Positions 1 through 47,188 of a stretch of 47,188 nucleotides of DNA are shown in pieces. Every line of letters starts with the position of its first letter. Position 1 is the first letter of the stretch. The translations under genes were made by a program, and so were the position numbers. The notes beneath the pieces were generated by a model, which worked only from the letters and a program-made list of their open reading frames with translations, made no database searches and was not told the DNA's origin. The DNA is from a virus (taxonomy: Duplodnaviria > Caudoviricetes): IMG/VR virus record IMGVR_UViG_3300007778_000009, positions 1 through 47,188 of that record, one strand, 5' to 3'.

Positions 1-585
1 AAAGGATGGGCTATCTGTTGTAGCAACCCCTTGGTCTAGCGCCTTCACAGAGGCTTCGCTAGTCAACTCACTATCCATCAAAGCGCCAGCGGCAGTTACA
101 TTGGTTGTATCTGTTACATCAGCGCCAGATTCAATACCGTCGAGCTTAGTACCGTCAGTGGCTACGTCTCGCCCATCAACTGTACCTGAAGTGGTAATGT
201 TCCCTGTCGTGCTTAACGTAGTAAACGCACCCGTGCTTGGTGTAGTCGCACCAATGGTAATGCCGTCCAACGTGTTAGACAGCGCAATAGGTTCCAACGC
301 CTCCATCAACGTCGCTGTGTTCGTCTGCAACAAAATCGCGCCAAGCGCCCAGGTCTCTTCCGACGTACCTTCTTGAGCACGGGTCACACCGACCAACTGA
401 AACGTGGAACCGTTATCCAGCAAACTCGTGTACGAAATGTACTCCGCTTGCGTCGGCGCATTTTCTGAATCGATCAAAAGAACAGTGCCCTCGGACGGGG
501 GCATGTTGAAAGGAGCGGCTGCTTTAGTGAATGTCCACGTGCCAGGCGTTTGTAAAACCGCACGAACTAGATTATTAAACGCCAT
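1..585 (-). CDS. Tail fibre protein, N-terminal 195 aa (runs off the window edge)
   Basis: Not in the ORF track. Open frame from ATG at 585 (AAGGAG RBS upstream) to base 1: MAFNNLVRAV...VTRAQEGT...TVDGRDVATDGTKLDGIESGADVTD. The VTRAQEGT anchor and DGRDVATDGTKLDGIE motifs are typical of phage fibres. Confidence 0.8.
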   Translation of the reverse strand, partial: MAFNNLVRAVLQTPGTWTFTKAAAPFNMPPSEGTVLLIDSENAPTQAEYISYTSLLDNGSTFQLVGVTRAQEGTSEETWALGAILLQTNTATLMEALEPIALSNTLDGITIGATTPSTGAFTTLSTTGNITTSGTVDGRDVATDGTKLDGIESGADVTDTTNVTAAGALMDSELTSEASVKALDQGVATTDSPSF

Positions 586-586
586 C

Positions 587-895
587 TTAAATCTCCTTCA
601 CACGCACTTTAAAATCGATCTCTTTCACACGGTCTTCCGCCGTCGTGGCGACCACCGTGACCTTGTACTCCTGCCCGTTAGTGCCGCCACCCAGCCAAAC
701 CTTCAGCAGGTCTTTATCCTCGCCCACAATCGTATAGGGCGGATGAGGCGTTGGACCCGCTTCGAGCAGACCATCGCCCTCAGTCACAGCGACCGTGGCA
801 CTGAGCACATAATCGCTGTCCAACGTCTTAAACCACGCTTTCAGGTCGATGTCGTAATCCAAAACATCGGCGGGTTGTTTCACAAAGCGTTTCAT
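587..895 (-). CDS. Virion structural protein, putative fibre-tail adaptor
   Basis: KQPADVLDYDID...VWLGGG..G..YKV...TT...R..E pattern; lies directly before the fibre gene. Confidence 0.65.
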   Translation of the reverse strand: MKRFVKQPADVLDYDIDLKAWFKTLDSDYVLSATVAVTEGDGLLEAGPTPHPPYTIVGEDKDLLKVWLGGGTNGQEYKVTVVATTAEDRVKEIDFKVRVKEI

Positions 896-2286
896 CAGAC
901 CTCCAACGATCGATCGGGAATATCCACCACCAGATCAGCATCGCGCGGGTCAACCGACATATAGCGCTGAACAGGGGCAGGAAAGTAATCATTAATTTTG
1001 ACACCGGCCTCAACCGTCACGCGCGCGACCGATTGACTCGTCGCATTTCGCACAGCCGGTGCAGCAAAGTTTTCAGCCGCAGCAAACGCATCGACCACGA
1101 CATTGTTGAAGCGCGCCACATCCGGAATGATCGGGCTGAGTGTTGCGGATGCACTGCTGTCTGTTGCCACATTACGAGTGTTAAGCTCGATGCCAACGGC
1201 TGTAGCTGCGATGAACGCGTCCGCCGCTGACGCAGCGGTTGAATACAGCAACGTAGCTGACCGCGGTATCGCGCGCGCAGTAAGCTGGCCCGTGCGTGGA
1301 AACAACTTATGGCCGTTGGCCACAACCACAGCGTCACTCGAAGCCAAAGAGGCCACATTCGCAACACGGTCGAGGTCCAACTGCGCCAAGGCGGACAGCG
1401 CAACCGGGTGAGCCCCGGCGACACGCACCGCCCACGGAATAAGGTTGGTAAGGTTGGCATAGATCAGCGCCGTAGCAGGGGCAGAATCCGAGACTATTCG
1501 CTCGTTATACCCCTCCAACACCGCACTGATAACCGCCTGACCGTAATGGGCGATCCAATGCTGCGGCGATGCATCCAGTTGGGCATCCGCCGGTGCGAGA
1601 GACGTTTCACGGAACCAGACGTTGGCGGTCCCTAAGCCCGTCGCTGTAATCAGCACGTCATCCAATGCGGGGTATATCTCTGCCGTCGCAGGATCAGCGA
1701 ACGCTGTTACACTCGGGTAGCTGGTAGCCGACAGCTCATTGTTGACCTGCCACTCACCAAACCCAGACGCGGATGCCGCAAAATCCGAGTACGCCTGACG
1801 CGTAGACTCGGGAAAAATAACGTCGATCTGAGCGCCCGCAGCGCCGGTGCCCGTGTGCTGACGCCACCGGTTCGCAAATCCCTCTGCTGCGGCAAACGAA
1901 TCGGTCTGCGACTCACCATAGAAGCCGTCTACTGTTCCCAAGAGGTAAGCAAACGCGTCCGCATCGGCAAACGGAATCGAGACGTTACGCTCCAACACGG
2001 CGTACAACGTCGCATCCGCGCTAGGATTGGACGCACCCGCTCGGGTTCGAACAAGTGCATTATTCAACAGCAAACCCACGGCGCTAGTCGTCACGCGCAT
2101 GGAGTTGTAGTGAACCTGAGGGAAAAGCGCTGTGGTCGCCGCCGTATCACCCGGCAGCACGTCCACAACCGCGAAGGTACGTACCGTCGTACCGTCGAGG
2201 GAGGCGGTCGAAGTTACATTTGAATCGCTAAACAACTCACTTTGAAGAGAGCTGTAGCCGACACTCTCAAGACCGACTCCCAGCAT
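895..2286 (-). CDS. Ala-rich virion structural/appendage protein
   Basis: 463 aa, Ala/Thr/Ser-rich, coupled to the neighbouring structural genes. Confidence 0.6.
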   Translation of the reverse strand: MLGVGLESVGYSSLQSELFSDSNVTSTASLDGTTVRTFAVVDVLPGDTAATTALFPQVHYNSMRVTTSAVGLLLNNALVRTRAGASNPSADATLYAVLERNVSIPFADADAFAYLLGTVDGFYGESQTDSFAAAEGFANRWRQHTGTGAAGAQIDVIFPESTRQAYSDFAASASGFGEWQVNNELSATSYPSVTAFADPATAEIYPALDDVLITATGLGTANVWFRETSLAPADAQLDASPQHWIAHYGQAVISAVLEGYNERIVSDSAPATALIYANLTNLIPWAVRVAGAHPVALSALAQLDLDRVANVASLASSDAVVVANGHKLFPRTGQLTARAIPRSATLLYSTAASAADAFIAATAVGIELNTRNVATDSSASATLSPIIPDVARFNNVVVDAFAAAENFAAPAVRNATSQSVARVTVEAGVKINDYFPAPVQRYMSVDPRDADLVVDIPDRSLEV

Positions 2287-2296
2287 CGATCACGCC

Positions 2297-2707
2297 TTAT
2301 GCAAGAGTGATCTTAAGCGCACCGATCGGGAAACTCAGTACGTCAGACGCATCAAGCGTTTTAGGGTTTGTAAGGGAAGCGTGGTACAACAAGTTACCGC
2401 CGCTCGCTGCATCAAACAGCGCCCAGTGTGTCACCGAAACCTGCGCATCAACGATTGCAGGAAACGTGATCAGTTTCGCATTGGCCGTATAGCCATCGGT
2501 TGCATGAGGAACGTCCCAGCCATCAGAAACAGTCGTCGTGTGACACTGCTGACGGGCATAACCTGAGTCCGCTAACTCAGAGCCTGAACCGGCATCAGTC
2601 GGGTCAGTGGTAAACAGAGCCACGTACACAGCACCGCCCGTGTAAGAGCCGCCGCGCAGGGTTGCGTTGATGAGCGATTGCTCAAGGTGGTTACTAAATG
2701 CTGACAT
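2297..2707 (-). CDS. Small virion structural (fibre-associated) protein
   Basis: MSAFSNHLE...YVALFTTDPTDAGSGSEL..SGYARQ...THWALFDAASGGNLL pattern common in phage tail regions; GGAG RBS. Confidence 0.7.
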   Translation of the reverse strand: MSAFSNHLEQSLINATLRGGSYTGGAVYVALFTTDPTDAGSGSELADSGYARQQCHTTTVSDGWDVPHATDGYTANAKLITFPAIVDAQVSVTHWALFDAASGGNLLYHASLTNPKTLDASDVLSFPIGALKITLA

Positions 2708-2729
2708 AACAAGGGTCTCCGATTAATTG

Positions 2730-2746
2730 TAGTGCCATTGCCACTA
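2730..2746. promoter_or_regulatory. 17-bp palindromic operator-like site, copy 1
   Basis: TAGTGCCATTGCCACTA, 1 mismatch to consensus; abuts an extended -10 TGcTAAAAT on the minus strand. Confidence 0.8.
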
Positions 2747-2762
2747 TTTTAGCAGACAATTC

Positions 2763-3095
2763 TTACTTTGTAATATCTTGCGTGTAGATATACCGTCCCG
2801 AAGTGATCGTTGTCACACGACCCGAAAGATCGGTCATCTGCACATCATAGTAATACGTCTTGGGTGTTTGGTCGGCTTGAATCAAACTCGGTGCAAACTG
2901 AACCACACCGTTAGGACCATCCGCTACCGTGCCGGTAAGCGTGTAAAGGTTGTTCTGGTTATCCTCCGGCGCATTGCTGGGGTCCACGGTCATCTTGAAG
3001 GTGAAGCCCGAGATATCGAGTGGCTTACCCTTCGCATCTTTAATATGCAAAATGTCCGCGTAAGTGTCACCGCGCGGTCGCTTGATGTCGTTCAT
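2763..3095 (-). CDS. BppU N-terminal-like (Ig-like) virion protein
   Basis: Start moved to ATG 3095 (GGAGG RBS); RGDT...G.P.DISG...G.V.F...T....YYYDVQ pattern. Confidence 0.65.
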   Translation of the reverse strand: MNDIKRPRGDTYADILHIKDAKGKPLDISGFTFKMTVDPSNAPEDNQNNLYTLTGTVADGPNGVVQFAPSLIQADQTPKTYYYDVQMTDLSGRVTTITSGRYIYTQDITK

Positions 3096-3096
3096 G

Positions 3097-4824
3097 TTAA
3101 TCCTCCAAGAAAAGAGTGTGTACCACAGGGGCCACCACCAAACGAATTGGGGTGTGGTCAACGCGAACGGTAAGCGGGGCGATCTCAAAGTTTACGCGGT
3201 GTACGGTACCGGTTTTAAAGATAAACCGTGTAATGCCGTTACCCGTCGAGGACGCCGGGGCCACCGAGACGCTGCCATTGCCTAAAATAAAGGTCTCAAT
3301 TTTCCAGCCTGACGCCTGTGCCCGAGCCGCAACCGCTGCCCCCGTACCTGTATGCGATAGCTCACCAGATGCAGCCGCCATTGCTTCATCAACAACAGCC
3401 GCACCGACACCACCAATAATGCTCTGTCCGACACCACTGGCCTGCGCTTGACTCGCGACTGCCGTACCGCTGGCGGTATTAGTCACTTCACCCGTCGCAG
3501 AGAGCGTCGCCGCTTGAGCCGCAACCGTTGCCGATCCCGTAATAGTGGCTGCGCCCTGGGACCCGCTTGCAGCAGCAGCCTGAGCCACTACCGAAGCGCT
3601 ACCTGTAACAACACGCTGAGCAACACCGGCAATCAGTGAAATCGAAGCGCTGACAGCGCCCGAGCCTACGTTCTCGCGCTCTGCGCTGCCGGAGATTGTC
3701 GCCGTCTGCGCCTGAACAGCACCACTGCCCACCACGAGACGTTCAGCCGAAGCCGATGTAGTTGCCGTCTGCGCCTGCGCAGCACCGCTACCCACCACAA
3801 GACGCTCAGCCGAAGCCGATATAGCTGCCGTCTGTGCTTGCGCGTCGCCCGAGCCGCTAACCGAGCCGCCTTTCGCACCAACCGATGTCGTCGCCGAGGC
3901 AACGGCAAGGGATGTGCTACCGTCAGACGCGCGGGTACCGACCGTCGTCGTGCCAGTGGGGGCCGACTGCGTAGCGCTGCCTGCATGACCGGCTTCACCC
4001 GTCGCAGCATCACCGGTAACAGCCGACGTCGAAATAGCACCCTGCGCACCCAGCTCACCGCTCGCGTTGGTCGCTGTAGCGGCGCTCTGTGTAATCGCAT
4101 CAGACCGACCGCTGTCGCCCGATGAGGCGACTGCACTACTGGCTGAAGTTGACGTAGCGCCGGAGAGCTCTTCAGCGCCGACACTGCCTGTCGATGTGAC
4201 CGATGAGGCCGCTGAAACGGTCGTTATACCCAAGGCGCTGAATTGACCCGTGGCCAGTGTCGCTGTCGCAGCGGAGGCCGTTGCAGACCCCTCCCCGCCT
4301 TTCTCTTGCGCCGCTGTTGTGCCTATTGCCGTCGAGGTTGACGTCGAGCCAGATAAATCCTCAGCGGCGACCGTGTATGTGCCGGTTAACGCGAAGTAGT
4401 CATAGCGAATAGCACAGACGTCACCCCCTTTCGATTTAGAGTACGACTGTGTGAAGCGCACGACAGCGTTATCCCAATCCGTTTTACTGGCGGATAGACC
4501 CGCTGCCGTAACAGTGATCGCTGTTGCACCGGTGCTTGTATCCGTCGTAGAGGTTACGGAATAGGAACTGGACGCATTCGTGTAAGCGGTTGAATTGGTG
4601 CTATCAAAAATCTGCAGCACAAACGAGTAGGTATCATCGTTGCGCGCTGAGTCAAGGCTGTACTCAACCGTGAAGTTGAGCGCCTGATCGATGCTGCCAA
4701 AATCACTGGGCGTTGACCCAAAAGAACGGGTGATCGACTCGTTAGAGTCTGTTGAGTGCTGCTCATAGGAATTATTTGACGAGGCAAGGTTGCCAGCACC
4801 AACCAGCGTCCCTAAATCAGCCAT
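3097..4824 (-). CDS. Ala/Ser/Gly/Thr-rich repetitive virion appendage protein
   Basis: 575 aa; about 155-aa globular N-terminus followed by low-complexity repeats. Confidence 0.65.
   Translation of the reverse strand: MADLGTLVGAGNLASSNNSYEQHSTDSNESITRSFGSTPSDFGSIDQALNFTVEYSLDSARNDDTYSFVLQIFDSTNSTAYTNASSSYSVTSTTDTSTGATAITVTAAGLSASKTDWDNAVVRFTQSYSKSKGGDVCAIRYDYFALTGTYTVAAEDLSGSTSTSTAIGTTAAQEKGGEGSATASAATATLATGQFSALGITTVSAASSVTSTGSVGAEELSGATSTSASSAVASSGDSGRSDAITQSAATATNASGELGAQGAISTSAVTGDAATGEAGHAGSATQSAPTGTTTVGTRASDGSTSLAVASATTSVGAKGGSVSGSGDAQAQTAAISASAERLVVGSGAAQAQTATTSASAERLVVGSGAVQAQTATISGSAERENVGSGAVSASISLIAGVAQRVVTGSASVVAQAAAASGSQGAATITGSATVAAQAATLSATGEVTNTASGTAVASQAQASGVGQSIIGGVGAAVVDEAMAAASGELSHTGTGAAVAARAQASGWKIETFILGNGSVSVAPASSTGNGITRFIFKTGTVHRVNFEIAPLTVRVDHTPIRLVVAPVVHTLFLED
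3660..3856 (-). repeat. Intragenic 63-bp (21-aa) tandem repeat, about 3 copies
   Basis: GCCGTCTG(C/T)GC recurs at 3701, 3764 and 3827; unit GSGxAQAQTAxxSASAERLVV. Confidence 0.85.
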
Positions 4825-4849
4825 TAATCACCCACTTGCCCGCAGGTGA

Positions 4850-5200
4850 TCATGTCAGAGAAATATCCGCATCCGTCAGCGTGTAGGTACCCTGACCGGA
4901 AAACGTCTCGTTTGTGATCGTTGAGCTGCCGTAAAAGGTCCCTGCCGTCGATGCGGACCAGTACCCAACATGCGTAACCGTCGTCGAACCTGGCACATCA
5001 AACACAGGCTGATTTGAACTGTCCAAGTTCGCTGTAGCCGCTGTGTTCCACGTGATCGGTTTGCGCGCATATGCCGGTGAGCCACCTGTCACCTCACTCG
5101 TTCCCGTTGCCCCTGGATCAGCCGTGTGCAACGACACAAAGACAGCAGAACCGGCTAACTGGTCAAGCATCAAGTTCTTCGCGGTATCATTTAACGCCAT
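4850..5200 (-). CDS. Small virion structural protein, similar to 2297-2707
   Basis: VSLHTADPGATGTSEVTGGSPAYARK resembles VALFTTDPTDAGSGSELADSGYARQ; AAGGAG RBS. Confidence 0.7.
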   Translation of the reverse strand: MALNDTAKNLMLDQLAGSAVFVSLHTADPGATGTSEVTGGSPAYARKPITWNTAATANLDSSNQPVFDVPGSTTVTHVGYWSASTAGTFYGSSTITNETFSGQGTYTLTDADISLT

Positions 5201-5210
5201 GATCTACTCC

Positions 5211-5588
5211 TTAAACTGATGCGGTGTAGGTGAAATTCGACACAGAAACCGTATCGCTTGCACCTATGGTCGTCGATGACAGGTTCAAATCTGCGCCACT
5301 CGTTGCAACAGTGCCACGGAAAACCTCCGTCCCGTCACGGTTAACAAACTTAAAGAGCGCAGCTTCACCGCCCGTTGCGTTCGTGTCGTCGCTGATCGCA
5401 TTTGCAGTCGCGACACCGCCAGCCGCATCACCGAACGCAGGATTTGCACACTCCAATGTCGCAACCTCCACGTCTCCACTTGTCATTATGACAAGCTGAC
5501 CGTTCGGGTTTGCTGATCCCCCGTCGATCGCGTCCACTACTGAATCAGCCAACGCGTTGCGCTGCGCTGTTGAGTGTGTAATTGCCAT
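5211..5588 (-). CDS. Small virion structural protein
   Basis: MAITHSTAQRNALAD...ATGG.AA.F...GTV..SGADLNL pattern; GAGG RBS; structural-gene context. Confidence 0.65.
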   Translation of the reverse strand: MAITHSTAQRNALADSVVDAIDGGSANPNGQLVIMTSGDVEVATLECANPAFGDAAGGVATANAISDDTNATGGEAALFKFVNRDGTEVFRGTVATSGADLNLSSTTIGASDTVSVSNFTYTASV

Positions 5589-5636
5589 GATCTTTCCTCT
5601 AAAAAGTCAATATTCTCAGTAATTGTAAACCATGTT

Positions 5637-5653
5637 AAGTGGCACTGCCACTA
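5637..5653. promoter_or_regulatory. 17-bp palindromic operator-like site, copy 2
   Basis: AAGTGGCACTGCCACTA; overlaps the stop codon of the giant gene and lies upstream of a TACAAT -10-like box on the minus strand. Confidence 0.8.
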
Positions 5654-8600
5654 ATCGAACAGCGCGTCCCACGCGGCTTTGTTCTGGCTAAAGAACGGGA
5701 TCAGCATGCGAATCTTCTTCTCCATCTCTTGATCAGAGAGCTTACCGTCCTTACCCAAATCAAGCAGCTCATCCAAGCGCGACGTCACCACTGTCGCAGA
5801 CATCAACGGGTTGCGCCCCCAGTCATAAGCCTGCTTCATATTGAACAGAATCTCCAAGGGACCAAAGCCACCCGTCTTGCTCAGGATAAGACGCGCGTAC
5901 TCCGCTTCGTCCATCTTCTCGGTGCGATCCTTCTGCAGAATCCACTCGCGCAGTTCCTGACCAGCCATCGCCAAGGGCAGTAGCAGTGCCGCCATCATAA
6001 GACCTGGCACCATCGAGTAGGCCGCAGCGCTGATCACGCCCGCGCCCTCGCCTCGCTTGGCATCCCAACGCCCTTTCATGGCACGCCACGTGCCCGCAAT
6101 AATCACGTTGAAGTAGCTGTAGAAGAACTGTTTAAGGTGCCATGCCAACTTCATATACGGGTTGTTACCCCACGCTGTTGCTTCAAAGCGTGAAGGTCGA
6201 ACCACTGACTCGTAGACAAACTGGTTAATCGCCTGATCGACAGAGATAACCCCCTGCTGGCCTGCGCGTAACCAACGATCAGCATCCTCAAAGGAGAGAT
6301 TTAACTGTTTAAGATCAGCCAAGCCCTTCTCATCGCCTGCTTTAACCGCCTGTACGGAACGCGCGATGTAGCGCTTCGCAAGGCCCACCGAGATCGCACG
6401 CGCTGCCCGCATGAGCATCTGCTGACCGTTGAACTTGAACAGGTAGTAGTTGAGCTTATGCTGCGCCGGTGACTGATATTCTGGACCCATCGACTCCATC
6501 ACCGCGAGCTCCGCCATGTCACCCATCACGATCCCAAGATCAGTCGCCTGCTGGTAGTTCTCTTTAAACTCGCCCAACACTTGCAGCATATCAACGAATG
6601 TCGTGCGCCCTGAGCCGCGAACCGCACCGCCTGCCAATTCAGGAATCGATGCCACACCCGAAAACGCCAACACGGTGTAGTTCAGGAAGGTCATTATCCA
6701 GTTCTGCGTATTACGCAGCGCGTTAGGCATTGAGGTGCCATCCAGACCCATCGCGTTACGCACTAACTTGCGCGCTTCAATGGCCGCTTCCGCCCCTTTC
6801 TCTGTGCGAATCCGGTCAAAATGCTCATGTAACTTAGCGTTAGGCGAGTAGAGCTTGCCGTCTTTCTCAAGCCCCATGCTTTCGGCCAACTTCTGCGCCT
6901 CGTCAACGGAACCAATCGTCGAAAGATCAACATGCGCCTGTGCCAACATGCGCAAGCGCGCGGAGTCTAGGTACTCAACCTCCACAAACCCGCCAAACTT
7001 CTCTTCCCAAGCCGTGCGTTTCGCCGCCGTTTGCGCGTAGTGGTGAAGAATCGCGTTGGGGTTATCGAGCAAGAAGCCTTCAGCAATCGCATCCTTGTAG
7101 AATGCCTTGTTCGCAAGAAGGCGATCCACATTGGCATGCTGGCTCACGGGCTTACCAGGGCTCACCGAAAAATCGTTCACGCCGTCGCTGTAGAGGATCG
7201 AATCAACGACAATCCTAACCTGCTCTGCGTTCACATCCTCAGCGTTAAAATGCTTCAGAATCAGCGCTTCAAAATCTGAACGACGCGCTGCAATGACCTC
7301 ATGTGAGAACGCTTCCGGTACAAAGTCCTCGCGTGGATGGTAGGGGTGGCGTTTACGCATATCCGCGTCCATCACATCAATGAGACGACGTAACTTCTGA
7401 CCCAACGGAGATTTGCGCCCCGCACGCAGATCATCCCACGCGCGTTTTAGCTGCGCTTCACCCAACCCTTTGGTCGCCGCTTCAATCTTGCCCGCCCAGC
7501 GATCATTCAAGAAATACGAGATTTGCTGCCAAGCTTTCGTGCCTTGTGCAGTCCGTGAGTACTGGTAGAGATCAGCACGTAGCGCCTCATCGATCTGGTT
7601 CAGACGGGCGACAACCGAGCGGTACATACCACTAAAACGGTTATTGAAGACAGCGCCTTTGCTCTTAGCAAGCAACTGACGCGCTTCGCGCTTGGGATCA
7701 AAGTTATGTACTTTATCCTGTACCAGTGAGCGGCGTGTGGTGCGCTCGCCGCGACGGTACTTCATCAGGATACGATCAAAGAACGCCATCGCGTCCTCAT
7801 TAGCACGGTGCTCAAGCAGCTTCTGCACCTCCAGCCAGAGGCGGCTGATCAAGCGCATGATGCGGTTGAATAGGCTGTTGACCTCGTAGCTGCTGACACG
7901 GCCCATCTCAAACCCCGGAGTATCGACCGAGCCATCCATCATCCAATGTGCGAACTGGTCAGCCATAAACTCGCTAAAGTCGGTCGCCCCGTCCTGCTCC
8001 ATCGCCTCGCGCAAGATCGTCTCAGTGCGCTCGCTCATCAGCGGAACGTGGGTTTCGAAGAATGCGTGGCCCAGCTCGTGAGCAAAGGTCGTAACCTGCT
8101 CCACCAGTGAGCCGCTGTCCGGCATCACGATGACACCGTAATCCCCCGCCGAGTAATACGCGGCTGCTTTAGGATCACGCCCCGCTAGGTTCTCAGAGAG
8201 CATTTGACGCGCCTTCGCGCTCATCTTAGTGGTATTCAGGTCACGGCGACGCAGGACCACCAGCGGTTGGGTAAAGCCCAATGAGTTACGGATCGAGGTA
8301 ATCATGCCAAAGATCGCAGCATCAACGGTCTTCGAACCGGTGCCTACAGACGTCACATTATCGGAGTCATAGGGATTAAAGTTCTCAAGCCCCAACGCTT
8401 CGGTGATCTGTGGCATCGGCAGTGGGTTGAACTTACGCGAGGCTATATCCGCGCGCAGCTGCTCCGCTTCACGCTCTTGCTGTGCCAGTTGGTCGCGGTA
8501 ATCAGAACCATCATCATTCGAACGGCGCACGTTATCGCCCACATCCAACACAGACTCAACCACAGCACCTGAACGATCCGCTGTCGCGGCATCGGCCTCT

Positions 8601-11600
8601 ACCTGACGTTGTTCTGCTGTCTTAACGTCGCGTTGCGCTGCCGTGCGCTGATCGCGCTCCCAGACCTCATTACCCTCTTCATCAACCGCGACACCTTCGT
8701 CCTGATAAAACTTCCCTGGTACCTCTTGGTTATCCATATTCCGAACATCAAACCCTACGATGTCCGAATCGCGCTCGACCTCCTCAATAGCCATGCGGTT
8801 GCCTGCCTCATCCCACGCGCCCGCTGCCTTAGCGGCCTGACGTGCTTGAATGAGCCATGTCAGCGTGCGGGTTGCTTTAGCTGCCTTCTTATAGGCCGCT
8901 GCACGCTCTTTCTCTTTGTTGATTACTACTTCGGAGGTATGGTTGACCAGCGGCCAATTCAGGGCGTGGTAGAACCAGTTGCTTAAGTGTGGGTCGATAG
9001 TCCCACCCACCTGAACAAACCGTGCCTGTTTAGGGTCTTTGCGCTCATCCGTATTCTCCTCGATGACCGCACCCGCCTCTTCCCACATCACCAGTAGGTC
9101 GGCTTCAAGCGTCTCAATATTTTCGCGCACAGCATCCAAATCCCAATGCTGCAAATCGATGTTCACATCGAGGTTATATTGCGCTGCTTCACGCGCCTCA
9201 CCGTAGGTCACAGCATGACCGGCTTTATCCACCCCAATGACCAAGCTGTCATCGAGGAATGAACGATCAGGCGTCACCGGTGCATTCGCTGCTTCGGCCT
9301 GAGCAATCAGTTCATTAAGACCGGCTTCAAACGCAAAGAACATACGGCCCCATTCGCCGCCAAATTCCTCTTCGGTGTATTCACGCCCTAAGGCTTGGAT
9401 GGAAATCGCATCATAGCCACCCGTCAACGGACGCGGCGACTCACTGCCCAATACATTCAACATGCGCGGGCTAATAAGGCCGAACAGAACATTCTTACCC
9501 TTATGCTGCTGGGTATTACTCACCGCTGTCGCAGAACCTAGTTTAGAGCGCTGATTCTCCAGATTACCGGCACCGGCATGCACCACTTCATTGCCATCGA
9601 AAAAAATGGCTGATCCACGCATCGCGGCTTGTTGTTTTTGACGCTTAAAGGTCGCAGGTTCGTCTGTCGCGATCGGAGCCCATGAAACACCCGTCGCATT
9701 AGCCGGTTTCTCACCTTGCGCATCGCCGTAGTACTTCTCGCGCACGGTCTCATAAATATCGTAGAACTTACCCTCGACGCTGACAGTAAACTCAATGACA
9801 CCGGCCTGAGACGCTTTGGCAAACAGGTTTTTAGCGTTAACCGTCCCGTCATTCGCAAAATTATCAATCTGCGTAGCAACGTGAGATTGAATATCACCGC
9901 GCATCTGCTGGTTGGTCGAGGCCTCTTGCTCCATGCGCGTCGCTACGTCGTGATAGACCTCAAAACTCATGGCCTCAGGTACCTTAACCTTACGGTCAGC
10001 CACCATATCGTCATACGTCGCCCTCAGTGACTGCTCGATCGCTGGGCCTGCGTTAATGTCATATCGCTGCCCAATCGCTGAAAGTACCGCGCTATCAAAG
10101 ATAAACTGACGAATCCACGGAAACGCTTTTTTGAACTGGGCATCTGATAATTCGCTATCACCGAGTAAGGGACGGTTGTGCTGCGCCGTGCGCAACTCCT
10201 CTCGAATACGTGTCTGCACGTCGAGGATCAACTGACGACGGTTATACCCTACATCCGAAAACGGGACGCCAAGCTCTTTTGCAGCCGCCTTGAGGTCCGC
10301 ATTAGACAACATCTCTTTCGTTATTGAACTCGGCTTACGGTTGAGCTTCAGATCGTGCAGGTCAGTCAGCGTATTCGCTGACTCCGCATCGACACGGAAC
10401 AGTACCGGTGCCCACTGCTTAGCCACGTCCAGCGCAACCTCTGACGCATCACCAAAGCGAGTCATCACGGATTGCTCTGCCGCTTGAGCTTCCCGCTCGC
10501 GCTGCTCACGAAGAAGGCGATCTTGCTCAGTGTTAGACTCGCGCACCGGCGTAGATGGACGCGTTTTCTGCGTCTGATTGCCCGTGTTGTAAAGCGTAGC
10601 CATAATGTTCGCCAAACTCTGACGGGTCGAAGTGTCTTTCGACAACGGCACGAACACACCGTATTGGTTCGCAATATCGATCAGTTGCTTATCCGAAATA
10701 TCTGAAGCGGCAATATCCTCGGGAGACATGCGCCGATTCTGCGCTCCGCCCACGTACACACCAGCGCCTTTCAGGTTACGCGCTGTCTGAACACGATCAA
10801 TCTTCAGTGATTTCGTTATCTCAGCGTCCGCTGTTCCCACAGTCGTAACACCTAAGTCGCGCAGCGCATCGGCTACCGCTTTAAAGCTCACCTTGCCCCG
10901 CGTGAGGTCCGCCAACACCTGTTCACGAGGGCGCAGGGTCGTGTTCTCCTCATCCACAAACAAGGAAGCGGTACCGCGCTCGTCCTCAGAAACCTGTTCT
11001 TGCTCTTGAGTTTGTTCGACCTCCACGCGATAGCCTGGGCGCTGATCAACAGTAGTCTCACTGACCGGCGCTGCCTGACGTTCACGCTGTACGTCCAAGG
11101 CGGACATAACCTCAACTGTATAGTCCGGCGGTACCTCTTGAGCTAAAGACTCGGCGCGAGTAGTCGGGTCTGAACTGGCTTCAACATGCGCTAACGTCCC
11201 ATCCGGTGAACGGGCAACGACCACTTGATCACCCTGTACGTCGTCAAGATTCTCGTCATACCCCGCATCTTGCTGACGTTCTTGATTATCCGCGGTCTCT
11301 TTGACTTTGTTCGGGTCTAGCGTCGCCTGCCAGTTGCCGTCCTCTTGCTCTGTGAAGATGACGCTAATGCCCGACTTCTCAGCCTGATCACGTGCGAATG
11401 CAACATCGTCCTTGTGGAAATAATCAGTATCGTAATCAGAATCGGGATTCACCAGCAGATCGATGTTAGCCCGCGTAATCTCCTCACCACTGGGCGTGAA
11501 CTCAGTGGGGGCTTTCTCGCCACGAACGGTCTGAACAACACCGCCCGCGCCGCCAAGCGAACCACCGACAATCGCACCGCGCAGGCCCGCGTCGATAACG

Positions 11601-12949
11601 TCGTACCAATCAATCTCGTGACCGCCCTTCTGCAGCTTAATCGCCGATTCGGTGACAATCGACTGCATCGCTTCGGTCATGCCCTCAACCAGAAGACCTT
11701 TCCCACCATTCGCAACAATGTTATCGGTCAGTGTCTTCCAAAAACCTTTAGAGGGATCAGACGTCGGTTTCTTGATGATCAAATCAAACAGCTTTTTAGT
11801 ACCATACACATCCAACGTGGTGTTAATCACTGCCGGTATCCACGCCGCTTCAGGATTATCGACACCTGCCTCTTGCAGCGCCGCGTAGTTCTCACCGAGG
11901 TGCTGCCCTGCTGTGCTGGTCACAAACCCCGCTTTCGCACCAAACTGCGCGCCTTTCATCATCGCAAAACGACGGACCATTGAATCTGTCGCCCCCGGAC
12001 CCACTTTGCGGAGCAACGCCTTCATTGCCGCAGCGCGCGCTGTGCGCGACGCTGTGACCGCTGCCACACCACCCGCACCGGATACCGCTGTGCCCGCCAA
12101 CATAATCGCAGCGTCACCCAATAGTTGGGGGGCTTGCTCGCCTAGCGTCTCGACAAAATAGGTCCAGCCATCGGCAAGGCTATCCACATCATCCCAGCGC
12201 TGAACCCGTGCAGGATTCTTAGCCGCCTCCATGATGTTGCGCTCGAAGCCTTCCTGCCCCCAATCATGTAGCGCATCAAAATCAGCGACCTCACCAAACC
12301 ACTCTGCCGCTTTGTAAAACATGGCTTGCGTGTTGTCGGTGCCTCGATCAAACGCCGCCCCGAAGGTTGAGCGACTCGTGTCAGGTAAAACGTTCGCTTT
12401 GTTGACCGCTTCGGCATGCGACAGACGGCGCTCTTTCTCTTGAGGAGAAATAAGAGAGGCTGGATCAGCCATCTCATCGCGGCGAGCGAACTCATCAAAA
12501 TAGGGAGACTCCCCCTTAAACATCGTCGGATCAGCACCATACTCACGCGCCATAAGAGCGTTCACATCGGTCCCATCCTGCGTATTCACCAGCCGCGCGA
12601 CGGTACGGTCATAGGTGCTATCGCCCGTGTCCTCAACTTTAATCTTGCCTTGGTTCGCCTTGAGGTAGTTCGCTAACGCCAATTTTTGGAGCTGCCCCCC
12701 ACGCTCAGACCGTTCACCAGGCGCATGTGAGGTTTCCGGCGTATCAATACCGCTCAAACGCAACCGTTTGCCGGTGCGTTTGTCCTCGACGGTATCGCCA
12801 TCGATCACAAGGTAGTCACCCGCGTCGATGAAACCGGTCGGTTCAGAGGAGTAGAAATCAGGCGCTAAAGCTTGGGAAAGGTTGTCGGTGCGAGCCTCAA
12901 CACGGTTATCAATCTGGTTGAGAATATCTAGCGCGGTTGGGCTTGCCAT
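5651..12949 (-). CDS. Giant polyvalent, probably ejected virion protein with N-terminal SNase (thermonuclease) domain and internal zincin HExxH motif
   Basis: ATG 12949 with GGAG RBS. VIDGDT..RLRLSGIDTPE..YDRTVA (SNase); TFAHELGHAFFE..FSEFMADQF (zincin). Sits last in the ejection-protein block. Confidence 0.8.
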   Translation of the reverse strand: MASPTALDILNQIDNRVEARTDNLSQALAPDFYSSEPTGFIDAGDYLVIDGDTVEDKRTGKRLRLSGIDTPETSHAPGERSERGGQLQKLALANYLKANQGKIKVEDTGDSTYDRTVARLVNTQDGTDVNALMAREYGADPTMFKGESPYFDEFARRDEMADPASLISPQEKERRLSHAEAVNKANVLPDTSRSTFGAAFDRGTDNTQAMFYKAAEWFGEVADFDALHDWGQEGFERNIMEAAKNPARVQRWDDVDSLADGWTYFVETLGEQAPQLLGDAAIMLAGTAVSGAGGVAAVTASRTARAAAMKALLRKVGPGATDSMVRRFAMMKGAQFGAKAGFVTSTAGQHLGENYAALQEAGVDNPEAAWIPAVINTTLDVYGTKKLFDLIIKKPTSDPSKGFWKTLTDNIVANGGKGLLVEGMTEAMQSIVTESAIKLQKGGHEIDWYDVIDAGLRGAIVGGSLGGAGGVVQTVRGEKAPTEFTPSGEEITRANIDLLVNPDSDYDTDYFHKDDVAFARDQAEKSGISVIFTEQEDGNWQATLDPNKVKETADNQERQQDAGYDENLDDVQGDQVVVARSPDGTLAHVEASSDPTTRAESLAQEVPPDYTVEVMSALDVQRERQAAPVSETTVDQRPGYRVEVEQTQEQEQVSEDERGTASLFVDEENTTLRPREQVLADLTRGKVSFKAVADALRDLGVTTVGTADAEITKSLKIDRVQTARNLKGAGVYVGGAQNRRMSPEDIAASDISDKQLIDIANQYGVFVPLSKDTSTRQSLANIMATLYNTGNQTQKTRPSTPVRESNTEQDRLLREQREREAQAAEQSVMTRFGDASEVALDVAKQWAPVLFRVDAESANTLTDLHDLKLNRKPSSITKEMLSNADLKAAAKELGVPFSDVGYNRRQLILDVQTRIREELRTAQHNRPLLGDSELSDAQFKKAFPWIRQFIFDSAVLSAIGQRYDINAGPAIEQSLRATYDDMVADRKVKVPEAMSFEVYHDVATRMEQEASTNQQMRGDIQSHVATQIDNFANDGTVNAKNLFAKASQAGVIEFTVSVEGKFYDIYETVREKYYGDAQGEKPANATGVSWAPIATDEPATFKRQKQQAAMRGSAIFFDGNEVVHAGAGNLENQRSKLGSATAVSNTQQHKGKNVLFGLISPRMLNVLGSESPRPLTGGYDAISIQALGREYTEEEFGGEWGRMFFAFEAGLNELIAQAEAANAPVTPDRSFLDDSLVIGVDKAGHAVTYGEAREAAQYNLDVNIDLQHWDLDAVRENIETLEADLLVMWEEAGAVIEENTDERKDPKQARFVQVGGTIDPHLSNWFYHALNWPLVNHTSEVVINKEKERAAAYKKAAKATRTLTWLIQARQAAKAAGAWDEAGNRMAIEEVERDSDIVGFDVRNMDNQEVPGKFYQDEGVAVDEEGNEVWERDQRTAAQRDVKTAEQRQVEADAATADRSGAVVESVLDVGDNVRRSNDDGSDYRDQLAQQEREAEQLRADIASRKFNPLPMPQITEALGLENFNPYDSDNVTSVGTGSKTVDAAIFGMITSIRNSLGFTQPLVVLRRRDLNTTKMSAKARQMLSENLAGRDPKAAAYYSAGDYGVIVMPDSGSLVEQVTTFAHELGHAFFETHVPLMSERTETILREAMEQDGATDFSEFMADQFAHWMMDGSVDTPGFEMGRVSSYEVNSLFNRIMRLISRLWLEVQKLLEHRANEDAMAFFDRILMKYRRGERTTRRSLVQDKVHNFDPKREARQLLAKSKGAVFNNRFSGMYRSVVARLNQIDEALRADLYQYSRTAQGTKAWQQISYFLNDRWAGKIEAATKGLGEAQLKRAWDDLRAGRKSPLGQKLRRLIDVMDADMRKRHPYHPREDFVPEAFSHEVIAARRSDFEALILKHFNAEDVNAEQVRIVVDSILYSDGVNDFSVSPGKPVSQHANVDRLLANKAFYKDAIAEGFLLDNPNAILHHYAQTAAKRTAWEEKFGGFVEVEYLDSARLRMLAQAHVDLSTIGSVDEAQKLAESMGLEKDGKLYSPNAKLHEHFDRIRTEKGAEAAIEARKLVRNAMGLDGTSMPNALRNTQNWIMTFLNYTVLAFSGVASIPELAGGAVRGSGRTTFVDMLQVLGEFKENYQQATDLGIVMGDMAELAVMESMGPEYQSPAQHKLNYYLFKFNGQQMLMRAARAISVGLAKRYIARSVQAVKAGDEKGLADLKQLNLSFEDADRWLRAGQQGVISVDQAINQFVYESVVRPSRFEATAWGNNPYMKLAWHLKQFFYSYFNVIIAGTWRAMKGRWDAKRGEGAGVISAAAYSMVPGLMMAALLLPLAMAGQELREWILQKDRTEKMDEAEYARLILSKTGGFGPLEILFNMKQAYDWGRNPLMSATVVTSRLDELLDLGKDGKLSDQEMEKKIRMLIPFFSQNKAAWDALFD

Positions 12950-12961
12950 AGGGGTCTCCAA

Positions 12962-12996
12962 TAAAAAAGCTCTCCCGCAAGTATAGCAAGGAGAGC
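12962..12996 (-). terminator. Intrinsic terminator
   Basis: Stem GCTCTCC/GGAGAGC followed by TTTTTT on the minus strand. Confidence 0.65.
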
Positions 12997-13003
12997 CCTA
13001 TTT

Positions 13004-13020
13004 CAGTAGCAATGCCACTA
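13004..13020. promoter_or_regulatory. 17-bp palindromic operator-like site, copy 3
   Basis: CAGTAGCAATGCCACTA, intergenic. Confidence 0.75.
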
Positions 13021-13023
13021 CTA

Positions 13024-15057
13024 TTAGTCGTCCTGTTGGTTACGCACCAGCTCAGGGAACTGGCCCTTTTCACCGAATAGAGCTTGCAGCACACGCTCTG
13101 TCTGAGAACGCGTCCACTGACGACGATCTTGCGGTAAACCTTTAGAGGTTAACCAACTCTGAACCTCAGGCGTTGCCAAGGCGGTCTCAATACGCGCCTG
13201 AACCCCTTTAACGGTTTCAGACTTAGCACTGCCAGTGATGTCCACCGCCACACTGCCCGCAAAGGCTTGGATCGCACCGTTTACCTCAGCGATATTCTGA
13301 GCCGCTGTGTACGGTGACTTCGGAGATTCGTAGCGGTAATCATCGGTCTGTGCTAACTGATCCAGTGAACGCTGAGACGCCGCTGCTGCTCTCGAACCTA
13401 ATTCGGACGCCTGATCGTTCATCGCAATCGACGCCTGTGAGTTGTCCACGACTTGCTGCTCAAGCTGACCAAGACGCGTTTTACCTTCCGCCTGATCGTA
13501 TGTGTTATCCAACATACGTTTGAAGGTGTAACGGACGGCATCCGCATTGACGTCACCCGACGCTGAGAAGTTTGTCTTACGACCCGTGCCTGACACATCA
13601 AGATACAGATCAAGGGCGTCCAACGCCTCCATGTAGCCTTTTTGAGTCGGGTTTTTGTCAAATTTCTGCAAAAGATTGTCGATAGTCGTCATCGTTGGAG
13701 TATCGAGGTCCATCGCCTTCGTCTCCTCAACAATATTTGACCAATCACCACGTAGTCGCTCGCCATCCTGCATAACTGCGGTCGCCTCTTCGCCCCGCGC
13801 ACGAGCCGCTTCAGCAAATTGATCCCGCTGGCCAAGCGCACCTTTCTGCTGCGCCGCTACTGAACCTGCACCCGCTTCAACACCGAGCCGTTGTGCAGCC
13901 GCTCGACGACCCAACTCCTGTGAATCCGACATACCAGCGCCTTCATAGCCCTGAGCCGTTTGAGAGATCGCCTGAACGTAGTCTGACAATGCAATCGTGA
14001 CGACTTGATCGCTCGCACCATTCTCGGAAGTTTGAGGACCAACAGAGCCACGCGTTTTATTCGCAATTATCAGCGTCAGTTCGTTAGGATTCTTGGGGTT
14101 CTGCATCACGTTAATAACGTCACGGTTCTCAATATCACCGCCCAGAACCGCTGATTTAAGGTCAGGCGTTGAGTTAAGTATCGCCATCGTGCGACCCAAG
14201 TTAACGGGCGTGAGCAGCAATGCAGGGTTCAATGTGCCGTCATCGTTCATCGAGGAGTTAACAATCTGCGAGAGATTACGCCCAATCGCCTTATCACCTT
14301 GCTCTTGTATCTCATTCTGAACTGTCAGCAGCGCTTTTTTGTGATTAGCGGCAGCTAACTCAGCGGCGTCTTGCTCCGACACAGCGCTTAGCTCAGCGTT
14401 GCGATCCCGCTCATTAACACGCTGTTGCGCGGTATTGGCCCGCGACGTTACTGCCGACTCTTCCGCCTTCAGTTTCGGTAGACCCAAACGCTGTTCTTCA
14501 AGCGACTGTGTAAGATTATTCTGCGCAGTCACACCTTCATTAAGCGCAATAGTTTGGGCGCTTTTAGCTTTAATTTCGGGTACACCCAACGCCGCTAAAC
14601 GTTCTTGTAGGCGCGCCGAGTTCGTTTGCGTAGCAATGGTCGCACGGTTTGTCGCAGCCGTAGCCGCAGCACCAGAATCATAGGTTCCGTGTGCCAACGC
14701 TGCTTCGTGGGTCGCAACCTGACCGTCCGCAACCGCTGCTTGGCCCGCAGCCGTCTTGTTGTAAAGATCATTCGCAATCGCCGCGTTGTAGGTCGCCGTC
14801 AAAACCCGTGCTTGTGTCTCGGCGTAGCTCGCCTTCGCCTCCCCTTCGCGCAGTGCAAACGGGTGGAGCTCCTCCGCACGACTATTCTGATCGCGCATAA
14901 ACCCAAGTTGCTCATCAGCACGACGATCCGCGTTCTGCTTCAGGCCATAATCCGCTTCCCACTTAATGAAGTCGTTCTTCAAGCCTTCCCGACGCAGGAT
15001 GCCATCGCTGTAATTGCCCAAAACCCTATTTGCGTCAAAGCCGTCGAAGAAAGCCAT
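13024..15057 (-). CDS. Putative internal virion/ejection protein
   Basis: 677 aa, Ala/Gln-rich and helical; lies between small ejection-like genes and the giant protein. Confidence 0.6.
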   Translation of the reverse strand: MAFFDGFDANRVLGNYSDGILRREGLKNDFIKWEADYGLKQNADRRADEQLGFMRDQNSRAEELHPFALREGEAKASYAETQARVLTATYNAAIANDLYNKTAAGQAAVADGQVATHEAALAHGTYDSGAAATAATNRATIATQTNSARLQERLAALGVPEIKAKSAQTIALNEGVTAQNNLTQSLEEQRLGLPKLKAEESAVTSRANTAQQRVNERDRNAELSAVSEQDAAELAAANHKKALLTVQNEIQEQGDKAIGRNLSQIVNSSMNDDGTLNPALLLTPVNLGRTMAILNSTPDLKSAVLGGDIENRDVINVMQNPKNPNELTLIIANKTRGSVGPQTSENGASDQVVTIALSDYVQAISQTAQGYEGAGMSDSQELGRRAAAQRLGVEAGAGSVAAQQKGALGQRDQFAEAARARGEEATAVMQDGERLRGDWSNIVEETKAMDLDTPTMTTIDNLLQKFDKNPTQKGYMEALDALDLYLDVSGTGRKTNFSASGDVNADAVRYTFKRMLDNTYDQAEGKTRLGQLEQQVVDNSQASIAMNDQASELGSRAAAASQRSLDQLAQTDDYRYESPKSPYTAAQNIAEVNGAIQAFAGSVAVDITGSAKSETVKGVQARIETALATPEVQSWLTSKGLPQDRRQWTRSQTERVLQALFGEKGQFPELVRNQQDD

Positions 15058-15065
15058 GTCTTACC

Positions 15066-15572
15066 TCACAAGAAAAATGCGGCTATCGAGCCGAGAGTAC
15101 CAATCGTTTGCCATTGATTCGCTTTGGCCTGTGCCTTGTTCTGCGCGTTCGTCGCGTTACGGTTCGCTTCCAGTGAGGCCGCCGTACCCATCCCGTCCAG
15201 TGCTGAACTGTTCACTCCACGACCGACCTGCATCAGTGACGATGCAAGCCCAAGGTTACGCTCGCGCTGATCAATCCGCGCCGTATTCACAGCCTGTGCA
15301 GTTCCCGCTGCCTGACCCAACGACTGTTGGCGATCAAGCTGAGCGCGCTGCGCCCCGTTCACATTCATGCCGTAGCGATCAATGGTGCGATCCAATGACG
15401 CCGCAGCTACACCGTTCTGCATCTGAGCCGTATCTGCCGCTTTGTCGATGATCTCTGTGCTGTTGATGTCACCGACCATCTTCTCTTCAAGCGGTGCGTA
15501 CTGTTCAAGAAAGTAGTTCCAATCGTCACGCGTTGTCTGCGCTAAGATGGCATCTGCTGCTGAGCTCGCCAT
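15066..15572 (-). CDS. Putative ejection (DNA transfer) protein
   Basis: Start moved to ATG 15572 (GGAGGT RBS); Ala/Gln-rich with a hydrophobic Gly-containing C-terminus. Confidence 0.6.
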   Translation of the reverse strand: MASSAADAILAQTTRDDWNYFLEQYAPLEEKMVGDINSTEIIDKAADTAQMQNGVAAASLDRTIDRYGMNVNGAQRAQLDRQQSLGQAAGTAQAVNTARIDQRERNLGLASSLMQVGRGVNSSALDGMGTAASLEANRNATNAQNKAQAKANQWQTIGTLGSIAAFFL

Positions 15573-16198
15573 TATGCGTACCTCCCCATACCTGACGATG
15601 CATCCCAATCCGGTTGATCTGATTTCAACCGCTGACGCATCGCGTCCTGATTCGCTTTGATCTCAGACAACCCTTTACGGTGCTGATAACCTTGCACACC
15701 GCCCATCGCGATCTGCCCGAGCGCCGTACTGAATGCATCATTCTCTACAGCCTGGGCGCGCGCTTTTGCGACCGCTTCTGTGTTCGACGCCCGCGCCGCA
15801 ACAGCCATGCCGTTCACGGCATCAGTCGCCATGTCATTGCCGATCTTCAGTGCGCCCAGCTGACCCTTATCTTTGATCTCTTGAGCCGTCTTATTCGCGC
15901 CCACCACGGCCATTGTTCGCGCATCACCTAAGCTCTTCGCGGTTGAACCAAGTTGAGACGCAGACCCGCGACCCAGTGCTACGGCATCGCCCATTGAGTC
16001 ATCAGCCGCTTGCGCCACATCGGCAACGGCTCGCCCGCCCAACAACGCAGAGGTGTCTTTCGCAACCTCCTCTTGGAAGTTCTGCTCAACCGGTCGGTAC
16101 AAGGAACGATAGCGGTCGCGGCGAGCCTTAGAAACTTCGGCTAAGGCCTTCTCGTTCGCTGACTCCTGAACCTTAGGAGCGCTACTCTTCTTACCCAT
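15572..16198 (-). CDS. Putative ejection (internal virion) protein
   Basis: Start MGKKSSAPK at 16198 (GGAGGT RBS); Ala/Gly-rich and helical. Confidence 0.6.
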   Translation of the reverse strand: MGKKSSAPKVQESANEKALAEVSKARRDRYRSLYRPVEQNFQEEVAKDTSALLGGRAVADVAQAADDSMGDAVALGRGSASQLGSTAKSLGDARTMAVVGANKTAQEIKDKGQLGALKIGNDMATDAVNGMAVAARASNTEAVAKARAQAVENDAFSTALGQIAMGGVQGYQHRKGLSEIKANQDAMRQRLKSDQPDWDASSGMGRYA

Positions 16199-16628
16199 GC
16201 TGTACCTCCCGTACAAACAACTTAGAGTCAGATCGGAACCCAATCTTCTCCATCTGACGATCCCAGCCTAAACGCGGGCTAAACCACTCAATGCGGTCGT
16301 ACTCCAACTCACTGGCCAGCGCATCTACCGCGTCGCGTAACTCCAGCAGTACATCGCTCAGCGGGATCAGATACGTCATGTCCATGTTCAAAACACGTTT
16401 CTGCGAGTACCGATCCGTATAATCACTGAGGACCGTGAAGCCCACGCAGTCGCCCTCTGGAACTTCAACCCAATACAAATGAACGCCGCCCGTCGTAAGC
16501 TCACGGTAAACGTCTGCCGGGTGAAAATCCGCGTTGCACTTATCGATCACCTCGCCCACACCGGTCACAAAAAACTGCCAGTTCGCTCGCAGCTCTGGAA
16601 TCGAAGCGGGGATCAACAAGACCATCAC
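16191..16628 (-). CDS. Conserved podophage protein, possibly GNAT-like
   Basis: GFTVL...IEWFSPRLGWDR..GF pattern; occupies the position held by T7 gp13/P22 gp14-type genes. Confidence 0.45.
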   Translation of the reverse strand: MMVLLIPASIPELRANWQFFVTGVGEVIDKCNADFHPADVYRELTTGGVHLYWVEVPEGDCVGFTVLSDYTDRYSQKRVLNMDMTYLIPLSDVLLELRDAVDALASELEYDRIEWFSPRLGWDRQMEKIGFRSDSKLFVREVQHG

Positions 16629-17233
16629 AAGCCCCCGTACTTCACCGTGCGCTTTGCATGTGTGCGACCCGAGGACGCGCGCCCTTTAGCCATCACCATC
16701 TCGTTAGCAAACAGGGCCTCATAGGTCACAGCCAACTCGAAGTTGCGCAACTGAGATGTGGGGTATCGGTAAAGCTCACCGACAGCCCCATTCACAAACG
16801 CGGGGCCATATTCATCGAGAAAACGGTCAGGAAACTGCGGACTGGTGCGCGAAGTCGTCAGACAACACATCACATTCACAACATCACCAGAGGCTAAGCG
16901 CCCATCAAAGATCAGCTCAGCCCCTTCTGCATAGACCTTCTCGGGTTTATGGTCGGGTTCGGGCGTAAACATGATCTCGCTACCGGCGAGGTCGAGGGCG
17001 TCACCGTTGCGCGTACATTGAATCAACGAAACGAGCTGGCTACCGCTGGGTAAATCCAGATCCAGTACATACGCCCCATCAAACACGCTCGGGTTCTCAA
17101 GCACCTCACGCCAAACCATCGACTCCACAAAGAAGCGGTGGGCAGCACGATTCAGCGCCTCCTCGATCGCCATATCAGGCACGTCAGGGATATAGTTCGC
17201 TACACGCGGGATCAACGTTGAAAGGGTTGCCAT
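16625..17233 (-). CDS. Head-tail adaptor-like protein
   Basis: 202 aa; AAHRFF..S.VWRE N-terminus; downstream of the capsid gene. Confidence 0.6.
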   Translation of the reverse strand: MATLSTLIPRVANYIPDVPDMAIEEALNRAAHRFFVESMVWREVLENPSVFDGAYVLDLDLPSGSQLVSLIQCTRNGDALDLAGSEIMFTPEPDHKPEKVYAEGAELIFDGRLASGDVVNVMCCLTTSRTSPQFPDRFLDEYGPAFVNGAVGELYRYPTSQLRNFELAVTYEALFANEMVMAKGRASSGRTHAKRTVKYGGL

Positions 17234-17832
17234 TAGCTCGCCTCACTCGAAAGCTTAAAATTCATAGACAGTGAGAAACGCTTATAGGCCGCATCCGAGA
17301 GTTGGAAGTTCGCCGTCGCTTCAGCGTCTTTGAGATAAGCGCGGTACAGCACAAAGTCCAACACCGCGTTGAAGTACCGATCATCAACCGTCAGTAGATC
17401 CGTCGGTAACGATACGACGGTAGGCTCTTTGGTGTAGAGAATATCCAACGTACCCGACGCTTTAGGATGCACGTAAAAATAAAGCGGGTGTTCGGTGCTG
17501 TAGACATAGTGCAGAACCGTATCGCCCTCTTCGGCGTGCCATTCTGGGTACATGGCATCTAAAATGCCCTGCTGCACCTGACGCACTGCACGCCCTTCGC
17601 CGGTGCGAATCACATCCACCAGCGCGATCCCGTCAGCCGGTAATGATTGAACCGTATCCGTCTCATCGAGCGTGATCGTGCCTCGCGCTGCGGATGCTGT
17701 TCGATCAATCAGAATGACTTCGCGCTGCGCGTCGTTCACCCACTCGATCAGCTCCGACTCAGGCCAACGCGTGCCCAGCGTGTCTTGGAGGATAATCGCT
17801 GCACGTGCGGCTACTTCACCCGCCGTGATCAT
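17233..17832 (-). CDS. Head-tail connector/adaptor protein
   Basis: ILQD....RW...EL..WVNDAQRE...FYVHP...AVLDFVLYRAYLKD pattern. Confidence 0.7.
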   Translation of the reverse strand: MITAGEVAARAAIILQDTLGTRWPESELIEWVNDAQREVILIDRTASAARGTITLDETDTVQSLPADGIALVDVIRTGEGRAVRQVQQGILDAMYPEWHAEEGDTVLHYVYSTEHPLYFYVHPKASGTLDILYTKEPTVVSLPTDLLTVDDRYFNAVLDFVLYRAYLKDAEATANFQLSDAAYKRFSLSMNFKLSSEAS

Positions 17833-18041
17833 TACTCAGCCGCCTTTTTACGCTTGCGCTTAGGCGTCTCTTCAACAACAGGCGCGTCGTCAACGACAGC
17901 AACTACTTCTTGGATACCGGCTTCAAGCGCCGTCTCAATCAGAAAATCACGAAGTACACGACGCTGACCGGCTTTGAACAGCGCAGACTGTCCCGCCTTA
18001 GCAATCGTCATGTCTTTATCACTTACAAAAATGCGCGGCAT
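17832..18041 (-). CDS. Small hypothetical protein with basic C-terminus
   Basis: Ends TPKRKRKKAAE; lies between the capsid and adaptor genes. Confidence 0.6.
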   Translation of the reverse strand: MPRIFVSDKDMTIAKAGQSALFKAGQRRVLRDFLIETALEAGIQEVVAVVDDAPVVEETPKRKRKKAAE

Positions 18042-18066
18042 GCTCACCCCCTAGATAGAAGAAATT

Positions 18067-18086
18067 GGGGCCAGATGTCTGGCCCC
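18067..18086 (-). terminator. Hairpin, probable terminator after the capsid gene
   Basis: GGGGCCAGA-TG-TCTGGCCCC; weak U-tract (AATTTCTT). Confidence 0.6.
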
Positions 18087-18092
18087 GCCACC

Positions 18093-19229
18093 TTAGATCG
18101 AGATCGAGGTGTCAACTGTGATGATGCCGAAATCCTCAACAGTCGAAGGATCACGTGGATTGCCTTTGAACTGTGGCTTGAGGAAACCGAACATCTTACC
18201 AACCGAAATACCAGGCTGGTTTTTGTAGTCGAAGTAATCTTCGTCCCAGTACGGCGTGCCAATGTCTGCCATACCCAGTGCCTGAGCACCACAGAACAGC
18301 GCGCGCTGACCTTCGTCGTTACCCGAAACTGTACCGAACTTCGAACCGCCTGCCGCCGCATGAGTTGTGAATACGTGGCGGAATTCGTGGATAACCACGC
18401 CGTCAACCATCACAGAGTCAGTGCCTTTGAACAGGCTGTTCTTATCACCGCGTACACCCGCATGACGGACGTTGGTGATGAAGTCAGAGTCAAGCTTCAG
18501 ATCAGCCATACCCTGAGGCGTTACAAACATATGGTAAACCTCACCAGCGCCGGTGCGGATGCCACGGATGTAGCGATCTTTAGCCAGAGCTTTCAGGTTC
18601 ACGATAGTTTTGTAGGTCAGAGCACCCAGCTGGCCGTCAGTCGCGTCATAGCCTGTACCGTCAGTCAGACCGCCGGTAGCGTTAACCCAAACCTGACGGT
18701 TAGCCGTTGGTGCAGGTGACGCTTCAGCGAACTCAAGGTCAGACAGGTTCTGGCCCGTCGCTAGAACAGGGCGAGTCGCACCGCGAGTCGTCTGCGTGTA
18801 TGGGATTGAAGACATGGTGAGGAACGCAAGTTCGTCGATCTTGTCAGCCATCCAGTACGCAAGGCGATCCTTAGCCGCTTCACGGAAACCGACCACCGAT
18901 TTCTGTTCAGCCAAACGACCTTCGTTACGCACAGCGTTACGCAGTTGGTCGAGCTGGATCACAACATCGTAGGCCTTCATCGCCTCCTCGTTGCCCTCTA
19001 GCGTGTAGTCGCCGGTGATACCGTCGTTCGCCAGATCAGCTACGAGTGTGAGGACCGCACGGGTACCTTTCTCAGATTTAGTCAGGGTATTGATGCGCTG
19101 AACGACAGAGTTCTGATCTTTACCCGCAAACTGCATGATGAAACTGTTGTTACGAACAACCTTCCAAAAGTCGCGTGACCACGCCGTTTTCTGTTCAGTG
19201 GTCAGCGACGCAAAGTTAGTTAAAGCCAT
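18093..19229 (-). CDS. Major capsid protein (N4 gp56/DUF4043-like)
   Basis: MALTNF...AWSRDFW...L.KSEKG.RA...LEGNEE...DQLRNAV...RALFCGAQAL...DFGII.VDT; AAGGAG RBS; follows portal and scaffold. Confidence 0.9.
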   Translation of the reverse strand: MALTNFASLTTEQKTAWSRDFWKVVRNNSFIMQFAGKDQNSVVQRINTLTKSEKGTRAVLTLVADLANDGITGDYTLEGNEEAMKAYDVVIQLDQLRNAVRNEGRLAEQKSVVGFREAAKDRLAYWMADKIDELAFLTMSSIPYTQTTRGATRPVLATGQNLSDLEFAEASPAPTANRQVWVNATGGLTDGTGYDATDGQLGALTYKTIVNLKALAKDRYIRGIRTGAGEVYHMFVTPQGMADLKLDSDFITNVRHAGVRGDKNSLFKGTDSVMVDGVVIHEFRHVFTTHAAAGGSKFGTVSGNDEGQRALFCGAQALGMADIGTPYWDEDYFDYKNQPGISVGKMFGFLKPQFKGNPRDPSTVEDFGIITVDTSISI

Positions 19230-19274
19230 GAGCTTAACTCCTTGGTCAAAATTGAATTAAAAACCTTCTTACCA

Positions 19275-19337
19275 CTGCGTATCGTGCAGAAAACGAGGGC
19301 CGTAACGGGGCAAGCGATCACCGGTATCGTGGGTGAT
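19275..19337 (-). promoter_or_regulatory. Structured capsid 5' leader with three hairpins sharing an ACGAUAC-like loop
   Basis: Minus strand: ATCACC-cACGATACc-GGTGAT, GCC-CCGTTAC-GGC, CTGC-ACGATAC-GCAG. Confidence 0.55.
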
Positions 19338-19348
19338 GTACTGCCTAA

Positions 19349-19377
19349 ATAGTAGCAGTGCCATTAAAAAAGCGCAA
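19349..19377 (-). promoter_or_regulatory. Sigma70-like capsid promoter overlapped by operator copy 4 (19350-19366)
   Basis: TTGCGC-17 bp-TACTAT with TGn extension; operator TAGTAGCAGTGCCATTA. Confidence 0.75.
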
Positions 19378-19399
19378 TAAAAAGCCCCCGAAGGGGCTT
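19376..19399 (-). terminator. Intrinsic terminator after the scaffold gene
   Basis: AAGCCCC-TTCG-GGGGGCTTTTTATT on the minus strand. Confidence 0.8.
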
Positions 19400-19414
19400 A
19401 GGCGTACTGGAGTG

Positions 19415-20485
19415 CTATACGTAGTCACCCCTCAGTTTAGCCCGAGTTGACGCAGGCAGCGCATCAAACTCCTCTTCCGAGAGTGAATTCACATCCACCA
19501 TCGGCTCAGAGATGCTTGAAGCCGGTGCTTTTGGCGGCTGCTTCTGCGCCATTGCCACCTTACTCTCCAGATCGCTGCGCTTCTCTTGCGTGCGTTTGGC
19601 CTCAGGAGACGCTTTAACCGGTTTTTGAACCGGGGCCTGTGTCTGCATGAGTTCAGGTCGAATCAGCCTCACAGCGTCCTCTACGGCCCTCTCAACGGCC
19701 ATCGCAGGACTGTGCCCCTGATTCACGTACATCTCCTCGTACATCACAGCACGATCAATCAGCTCGATATCCGCATCTTCTGCGTTCGAATCCATCTGCG
19801 GGTAACGACGGTAGATATCCTTCAAGGTCGCCTTAAGCTCAATGCGCGCTTCGATCTGTTCAGCCATCTGTGCGGGGTTAGCACCTTCAGAAGTCTTCGG
19901 TGTCGCACGCGCAGTCGCCATTTTGACAAGAGCCTGTTGCTGCAGCTCGGTTGCGGCGTCAAGTTCGCCGTCCAATACCTTTGCATTCGCCTCACGCATG
20001 AGCTTGTTCGCTTCGGCAATGGCAGCGTTGAACGCCTCGTCGGCAGCGGCATCCGTCTCTGCCTTTTCACGCGCAGACTTAAGCTCTGCAAGTTCGGATT
20101 CAAGCTTTCGGCGCTTTGCCACTTCATCATCAAGGCGCGCCTTCGGAATCATTATCTTTTTAGGAGCCGGTTCATCCTCAACTCGTGCCTCATCAGACTC
20201 TGGTACGTCACTCTGTACGTCCAAAGGCTCTTCAGCCTCGGCAGTGTCAGCCGCGTCTGCTTCGGCAGGTTCAGCCTCTGCTTCCTCAACCGGCGCTTCA
20301 CTAGCGGCGGCAAGTGCATCGTCATCCGCTGCAACCTCGTCCGAAATATCGGTGTTTTCGAGCGCATCTGACGATTCAGTAACTTCATTTCCATAATCCA
20401 TTGGGGCGTCATCAAACTCGTCCTCATCCCATGCACCAGGCATGAGTTCGCGTGCGAGTTGTTCGCTCATTGGTTCTGCTGACAT
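19415..20485 (-). CDS. Capsid scaffolding protein
   Basis: Acidic N-terminus, MIPKARLD coiled coil, C-terminal LSEEEFDALP...KLRGD; between portal and capsid genes. Confidence 0.75.
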   Translation of the reverse strand: MSAEPMSEQLARELMPGAWDEDEFDDAPMDYGNEVTESSDALENTDISDEVAADDDALAAASEAPVEEAEAEPAEADAADTAEAEEPLDVQSDVPESDEARVEDEPAPKKIMIPKARLDDEVAKRRKLESELAELKSAREKAETDAAADEAFNAAIAEANKLMREANAKVLDGELDAATELQQQALVKMATARATPKTSEGANPAQMAEQIEARIELKATLKDIYRRYPQMDSNAEDADIELIDRAVMYEEMYVNQGHSPAMAVERAVEDAVRLIRPELMQTQAPVQKPVKASPEAKRTQEKRSDLESKVAMAQKQPPKAPASSISEPMVDVNSLSEEEFDALPASTRAKLRGDYV

Positions 20486-20497
20486 GCGGTACCTCTG

Positions 20498-22591
20498 TTA
20501 TCGTTGGCTAGTGTTTGGCTTATCTTTAGCAAGCTCTCGTTGTGTAGAGAGACGGGCATGCTCCGAAATCATGCGGGAACCCATCTCTTGTTTACGCGTC
20601 TGCTGAGTCAACAAGGCCAGCTGTATGCGGGTCTGCAACTCTTCTCGCTTCATCGTAATCTTCGCCTCCAGCTCATCCATGCGCGCTTGATCCTGCTCAT
20701 TAAGCGACTGCGCTTTCTGCGCCTGTAGCTGCGCACGGGACTGAAGCTCCATAACCTCGCCTTCCATCTTCGCAAGGTCGAGCTGTGCCGCTTTAAGCTG
20801 CATCTCCTGCTGCATCTGCATCAGCTGCTGCTCCTCAGGCGTCGGCTCATTGAAGCCGTTCATGCCTTTAAGCAGTTCCGCGAGCTCACCCTTACGGGCC
20901 AAGTGGCTGTACTCAACAATCACATGGTCAGGGATCATCACGCCCAGTTCGCGAAGCTGAACAGCCTCTGCAAACTGTGACTCATCGAAGTTATCTCGGT
21001 TGGGCTGAGTGCTAATAACAACATCGTAAGTGCCTATCGTCAGGTCGTTAAGAATCGCGCCGTCGGGTGACATCTCATTCACCACAAACTGCTGCTCTTT
21101 CGCCTGCTCCCCTGGCAGCATGTCGTTCACAATGCGAACCACGCGCTCCTCGGTATAGAACTTCTGAATCAAGCGCAGCATGCGCTCGGCTAGAATGTGG
21201 CGCGTCTTAGCGAGGTTATCTAAGGGCACCTGAATCTGTATCTGACCACGGGCTTGCTTCTGCTGCAGCGCAACGCCCGAGATTTCAGCAGAGGTATCAC
21301 CCAGCATCCCATCGTTGACGCCCGAGATCGAGCGCAAGTTCATCGCCGCTTTCTGGCCGATGCGATCAAGCCCCGTTGGAATCTGGTTGGGTTGAATCTT
21401 CTGGGGTGGGTTCGAGCCGCGCGCGTGAACCAGCACAAGACCCGTCTCCGCACCGCGATCAGCCAGCTCGTGCTCATCCATATTCGTGAGCGTGCCATCT
21501 TCAACGGTCCAACCTGAGTTCGCGGTTGTATTGACGATGTGTAGCTCTTGGCTCGCGGTCTTGTTCAACTGCTCCTGCGCGGAGATCAAGTTCTCGACCA
21601 TGCCAAACGGGCGACCTCGGCGGAAGTACGGGAAATACGGCACGACGGTAAAGTCGTCGTAGATTGACCAATCATCGTAGAGCAACACGTGATCCGCCGT
21701 AATCGTCCAACGGATACGCTCACCCATGCGTTTGATGATGCCCAGACCAAACTGCTGCTGCATCGCCAAAATCTTCTGATCGTCCCACGACTCAGGGATC
21801 GGGCTCATATCACCCGTGCGATAGTCTACAAAGTAGCGCATCTGCGCGAGCTGCTTATGCTGACACTCGACAACACGAACGCCCCTGATTGCTCGGTTAT
21901 CTACCTCTGTGTCTACAGAATCGACATCGATGTTGCCGAATGTCATTGGTTTGCTGTCGAACTGCATCGAGTCACGTCCAAAGTGACTACCGGCATCCGC
22001 CAAGAACTGCAATTCGTTCGCTTTGTCTTTGCCGTAGAGCCGCTTAATGTCCTCAAGCGTCATCCACGTTTGGGTATAAACCGACTTCCATGTCTTGGGG
22101 TCATACTCTTTCGCTTCTGGATCAAGGACAACCTCACGCGGATCGCGAGCCATGACTCTCACTTCGCCGCGCAGGTCGTCCTCGAAATCGAGCCGTATGT
22201 CGAAGAACCCGCGCCCTGTAATCAGGCCGTCTTGGAACACTTCGCTCTCCACCCAATCGAGGCGGTTACGGTCTTGAACCTGTAGAGCGACTTTCGCCAG
22301 TACGTCAGCCGTCTCTTGATCCCCGCTCGTGCGGGGTTTGAAACTGATATCCACACGCGTGGTACTCTGCTCCCCCATCACGGTGTTAATCGTCGGGAGA
22401 ATCATGTTCAACGTCAGTGCAGGACGGCGCGACGCTTCCAGCCGCCGGATGTCCTCTTCGGCCCACTGCTCCCCCGCGTAGAACGCGTCGAAGCGATCGG
22501 CTTTTTCGATGAATTCCGAGTGCCCGTTGTCAAACGCTCGTCTAAACGCAAGCCACTGAGTACGGGCTTTATCCATCGTATTTGTCGTCAC
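20498..22591 (-). CDS. Portal protein (P22-like)
   Basis: FYAGEQW...RPALTLNMI...SGVALQQKQ...DLTIGTYDVVI; Gln-rich C-terminal barrel; follows terL. Confidence 0.9.
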   Translation of the reverse strand: MTTNTMDKARTQWLAFRRAFDNGHSEFIEKADRFDAFYAGEQWAEEDIRRLEASRRPALTLNMILPTINTVMGEQSTTRVDISFKPRTSGDQETADVLAKVALQVQDRNRLDWVESEVFQDGLITGRGFFDIRLDFEDDLRGEVRVMARDPREVVLDPEAKEYDPKTWKSVYTQTWMTLEDIKRLYGKDKANELQFLADAGSHFGRDSMQFDSKPMTFGNIDVDSVDTEVDNRAIRGVRVVECQHKQLAQMRYFVDYRTGDMSPIPESWDDQKILAMQQQFGLGIIKRMGERIRWTITADHVLLYDDWSIYDDFTVVPYFPYFRRGRPFGMVENLISAQEQLNKTASQELHIVNTTANSGWTVEDGTLTNMDEHELADRGAETGLVLVHARGSNPPQKIQPNQIPTGLDRIGQKAAMNLRSISGVNDGMLGDTSAEISGVALQQKQARGQIQIQVPLDNLAKTRHILAERMLRLIQKFYTEERVVRIVNDMLPGEQAKEQQFVVNEMSPDGAILNDLTIGTYDVVISTQPNRDNFDESQFAEAVQLRELGVMIPDHVIVEYSHLARKGELAELLKGMNGFNEPTPEEQQLMQMQQEMQLKAAQLDLAKMEGEVMELQSRAQLQAQKAQSLNEQDQARMDELEAKITMKREELQTRIQLALLTQQTRKQEMGSRMISEHARLSTQRELAKDKPNTSQR

Positions 22592-22613
22592 TGCTGGCTC
22601 CGAAGGGGTATTT

Positions 22614-22630
22614 AAGTGTCATTGCTACTA
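22614..22630. promoter_or_regulatory. 17-bp palindromic operator-like site, copy 5
   Basis: AAGTGTCATTGCTACTA between terL and portal; abuts TAAAAT on the minus strand. Confidence 0.7.
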
Positions 22631-22659
22631 TTTTATATCAAGTCAAGCGATTTGCATAA

Positions 22660-24471
22660 CTAAGCACCCATATGACCGCTGCCCGCACCCGATTGACGCA
22701 CCATTTTATTTAAACGGTCCCGCCACCCTTTCGTCTGCTTCGGTTTGATCTCGTTCACAACGGTCATGCCTTGGATCATCTGACCGATCCACGCCATCGC
22801 ATCCACACCGTCGTCATGGACACCGGAGGGGAAGCGCAACATCTGATCAATGAGGTACTGCGTCGCTTCACAGCCTTGGCGGAAGAACACCTCGCCGCGT
22901 TTCATCAACGCCTGAATCGGGCGTGCTCGCAGCTGCTTATCGCGTCGCCCAGGCTTAAGCTTTTCGATATACATCGTCTGCATGCCACGGCGCGTGATCT
23001 CTTGCTCTAGGTAAGGGCCGATGGCCATTTCAATATGACCCCGTTCAATACCCGTAATATCGCTGCGCCAAGTAGCATAAGTATCAAGTATCTGATTAAC
23101 AATTCCTTCAGAATCCCATCGCCCATGTCTAACATCCACCACCCATAGCCGGCGCTTGCGATCAATACCCACAGTAATACCAAACGTCTCATCGTTCTCT
23201 TCCTTTTGCCCGATAGCCAAGTCCCATGCCGTGTAGTAACTCATCTCGTCATAGGCCGGTTGCTCCTGCATCCGGTATCGCGGGAACATATCTCGATGAA
23301 AGAACTCACCATCTTCCGCAACAGGGTTTTGTTGATACAACGCCGACCAATCCCTGTCACCCACAGCGCGTTTGATGCGCTTAAGCGCGTCCAGTGGATA
23401 TCGACCTGGGTGCAACGCGTCACCTTTGCGACGGTAGCGCTCATCCTCAACCGCCACCGCTGGATAGCGGATAACTTCCCACTCATCGCCCTCACCTTTG
23501 TCCGCCTGCGTCAGTAGCCAACCGGCGAGATCATCGTCATGCCAGCGAGTAAGAATGATAAGAATGCCCCCACCCGGAGCCAACCGTGTGTAGGCCGTTG
23601 ACGTATACCAATCTTTAATCGTTCGACGGCTCGCCTCAGAGTCTGCTTCTTCGCGGTTCTTAACGGGATCGTCGATAACCAGAATATGCGCGCCTCGACC
23701 CGTAATAGGACCACCCGTACCCACAGCCGCATAACCACCATCCTCAGTCGTTGCCCATCGATCAACACGTTGCGTATCCCTATTCAGCTTCGTTTCTGGA
23801 AAAAGTTTCCCGTACTCGGGGGTTCGGATCACCTCCCTCACTTTGCGAGAGAAGTCCAGAGCGAGGTCGGACGCATAGGAACACGCGATGAACTCATGCT
23901 CTGGGTAACGGCCTAGATGCCAAGACGGGAAAGAGCGTGATGCCAGCTCACTTTTACCGTGACGCGGTGGCATAAATAGCATGAGGCGTGGCGATTTCTT
24001 CTCCGCCACATCCAATGAGAACTGCTCTAGGCGCGCACAAATATCCTTATGCACCCAACCGGCGTCGTAGCGGTCGTTGAAACGCTGCACGAACGGCAAG
24101 AGGTGGCGACGACACAGTTCACGTTGCGCGAGCTCCTGCTGCGCGATGCTCTGCTTGTCATCTTCACTGATCTCCTCCTTCTTCGCCCGCTGCGCGTCGC
24201 GCTCGGCACGCACCCGTTTCTCTCGGGCGATACGCCCGTGTGCTTCACGCCGTTCGCGGTCCCGATCATCGGCTGAGGTGTGCGCTTCGTTGAGAATGTC
24301 AGCGTTCGCTTCCTTCAAGCGCTCGTTTTCACGGCTCTCAAGTGTCCTTTCGTGCTTATCGAGACAAAAAATACAGACCCGTCCAAGGTCAGGGACGTCT
24401 TTGAAGAGGCTTAAGGGGTGCGAGTGCTCGCAAGAGGGGCAAAAATCGAGTGTGGCGCTACTCTTCGCCAT
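22660..24471 (-). CDS. terL: Terminase large subunit
   Basis: Walker A MPPRHGKSEL, Walker B ILVIDDP, TRWH, nuclease motifs WDLA and HDDGVDA. Confidence 0.95.
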   Translation of the reverse strand: MAKSSATLDFCPSCEHSHPLSLFKDVPDLGRVCIFCLDKHERTLESRENERLKEANADILNEAHTSADDRDRERREAHGRIAREKRVRAERDAQRAKKEEISEDDKQSIAQQELAQRELCRRHLLPFVQRFNDRYDAGWVHKDICARLEQFSLDVAEKKSPRLMLFMPPRHGKSELASRSFPSWHLGRYPEHEFIACSYASDLALDFSRKVREVIRTPEYGKLFPETKLNRDTQRVDRWATTEDGGYAAVGTGGPITGRGAHILVIDDPVKNREEADSEASRRTIKDWYTSTAYTRLAPGGGILIILTRWHDDDLAGWLLTQADKGEGDEWEVIRYPAVAVEDERYRRKGDALHPGRYPLDALKRIKRAVGDRDWSALYQQNPVAEDGEFFHRDMFPRYRMQEQPAYDEMSYYTAWDLAIGQKEENDETFGITVGIDRKRRLWVVDVRHGRWDSEGIVNQILDTYATWRSDITGIERGHIEMAIGPYLEQEITRRGMQTMYIEKLKPGRRDKQLRARPIQALMKRGEVFFRQGCEATQYLIDQMLRFPSGVHDDGVDAMAWIGQMIQGMTVVNEIKPKQTKGWRDRLNKMVRQSGAGSGHMGA

Positions 24472-24985
24472 CGATCACCTCGCCTTCAATGGCTTCAGGC
24501 AGCAGATCAGCGTAACTGAACCCCGCCATCTCCATAATCTGACTGTCTTCGAGGTTTTCGAGCTGCTGACGACTCGTGATCTGGGTCACATTCACGTTTA
24601 CCTCGGTCTTTTTCGTATCTAAACCGTGTAAGCGCATGTGCATTTCGACCCCTTTGAACCACTCCGTCGCGTTACTCGCCATTTTTTTACCCAGCTCGAT
24701 GTCCGCATGGGCGTCAGCAAGGGTATAGGTGACGTTTTGGGACACAAAACGGCGATAATTGGCCAGAATATGGTCAACATGGGCCTGAATTGAGGGATTT
24801 TTCGCAAGAATGTTGGCTTTTCGGGTGTCGAGGCCCGCTTTTTTGCCCGCAGTCGCTACATCCCCCGTCGCGGCTAGGGTTGCAGCGAATTCTGTCTCCT
24901 GACGGGAGAGTTTTGGCAGTTGATCGTGGATGGTTGCGACGTTAATCGCCTCCATCCCTGCTTCGATATCTGTGTCTAAGGACAT
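24458..24985 (-). CDS. terS: Terminase small subunit (probable)
   Basis: Start MSLDTD at 24985; N-terminal HTH-like LSRQETEFAA..GDVATAGKKAG; overlaps the terL start. Confidence 0.65.
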   Translation of the reverse strand: MSLDTDIEAGMEAINVATIHDQLPKLSRQETEFAATLAATGDVATAGKKAGLDTRKANILAKNPSIQAHVDHILANYRRFVSQNVTYTLADAHADIELGKKMASNATEWFKGVEMHMRLHGLDTKKTEVNVNVTQITSRQQLENLEDSQIMEMAGFSYADLLPEAIEGEVIDGEE

Positions 24986-25003
24986 GGCTTCCACAATTTC
25001 TCG

Positions 25004-25031
25004 AAAAAAAGCCCTCAACCGGAATTGAGGG
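25004..25031 (-). terminator. Intrinsic terminator in the terS leader
   Basis: CCCTCAA-TTCCGG-TTGAGGG-CTTTTTTT, about 19 bp before the terS ATG. Confidence 0.75.
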
Positions 25032-25064
25032 AAGATCCACAAAGGACCACACATAGCAGTAACA

Positions 25065-25093
25065 AATATAGACATTGCCACTACTTAGCGCAA
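25065..25093 (-). promoter_or_regulatory. Sigma70-like promoter overlapped by operator copy 6 (25067-25083)
   Basis: TTGCGC-17 bp-TATATT; operator reads TAGTGGCAATGTCTATA on the minus strand. Confidence 0.7.
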
Positions 25094-25129
25094 CTTCCTC
25101 GTGATCTCGAAATTGTGTCCAGCGCGTCC

Positions 25130-25501
25130 TCAGTGTCTCGTGAAGTCGAACGGCGTATTCGCCATAGAGCGAATCGCTTCCTCCTGATAGAACGCATCGT
25201 TAGTTAGATTACGCTCAAAGTACCCCTGCCCCATCGAGCGGATCGTCATCTCACTGATCGCCTGGTTCATAGAGATAAAGCGTTCTAACTTCGCCGGAAA
25301 GATCGTGTCGGGTGCTTCTTGTTGATGGGTGTAGGTCAAGAGCCAGTATTCGGCGTCGCCCCACGGTTGGTGAACTTCTACAGCAGCCCACTGCCATTTC
25401 TGCCCCATCTCCGTCTGATGCAGGATCAACGGAACCTGTGTTGGCTCCTCTTCGATCACTGACAACGGGACGCGGGCAAGGTTGATTGCGCGTTTAGTCA
25501 T
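25130..25501 (-). CDS. Hypothetical protein, first gene of the morphogenesis arm
   Basis: ORF with GAGGA RBS; no recognised motif. Confidence 0.6.
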   Translation of the reverse strand: MTKRAINLARVPLSVIEEEPTQVPLILHQTEMGQKWQWAAVEVHQPWGDAEYWLLTYTHQQEAPDTIFPAKLERFISMNQAISEMTIRSMGQGYFERNLTNDAFYQEEAIRSMANTPFDFTRH

Positions 25502-25707
25502 GGTCATTCCTCGTGTCTTAGCAAGTGCATTGTCGGTTTACCGAGAAAAATTTTCAAAAAAATTTTTGAGAATCGACCTGCTGCCTCCCTATGTACCTCC
25601 TTGGTATTTCGGCCCACCCGCCTCGGATCGGTTTTCCGACAGGCGGTTTCAAAAACGGGCTTTGGAACCTTCGCAGGGTACCCCCTTAATCATACGGAGA
25701 TAGAACG

Positions 25708-25863
25708 ATGACAACTTACAAAGTCACCAACGTGAGCACTAACCAAGTGTTCTTTACTCGTCAGTCTAACTGGGCTGATGCCATGCAACGTGTCTGTGAT
25801 CTGTTCGGGTGGACAGCACATGACATACGCGTAACCAAAGAAGGAGGGCTGAATCATGCCTAA
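25708..25863 (+). CDS. Small early protein, 51 aa (not in ORF track)
   Basis: GGAG RBS; MTTYKVTNVSTNQVFFTRQSNWADAMQRVCDLFGWTAHDIRVTKEGGLNHA. Confidence 0.6.
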   Translation: MTTYKVTNVSTNQVFFTRQSNWADAMQRVCDLFGWTAHDIRVTKEGGLNHA

Positions 25864-27139
25864 TACAAGCAGTGTAGTAATAGGTGGGGTAGCAGCAACT
25901 ACCCCATGTGATGTAACCAAAACAGAGGGTGTTATGAAAACATCAACGACTAAGTTTGAGGCGACTTCGACAGCCTTGTCAACCTACAACGATCTCGTTG
26001 TGGAAATGCCATCAACGCAAGCAGTGCTTGCAACGGCCAACGTGGTGCGCCGCATGCACACCAACTACGCATGGAATGCGCTGGCAACAGCGATCTACCG
26101 TGCAACGCTCTGCCACGGTGCAGCACGCGCAAGCCTGCTCACCAAAGCATGGGCGGATATTGAGCAGCACGCCAAGGACGTAGCTTACGGCTACATGGCG
26201 GGGCTCGCGCTCACCCGCTCAACACAGGCACAACGCAGCGCAGCCATCATGGACTTGCACCCTGTCGCACTCCCCGTAGGTGAAGCTCGCACCTACACCG
26301 CGATGAACACACTCGATCAGCTGCGCAACACATTGCTCAGTGAGCCTGAGTTGGTTGAGACGCTCAAGCGCAACGGTGCTTCGCTGAGCGTCATGGATGA
26401 ACTGATCGCGATCCACGCCAACACGCCTGAGTATCTGCGCAAGGAGATACGCAGCCGCATCATCTCCACCAAGTACGCGGCTCCAGAGCAGAAGTCGCGC
26501 GCGATGGTGAACGGCCAGCTCATGGTGGTCAAAACCACGGGTTTTGCAGCCATCGATGCCCTTGAGAAAGGCGGTCGCCACTATCGCGTCCGTCAGGGTG
26601 CTGAGAAGGCAGTGGTGCAGGCGTTCAAGCTCGCCTTCAGCTACGCCAACAGTTGCGAGTTCTGGCAGGGCATCGAGCCTCGCCAACCGCGCGATCCTGA
26701 GCAGGAGATATACCCCGGACAGGAAGACGAGGTATTCAGCTCCCCGCTGCAGGACTACACCGTCGGTGGACGCACCGAGCAACTGCAGTACGAGTCGAAG
26801 CAGGAGATATTCCAGCAGATCGCGCTCGACTACGAGCAGGCTTACATCGACGCAACCGCGTTGTATGAAGCGCTCGCGGCGCAGCTGAGCAAGGTCGGTG
26901 AGGTCACGTACCTATGGCGCATCAACGAGGACGATGCGATGCCGTTCACACCGATCACGGACAAGCAGGAAGCGTTCGAGGAGCTGGTGGCACGCAACGA
27001 CGCCTACACCGCTCAGCGCTTGGCGAGCCAGATGGGCATCGAGGCGAAATCGTCCGACGAGTTGGAGGCGGCTGTCATGTCAGCCTTCAGCGACGAAGAA
27101 CGTGCTCAGATCGAGAAGCTCATGCGGGTGGCGTTGTGA
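25856..27139 (+). CDS. Hypothetical early protein (alternative start 25934)
   Basis: Long helical ORF with GGAGG RBS; no recognised family. Confidence 0.7.
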   Translation: MPNTSSVVIGGVAATTPCDVTKTEGVMKTSTTKFEATSTALSTYNDLVVEMPSTQAVLATANVVRRMHTNYAWNALATAIYRATLCHGAARASLLTKAWADIEQHAKDVAYGYMAGLALTRSTQAQRSAAIMDLHPVALPVGEARTYTAMNTLDQLRNTLLSEPELVETLKRNGASLSVMDELIAIHANTPEYLRKEIRSRIISTKYAAPEQKSRAMVNGQLMVVKTTGFAAIDALEKGGRHYRVRQGAEKAVVQAFKLAFSYANSCEFWQGIEPRQPRDPEQEIYPGQEDEVFSSPLQDYTVGGRTEQLQYESKQEIFQQIALDYEQAYIDATALYEALAAQLSKVGEVTYLWRINEDDAMPFTPITDKQEAFEELVARNDAYTAQRLASQMGIEAKSSDELEAAVMSAFSDEERAQIEKLMRVAL

Positions 27140-27396
27140 ACGCCGCTCAGTGGCTTCGCCAGCATGCCAACGAGCTGGCTGAATTCGATGCACCCAACAC
27201 GGATGTGCTCTTCTGCGATCTAGCGATCCAGACAGAGTTCGGTGTCATCGAGTACGTCGATACCCTCGAAGACGAGATCAGCGCGGCAGTCGATGCCGTG
27301 CAGGGTTTCGATCTTAGCCTCTGGGAAGAGGACGAGGACGAGGACGGCAACATCGAGGAAGAACCGCCGGTTGATACCGGTTGGAACTTCCTCTAA
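27136..27396 (+). CDS. Highly acidic small protein, 86 aa
   Basis: GTG start overlapping the upstream TGA; 24 D/E versus 1 R and 0 K. Confidence 0.65.
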   Translation: MNAAQWLRQHANELAEFDAPNTDVLFCDLAIQTEFGVIEYVDTLEDEISAAVDAVQGFDLSLWEEDEDEDGNIEEEPPVDTGWNFL

Positions 27397-27400
27397 CTGC

Positions 27401-27424
27401 AAGGGGGCTTCGGCCCCCTTCTTT
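27401..27424 (+). terminator. Intrinsic terminator
   Basis: AAGGGGGC-TTCG-GCCCCCTT-CTTT. Confidence 0.75.
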
Positions 27425-27437
27425 ATGGAGACATATC

Positions 27438-27776
27438 ATGGATATGCTAAACACCCTGAAGAACCGCAACGTTCAGAAACTACGCGCCCGCGTGACCTTC
27501 AACGCCGATGGTCGCATCCAATGGCCTTCACAGCCGGTGAACCCTGTCGATGAAGCCATTGAGGCAGCGATGGACCTGCCGACCGTCGTGCGTCAGTACA
27601 AAGTCGGTGATACCTGCAACCGTTGTAACGGCACCGGTCGTTACTTCATCCATACCAAGAAAATGTATGGCAAGTGTTTTAGGTGTACGGGAGGTCGCCT
27701 CACCGCCCGCGACATATCGTTCTTGGTTGACCGAGAAACCAAGGGCAAAGCGGTCTGCGACATACGCGGGTTCTAA
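27438..27776 (+). CDS. Zinc-finger protein (DnaJ-type CxxCxGxG)
   Basis: CNRCNGTG...CFRCTGG; GGAG RBS. Confidence 0.65.
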   Translation: MDMLNTLKNRNVQKLRARVTFNADGRIQWPSQPVNPVDEAIEAAMDLPTVVRQYKVGDTCNRCNGTGRYFIHTKKMYGKCFRCTGGRLTARDISFLVDRETKGKAVCDIRGF

Positions 27777-27804
27777 TAGCCCCTAGCCATTAGCACCTAA
27801 CCGA

Positions 27805-27855
27805 GCGTCCCAGCGTCTCTGCGTCCCAGCGTCAGTGCGTCCCAGCGTCAGCGTC
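27805..27855. repeat. Tandem 16-bp repeat x3 (core GCGTCCCAGCGTC)
   Basis: Units start at 27805, 27821 and 27837, plus a trailing GCGTC; intergenic. Confidence 0.9.
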
Positions 27856-27944
27856 GTGTCATGTGTTAATGAATAAGGGTTACGTGAGAAGTAACACGGG
27901 ACCATGAAGAGTTGAGTCCCATGTGATCAATAGGAGGTGTGGCA

Positions 27945-28160
27945 ATGAACACATTATTAACGGTCGAATTGAACGAAGATCAAGCGTTTGCTGCTCTGAG
28001 CGCGCTTGACGAAGAGTGTCGGTCACTGAGCGAGTGGCTTGCGGACGCTGACGAGGGTCACGATGTCCGTGTCGAGTGGGTCATGGACCAGTATCACGCG
28101 ACATGGGACGCCTATCAGCGCATTGCCCGTGCCCTGGGACTAACGGGAGAGCTCCAATGA
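27945..28160 (+). CDS. Hypothetical early protein
   Basis: AGGAGGT RBS; acidic small ORF. Confidence 0.6.
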   Translation: MNTLLTVELNEDQAFAALSALDEECRSLSEWLADADEGHDVRVEWVMDQYHATWDAYQRIARALGLTGELQ

Positions 28161-28393
28161 ACATTTACCTAACGGAATCTCAGATCACTGAGATCATGCG
28201 CCTGTGTTACGCGGCCATTGACCATGAACAGGCGGAGTTGAGGACCCCTGCCACGAGCCAATTCACCCGTTTCCAGCATCGCGTGGCGGAGATGGAGATT
28301 GAAACGTGGCAATCGATTGTGGACACCATCGCCATCACGCGTGAAATGGAGTTTACAGCCGGTGTCGATGGGCCTGTGTCACGTGACCTGTGA
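28157..28393 (+). CDS. Hypothetical early protein
   Basis: MNIYLTESQ start, ATGA overlap, GGAG RBS. Confidence 0.6.
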   Translation: MNIYLTESQITEIMRLCYAAIDHEQAELRTPATSQFTRFQHRVAEMEIETWQSIVDTIAITREMEFTAGVDGPVSRDL

Positions 28394-28965
28394 TACGCGG
28401 CCTCTTGCCGAAGGGCAGGCGTGGTAGCGCACGTTAAACGTGTCCCGTGTGATACGACCTGAGCATGTCGCAAAACGGCTCATGCCCTGCAAGAGAGTAT
28501 CAGGGTTCACGGGTCGCTTTTTTAGTGTCAGTGTGTATACTTCTGTCGAAAATGAGACGTGTCACAGGCAAATGGCCGTGTATCACGGGCAAGGATGTCC
28601 TTTGGACATGAATCCGTGTCCTCTAGGACATGCTTTGGACACGCTTTTTTTCAACCATGTCCGCCGCTATCCCGCGTGGTTACTGGGTTTGCGGCATCAG
28701 CGGACGCGCAGGACGTACTTTTTGCTCGCATACTTCTATATATCACAACTTTTTATAGAGTAAGCAGCCCTATGGCAAACTTGAAAAAGTGTGTCCTCCA
28801 CGTCCTCTGGGTCCTGTCGCCTTTGTACCATATCGTTGTAAATCAGTGACTTACGGACGATAGGCGAGGCGCGGATGGGGACATGGTTGAGGCTTTAGCG
28901 GACATGGATTGGACGTCAGAGGACATGCTTTGTGTGTCCCTTGCCGTAAGTTGTTGATGCATAAG
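28394..28965. other. Repeat-rich non-coding region, putative replication origin
   Basis: About 15 GGACRY/RYGTCC hexamers in both orientations, GTGTCAC/GTGATAC motifs, an AT-rich core and two IHF-like sites. Confidence 0.55.
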
Positions 28966-29073
28966 GGAAAGCATCAAAGTACAACCATGTCTCCATTAGT
29001 AGGTGCTAATGCACGAATAGTACATTTCCGACATAGGCACCCGCGCGATACCCTCAAATGGAATTTGGACACC

Positions 29074-29421
29074 ATGTACGTCTACAACCTCGCTGAAACA
29101 CGCTACTTCGCCGTCACGGGACATCACACGGCAGCGCTCGTTGGCACCTACGCCACCATGCAACTGGCTAAGGACGCCGCTCGGGTCCACGCCCTCAAGA
29201 ACCTCTATCAATGCAGCCTCAACGGCAAGACACTCCAATCCGGCAATGAGCTGATTGTCGCGCTGCACGATGACCCCGAGGGCCTGAGCCGATCACTCAC
29301 GATCATCAAGCGCGAGGTCATCGGCTACACCACCACGATTGAGTCACCCAGTGCCTATGCACGGCTCAAGCGCGTGGCAGAGTCCGGTCCGGAGATTGAC
29401 ACCGAAGAGTTGGAGTCATAA
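29074..29421 (+). CDS. Hypothetical protein
   Basis: Probable start MYVYNLAET; coding-like composition resumes here. Confidence 0.55.
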   Translation: MYVYNLAETRYFAVTGHHTAALVGTYATMQLAKDAARVHALKNLYQCSLNGKTLQSGNELIVALHDDPEGLSRSLTIIKREVIGYTTTIESPSAYARLKRVAESGPEIDTEELES

Positions 29422-29422
29422 C

Positions 29423-29439
29423 CTTAGCCACTGCCACTA
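29423..29439. promoter_or_regulatory. Degenerate operator copy 7
   Basis: CTTAGCCACTGCCACTA (right half perfect), intergenic. Confidence 0.5.
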
Positions 29440-29464
29440 AACCTATAAGCAATGGCTAAATCAC

Positions 29465-29944
29465 ATGGCACGACACAACCCCTATAAACGTGCAGCTCGC
29501 ATGAGTAAGCACCTGACGAAAGACCTCGCACTCGTGTACGCCTCGGTCCATAACGGCTGGATGGTGTACCACGAGAAGCGTCAGTGTCTGGTCAAACCCA
29601 GTGAAGAGCTGGCCTATGCGCTCAACCTTGAGCACAAATGGACCATGCACATGATCGCGATGGGTCGCATCCCGCAAACGGGTGAGATCTACTTGCGCAC
29701 ACAGGTGGTCAGTGCCACTGAACCGAGACGCCGTGAACAGTTGGCGGATGAGTACCTTGACATCCACCAAGCGCTTGAGGATTCCATCCCTGAGCACCAG
29801 TTCATTGGCCTTGGGAGCGTTGCCAGTACCAGTGGCAGAGTGTTCAGTGACGCCGAGCTCTATACCCTGATGGATCAGCTCGAAGCGTGGAGTCCTGAAC
29901 GAAATCAAACTGTGATGACACAACGTTTGGAAGCTTTCGCATGA
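29465..29944 (+). CDS. Hypothetical protein
   Basis: 159-aa ORF in a co-directional run. Confidence 0.65.
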   Translation: MARHNPYKRAARMSKHLTKDLALVYASVHNGWMVYHEKRQCLVKPSEELAYALNLEHKWTMHMIAMGRIPQTGEIYLRTQVVSATEPRRREQLADEYLDIHQALEDSIPEHQFIGLGSVASTSGRVFSDAELYTLMDQLEAWSPERNQTVMTQRLEAFA

Positions 29945-30258
29945 CACAACGCCGCAAGATAACCGCACGCCGCTACAACACCATCGCCACCCGCGATGAG
30001 GTCTTTTCAATGGATGAGAGCACCTTAGAGGAGCACCTTGAGCTGGGTCCCTTTATGATTCGCGACCGCCACAGTATACGCTGGCAGATTGAACCGCTGC
30101 CGACGCCACTCGATGACACACTGCCGCGTATCTCACGGGCACGCTTGATGCAGATGCCACAGGTGCAGATGCCCGAGCAGGCGATCATCACCGTGGGGCG
30201 CAAATCCTTAGCGACGCCCAAGTACCTCTTTAGCACCGTAGACGAGGTGGCCGCATGA
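29941..30258 (+). CDS. Hypothetical protein
   Basis: ATGA-coupled ORF. Confidence 0.6.
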   Translation: MTQRRKITARRYNTIATRDEVFSMDESTLEEHLELGPFMIRDRHSIRWQIEPLPTPLDDTLPRISRARLMQMPQVQMPEQAIITVGRKSLATPKYLFSTVDEVAA

Positions 30259-30479
30259 CAGCAACCAACGAGACCGTGGACATGGTGAACCACCCACCCC
30301 ACTACAACCAAGGGGGCATTGAGTGCATCGAGGCACTGCGCGCCGCCTTAGGTGACGCGGGGTTCGACGCCTACTGCCGTGGCAATGCGCTCAAGTACAT
30401 CTGGCGAGCACCGCACAAGGGCAAGGCCTCCGAAGACCTCAACAAAGCCGTTTGGTACCTCGATCAAATCCGTAGATAA
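30255..30479 (+). CDS. DUF3310 family protein (T7 gp1.7/SaV-like)
   Basis: DMVNHPPHY..GGIECIEA...GNALKYIWRA..KG..EDL.KA.WYL. Confidence 0.9.
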   Translation: MTATNETVDMVNHPPHYNQGGIECIEALRAALGDAGFDAYCRGNALKYIWRAPHKGKASEDLNKAVWYLDQIRR

Positions 30480-30625
30480 TGGCCACCTATCTCTGCCGCG
30501 CGTGCCGATCACCCAATGTCGTGCGCATCGGTGAGCTCGTGCGCTGCCATTTCTGTCGGCGCATCACCGTACCGATTATCAAAGAGGCCCGTTATGTACC
30601 GCTTCATGTACCACAACGAATATAA
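30479..30625 (+). CDS. Small zinc-ribbon protein, 48 aa (not in ORF track)
   Basis: TAATG overlap; MATYLCRACRSPNVVRIGELVRCHFCRR. Confidence 0.5.
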   Translation: MATYLCRACRSPNVVRIGELVRCHFCRRITVPIIKEARYVPLHVPQRI

Positions 30626-31562
30626 GACGCTCGTTGAACTCGACCTCGTGCCTAAATCGGCACAGAAAGCCTACCGCACCGCGAAACCCGCGAACAAAGC
30701 ACAGATGATGCATAAGACACTGATAGGCTTTGTCAAAGAGCACCCCCGATTCCATGAGCTGTGTGTCAAACAAGGACGCCTCGCGGTCATCAAGGCCGAG
30801 CACACCTGGCTCAATAAGCCAGCGGTGTTGCACATTGACGATGAGGTCGTAAACGACCTGCGTGAAATGGGCTGGAAGTACCTTAAAAACGCACCATCGA
30901 TTGACGCGTTGCTGCGCATCACCGACCTTGACCCGTTGATGCTGATCACGTACCAGAATGGCAAACCCAAGCCGACAAGCCTACTGATGGCAACCTACAT
31001 CTCTGGCCGCAGTACCGACGGCCAGCCTCAGCCCCTGTTCGTGGTCAACGAATCCGGTAGCGCCGCCTCGGATTACACCTGTGATGACTGGCTCCTCTAC
31101 GACCCTAAGGACACCCTCGAACAGATGAACCTGATGAGCGTGCTGTTAGAGAGTAGAACCCATCTAGGGTCGCCGCTGATTCGACAAGAAACCGCCGATG
31201 ACGTGCCGCGCCCACGACGCGAGGGCTCCTTGGCATTCAACATGGCCGCATTTCGCGTCGGGCTTGAGATTTACACCGGCAACTTCCCCGACGCAATCCG
31301 TGAGGGCTTGCCCAGCGACATCAAAGGCAAGGCACCCAAATACGAGGTGAAGCCGCGCATCCGCACCTTTACCTACAACACCGAGCACACGCCCGATGTT
31401 GGCACCGGATCAACGCATATCCGCCGACCGCATTGGCGCATACTGCAGGATGACCGTTACACGCGAAATGCCGATGGCACACCGAAGATCATTCCGATCC
31501 CTGCCATGCAGGTGACACGGGGCATCAAGCCTAAGACCGAAACGTTGGAGAAAAAACCATGA
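30594..31562 (+). CDS. Hypothetical phage protein with C-terminal HxRRxHWR motif
   Basis: Start MYRFMY (GAGG RBS); THIRRPHWR near the C-terminus. Confidence 0.65.
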   Translation: MYRFMYHNEYKTLVELDLVPKSAQKAYRTAKPANKAQMMHKTLIGFVKEHPRFHELCVKQGRLAVIKAEHTWLNKPAVLHIDDEVVNDLREMGWKYLKNAPSIDALLRITDLDPLMLITYQNGKPKPTSLLMATYISGRSTDGQPQPLFVVNESGSAASDYTCDDWLLYDPKDTLEQMNLMSVLLESRTHLGSPLIRQETADDVPRPRREGSLAFNMAAFRVGLEIYTGNFPDAIREGLPSDIKGKAPKYEVKPRIRTFTYNTEHTPDVGTGSTHIRRPHWRILQDDRYTRNADGTPKIIPIPAMQVTRGIKPKTETLEKKP

Positions 31563-31675
31563 CCAAAGCCCAAGAGATCGACTACGCGTGGAAATATTGG
31601 AAACGCTTTCGCGCCGCGCAGAACTACCGAGAAGCGGACCATTGGCTCAGCTATCTCTTTAACACCCAAACCTAG
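31559..31675 (+). CDS. Small aromatic-rich protein, 38 aa (not in ORF track)
   Basis: GGAG RBS, ATGA overlap; MTKAQEIDYAWKYWKRFRAAQNYREADHWLSYLFNTQT. Confidence 0.5.
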   Translation: MTKAQEIDYAWKYWKRFRAAQNYREADHWLSYLFNTQT

Positions 31676-31688
31676 CGAGGCAAACACC

Positions 31689-31979
31689 ATGACACCTAAG
31701 TTTAACCTCGGTCACGTCGTAATGACCCACGGCCTCGACGAGACGCTGCGCGAGCACGACCTCGACCGCCAGTTATTCGGACTCGCCCTCCTCGCCCGTC
31801 ACAGTCAAGGTGACTGGGGCGATCTGTGCGATGAGGACATCGAACTCAACAACCAAGCGCTCAAAGACGGCGCGCGCCTATTCTCCGTCTACGAGATCGA
31901 ACCCGAAGGCTTTAAAGTCTGGGTCATCACCGAATGGGACCGCAGCGCAACCACACTGCTGCTACCTGGGGAGTATTAA
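31689..31979 (+). CDS. Conserved plasmid/phage mobile-element protein of unknown function
   Basis: FxLG.VV.T.G...LARH..GDWG.L...D...N..AL..G.RL.S.Y...WVITEWDRS.TT.LLP.EY. Confidence 0.75.
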   Translation: MTPKFNLGHVVMTHGLDETLREHDLDRQLFGLALLARHSQGDWGDLCDEDIELNNQALKDGARLFSVYEIEPEGFKVWVITEWDRSATTLLLPGEY

Positions 31980-31980
31980 C

Positions 31981-32184
31981 ATGCCTATTTACGCTGTCTC
32001 AGAGCTGTATAACACCGCACTTCTCTACCACGTCGAAGCACCGGATGAAGCCACCGCCTTGAAGACCTACAAAGAGAAAGGGGTCTACATCAAAGCCTAC
32101 GAAGGTGACACGGAGAGCGTCGATGTCGTGGACGATGTGACCCACGCGTATGACGGTATCTGGAACCCTGACCTGTACCGCTAG
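31981..32184 (+). CDS. Hypothetical protein
   Basis: MPIYAVSE start, GGAG RBS; YHVEAPDEATA motif. Confidence 0.6.
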   Translation: MPIYAVSELYNTALLYHVEAPDEATALKTYKEKGVYIKAYEGDTESVDVVDDVTHAYDGIWNPDLYR

Positions 32185-32202
32185 TGTTTTTTTAAGGTAA
32201 AG

Positions 32203-32219
32203 TAGTGGCAATGACACTA
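32203..32219. promoter_or_regulatory. 17-bp palindromic operator-like site, copy 8
   Basis: TAGTGGCAATGACACTA directly after a TAAAGT -10-like hexamer. Confidence 0.8.
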
Positions 32220-32231
32220 GGAAGATTGCCA

Positions 32232-32486
32232 ATGGCTTATTACCGCACCCCACCCCGCCACAACGAGATACCGCTTATGGAACCCATCGGACTATTCGCC
32301 ACGCCGAAAACGCAAGACGAGCTGCAAGCCATGCTCGATTGCTACACCGGCGAACAACGCGTCATTGCCTACATCGCAATGGGCATTACGTGGAACTACC
32401 TCGCCCAAGAGATCAACAAGGGCATCGTCAAAACCAACCAAGGAGAAAGCCATGACCTTTCTAGCCATGATGAAACAAGTCGCTAA
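32232..32486 (+). CDS. Hypothetical protein
   Basis: MAYYRTPP start. Confidence 0.55.
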   Translation: MAYYRTPPRHNEIPLMEPIGLFATPKTQDELQAMLDCYTGEQRVIAYIAMGITWNYLAQEINKGIVKTNQGESHDLSSHDETSR

Positions 32487-32850
32487 AGAGACGCAAGATA
32501 TGCCGCTCTACGAGGAGTACGCACCGCTTAAAAAGGGCATGTACGACCTGACCATTGAGCGTGTGAAATTCGGCCCCACGCGTAACGGCGACGGGCAACT
32601 GATCACCTTAGGGCTCACAAGCCCCAGCGGTCGCTACGTCTGGGAACACCTCAACGTCGAGAACCCCAACCCTCGGGCCGTTGAAATCTCACGTCGCAAG
32701 TTGGTGCAACTGCTACATGAATGCGGCATCACCGCTGAACAGTTTGGAAAGGACATGAACGCCATCGTCGGGTCTACCGTGCGCGCGTTCGTCTCGGTCA
32801 ACGACCAGAACCAGAACCGCATCAGCTTCTTTGGTGATCGCCCCGCATGA
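32452..32850 (+). CDS. DUF669-like putative ssDNA-binding protein
   Basis: PL..G.Y...I......T.NG.G..I.L....GR.VWEHLN..NPNP.AVEISRR.L; AAGGAG RBS. Confidence 0.7.
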   Translation: MTFLAMMKQVAKETQDMPLYEEYAPLKKGMYDLTIERVKFGPTRNGDGQLITLGLTSPSGRYVWEHLNVENPNPRAVEISRRKLVQLLHECGITAEQFGKDMNAIVGSTVRAFVSVNDQNQNRISFFGDRPA

Positions 32851-32972
32851 TCATCCGCTCGCTGATCCTAAGCGCAATCTTCTTCCTCTCCGCCACGGAC
32901 TGGGAGTACTTCTACGCGCCCTTAGATCAGTACCGAAACACCATGCCCACGGAGCAGCACCGCACCGACTAG
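32847..32972 (+). CDS. Small membrane/secreted peptide, 41 aa (not in ORF track)
   Basis: ATGA overlap; MIIRSLILSAIFFLSATDWEYFY. Confidence 0.45.
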   Translation: MIIRSLILSAIFFLSATDWEYFYAPLDQYRNTMPTEQHRTD

Positions 32973-32993
32973 CACTGTGGGCGAGGAGGAAGT

Positions 32994-35132
32994 ATGTACC
33001 TCAACCCACAAAACAAAGTCTCCGTATTCACCGTCACAAACCACACCAGACACCATCTGCATTACAGCTGCTACAGCCGTGTTCGCGACCTTGCGACACC
33101 GCACACCAGCGACTATGGCCACCGCCGCTATGTCCACGCGCTGTGCCGCGAGCCCGTTGACACCCGCTCAGTCACTCAACTGATGCCGTTGGATAACGCC
33201 ATCCCGCTGGAGCGCGCCCCTGAACTCGACCCGAACAGCGCGCGCGCCGTCTGGATCAGTAAACCGGCCTATCCACACCTGCATTTTTATGTCCTGTCAG
33301 AGACCGGCGCGACCCTACTCAATTCCGGTCGAGAGCCCTCAAACGTCGATCGCGACGCGTTCGACTCAGATACCTGGGAGTACATCGGGCATCTACCGCC
33401 CGACGCTTACACCTTTCTCACTCAACATAACTGGAGCCCTCCTATGGACGCACTTGAAGAACAGCTGTGGACCGCTGAAGCCACGCGCGGCCCCCGTGTC
33501 ACCGTGACCCGTCACGACCTGAAGGTTGATACGCTCGATGTAACCACCGTGACCTACGACCAGATCAAAGCCCTTGAACCCACCACGCTTGAATACATCG
33601 AAGGGCGCTCGGGCGTCAACATCCGTGGGATCGACGAACCCAGCCCGCTACAGTGGGTATCCATTCGCCTCGCCCTACTCGCCGCGCAACACACACTGCA
33701 CGAGCGCTTGGACTTTACTGAGATCGCCCTACCCAGCGTGGACACGGCCTACACGACCTGCTCGCACGTGACGATCTACAACCTTGAGTCACCCGCCATC
33801 GGCGTACACTACAGCCCCCTCGACGGGCGCTTGATCAAGTACTACGCAAGCTGGGATCACTTCTTCAAAGGCCGTATCTCAATGGCAAAAGCGGGCAAGG
33901 TCATCGCCAAGTTTGCCGAGCGCCTAGGCAAGAACGAGCGCTGGGTTAAAACCGCAACCAACCAGCTCTATGCCAGCATCTTACCGACCGAGTGTGAGCT
34001 GCTTGCAGACACAGACGCCATTGTCGAGGCCTACCTTGAAGGGCCAAGCTCGTGCGTCGCCAAACGCCACGATGCGTTCCACCTCTTACAGGAGGAGCCC
34101 GACCTGCACCCTGCCCAAGTCTACGGCGGTGACTCCGATGTGCGCCTTGCCGTCGCGCGCAAAGACAATCAGGTGATCGCCCGCACACTGGTCAACACGC
34201 GCAACAACCGCTACCCGCGCATCTACTGCAAAGAGGGGTATGACAACGTGCTGCAGGACTTAAAAGCGTGGCTCGCTGATCAGGGGTATGAGTACCACGA
34301 GTACGCGATGTGTGGGGCGCGCCTTAACTACATCCTCACCGATGAGGATCATCTGGTGCTGCCCTACATCGATAACGGCAACCCCGCCTCACTCATTATC
34401 CCTGAGCAGGAGCTGATCGTCGTCGGCGCACACCTAAGCGACTTTGAGACGCACGGCTACTGGGAGGACCCGCTGATCAACGAGGCGTATGCCGTCGATA
34501 GCGCCATGTTCATCCAAGCTGCCTCGCACGACCAAGGCGGCATCAACGAGCGGTACTTATACAGTGACCACCGCGTTGAGATCCACCGCTCAGATTACTC
34601 TGGCAACTTGTTCCTGGGCAGCGCCGTCGAAGTCCTTGACGATATGAACCAACTGATCGAGGTCAGTGAGTACGAGGCGCAGGACCACTTCACGCTGGGC
34701 AGTATGTTTGTCTGGGATGAACGTGAGGAGCGCTTTGAGTACGTGCGCTACGTCAGTGAGCGCACCACCCCCACGCACCGTGTCAACGGCGCATTGATGA
34801 ATCACTCGCCGCGCCTGCGCGGTGAGGGTCACGCACGCAACGAGACCTTTGACTTCATCGCGACCGATGAGCAGATCGAACGCCTCAACGGTGTCCGCAC
34901 CCACGACGGGCTATGGGCACGGGAGAGCGATACCGTCCTGCTTGACGGCACACGCTACTTCAAACGCGAGATTATGATCCTAACCGGCCCCGATGGACGT
35001 CGCGAGTACCTGATCGCGCCGCATGGCACACAGATCAGCTACGCCGACGGCATGGAACTCGCGGAACTGGATCGCCAGATCACACGCTACAACCCAATCA
35101 CTAAGGAGGCCTCCCATGACGAAGCCGCATAG
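32994..35132 (+). CDS. Large hypothetical protein coupled to the peptidase gene
   Basis: GAGGAGG RBS; central Y..GPSSC...HP..VY....LAV....ART.V....Y.RIY...PYID motif block. Confidence 0.75.
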   Translation: MYLNPQNKVSVFTVTNHTRHHLHYSCYSRVRDLATPHTSDYGHRRYVHALCREPVDTRSVTQLMPLDNAIPLERAPELDPNSARAVWISKPAYPHLHFYVLSETGATLLNSGREPSNVDRDAFDSDTWEYIGHLPPDAYTFLTQHNWSPPMDALEEQLWTAEATRGPRVTVTRHDLKVDTLDVTTVTYDQIKALEPTTLEYIEGRSGVNIRGIDEPSPLQWVSIRLALLAAQHTLHERLDFTEIALPSVDTAYTTCSHVTIYNLESPAIGVHYSPLDGRLIKYYASWDHFFKGRISMAKAGKVIAKFAERLGKNERWVKTATNQLYASILPTECELLADTDAIVEAYLEGPSSCVAKRHDAFHLLQEEPDLHPAQVYGGDSDVRLAVARKDNQVIARTLVNTRNNRYPRIYCKEGYDNVLQDLKAWLADQGYEYHEYAMCGARLNYILTDEDHLVLPYIDNGNPASLIIPEQELIVVGAHLSDFETHGYWEDPLINEAYAVDSAMFIQAASHDQGGINERYLYSDHRVEIHRSDYSGNLFLGSAVEVLDDMNQLIEVSEYEAQDHFTLGSMFVWDEREERFEYVRYVSERTTPTHRVNGALMNHSPRLRGEGHARNETFDFIATDEQIERLNGVRTHDGLWARESDTVLLDGTRYFKREIMILTGPDGRREYLIAPHGTQISYADGMELAELDRQITRYNPITKEASHDEAA

Positions 35133-36387
35133 CAGTTTCTACACTGCCAAAAAGAACCCACCGGTTCAGTACACCAAGAGCTACAGCAAAACCTACGGCA
35201 CCGCATGGAACGCCGCCGCCAACAAGGAGCCTAAGTACACCAGTGATATCCGCATCAACCACGGCAAAATCACCCCGCTGACCGAGAAAGGCAAAGGCGT
35301 TGAGCTTTCCACCGAAGCGCTCGACTTGGCACAGAACATCCTCTGTCGGACACGTCCGTCTAAAGATGTCCGCACGCACGCCTTCGTCAAAGAGTACATC
35401 GTCCCTGCCGTGGAACAGAGTAAGCACGTGGCCTACACGCGCACCGATGCCTATGGCAACTTTGAGGTCGTCATTAAACACGACAAAGCGTTCCCCACAA
35501 CCATGTTCACCGCGCACGTAGACACCGTGCTACCTGCCACGGACAAAGCACGCTACCAAGAGGTGATGTACGACGCCACCGCGCAGATGTTCTTCAAAAC
35601 CGATGGGCGCTGTCTGGGGGCCGATGACGGCACCGGCATTGCCCTGATGCTGCACATGATTAAATCCGGGACCCCCGGCCTCTATGTCTTCTTTCACGAT
35701 GAAGAGTGCGGACGAATCGGCTCCAGTGCATATATGGCAGAGGTTAAATCGCACAAGAAACATGCCATACACCACGTTACTAAATGTGTCTCGTTTGACC
35801 GCAAAGGCGATACCGACATTATCACCATGCAGTCAGGGCGCACCTGTGCATCCGATGCCTTTGCCAGCGCCTTGAGCACGCAGCTCCACGACGTCAGCGA
35901 GCTGAAATACACCGCCTCGCCCAATGGCAGCTACACCGACTCCTACACCTTCATCGATATGATCCCTGAATGTACCAACCTCTCCGTGGGCTACAAGTAC
36001 CAACACGGCCCCTCTGAGGAGCAGCACATTCCCACCTTCGATGCGATGATCAAAGCATTGCCCTTCATCGACTGGGAGAAACTGCCTGCCGAGCGTGACC
36101 CAAAAAAGCCCGAACCCAAAGCCTCCTTTGGCGGGTACGGCGGTTATGCCTACGATCTGGGCGCACGCTCCGACGACTTGTATGAGTACGACTACATCGA
36201 TGAGTACTGTGAGCTCGTCCCCTTAGAGGACATGGAGGCCTTCGCCAGTTACGACGTCAAAGTCGATGACATGAGCGCCTTCATCACGCTCTACCCCAAC
36301 TTAGTTGCCCGTGTTCTGGTCGAAATGGGCCATGACATTGACGATCTTGAGGACGCCGTTCGCGCCCTTTTTCCTAAAATCAAATGA
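35116..36387 (+). CDS. Zn-dependent exopeptidase (M28/M20 fold)
   Basis: AHVDTV, LGADDGTG, DEECGRIGS, SFDRKG, GSYTDS, NLSVGY..QH..SE; AAGGAGG RBS. Confidence 0.88.
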   Translation: MTKPHSSFYTAKKNPPVQYTKSYSKTYGTAWNAAANKEPKYTSDIRINHGKITPLTEKGKGVELSTEALDLAQNILCRTRPSKDVRTHAFVKEYIVPAVEQSKHVAYTRTDAYGNFEVVIKHDKAFPTTMFTAHVDTVLPATDKARYQEVMYDATAQMFFKTDGRCLGADDGTGIALMLHMIKSGTPGLYVFFHDEECGRIGSSAYMAEVKSHKKHAIHHVTKCVSFDRKGDTDIITMQSGRTCASDAFASALSTQLHDVSELKYTASPNGSYTDSYTFIDMIPECTNLSVGYKYQHGPSEEQHIPTFDAMIKALPFIDWEKLPAERDPKKPEPKASFGGYGGYAYDLGARSDDLYEYDYIDEYCELVPLEDMEAFASYDVKVDDMSAFITLYPNLVARVLVEMGHDIDDLEDAVRALFPKIK

Positions 36388-36397
36388 GGATAGCCTT

Positions 36398-36703
36398 ATG
36401 CCTACGCCACTGACTGCACCCCACACGTTCAACATTACCGTTGAAACCAAAGAAGAACTGCTGGGCCTGATCCTGCGTTTCAATCTCGATAACCACAACC
36501 TTGCCCACTGGTACCACGACGTCAGAGGGAAAACCCAGCGCGTCGTGCCTGACACCCGCTTTGGCGAGATGTATAGCGCCTTGAAAGCCGTCGCGGATCG
36601 CGAGGGTATTAACTGGGATGACCCGAGCACCGTCGAAGGTCGCACCGCCACCGAGCCCACGCAACGCGAAGCGGTCGAGATCGATATCACACCGGATGGG
36701 TAG
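36398..36703 (+). CDS. Hypothetical protein
   Basis: MPTPLTAP start, GAGGA RBS. Confidence 0.6.
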   Translation: MPTPLTAPHTFNITVETKEELLGLILRFNLDNHNLAHWYHDVRGKTQRVVPDTRFGEMYSALKAVADREGINWDDPSTVEGRTATEPTQREAVEIDITPDG

Positions 36704-36718
36704 AGGTCGGGACTTTTT

Positions 36719-36760
36719 TAGTAGCAATGCCATTGCTTCCTGTGGCAATGGTGCTATATT
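36719..36760 (+). promoter_or_regulatory. Sigma70-like promoter with tandem operator copies 9 and 10
   Basis: TAGTAGCAATGCCATTG (36719-36735) and CTGTGGCAATGGTGCTA (36740-36756) overlap TTGCTT-16 bp-TATATT (TGn extended -10). Confidence 0.7.
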
Positions 36761-36766
36761 GAAATT

Positions 36767-36838
36767 GTCTTAGCATCAGGGGACCGGCGACGGCCCCTCT
36801 CCGTGATCTGCACACACGCAGGTCACGGCTTTTTTTTC
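36767..36838 (+). ncRNA. Putative ~70-nt leader/small RNA ending in an intrinsic terminator
   Basis: Hairpin AGGGGACCG-GCGA-CGGCCCCT, then CCGTGATCTGC-ACACAC-GCAGGTCACGG-CTTTTTTTT. Confidence 0.55.
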
Positions 36839-36866
36839 GCTCAAAATTATAAACAGGAACATAGCA

Positions 36867-37061
36867 ATGTCCGACTGCGAAACCTGCGAACGTCTCAAAG
36901 AGATGTATCGGCGCGAAGTTGAAAACGCCATGCGTATTCGAAACCAACTTGAGCAGCTACACGCCAAGTACATCGACACCATTGAGCTGTACGTCAGCAC
37001 CGCCCAAGAACTCGCAGAACTGCAGGCAGACACCTATGCGCGCAACGAAAAGGTTATTTGA
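36867..37061 (+). CDS. Small coiled-coil protein with N-terminal CxxC
   Basis: MSDCETCERLKEMYRRE; AGGA RBS. Confidence 0.6.
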   Translation: MSDCETCERLKEMYRREVENAMRIRNQLEQLHAKYIDTIELYVSTAQELAELQADTYARNEKVI

Positions 37062-37371
37062 TTGTCTCACAGACGATGATCTCAGACTCGTCCTTGAATT
37101 GCGTAAAGCGGGACTCACCTACCGCTGCATCGCAGAGAAATTTGACGTTGCACCCCACCAGATTCGCCACTTTTGCCGCAACGCAGGCCGAGAACACCTC
37201 TTTCCTGCGCAGAAGGAGACGCTAAGCCAACTGCCGACCGTAGCCGTCACAGAGCTGCGCAACTGCTACGCCGACATGGATGCAACGACGGTTGTTACTG
37301 TTAACTACCAACCTCGATTTGTTTTGGTGCCAATTGAGTTATATGAGGTGCCCCATGAAACTGCTCGATAA
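37036..37371 (+). CDS. HTH + Phd/YefM-like domain protein, putative transcription regulator
   Basis: LTDDDLRLVLELRKAGLTYRCIAEKFDVAPHQIRHF (HTH); TVAVTELRN...VVTVNYQPRFVLVPIELYE (Phd/YefM-like). Confidence 0.7.
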   Translation: MRATKRLFDCLTDDDLRLVLELRKAGLTYRCIAEKFDVAPHQIRHFCRNAGREHLFPAQKETLSQLPTVAVTELRNCYADMDATTVVTVNYQPRFVLVPIELYEVPHETAR

Positions 37372-39262
37372 TCACTACACCCTGCTGACGCTGGACTTTG
37401 AAACCTATTATGGTCCCAAGTACTCCCTCAGTCTGCAGAGTATGAACACCTTTAAATACGTCGCGGATGAGCAGTTCAAGCTGCACTCTGTCGGCGTCAA
37501 GATCGATGACGAAGCCACGCAGTACTATGACTTCGACGACCCAGCACAGCTGAGCGAGTTCAAAGCGCTCCTCGATGCACTGCCTGAGCAGACTGCACTG
37601 CTGTGTCACAACACCGCCTTTGATGGCTTTATCCTGCACTACCACTTTAACTGGCACCCCGCGCTGTACCTCGATACCGCGTCCATGAGTCGCGGTTTTT
37701 TTGTCGGTCAAAAAGCCAACCTCAAACACCTGTCGATTCGCCTCTTTCCGAATAACCCTGAGCTGCGCAAACTCGACGACTTAGCCAAGACTTTTGGGCA
37801 CCGTGTTGTACCGGATGAAGTCAAACCGGCGTTCGAGGCCTACTGTATTCGCGACGTTGAGATGACCAAGGCCTGTTTCGATGTGATGATCGAGCACTAC
37901 CCCGATGATGAGTTGCGCCTGATCGACTGGACGCTGCGCTGCATGTGTGAACCGACGCTGACCGTGGATGCTGAACTCGTGCAGGAAGAGATCGACTATC
38001 AAGTCGCGCTCAAACGCGACGCCATCGACGCCTCTGGCATCAGTGAGACAATACTACGCAGCGATAAACAGTTCGCTGAATGGCTCGACGACAATGGGGT
38101 CATCTATGAGATGAAACGCAACCCTAAAGACGAGCTCATCCCTGCCCTGTCACAGTCTGATTGGGGCTGGCAACGCCTCGTTGCACACTACCCTGAACAC
38201 GACGCCGTGTTCAAAGCCCGCAAGCACGCCAAATCCTCGATCCAAGAGTCACGTGCGCGCTGGTTTAAGGACGTGGCCCGTTGGAATCACAACCGCATGC
38301 CCGTGCCACTCAAGTACTACGGCGCAGACACAGGGCGTTGGAGCGGCAGTGAGAAGCTGAACCTTCAGAACCTACCACGCATTAGCCACGACCCCAACAG
38401 TGGCCGTCTACGCCGCAGCCTGCGCGCCCCCGAGGGCGAAGTGATCATCGTGCGTGACCTCTCCAACATCGAGGGGCGCATGCTCGCGTGGGAAGCCAAC
38501 GAAGGCTACCTCCTCGACCTCTTTAAAAACGACGGTTGTCCGTACCTGTTCATGGCCGAGGCGATCTACAACGCGCCCCACGGCAGCTTTACCAAACAGA
38601 ATAATGGCGGTGAGCGCAACGTCGGCAAAGTCGCCACGCTGGGCTTGGGCTATGGCATGGGTCACAAGAAGTTCTGGGTGACAATGAATACCGGTCCAAT
38701 GGGGATGGACCCCATACCCACGAGTGAGCAAGACGCGCAGCGCATCGTCAACATCTACCGCTCGACCAACGCCAACATCACGCGCTACTGGCAGGCGTGT
38801 AACGATGCCATTGAGATGATGGCCACGCTCGGTGACAACGAGAGCCGCAGCTTTGGTCCGCTTGAGCTGGTCCGCAATGCAGCGATTTTGCCCAACGGCA
38901 TGGCCCTGCAGTACCCAGACCTGACCGGTACGCCCAACCAGTGGAACGGCTACGACTTCACCTTTGGCAACGGTAAAAAAGTCTACGGCGGTCTGCTGTG
39001 CGAAAACATCACCCAAGCCCTGGCACGCATCGTGATCTCCGAGCAGTTGCTGCGCATTCAAGCGGAGCTCGACGCCAATTATGGCCGTGATGTCGCGCGC
39101 ATTGTCCACATGGTTCACGATGAATTGCTCGTGGTTGCACCCCAAGCACTGGGCGATGAGATCTACACCCTCATGGGTGACGTGATGAGCCAACCGCCCG
39201 CATGGTGCAGCGATTTGCCGCTCAAATCCGAGGGCGGATTGGCCGTTGAATACAGTAAATAG
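37355..39262 (+). CDS. polA: DNA polymerase family A with 3'-5' exonuclease
   Basis: Exo LDFETY, HNTAFD, YCIRDV; motif A DLSNIEGR, motif B RNVGKVATLGLGYG, motif C VHDEL; GAGGT RBS. Confidence 0.95.
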   Translation: MKLLDNHYTLLTLDFETYYGPKYSLSLQSMNTFKYVADEQFKLHSVGVKIDDEATQYYDFDDPAQLSEFKALLDALPEQTALLCHNTAFDGFILHYHFNWHPALYLDTASMSRGFFVGQKANLKHLSIRLFPNNPELRKLDDLAKTFGHRVVPDEVKPAFEAYCIRDVEMTKACFDVMIEHYPDDELRLIDWTLRCMCEPTLTVDAELVQEEIDYQVALKRDAIDASGISETILRSDKQFAEWLDDNGVIYEMKRNPKDELIPALSQSDWGWQRLVAHYPEHDAVFKARKHAKSSIQESRARWFKDVARWNHNRMPVPLKYYGADTGRWSGSEKLNLQNLPRISHDPNSGRLRRSLRAPEGEVIIVRDLSNIEGRMLAWEANEGYLLDLFKNDGCPYLFMAEAIYNAPHGSFTKQNNGGERNVGKVATLGLGYGMGHKKFWVTMNTGPMGMDPIPTSEQDAQRIVNIYRSTNANITRYWQACNDAIEMMATLGDNESRSFGPLELVRNAAILPNGMALQYPDLTGTPNQWNGYDFTFGNGKKVYGGLLCENITQALARIVISEQLLRIQAELDANYGRDVARIVHMVHDELLVVAPQALGDEIYTLMGDVMSQPPAWCSDLPLKSEGGLAVEYSK

Positions 39263-39272
39263 CGCCCATTTT

Positions 39273-39289
39273 TAGTGGCATAGCTACTA
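39273..39289. promoter_or_regulatory. 17-bp palindromic operator-like site, copy 11
   Basis: TAGTGGCATAGCTACTA overlapping TACTAT/TATACT -10-like boxes. Confidence 0.75.
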
Positions 39290-39304
39290 TACTAAGGAGA
39301 CCTA

Positions 39305-39772
39305 ATGACGAATTTTGAGAAGTCATCGGAGTTTAACACCCTCTTCGGTAACGAGCGCGGCGATCCCAGCAATGTTGATTGGGACGCAGCGCGTGCTCAA
39401 TTTGCTTTGATCCTCGAAGAGTTCACGGAACTGAGCCTTGCGATTGGCGAGCACAACATCAAAGAGGTCAGGGACGGTGCCGCAGACCTGCTCGAAACAA
39501 CATATGGCCTGTTACACCGTCTAGGATTCGACGCTAACAAGGATTACGACGCTGTGTACCGCTCTAATATGTCCAAATTCTGTGAGTACCGATCAACCGC
39601 TGAAGCCACACGCAACCGGTATCTAATGATGGGTGTCAGCTGCTATATCAAACAGATCGATAAGTACTATGCCGTCATCTCTAAGTACGACCAGAAGGAC
39701 GACAAAGGCAAGACCTACGCCGCCGGTAAACTCCTTAAATCCATTGAATACAAAGAGCCCGTCTTCGAATGA
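39305..39772 (+). CDS. MazG-like NTP pyrophosphohydrolase
   Basis: LILEEFTEL...EVRDGAADL...VYRSNMSK...GKLLKS. Confidence 0.85.
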   Translation: MTNFEKSSEFNTLFGNERGDPSNVDWDAARAQFALILEEFTELSLAIGEHNIKEVRDGAADLLETTYGLLHRLGFDANKDYDAVYRSNMSKFCEYRSTAEATRNRYLMMGVSCYIKQIDKYYAVISKYDQKDDKGKTYAAGKLLKSIEYKEPVFE

Positions 39773-39972
39773 GTGACGCGTCAGACCCATCTGATAGCGC
39801 CTCTGCGCTTGAAGCACTCTTCCTCAAACACGCGCTTGAGAGCCGCAAACCCAGTGGCCCTCGCGCCGTGGGCCGCTGCCTCTTTTGCGAAGATGACCTA
39901 CCAGCGGAACGTCGCTGGTGTGACCTTGAATGCAAACGCCTTTGGGAGCGACAAAATGCACTTAAATATTGA
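39769..39972 (+). CDS. TraR/DksA-like zinc-finger protein
   Basis: DPSDSA (DxxDxA) and CLFC...WCDLEC. Confidence 0.65.
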   Translation: MSDASDPSDSASALEALFLKHALESRKPSGPRAVGRCLFCEDDLPAERRWCDLECKRLWERQNALKY

Positions 39973-40135
39973 AGAACTACGGATATTCAAATCGGCACTG
40001 GCCCAATACTCAGCACTCTCTGACGAGCGTGCGCAACGCGCAGGCTACTTGATGACCCGTGTTCAAAAGGAGATCGACGACCTCAACTCGCTACAGGATT
40101 TCGAAAGCGACTGTGGCGACGCCTGTAAACTCTAA
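39956..40135 (+). CDS. Small protein with C-terminal DCGDACKL di-cysteine tail
   Basis: MHLNIEEL start, GGGAG RBS, 59 aa. Confidence 0.6.
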   Translation: MHLNIEELRIFKSALAQYSALSDERAQRAGYLMTRVQKEIDDLNSLQDFESDCGDACKL

Positions 40136-40153
40136 GCACTGTGGGAGGGGCTT

Positions 40154-42694
40154 ATGAAGATTCCATTAACCCTGCTATCCGCAGGTAAAGCACGACTCGC
40201 AAAAGAGTTCACGCCACAAGGCTCACAAGCCTATCCGCTGGTCTCTAAACTCACGTCAACAACCTATATGACCGATGCCACCGCACAGGGCCTTCGCGAC
40301 CGTTTAGCGCTGTACCAACAGCATGCGAAAGTCGGTGACTGTTGCCTCAAAGGTCAGCTCACACGTGAGATTAAAAATGAGTCACGCGCGGGACTGTGCG
40401 AAAAAGATGCCCCGACTCACACCCTGATTCTGGATATCGACGATTACCCGATATCCACACCGATTAGCACTCCCTGCACCGCGCAGGATGTTAAAAACGC
40501 CGCCGAGATGATCGTCGCTAACCTGCCCTCCTCCCTCAGATCGGTTAGTTACATCGCCCACGCGTCGTCCAGCTTCGGTCGTAAGCCGAACTCGATCTCA
40601 CTCCATATCGAGTTTCTGCTATCACACGGCGTCGCACCCTTTGCACTCAAAGAGTGGCTGAGACACCTCAACCTCTCCATTGATGCATTCGCGGATAAGC
40701 TGAGTCTGAACCCAGCGGGCTACACGCTGCACTGGCTGATTGACCCTTCAGTCGCAGACAACTCCAAGCTTATCTACATCGCCACCCCCAAGTTCAAAGG
40801 CGTTCCCAACCCCTTTGATAATGACGATGAACGTTGGGTGCTCGTAGAAAAAACCGAAGCCATTGCCAACGTCCTCGCGGATGTAGGGAGTGCGACCCCT
40901 GCTGCCATCAAAGCCAAAGAGCAGAAGATCATCGCCGCGCAGCGCAAAGCGATGGGCTTACCCAAAGGCACCATGAAGACCGCCCGCATGTCGGTGGTCG
41001 GCTTTGACGGGAAGGTCAACGTACAGACCAACCCCAACGAGATGCACATGCAGCTCGTAAGCATCAACAACGATTACGCTCGCTTCAATATCAACCACGG
41101 CGACTCAAACGCGTACTATGTGCGCCTGACCAACCCTGAGATTGTCTGGAACCACAAGGGCGAGCCACCGTTCCTGTTCTCGGTTGCCAACCCTGAGTAT
41201 TACGAGCAGTTCGTGGCCGAACACGCCGCCGATATTCAGCTGTATCGACCGGTTGAGCCGATGGTCTTTCGCGACATGCTCTCGGATCGCCACTACACCG
41301 CGCTCTATAACCCCAAAGAGGATATCTTTGAGGACATCGATCTGGGCCGCCAAACCTGCACCAGTTTAACGGTCGCCGCGCGCGCCCACTTGGACGATTT
41401 CATGGCCGATTACGGCTCCACCGTACCGCCCGTGATCCCTCAGTATGCTGTGACCTTTAACCCGCAGACCTCGACCTGTTTCGATAAAGACAAGCGCTTT
41501 GTGAACCGCTTCTCAGCGCCGACACTCATGCGAGACCAGCCGAGCATTGCCGAGGAGTTCCAAGGCATCACCTACGACATGGACAAGCGCGGGGAGAACG
41601 ATATCTCCGCCTACGTCACAGCGCTGGCACCCAATGCCAACAAGCTGATCCAGCATGTCTTGGGTAACGATGCCGAGTGTTACGAGCACTTCATCAACTG
41701 GCTGGCGTACGCCTTCCAGTACCGCTCCGTCTCCAATACGGCGTGGGTGCTCTCCGGTCTCCCAGGATCGGGTAAAGGCCTGATGTTCAACACCATCATT
41801 GTCGGACTCTGGGGTACGCAGTACACCAGCATGAAGAAGATGACCAACCTTGAAGACAACTTCAACGGCGGGTTAGAGACACAGTTGATGGTGGCCTTCG
41901 ATGAGATTCACGTCTCCTCCGGCAAAAACCCTGAACGTCTGCTCGATGACATCAAACATATGATCTCTGAAGAGCGCACGACCATCCGTGCGATGCGCCA
42001 AGATCAGCGCAGCGAAGAGGTGTTCTATAACTTCTTCTGTTTCTCCAACCACCGGGATGCAATGCGTATTGAACCGGGGGATCGACGCTTCAATGTCGCC
42101 CCCTACCAAGCCGTGCCGCTCAACCGGATTGTGTCGGACACCTACGACTTCGTGGAGAAGATCGAGGCGGAGCTGCCGCTGCTCGCGGCTTTCCTCGCAA
42201 GCTTCGACGTCAACCGTCGCGCCGCCCGTGTGTGTATCGAGAACGACGCAAAAGCCGCAATGCGACTGAGCGCGCAGACCGCCTTCGAGCGTCTGTTCCA
42301 CGCCATCAAGTTTGGCGAGCTGGACTACTTCATTGAGTACGTGCTGCTCTACGTTCTGCCGGTTGATGCCGAGTATTCGACCATCACCAAAATGCAGGCC
42401 GCGCAGCGCATCGTCAAAGCCTGGTACGAAGACGCTGCTAAAGGACAACCGACCCTCATCGACCTTGAAGAGATGCGTTCAGTCTACAGCGCCCTCGCCC
42501 CAGACCGCAGCATCACACCGCTTAAATGGGGGTCGATGGTGCGCAAAAACGGCATTGAAGTGGTGCGTCGAACCACGCCACGCGGCAAGGTGAACTGTAC
42601 CGAAACGCAATGGTTCGTCACCGAGCACACCGATAAACAAGACATTGCGCAGATTAAGCACGCTATCAGTGCGATTGCTGCAAGGACACACTAA
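40154..42694 (+). CDS. Primase-helicase (AEP-like N-terminus, SF3/D5-like helicase)
   Basis: LILDIDD...SSSFG....SLHIEF (primase); GLPGSGKG, AFDE, FSNH, DRRFNV (SF3). Confidence 0.85.
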   Translation: MKIPLTLLSAGKARLAKEFTPQGSQAYPLVSKLTSTTYMTDATAQGLRDRLALYQQHAKVGDCCLKGQLTREIKNESRAGLCEKDAPTHTLILDIDDYPISTPISTPCTAQDVKNAAEMIVANLPSSLRSVSYIAHASSSFGRKPNSISLHIEFLLSHGVAPFALKEWLRHLNLSIDAFADKLSLNPAGYTLHWLIDPSVADNSKLIYIATPKFKGVPNPFDNDDERWVLVEKTEAIANVLADVGSATPAAIKAKEQKIIAAQRKAMGLPKGTMKTARMSVVGFDGKVNVQTNPNEMHMQLVSINNDYARFNINHGDSNAYYVRLTNPEIVWNHKGEPPFLFSVANPEYYEQFVAEHAADIQLYRPVEPMVFRDMLSDRHYTALYNPKEDIFEDIDLGRQTCTSLTVAARAHLDDFMADYGSTVPPVIPQYAVTFNPQTSTCFDKDKRFVNRFSAPTLMRDQPSIAEEFQGITYDMDKRGENDISAYVTALAPNANKLIQHVLGNDAECYEHFINWLAYAFQYRSVSNTAWVLSGLPGSGKGLMFNTIIVGLWGTQYTSMKKMTNLEDNFNGGLETQLMVAFDEIHVSSGKNPERLLDDIKHMISEERTTIRAMRQDQRSEEVFYNFFCFSNHRDAMRIEPGDRRFNVAPYQAVPLNRIVSDTYDFVEKIEAELPLLAAFLASFDVNRRAARVCIENDAKAAMRLSAQTAFERLFHAIKFGELDYFIEYVLLYVLPVDAEYSTITKMQAAQRIVKAWYEDAAKGQPTLIDLEEMRSVYSALAPDRSITPLKWGSMVRKNGIEVVRRTTPRGKVNCTETQWFVTEHTDKQDIAQIKHAISAIAARTH

Positions 42695-43545
42695 TGGCTA
42701 AGATGATGTTTAACCCCAGTGCTGTAAACACAGCACCTTTGAACCCTAAGGAGCCGGTCACTGAAGACCGGCCTCTTTTCGACCCCGCCGCTGCCCAAGC
42801 GCAGTACGAGGCCGAAAAACCCGAAGACCTTCACGACAAACCCCTCGGCCCCCTCAAACGCTGGTCCTTTTCAGGACTCTCCGAGTTTGAACAGTGCGCC
42901 TATAAAACCTATCTAAAGAAGATCGAGGGGGCACAAGAGCCGTCAGGCCCTGCGGCCGCACGCGGCTCTAAACTGCACGAGTCCATCGAGAACTACATCC
43001 AAGGGTTCGTCGATGAGCTTGACCCCGAGGTTAAAAAGCACCGTGATCTGATCGATCGCCTACGCGACGCCTATGTCGAGGGGAGAGTGACCGTCGAAGA
43101 GGATTGGGGCTATACGCGCGATTGGGTCCCGACCGGTTGGGAGGATGACGACACTTGGGCGCGTCTAAAGCTGGATGCTATCGAATTTGAAAATGAGACC
43201 TCGTGCAGTATCTACGACTGGAAATCCGGTCGCAAATTCGGCAACGAGGTCAAGCACGCGCAGCAGCTCCTAGTATACGCCATTGGCACGTTTAAACGCT
43301 TCCCAGAGGTTGAATTTATTTACGGCGCGATGGTCTACATCGACAAAGGCGAAATTCTTGAGGGCAAGTACGTGCGCAGCGACCTTGACCTTTTCCTACC
43401 GCGCATCGAACGACGCGCATTAACCATGACAACTGCCACCGAGTTTCCACCGTCACCGAGCAAACACAACTGCAAGTGGTGTCGCCTGAAGGAGCCGCTT
43501 GAGGGTGAAGAGGAAGCACGCTGTCAGTGGGGAGTACTCGAATGA
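42694..43545 (+). CDS. Cas4-like PD-(D/E)XK exonuclease
   Basis: WSFS....FEQC, RG..LH..IE, KLDA, DWKSG, QL.VYA, CKWC...C. Confidence 0.85.
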   Translation: MAKMMFNPSAVNTAPLNPKEPVTEDRPLFDPAAAQAQYEAEKPEDLHDKPLGPLKRWSFSGLSEFEQCAYKTYLKKIEGAQEPSGPAAARGSKLHESIENYIQGFVDELDPEVKKHRDLIDRLRDAYVEGRVTVEEDWGYTRDWVPTGWEDDDTWARLKLDAIEFENETSCSIYDWKSGRKFGNEVKHAQQLLVYAIGTFKRFPEVEFIYGAMVYIDKGEILEGKYVRSDLDLFLPRIERRALTMTTATEFPPSPSKHNCKWCRLKEPLEGEEEARCQWGVLE

Positions 43546-43844
43546 AATTCTCAATCCAACCCGTAACCGAAGCGGTTAATCCAACCCCCAGCATCCCAAC
43601 ACAAAACCAAGAGGGACCCGAGACCCGACTCTATCGCGTGCCAATCACTCGCAACGTCTATTACGACGAGAGCGGCTACGTCGAAGTTGAAGCCGTCAGC
43701 GAGGAAGACGCCCGCGAGCGCATTCTAGCCTTCGATTGGAATGAACTTGAACACGCCTGTGAATGGGACGGCGACCCTAGCTATAGCGACTCGGGTGATG
43801 CTGACTTCGAAAACATCTATTGGAACGAAATCGAAGAGGTGTAA
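43542..43844 (+). CDS. Acidic hypothetical protein
   Basis: MKFSIQPV start; VEVEAVSEEDARE motif; strongly acidic C-terminal half. Confidence 0.6.
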   Translation: MKFSIQPVTEAVNPTPSIPTQNQEGPETRLYRVPITRNVYYDESGYVEVEAVSEEDARERILAFDWNELEHACEWDGDPSYSDSGDADFENIYWNEIEEV

Positions 43845-43845
43845 C

Positions 43846-45225
43846 ATGATTCCTGCCATGTACCAGCATCAGTCTCACACGGCTGATTTTATCGCCAACA
43901 ACCCTAATCGTTGCGCCTTTATTACCAGTGACACAGGCACCGGCAAGACCCGCTCCGTGCTGGAGGGCTATAAGCAGCTCAAGGCCAAGGGCTACGGCAA
44001 AATGCTGGTACTGGCACCGCTCTCAATTCTCAAACCGGCGTGGGGCGATGATATCGAACGCTGGACACCGGAGCTGAGCTACGGCATCAGTACCGCAGGC
44101 TCAGATAAGAAACGCCTTGCAGCGTTTGAGTCCGGTGCCGAGATCGTCATCACAAACCACGACGCGGTGAAATGGCTCGTGCGTAACCCCGCGCTGCTAG
44201 ACGGCTTCGACATTCTCGCCATCGATGAGTCCACGGCCTTTAAACACCGCACCTCAGAGCGCAGCCGCGCGATCCGTGACCTCGCGCAGCAATTCAAATA
44301 CCGCATCCTAATGACCGGTACCCCCAACTCCAACGGGGTCTGTGACGTCTGGCACCAAGCGATGCTGCTCGATAATGGCGTGCGCTTAGGCCGCATGTTC
44401 TCGGGCTTTCGCATGCAAGTCTGTCACCCCGTCCAAGTGGGACCGACCGCGCAGATGGTGAAATGGGTTGATAAAGACGGTGCCGAAGAGATGGTGGCTG
44501 AACGCATGCGTGACATCACCATCCGCTACAAGTTCGAAGACTGTATCGATATCCCTGAGAACGTGCAGCGCACGCTCAAAGTGGAGCTGCCGCGTAAACT
44601 GATGGCGCAGTACAAGCAGCTTGAGCACGAAGCCATCTTGATGATGAACGATGCGACGATCAACGCGATTCATGCCGGTGCCAAAGCTCAAAAACTGCTG
44701 CAACTGTGCTCCGGGGCTGTCTACGACGAGGACCGGATTGCCCAGCTCTTTAACACCGACCGCTATGAACTCGTGATTCAACTGGTGTTGGAGCGCGACC
44801 ACTCTGTCGTCGCGTTCAACTGGACCCATCAGCGTGATCAACTCGTCGCCCTGGCACAGAAACACAAGATAGCCTATGGCGTGATCGACGGCTCTACCCC
44901 CGTGAACGAGCGGACCCGTGTCGTTGCGGCCTTCCAAGCCGGTGAACTGCAAGTCATATTCGCGCATCCACAATCTGCAGGCCACGGTCTGACCCTGACG
45001 CGCGGACGCGCCACAATTTGGGCCTCACCGACCTACAACGCGGAGTGGTTCCAACAGTTCAACGCACGTATATATCGCGCGGGTCAAACCCAACAAACCG
45101 AAACCCTAATGATTGCTGCTGCCGATACCAAAGAAGAGGAAGTCTACGAAATCCTTCAAGGGAAACGTGAGCGCATGTTCAACCTACTGGGCGTCTTCGC
45201 CCACACCACGGAGGCAACTGCATGA
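43846..45225 (+). CDS. SNF2-like (SF2) DNA helicase
   Basis: YQHQ, DTGTGKT, IDES, MTGTP, SAGHGLTL, QFNARIYRAGQ. Confidence 0.9.
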   Translation: MIPAMYQHQSHTADFIANNPNRCAFITSDTGTGKTRSVLEGYKQLKAKGYGKMLVLAPLSILKPAWGDDIERWTPELSYGISTAGSDKKRLAAFESGAEIVITNHDAVKWLVRNPALLDGFDILAIDESTAFKHRTSERSRAIRDLAQQFKYRILMTGTPNSNGVCDVWHQAMLLDNGVRLGRMFSGFRMQVCHPVQVGPTAQMVKWVDKDGAEEMVAERMRDITIRYKFEDCIDIPENVQRTLKVELPRKLMAQYKQLEHEAILMMNDATINAIHAGAKAQKLLQLCSGAVYDEDRIAQLFNTDRYELVIQLVLERDHSVVAFNWTHQRDQLVALAQKHKIAYGVIDGSTPVNERTRVVAAFQAGELQVIFAHPQSAGHGLTLTRGRATIWASPTYNAEWFQQFNARIYRAGQTQQTETLMIAAADTKEEEVYEILQGKRERMFNLLGVFAHTTEATA

Positions 45226-45455
45226 ATGACGATAAACAACCCGCCACCAAACTCGACCATGTGCTGTTCTCCACCTCAGCCCATGTCTATTACACAGGCG
45301 ATCCAGAGATGCGCCACGAAGCCGTTCATTACTGCGCCACCCTGCTCGACCTACTCATCTTTGATGTCAGACACCTGACACCCAAAGGGAAACAGCTCAT
45401 CAAAGAGCTACCCACGGCACTGATCGAAGCCGATCAGAACCAATCTGTTCACTAA
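45222..45455 (+). CDS. Hypothetical protein
   Basis: GGAGG RBS, ATGA overlap. Confidence 0.6.
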   Translation: MNDDKQPATKLDHVLFSTSAHVYYTGDPEMRHEAVHYCATLLDLLIFDVRHLTPKGKQLIKELPTALIEADQNQSVH

Positions 45456-45469
45456 CGAGGATAAGACCT

Positions 45470-45823
45470 ATGACCGCTAATCAAGAGATTGATGTTAACG
45501 GGGCCACTCAGATCGACATTGCCGATGTGATGCCCTGCCCGATAGACACCTTAAAAGAGGCTGTACGCGAACTCGAACGCGACTACAAAGCCGTGACACG
45601 CTATCAACTGGCCGCTAACGACATGCGGGCCACCATCGCAGATCTGCGCAACACCGTGACCGACGCCACAAACGCCGGTGACGATGAGCGTGCGTTTGAA
45701 GCGATGAAGGCCTTGCGCGCCGAGTCGCTGCGCATGAGCAAAGCGCTCGAACGTGCAGATGACGCTGAGTTCAATATTGAAAATAAACGCAAAGCCGTTG
45801 CAACGGCACTGGAGGCACTATGA
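45470..45823 (+). CDS. Coiled-coil hypothetical protein
   Basis: GAGGA RBS; helical heptads. Confidence 0.6.
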   Translation: MTANQEIDVNGATQIDIADVMPCPIDTLKEAVRELERDYKAVTRYQLAANDMRATIADLRNTVTDATNAGDDERAFEAMKALRAESLRMSKALERADDAEFNIENKRKAVATALEAL

Positions 45824-46203
45824 GTGACGTAAAAATGTCCCTTGGACAGCTCGCCCGTTTGGCAGCCGATATCCGTGAGGATAAACGCAAGCTCGACAAA
45901 GAGAGCAAAGAGATGGGCGCGCGCCTCGATGAGATCAAAGGACTCATCTACGCGCAGCTCGATGAACAGGGTGTGGACCGTACCGCTGTCGATGGGATAT
46001 CGATCAGCAAGTCTGACACCGTGGTCCCAACCGTGACCGATTGGGAAAAAGTTGAAGAGTACATCACGCAGACCAACCAACTGCACCTGTACCAACGACG
46101 ACTCTCCGCAACGCTCTGGCGTGAGATGATGGAGAGCGGCGAACTGGTCCCAGGTACTGAACCCTTCACCAAACGTGACGTCAATTTGCGGGTCACAAAA
46201 TAG
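45820..46203 (+). CDS. Conserved phage replication-region protein
   Basis: Coiled coil followed by V.DW....YI......L.QRRLS......GELVPG pattern. Confidence 0.65.
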   Translation: MSDVKMSLGQLARLAADIREDKRKLDKESKEMGARLDEIKGLIYAQLDEQGVDRTAVDGISISKSDTVVPTVTDWEKVEEYITQTNQLHLYQRRLSATLWREMMESGELVPGTEPFTKRDVNLRVTK

Positions 46204-46217
46204 TGTCATTGCCACTA
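46201..46217. promoter_or_regulatory. 17-bp palindromic operator-like site, copy 12
   Basis: TAGTGTCATTGCCACTA upstream of an extended -10 TGaTACTAT (46221-46229). Confidence 0.8.
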
Positions 46218-46283
46218 CTATGATACTATAAACCCTGTAAACACTGACATTTAACCAGTAACAAGTAACAAAGGACAAACCTT

Positions 46284-46973
46284 ATGGCTACTAATAAATC
46301 TATTGCGACGTTTTCAACGTCAAACACGCTGCCTGCACACCTGCAAGGCGGTACCGGCCTCGGCAACGAGAACGTCGATTCAGCCGCGATCACCATTCCG
46401 CGCCTCGACATCATCCAGTCGCTCTCTCCGCAGAAGCAGAAATCCTCCCCGAAATATATTCAGGGTGCCGAAGAAGGCAAGATTTTCGACTCCGTAAGCG
46501 GTGAGCTCTACGACAATGTGTTCCTTGTGAACCTTGCTTACGAGACGAACTACGCTGTCTTCAAAGACCGTAAACTCGGTGGCGGTTTCGAGGGTACCTT
46601 CGAGTCCCAGCAAGAGGCGCTGCAATACCTCACAGACAATAACTTTGAGGTGTCGCAGTACCAGATCATCGAAACAGCGGTACATAAGTGCCTGATGCTC
46701 GACGATCAGGGTAATCCGAAGCAGCCTGTCCTGCTCTACATGGCCAGCTCTAAGCAGCGTGTTTCTAAAGAGTGGAATACGCAGATTCAGCTACAGAACA
46801 AAGGCGCAGATCGTTTCGCCACCGTCTGGACCCTGAGCACCGCTGAAGAAACTAACAAGCAGGGTCAGCCGTACTTCAACTACCGCGTCTCTTTCGCAGG
46901 CTTCGCGGGCGAAGAGTTGTACGAGGAAGCGAAGAAAAATTACTTCGCGCTGATCGCTAACCAAAAAGTCTAA
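46284..46973 (+). CDS. Putative ssDNA-binding/annealing protein
   Basis: G.G.ENV....ITIPRL.IIQSLSPQ...GAEEG.IF...SK.WNT...N..GQ.YFN pattern; own promoter; replication context. Confidence 0.55.
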   Translation: MATNKSIATFSTSNTLPAHLQGGTGLGNENVDSAAITIPRLDIIQSLSPQKQKSSPKYIQGAEEGKIFDSVSGELYDNVFLVNLAYETNYAVFKDRKLGGGFEGTFESQQEALQYLTDNNFEVSQYQIIETAVHKCLMLDDQGNPKQPVLLYMASSKQRVSKEWNTQIQLQNKGADRFATVWTLSTAEETNKQGQPYFNYRVSFAGFAGEELYEEAKKNYFALIANQKV

Positions 46974-47188
46974 TGGATCACTGATTTTTAGATCTTTTTG
47001 TTATATCCGATGATGAATCATTATTAAAAAATGAGGCATCATCGGGTATTTGTCGCCTGAAAGCGACACGAAGAGCATGCCTGCAACCGCTGGCTAAGAC
47101 TAATTCCTAGAGCTACCGAAATACACAAACGTTACTTGTCTGCATACAGCGACAAACCAGCCTAAGTGCCTCAAAACATGAAGTAATT

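Follow-up and report, generated by a model that had tools for sequence, protein, structure and literature searches.

The C1 operators of phage P1 are asymmetric. P1 is described in passages of PMC8546580 as a plasmid prophage whose C1 repressor acts at 22 dispersed sites and is released by antirepressors, with the late genes repressed via the activator Lpa. For cluster A mycobacteriophages, excerpts of PMC6550527 report 20–30 operator/stoperator sites over both arms, a motif that covaries with the repressor, an integrase and a parABS system alternating at one locus, and natural isolates that lack the repressor; the stoperators are asymmetric, oriented and located mostly off promoters. Genome-wide repressor sites are established for both P1 and cluster A phages. 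A 17-bp dyad is also repeated genome-wide in cluster O mycobacteriophages, most copies being off promoters and neither a binder nor lysogeny being known according to excerpts of PMC4351075. Salmonella phage epsilon15 (NC_004775), a temperate gammaproteobacterial podophage with an integrating prophage, has 7 palindromic repressor sites (TTACC-N5-GGTAA), known as annotations, over terminase, head, tailspike and immunity genes.

The stretch of virus DNA analysed here (47,188 nt, referred to as the window) covers part of the genome of a KPP25-like podophage, about 58–60 kb in size and with podophage-type genes. It resembles P1 in having one candidate repressor and many genome-wide sites, together with a predicted plasmid state and predicted release by an antirepressor, and differs in that sites are found immediately in front of the genes for capsid, portal, terminase and fibre and that the repressor is a lambda CI homologue with symmetric sites. 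With the cluster A phages, as far as the excerpts describe them, it shares sites in both arms, covariation of motif and repressor and an alternating maintenance locus, and its relative G006 resembles their repressor-less isolates; in contrast, the sites here are dyads, intergenic and linked to promoters, and the plasmid module is of the Rep3/iteron/resolvase type. Unlike cluster O, a candidate repressor and lysogeny modules are present, while the motif is unrelated to that of epsilon15, whose virion and replication modules are also different. The initial annotation had set the window apart from a lambda-type local switch. This held for the layout, since about 18 dispersed sites stand against two triplets in lambda (NC_001416), no divergent cro lies by cI, and cI is co-directional, following a nuclease gene where the replication arm ends; it did not hold for the protein, whose N-terminal domain and overall fold are homologous to those of lambda CI (PDB 1LMB, 3BDN), or for the sites, which like OL/OR are 17-bp 8-1-8 operators starting with TA and include tandem sites near the repressor promoter. 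The Ser-Lys dyad and the Ala-Gly bond for RecA-stimulated cleavage of lambda CI are not conserved. The number of sites, a motif that tracks the repressor and a maintenance module place the window phage in the dispersed-operator immunity type, with repressor binding predicted from sequence; what sets it apart from the known cases is that the repressor is a lambda-type CI, that specificity falls into three classes and that some operators adjoin a plasmid origin. The surprise is limited because this kind of system is already known, and a literature search, mostly of non-subscription papers, found no paper on this lineage or on the motif.

Number and position of the 17-bp palindromes

Twelve copies of the palindrome TAGTGGCA-N-TGCCACTA had been listed at operon boundaries, and all coordinates proved exact on re-check, as did the mismatch counts (1–3 in ten sites and 5 in those at 29423 and 36740); a perfect copy was absent from the window. 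With up to 3 mismatches allowed, 10 matches were obtained versus 0.15 expected, the maximum in 100 shuffles being 1. The intergenic position was likewise borne out, the centres of 12/12 sites falling in non-coding DNA (binomial p 7e-16), which makes up 5.5% of the window in the gene map of this analysis; the sites at 5637 and 46201 each share 3 bases with a stop codon. When a scoring matrix built from relative G001 only was run on the window, ten of the listed sites ranked within its top 17 hits. The site at 36740 scored 9.0, whereas that at 29423 scored 4.7, which is inside the background range and renders this site doubtful. A possible extra site of uncertain status (5978–5994, 4 mismatches, score 12.2), inside the giant virion gene and absent from the first list, also ranked high.

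Operator-like palindromes preceded six genes or gene groups on the minus strand: the Gp80-like fibre gene at 2297–2707 (site 2730–2746, 1 mismatch), a virion gene at 5211–5588 (site 5637–5653, 1 mismatch, overlapping the stop of the gene for a 2436-aa virion protein), the giant virion (probable ejection) protein gene at 5651–12961 (site 13004–13020, 2 mismatches), the major capsid gene at 18093–19229 (site 19350–19366, 2 mismatches), the portal gene at 20498–22591 (site 22614–22630, 3 mismatches), and a probable small terminase gene at about 24458–24976 with the large terminase gene (site 25067–25083, 3 mismatches). No intergenic site was observed before the first rightward genes (25708–28400). 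Further on, the doubtful, degenerate site at 29423–29439 (5 mismatches, one half perfect) lies before the gene at 29465–29944 (+), and the site at 32203–32219 (1 mismatch) before 32229–32486 and a DUF669/SSB-like gene. A tandem pair at 36719–36756 (3 and 5 mismatches, 21 bases apart) precedes the short genes that run up to the one for DNA polymerase A (37280–39262, +); the site at 39273–39289 (2 mismatches) precedes a run of MazG-like, DksA-like zinc finger, primase, exonuclease and helicase genes, and that at 46201–46217 (1 mismatch) a Pam3-gp34-like, probable SSB gene (46284–46973, +). PHROGs and Pfam agree with the initial assignment of the neighbouring genes to fibre, virion, capsid, portal, terminase, polymerase, MazG-like/primase and SSB-like functions.

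Overlap with sigma70-like boxes, also noted initially, was seen as a TAnnnT -10-like hexamer, at the offsets tested, in 9/12 window sites; the strict test, which in addition demands either a -35 match or a TG extension of the -10, was passed by only 4/12. An extended -10, TG-N-TAAAAT (2746–2751, -), ends on the first base of site 2730, as do TAAAAT (22630–22635, -) on that of site 22614 and TAAAGT (32198–32203) on that of site 32203. Site 19350 sits between TTGCGC and TACTAT with a 17-base spacer, the tandem pair lies over TTGCTT-16-TATATT with an extended TG, and the last TA of site 39273 starts TATACT. Among 62 sites, picked by hand together with their orientations, 29 overlapped a sigma70-like promoter. 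When the flanks were shuffled 1000 times the number was 6.7 +/- 2.3 and never exceeded 14, and the antisense control gave 13. A generic promoter scan of the cI/replicon region remained at chance level (8 vs 6.4).

Repressor gene and plasmid module beyond the window end

PHROGs and Pfam searches with 66 ORFs of the window for a regulator gave a weak HTH_23 hit alone, which was rejected because G001 lacks it. A longer contig, L130, is 99.99% identical to window positions 36284–47188, and in it the window's end segment (46974–47188, +) continues into a nuclease-like gene (L130 10982–11389). Sites at L130 11314 and 11334, at the 3′ end of this gene, lie ahead of a CI-like repressor gene (11429–12142, +), which encodes an HTH_3/HTH_31 protein and lies about 520 bases beyond the window end. 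Then follow a ParA-like gene (12121–12759, -), a small ParA partner (12731–12994, -) with a weak indication of RHH (in 22% of one cluster), a Rep3 initiator (RepA) gene (13129–13872, -), 11-base AT-rich repeats, 22-base iterons (14014–14101 and 14160), five sites beside them (14102, 14245, 14306, 14348 and 14388) and a serine resolvase gene (14399–15025, -). Six more sites are counted in L130 past the window, one before the repressor gene and five by the iterons, and 18 sites are listed in total for window and L130. The ParA partner, RepA and the resolvase were rejected as binders, being missing from the relatives G001, G007 and G014.

SSB, cI, parA and repA were joined on single contigs in 3/3 runs, of which two are possible sources of the window, and contig pieces span the joins of phage and plasmid modules, with breaks only in the iterons. 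An end-overlap comparison of the longer contig, with about 1.5 kb outside the comparison, gave no overlap. Virion genes and plasmid replication/partition genes lie on one element, a phage-plasmid in the sense of PMC7969092, in excerpts of which podovirus-type tailed phage-plasmids are described as few. The gene content predicts that the window phage rests as a plasmid prophage.

The best PDB relative of the CI-like protein was lambda repressor, both by profile (E 9e-17) and by fold, also at full length (model pLDDT 83.6), and the C-terminal domain has an S24/LexA-type fold. The family comprises at least 16 full-length hits; searches of viral contigs for the repressor found that of G001 alone. 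In a by-eye alignment with lambda CI (18–23% identity), the catalytic Lys was replaced in 6/6 CI-like proteins, the cleavage Ser in 5/6 and the Ala of the Ala-Gly bond in 6/6, these being the residues that act in lambda CI cleavage. The repressor is therefore predicted to be non-cleavable and, because the catalytic lysine is missing, release is likely to occur via an antirepressor and not by RecA-driven self-cleavage. Searches for a Cro or an antirepressor found none, nor was an equivalent of Coi, Lxc or Ant identified. A scan for SOS boxes was negative for five sequences and had a single hit in G014, so that no LexA-controlled antirepressor was located. Operator position 2 is A in 12/12 halves in lambda and in 34/36, 26/28, 20/22, 26/26 and 44/44 here, and the two glutamines expected to read this base are invariant across the CI-like proteins.

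Motif and repressor in related phages

Compared with KPP25, the values were 51% for the capsid, 41% for the portal and 35% for the polymerase, with almost no DNA match; the window phage has a related layout only and falls short of the high similarity expected within the genus Kochitakasuvirus (KPP25). Conservation in relatives, proposed initially as a check, was observed, in that the motif family recurs in related phages. The recognition helix QQVSVSQY pairs with TAGTGGCA in both the window phage and G001, although their repressors are only 46% identical, whereas KQGAVAQY pairs with TATWCGCA in G007 and NQSSISQM with TATTAGCA in G014. Four repressor-bearing genomes thus represent three helix/motif classes, G006 being an unexplained exception; with three classes only, all among relatives, the covariation is not independent of ancestry. 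A site was located just upstream of the repressor gene in 4/4 of these genomes (scores 13.6–16.8). An integrase occupies the slot of the plasmid module in G001 and G014, and no integrase was seen at either end examined of G007.

In G006, a 22-kb fragment whose polymerase is 61% identical, 8 sites are well preserved, both halves having shifted to TAGYAGCA, but what follows the nuclease gene includes neither a repressor nor an integrase or replicon. Its site ahead of the missing repressor gene is decayed (score about 2) while the others are not; a deletion scar between operators was looked for, and the decayed site alone was found. Three sites are also present in G011, which probably represents the opposite arm of such a phage; over 15 kb it showed no repressor. 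The group of G009, G010 and G013 (capsid 58%) showed 1–2 motif matches and no repressor hit, and in KPP25, phiA008 and G010 the searches for a repressor and for a motif family of this kind were both negative. In wider scans, the exact pattern was met at 20 loci, mostly as single matches; a single-sequence search with SSB gave 23 distant loci; the portions of G003 and G005 that were inspected lacked protein-level matches to the window; among L042–L129, more than one motif match occurred in two close relatives only; and of 120 loci with TAGYAGCA, 119 of them new and screened, L168 and L199 were the sole close relatives with several sites. KPP25-like podophages have temperate relatives, either integrating or with a plasmid replicon, while the named members gave no repressor hit. 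One member of the lineage is a prophage in the cultured strain Motiliproteus coralliicola C34, which makes binding, induction and the missing antirepressor directly testable.

Predicted operators and alternative binders

The palindromes are very probably operators of the phage's own lambda CI-like repressor, silencing the replication, packaging and virion promoters in the predicted plasmid prophage. The initial suggestion that one dimeric factor serves replication and morphogenesis promoters thus gains support, the sites being conserved in relatives, and keeping a lysogen silent is its most likely role. A CI dimer would occupy each 8-1-8 site with one monomer per half; host sigma70 polymerase would be blocked at the start site where the first T of the operator is also the last base of the -10, and by covering of the spacer and the -10 where the latter is formed by the terminal TA or TACTA of the operator. 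Repression would be direct at about a dozen promoters in place of a lambda-style two-operator cascade, with autoregulation via the sites that lie in the 3′-terminal part of the nuclease gene ahead of cI, release of the lysogen via the predicted antirepressor, and the plasmid module tied to the same repressor by the five iteron-side sites. The lambda repressor fold, known from a textbook local switch, is then probably usable in the manner of P1 at 12 or more promoters, late ones included. The matched repressor/operator sets could serve to study specificity or supply orthogonal repressors, and the three natural pairs of helix and operator form a ready specificity series for lambda-type repressors. 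A bolder and rather doubtful proposal is that the non-cleavable CI is a genome-wide direct silencer and that the iteron replicon, swapped in for an integrase, also needs bound repressor via its five operators, which might shield the origin from late-arm read-through or license RepA/partition; if so, one protein would switch between plasmid and lytic replication.

Symmetric sites are kept in G006 and G011 without a repressor in the usual slot, and late genes are preceded by sites, as would suit an activator. Both observations would fit another lytic-cycle phage protein, Cro-like repressor or activator, that reads the sites mainly or in addition, the CI-like gene merely covarying. Candidates include an HTH gene at window 37027–37371 shared with G006, which however had no hit in G001, a multi-HTH gene of G001 and G011 with no hit in the window, and the gene at 36398–36703, common to window, G001 and G006, which stayed unassigned in the searches and matches no DNA-binding family. 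Among the DNA-binding candidates tested, the CI-like gene alone is present in all of the window phage, G001, G007 and G014, and the sites are placed on the -10 or start site, not upstream of the -35, as fits repression; a different phage protein is thus an unlikely reader.

Phages with sites for host regulators, such as CtrA, reportedly exist (PMC9437464), and coupling to a host regulator had been envisaged initially. The host-regulon test, which covers two hosts of related prophages, located the cognate motifs inside the prophage in 17/19 and 9/9 cases, against 2/19 (4.2 Mb) and 0/9 (3.4 Mb) outside, and the window motif occurred once per host genome, below the reversed-pattern controls (9 and 3). 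Since prophages with different helices carry their own 8-1-8 palindromes almost solely within the prophage, and the motif changes from one related phage to another together with the recognition helix of the phage repressor, a host transcription factor linking phage expression to host state is very improbable, and the suggestion gained no support. It is just as hard to credit that the palindromes are promoter sequence or DNA/RNA hairpins, kept as parts of -10 elements with no protein bound. The motif ends do supply -10 hexamer bases in many sites, which could explain their retention in G006. However, promoters do not depend on the inner bases C7, invariant in 152/156 or more halves across sets, and G6, which is almost as constant; mismatches occur independently in the two arms, which are separated by a 1-base centre; and the same -10 geometries recur with three different inner sequences.

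Palindromes and predicted promoters in the window

All 12 coordinates at which the initial annotation had placed a 17-base palindrome proved exact on recheck. Its ten sites with 1 to 3 mismatches were reproduced, the other two having 5, and a de novo search (arms of 7 or 8 bases, gap of 0 to 7) returned the same motif as the top family in the window. Ten sites had no more than 3 mismatches versus a shuffle mean of 0.15 and maximum of 1; the repeat itself is real. Its intergenic position also held, all 12 sites being centred in non-coding DNA, which on our own gene map makes up 5.5% of the window (p 7e-16). Site 29423 is doubtful, since an independent matrix built from sites of the relative G001 scores it no higher than background, and an extra match at 5978 (matrix score 12.2), absent from the first list, lay inside a gene. 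Most likely, the palindromes serve a lambda-type repressor as operators scattered over the genome of a phage-plasmid.

The promoter test covered 62 sites in six records, orientation being taken from the downstream gene; sites in genes or without an assigned gene were left out (35088 and 53105 of G001, four of G006, 37431 of G007, seven listed for G014, and the six in L130, a longer-contig locus overlapping the window). A -10-like hexamer plus an extended TG or -35 match overlapped 29 of the 62 sites, versus 6.7 ± 2.3 (maximum 14) with flanks shuffled and the site fixed, and 13 in antisense; of the 12 sites in the window itself, only 4 passed. Two placements recurred, the -10 either ending on the first T of the operator (14 against 3.6) or beginning in its final five bases (at one offset, 15 against 6.0), whereas a third offset was not directional, since antisense (29) exceeded sense (20). 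Such positions on predicted promoters are repressor-like.

The record is a 47-kb fragment, closest among named phages to KPP25 and phiR18 (capsid 51%, polymerase 35%), and held no repressor or integrase match. Its minus-strand left arm encodes terminase, P22-like portal, PF13252 capsid, adaptors, a 2436-aa virion protein (5651-12961, with a staphylococcal-nuclease-like domain at the N-terminus) and Gp80/Gp77-like fibre proteins, one fibre gene having an internal repeat of 63-base spacing (3698-3843); the right arm encodes polymerase A, a MazG-like protein, primase, exonuclease, SNF2 helicase and a Pam3-gp34-like protein. An early-region M28/M20-like peptidase gene (35023-36387) occurs also in G001, G007 and G014, and a 101-aa protein common to the window, G001 and G006 (36398-36703) immediately precedes the tandem operator. 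The small gene ahead of DNA polymerase (37027-37371; L029:1121-1291 in G001) has an HTH; by eye its C-terminus is Phd/YefM-like, and G001 keeps just this latter part.

Repressor gene and plasmid module beyond the window end

L130, from a 58,301-base metagenome contig and 99.99% identical to window 36284-47188, continues past the window end into a nuclease-like protein gene and then a gene for a 237-aa HTH_3/HTH_31 protein (L130:11429-12142, plus strand). Converging on these are genes for a ParA-like ATPase (assigned through a weak MipZ match), an 87-aa partner, a Rep3 initiator and a serine resolvase. With three 11-base AT-rich repeats and 22-base iterons upstream of repA (four in tandem and a fifth) and an inverted repeat upstream of the resolvase (L130:15019-15080), this complete plasmid module (L130:12121-15080) occupies the slot of excisionase and integrase in G001 and G014. 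RepA shared only about 35% identity with its best plasmid matches. A single contig covers SSB to repA in all three sequencing runs, two of which may be the window's source, and contig breaks fall within the iterons; repressor and RepA are each recorded on 6 contigs (longest 59,878 bases).

Six additional palindromes lie in L130 beyond the window, one 115 bases ahead of the repressor start and five beside the iterons within 300 bases, all among the top 17 matches in 57 kb with the matrix trained on G001 alone. Three origin-side copies have a further 17-base flank in common, forming 34-base units, one inverted (L130:14103-14363), with a fourth copy of the flank at L130:14188; these units are possibly a partition or host-factor site. 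Sites and a likely repressor promoter lie within the nuclease-like gene that precedes the repressor gene, at its 3' end (L130:11290-11389; L029:15590-15683; L265:11364-11400); in L130 and G014 the sites are tandem copies spaced 18-20 bases.

Lambda repressor was the first match to a profile of six repressor homologues (E 9e-17), and the predicted structure (five sequences, pLDDT 83.6) matched a lambda/186 hybrid, full-length lambda CI and LexA. All five motif sets are dominated by A at half-site position 2, like the six 17-base lambda operators (12 of 12 halves), and two glutamines, which we take to read this A, are invariant in 19 of 19 homologues. Aligned by eye with lambda CI at low identity, and with residue roles presumed from it, all 6 proteins have another residue in place of the catalytic lysine, and 5 of the 6 also in place of the serine; self-cleavage is thus unlikely. 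Thirteen homologues (P0012, P0014-P0016, P0018-P0026) have the recognition helix KQG[AS][AV]AQY in common, so this seems to be the most frequent immunity type within the family.

Motif and recognition helix among relatives

In G001 (58.6 kb, capsid 81%), 11 sites have no more than 3 mismatches; ten fall in gaps, and many occupy places matching those of the window. Its repressor is 46% identical to that of the window phage, both with helix QQVSVSQY, and after the repressor gene come an excisionase-like gene and one for a tyrosine integrase. The Vreelandella massiliensis prophage (G007/G015; helix KQGAVAQY) has no TAGTGGCA site and carries its own family, TATWCGCA-N-TGCGWATA, with 13 sites at no more than 3 mismatches preceding primase, SSB and cI, among others; no integrase was seen in G007, and the prophage may be defective. 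In the Motiliproteus coralliicola prophage (G014), which also has an integrase, helix NQSSISQM goes with motif TATTAGCA-N-TGCTAATA. This covariation covers three classes, all among related phages. Genome-wide, 17 of 19 matches in M. coralliicola fell within the prophage of roughly 62 kb, including 14 from beyond the segment that had yielded the motif, and 9 of 9 in V. massiliensis lay inside the prophage from which that motif was derived. A site stands just upstream of the repressor gene in all four repressor-bearing genomes. KPP25, phiA008 and G010 gave no repressor match, and their top palindromes were GC-rich words resembling coding repeats.

Against the repressor reading stand G006, with 8 sites shifted symmetrically to TAGYAGCA, and G011, with 3 sites and no repressor in 15 kb. 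After the G006 nuclease gene there is no repressor, integrase or replicon; a small unrelated gene and then the tail arm follow, and the counterpart of the site found upstream of cI elsewhere is decayed. G006 fits a repressor-less derivative, resembling D29 or MissWhite of Cluster A (PMC6550527), or a relocated gene, or a second binder.

Proposed regulation and known systems

In dispersed operation by the lambda-type repressor, a CI dimer would occupy each site and directly keep sigma70 polymerase off the promoters of replication and virion genes, and CI would control its own promoter; a putative antirepressor would release it, and the window phage would persist as an iteron plasmid. Against this, neither a Cro nor an antirepressor nor a convincing SOS box was found. 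Speculatively, the repressor governs maintenance of the plasmid through the five origin-side sites; alternatively, these may belong to a partition site.

Dispersed-operator networks are already known, and a lambda-type repressor in a phage-plasmid would be a variant of them. The C1 repressor of P1, also a plasmid prophage, binds operators at 22 scattered places (PMC8546580). In Cluster A mycobacteriophages there are 20-30 sites, the repressors covary with them, and either an integrase or parABS is present (PMC6550527); a 17-bp dyad in Cluster O is unexplained (PMC4351075). Antirepressor-released, non-cleaved repressors are common in Salmonella prophages (PMC7380047), and few phage-plasmids are of podovirus type (PMC7969092). 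For epsilon15, the sequence record lists 7 palindromic repressor sites, likewise dispersed. No published description of this podophage lineage was found in the literature searched.

At what is presumed to be the left end of the Motiliproteus prophage, two copies of the operator (L269:12364-12530) precede a zinc-ribbon/metallophosphoesterase gene (L269:12533-13756). G001 encodes a CsrA homologue (L028:17829-18053) and a multi-HTH protein (L028:12623-13207), and its polymerase and helicase (L029:1492-4368 and 10979-13465) have large intein-looking insertions. Judged from translation, G006 has a reverse-transcriptase-like ORF (L066:17377-18345) and G001 a short leftover of one next to what is probably its target gene (L027:6934-8935), which suggests diversity-generating retroelements.
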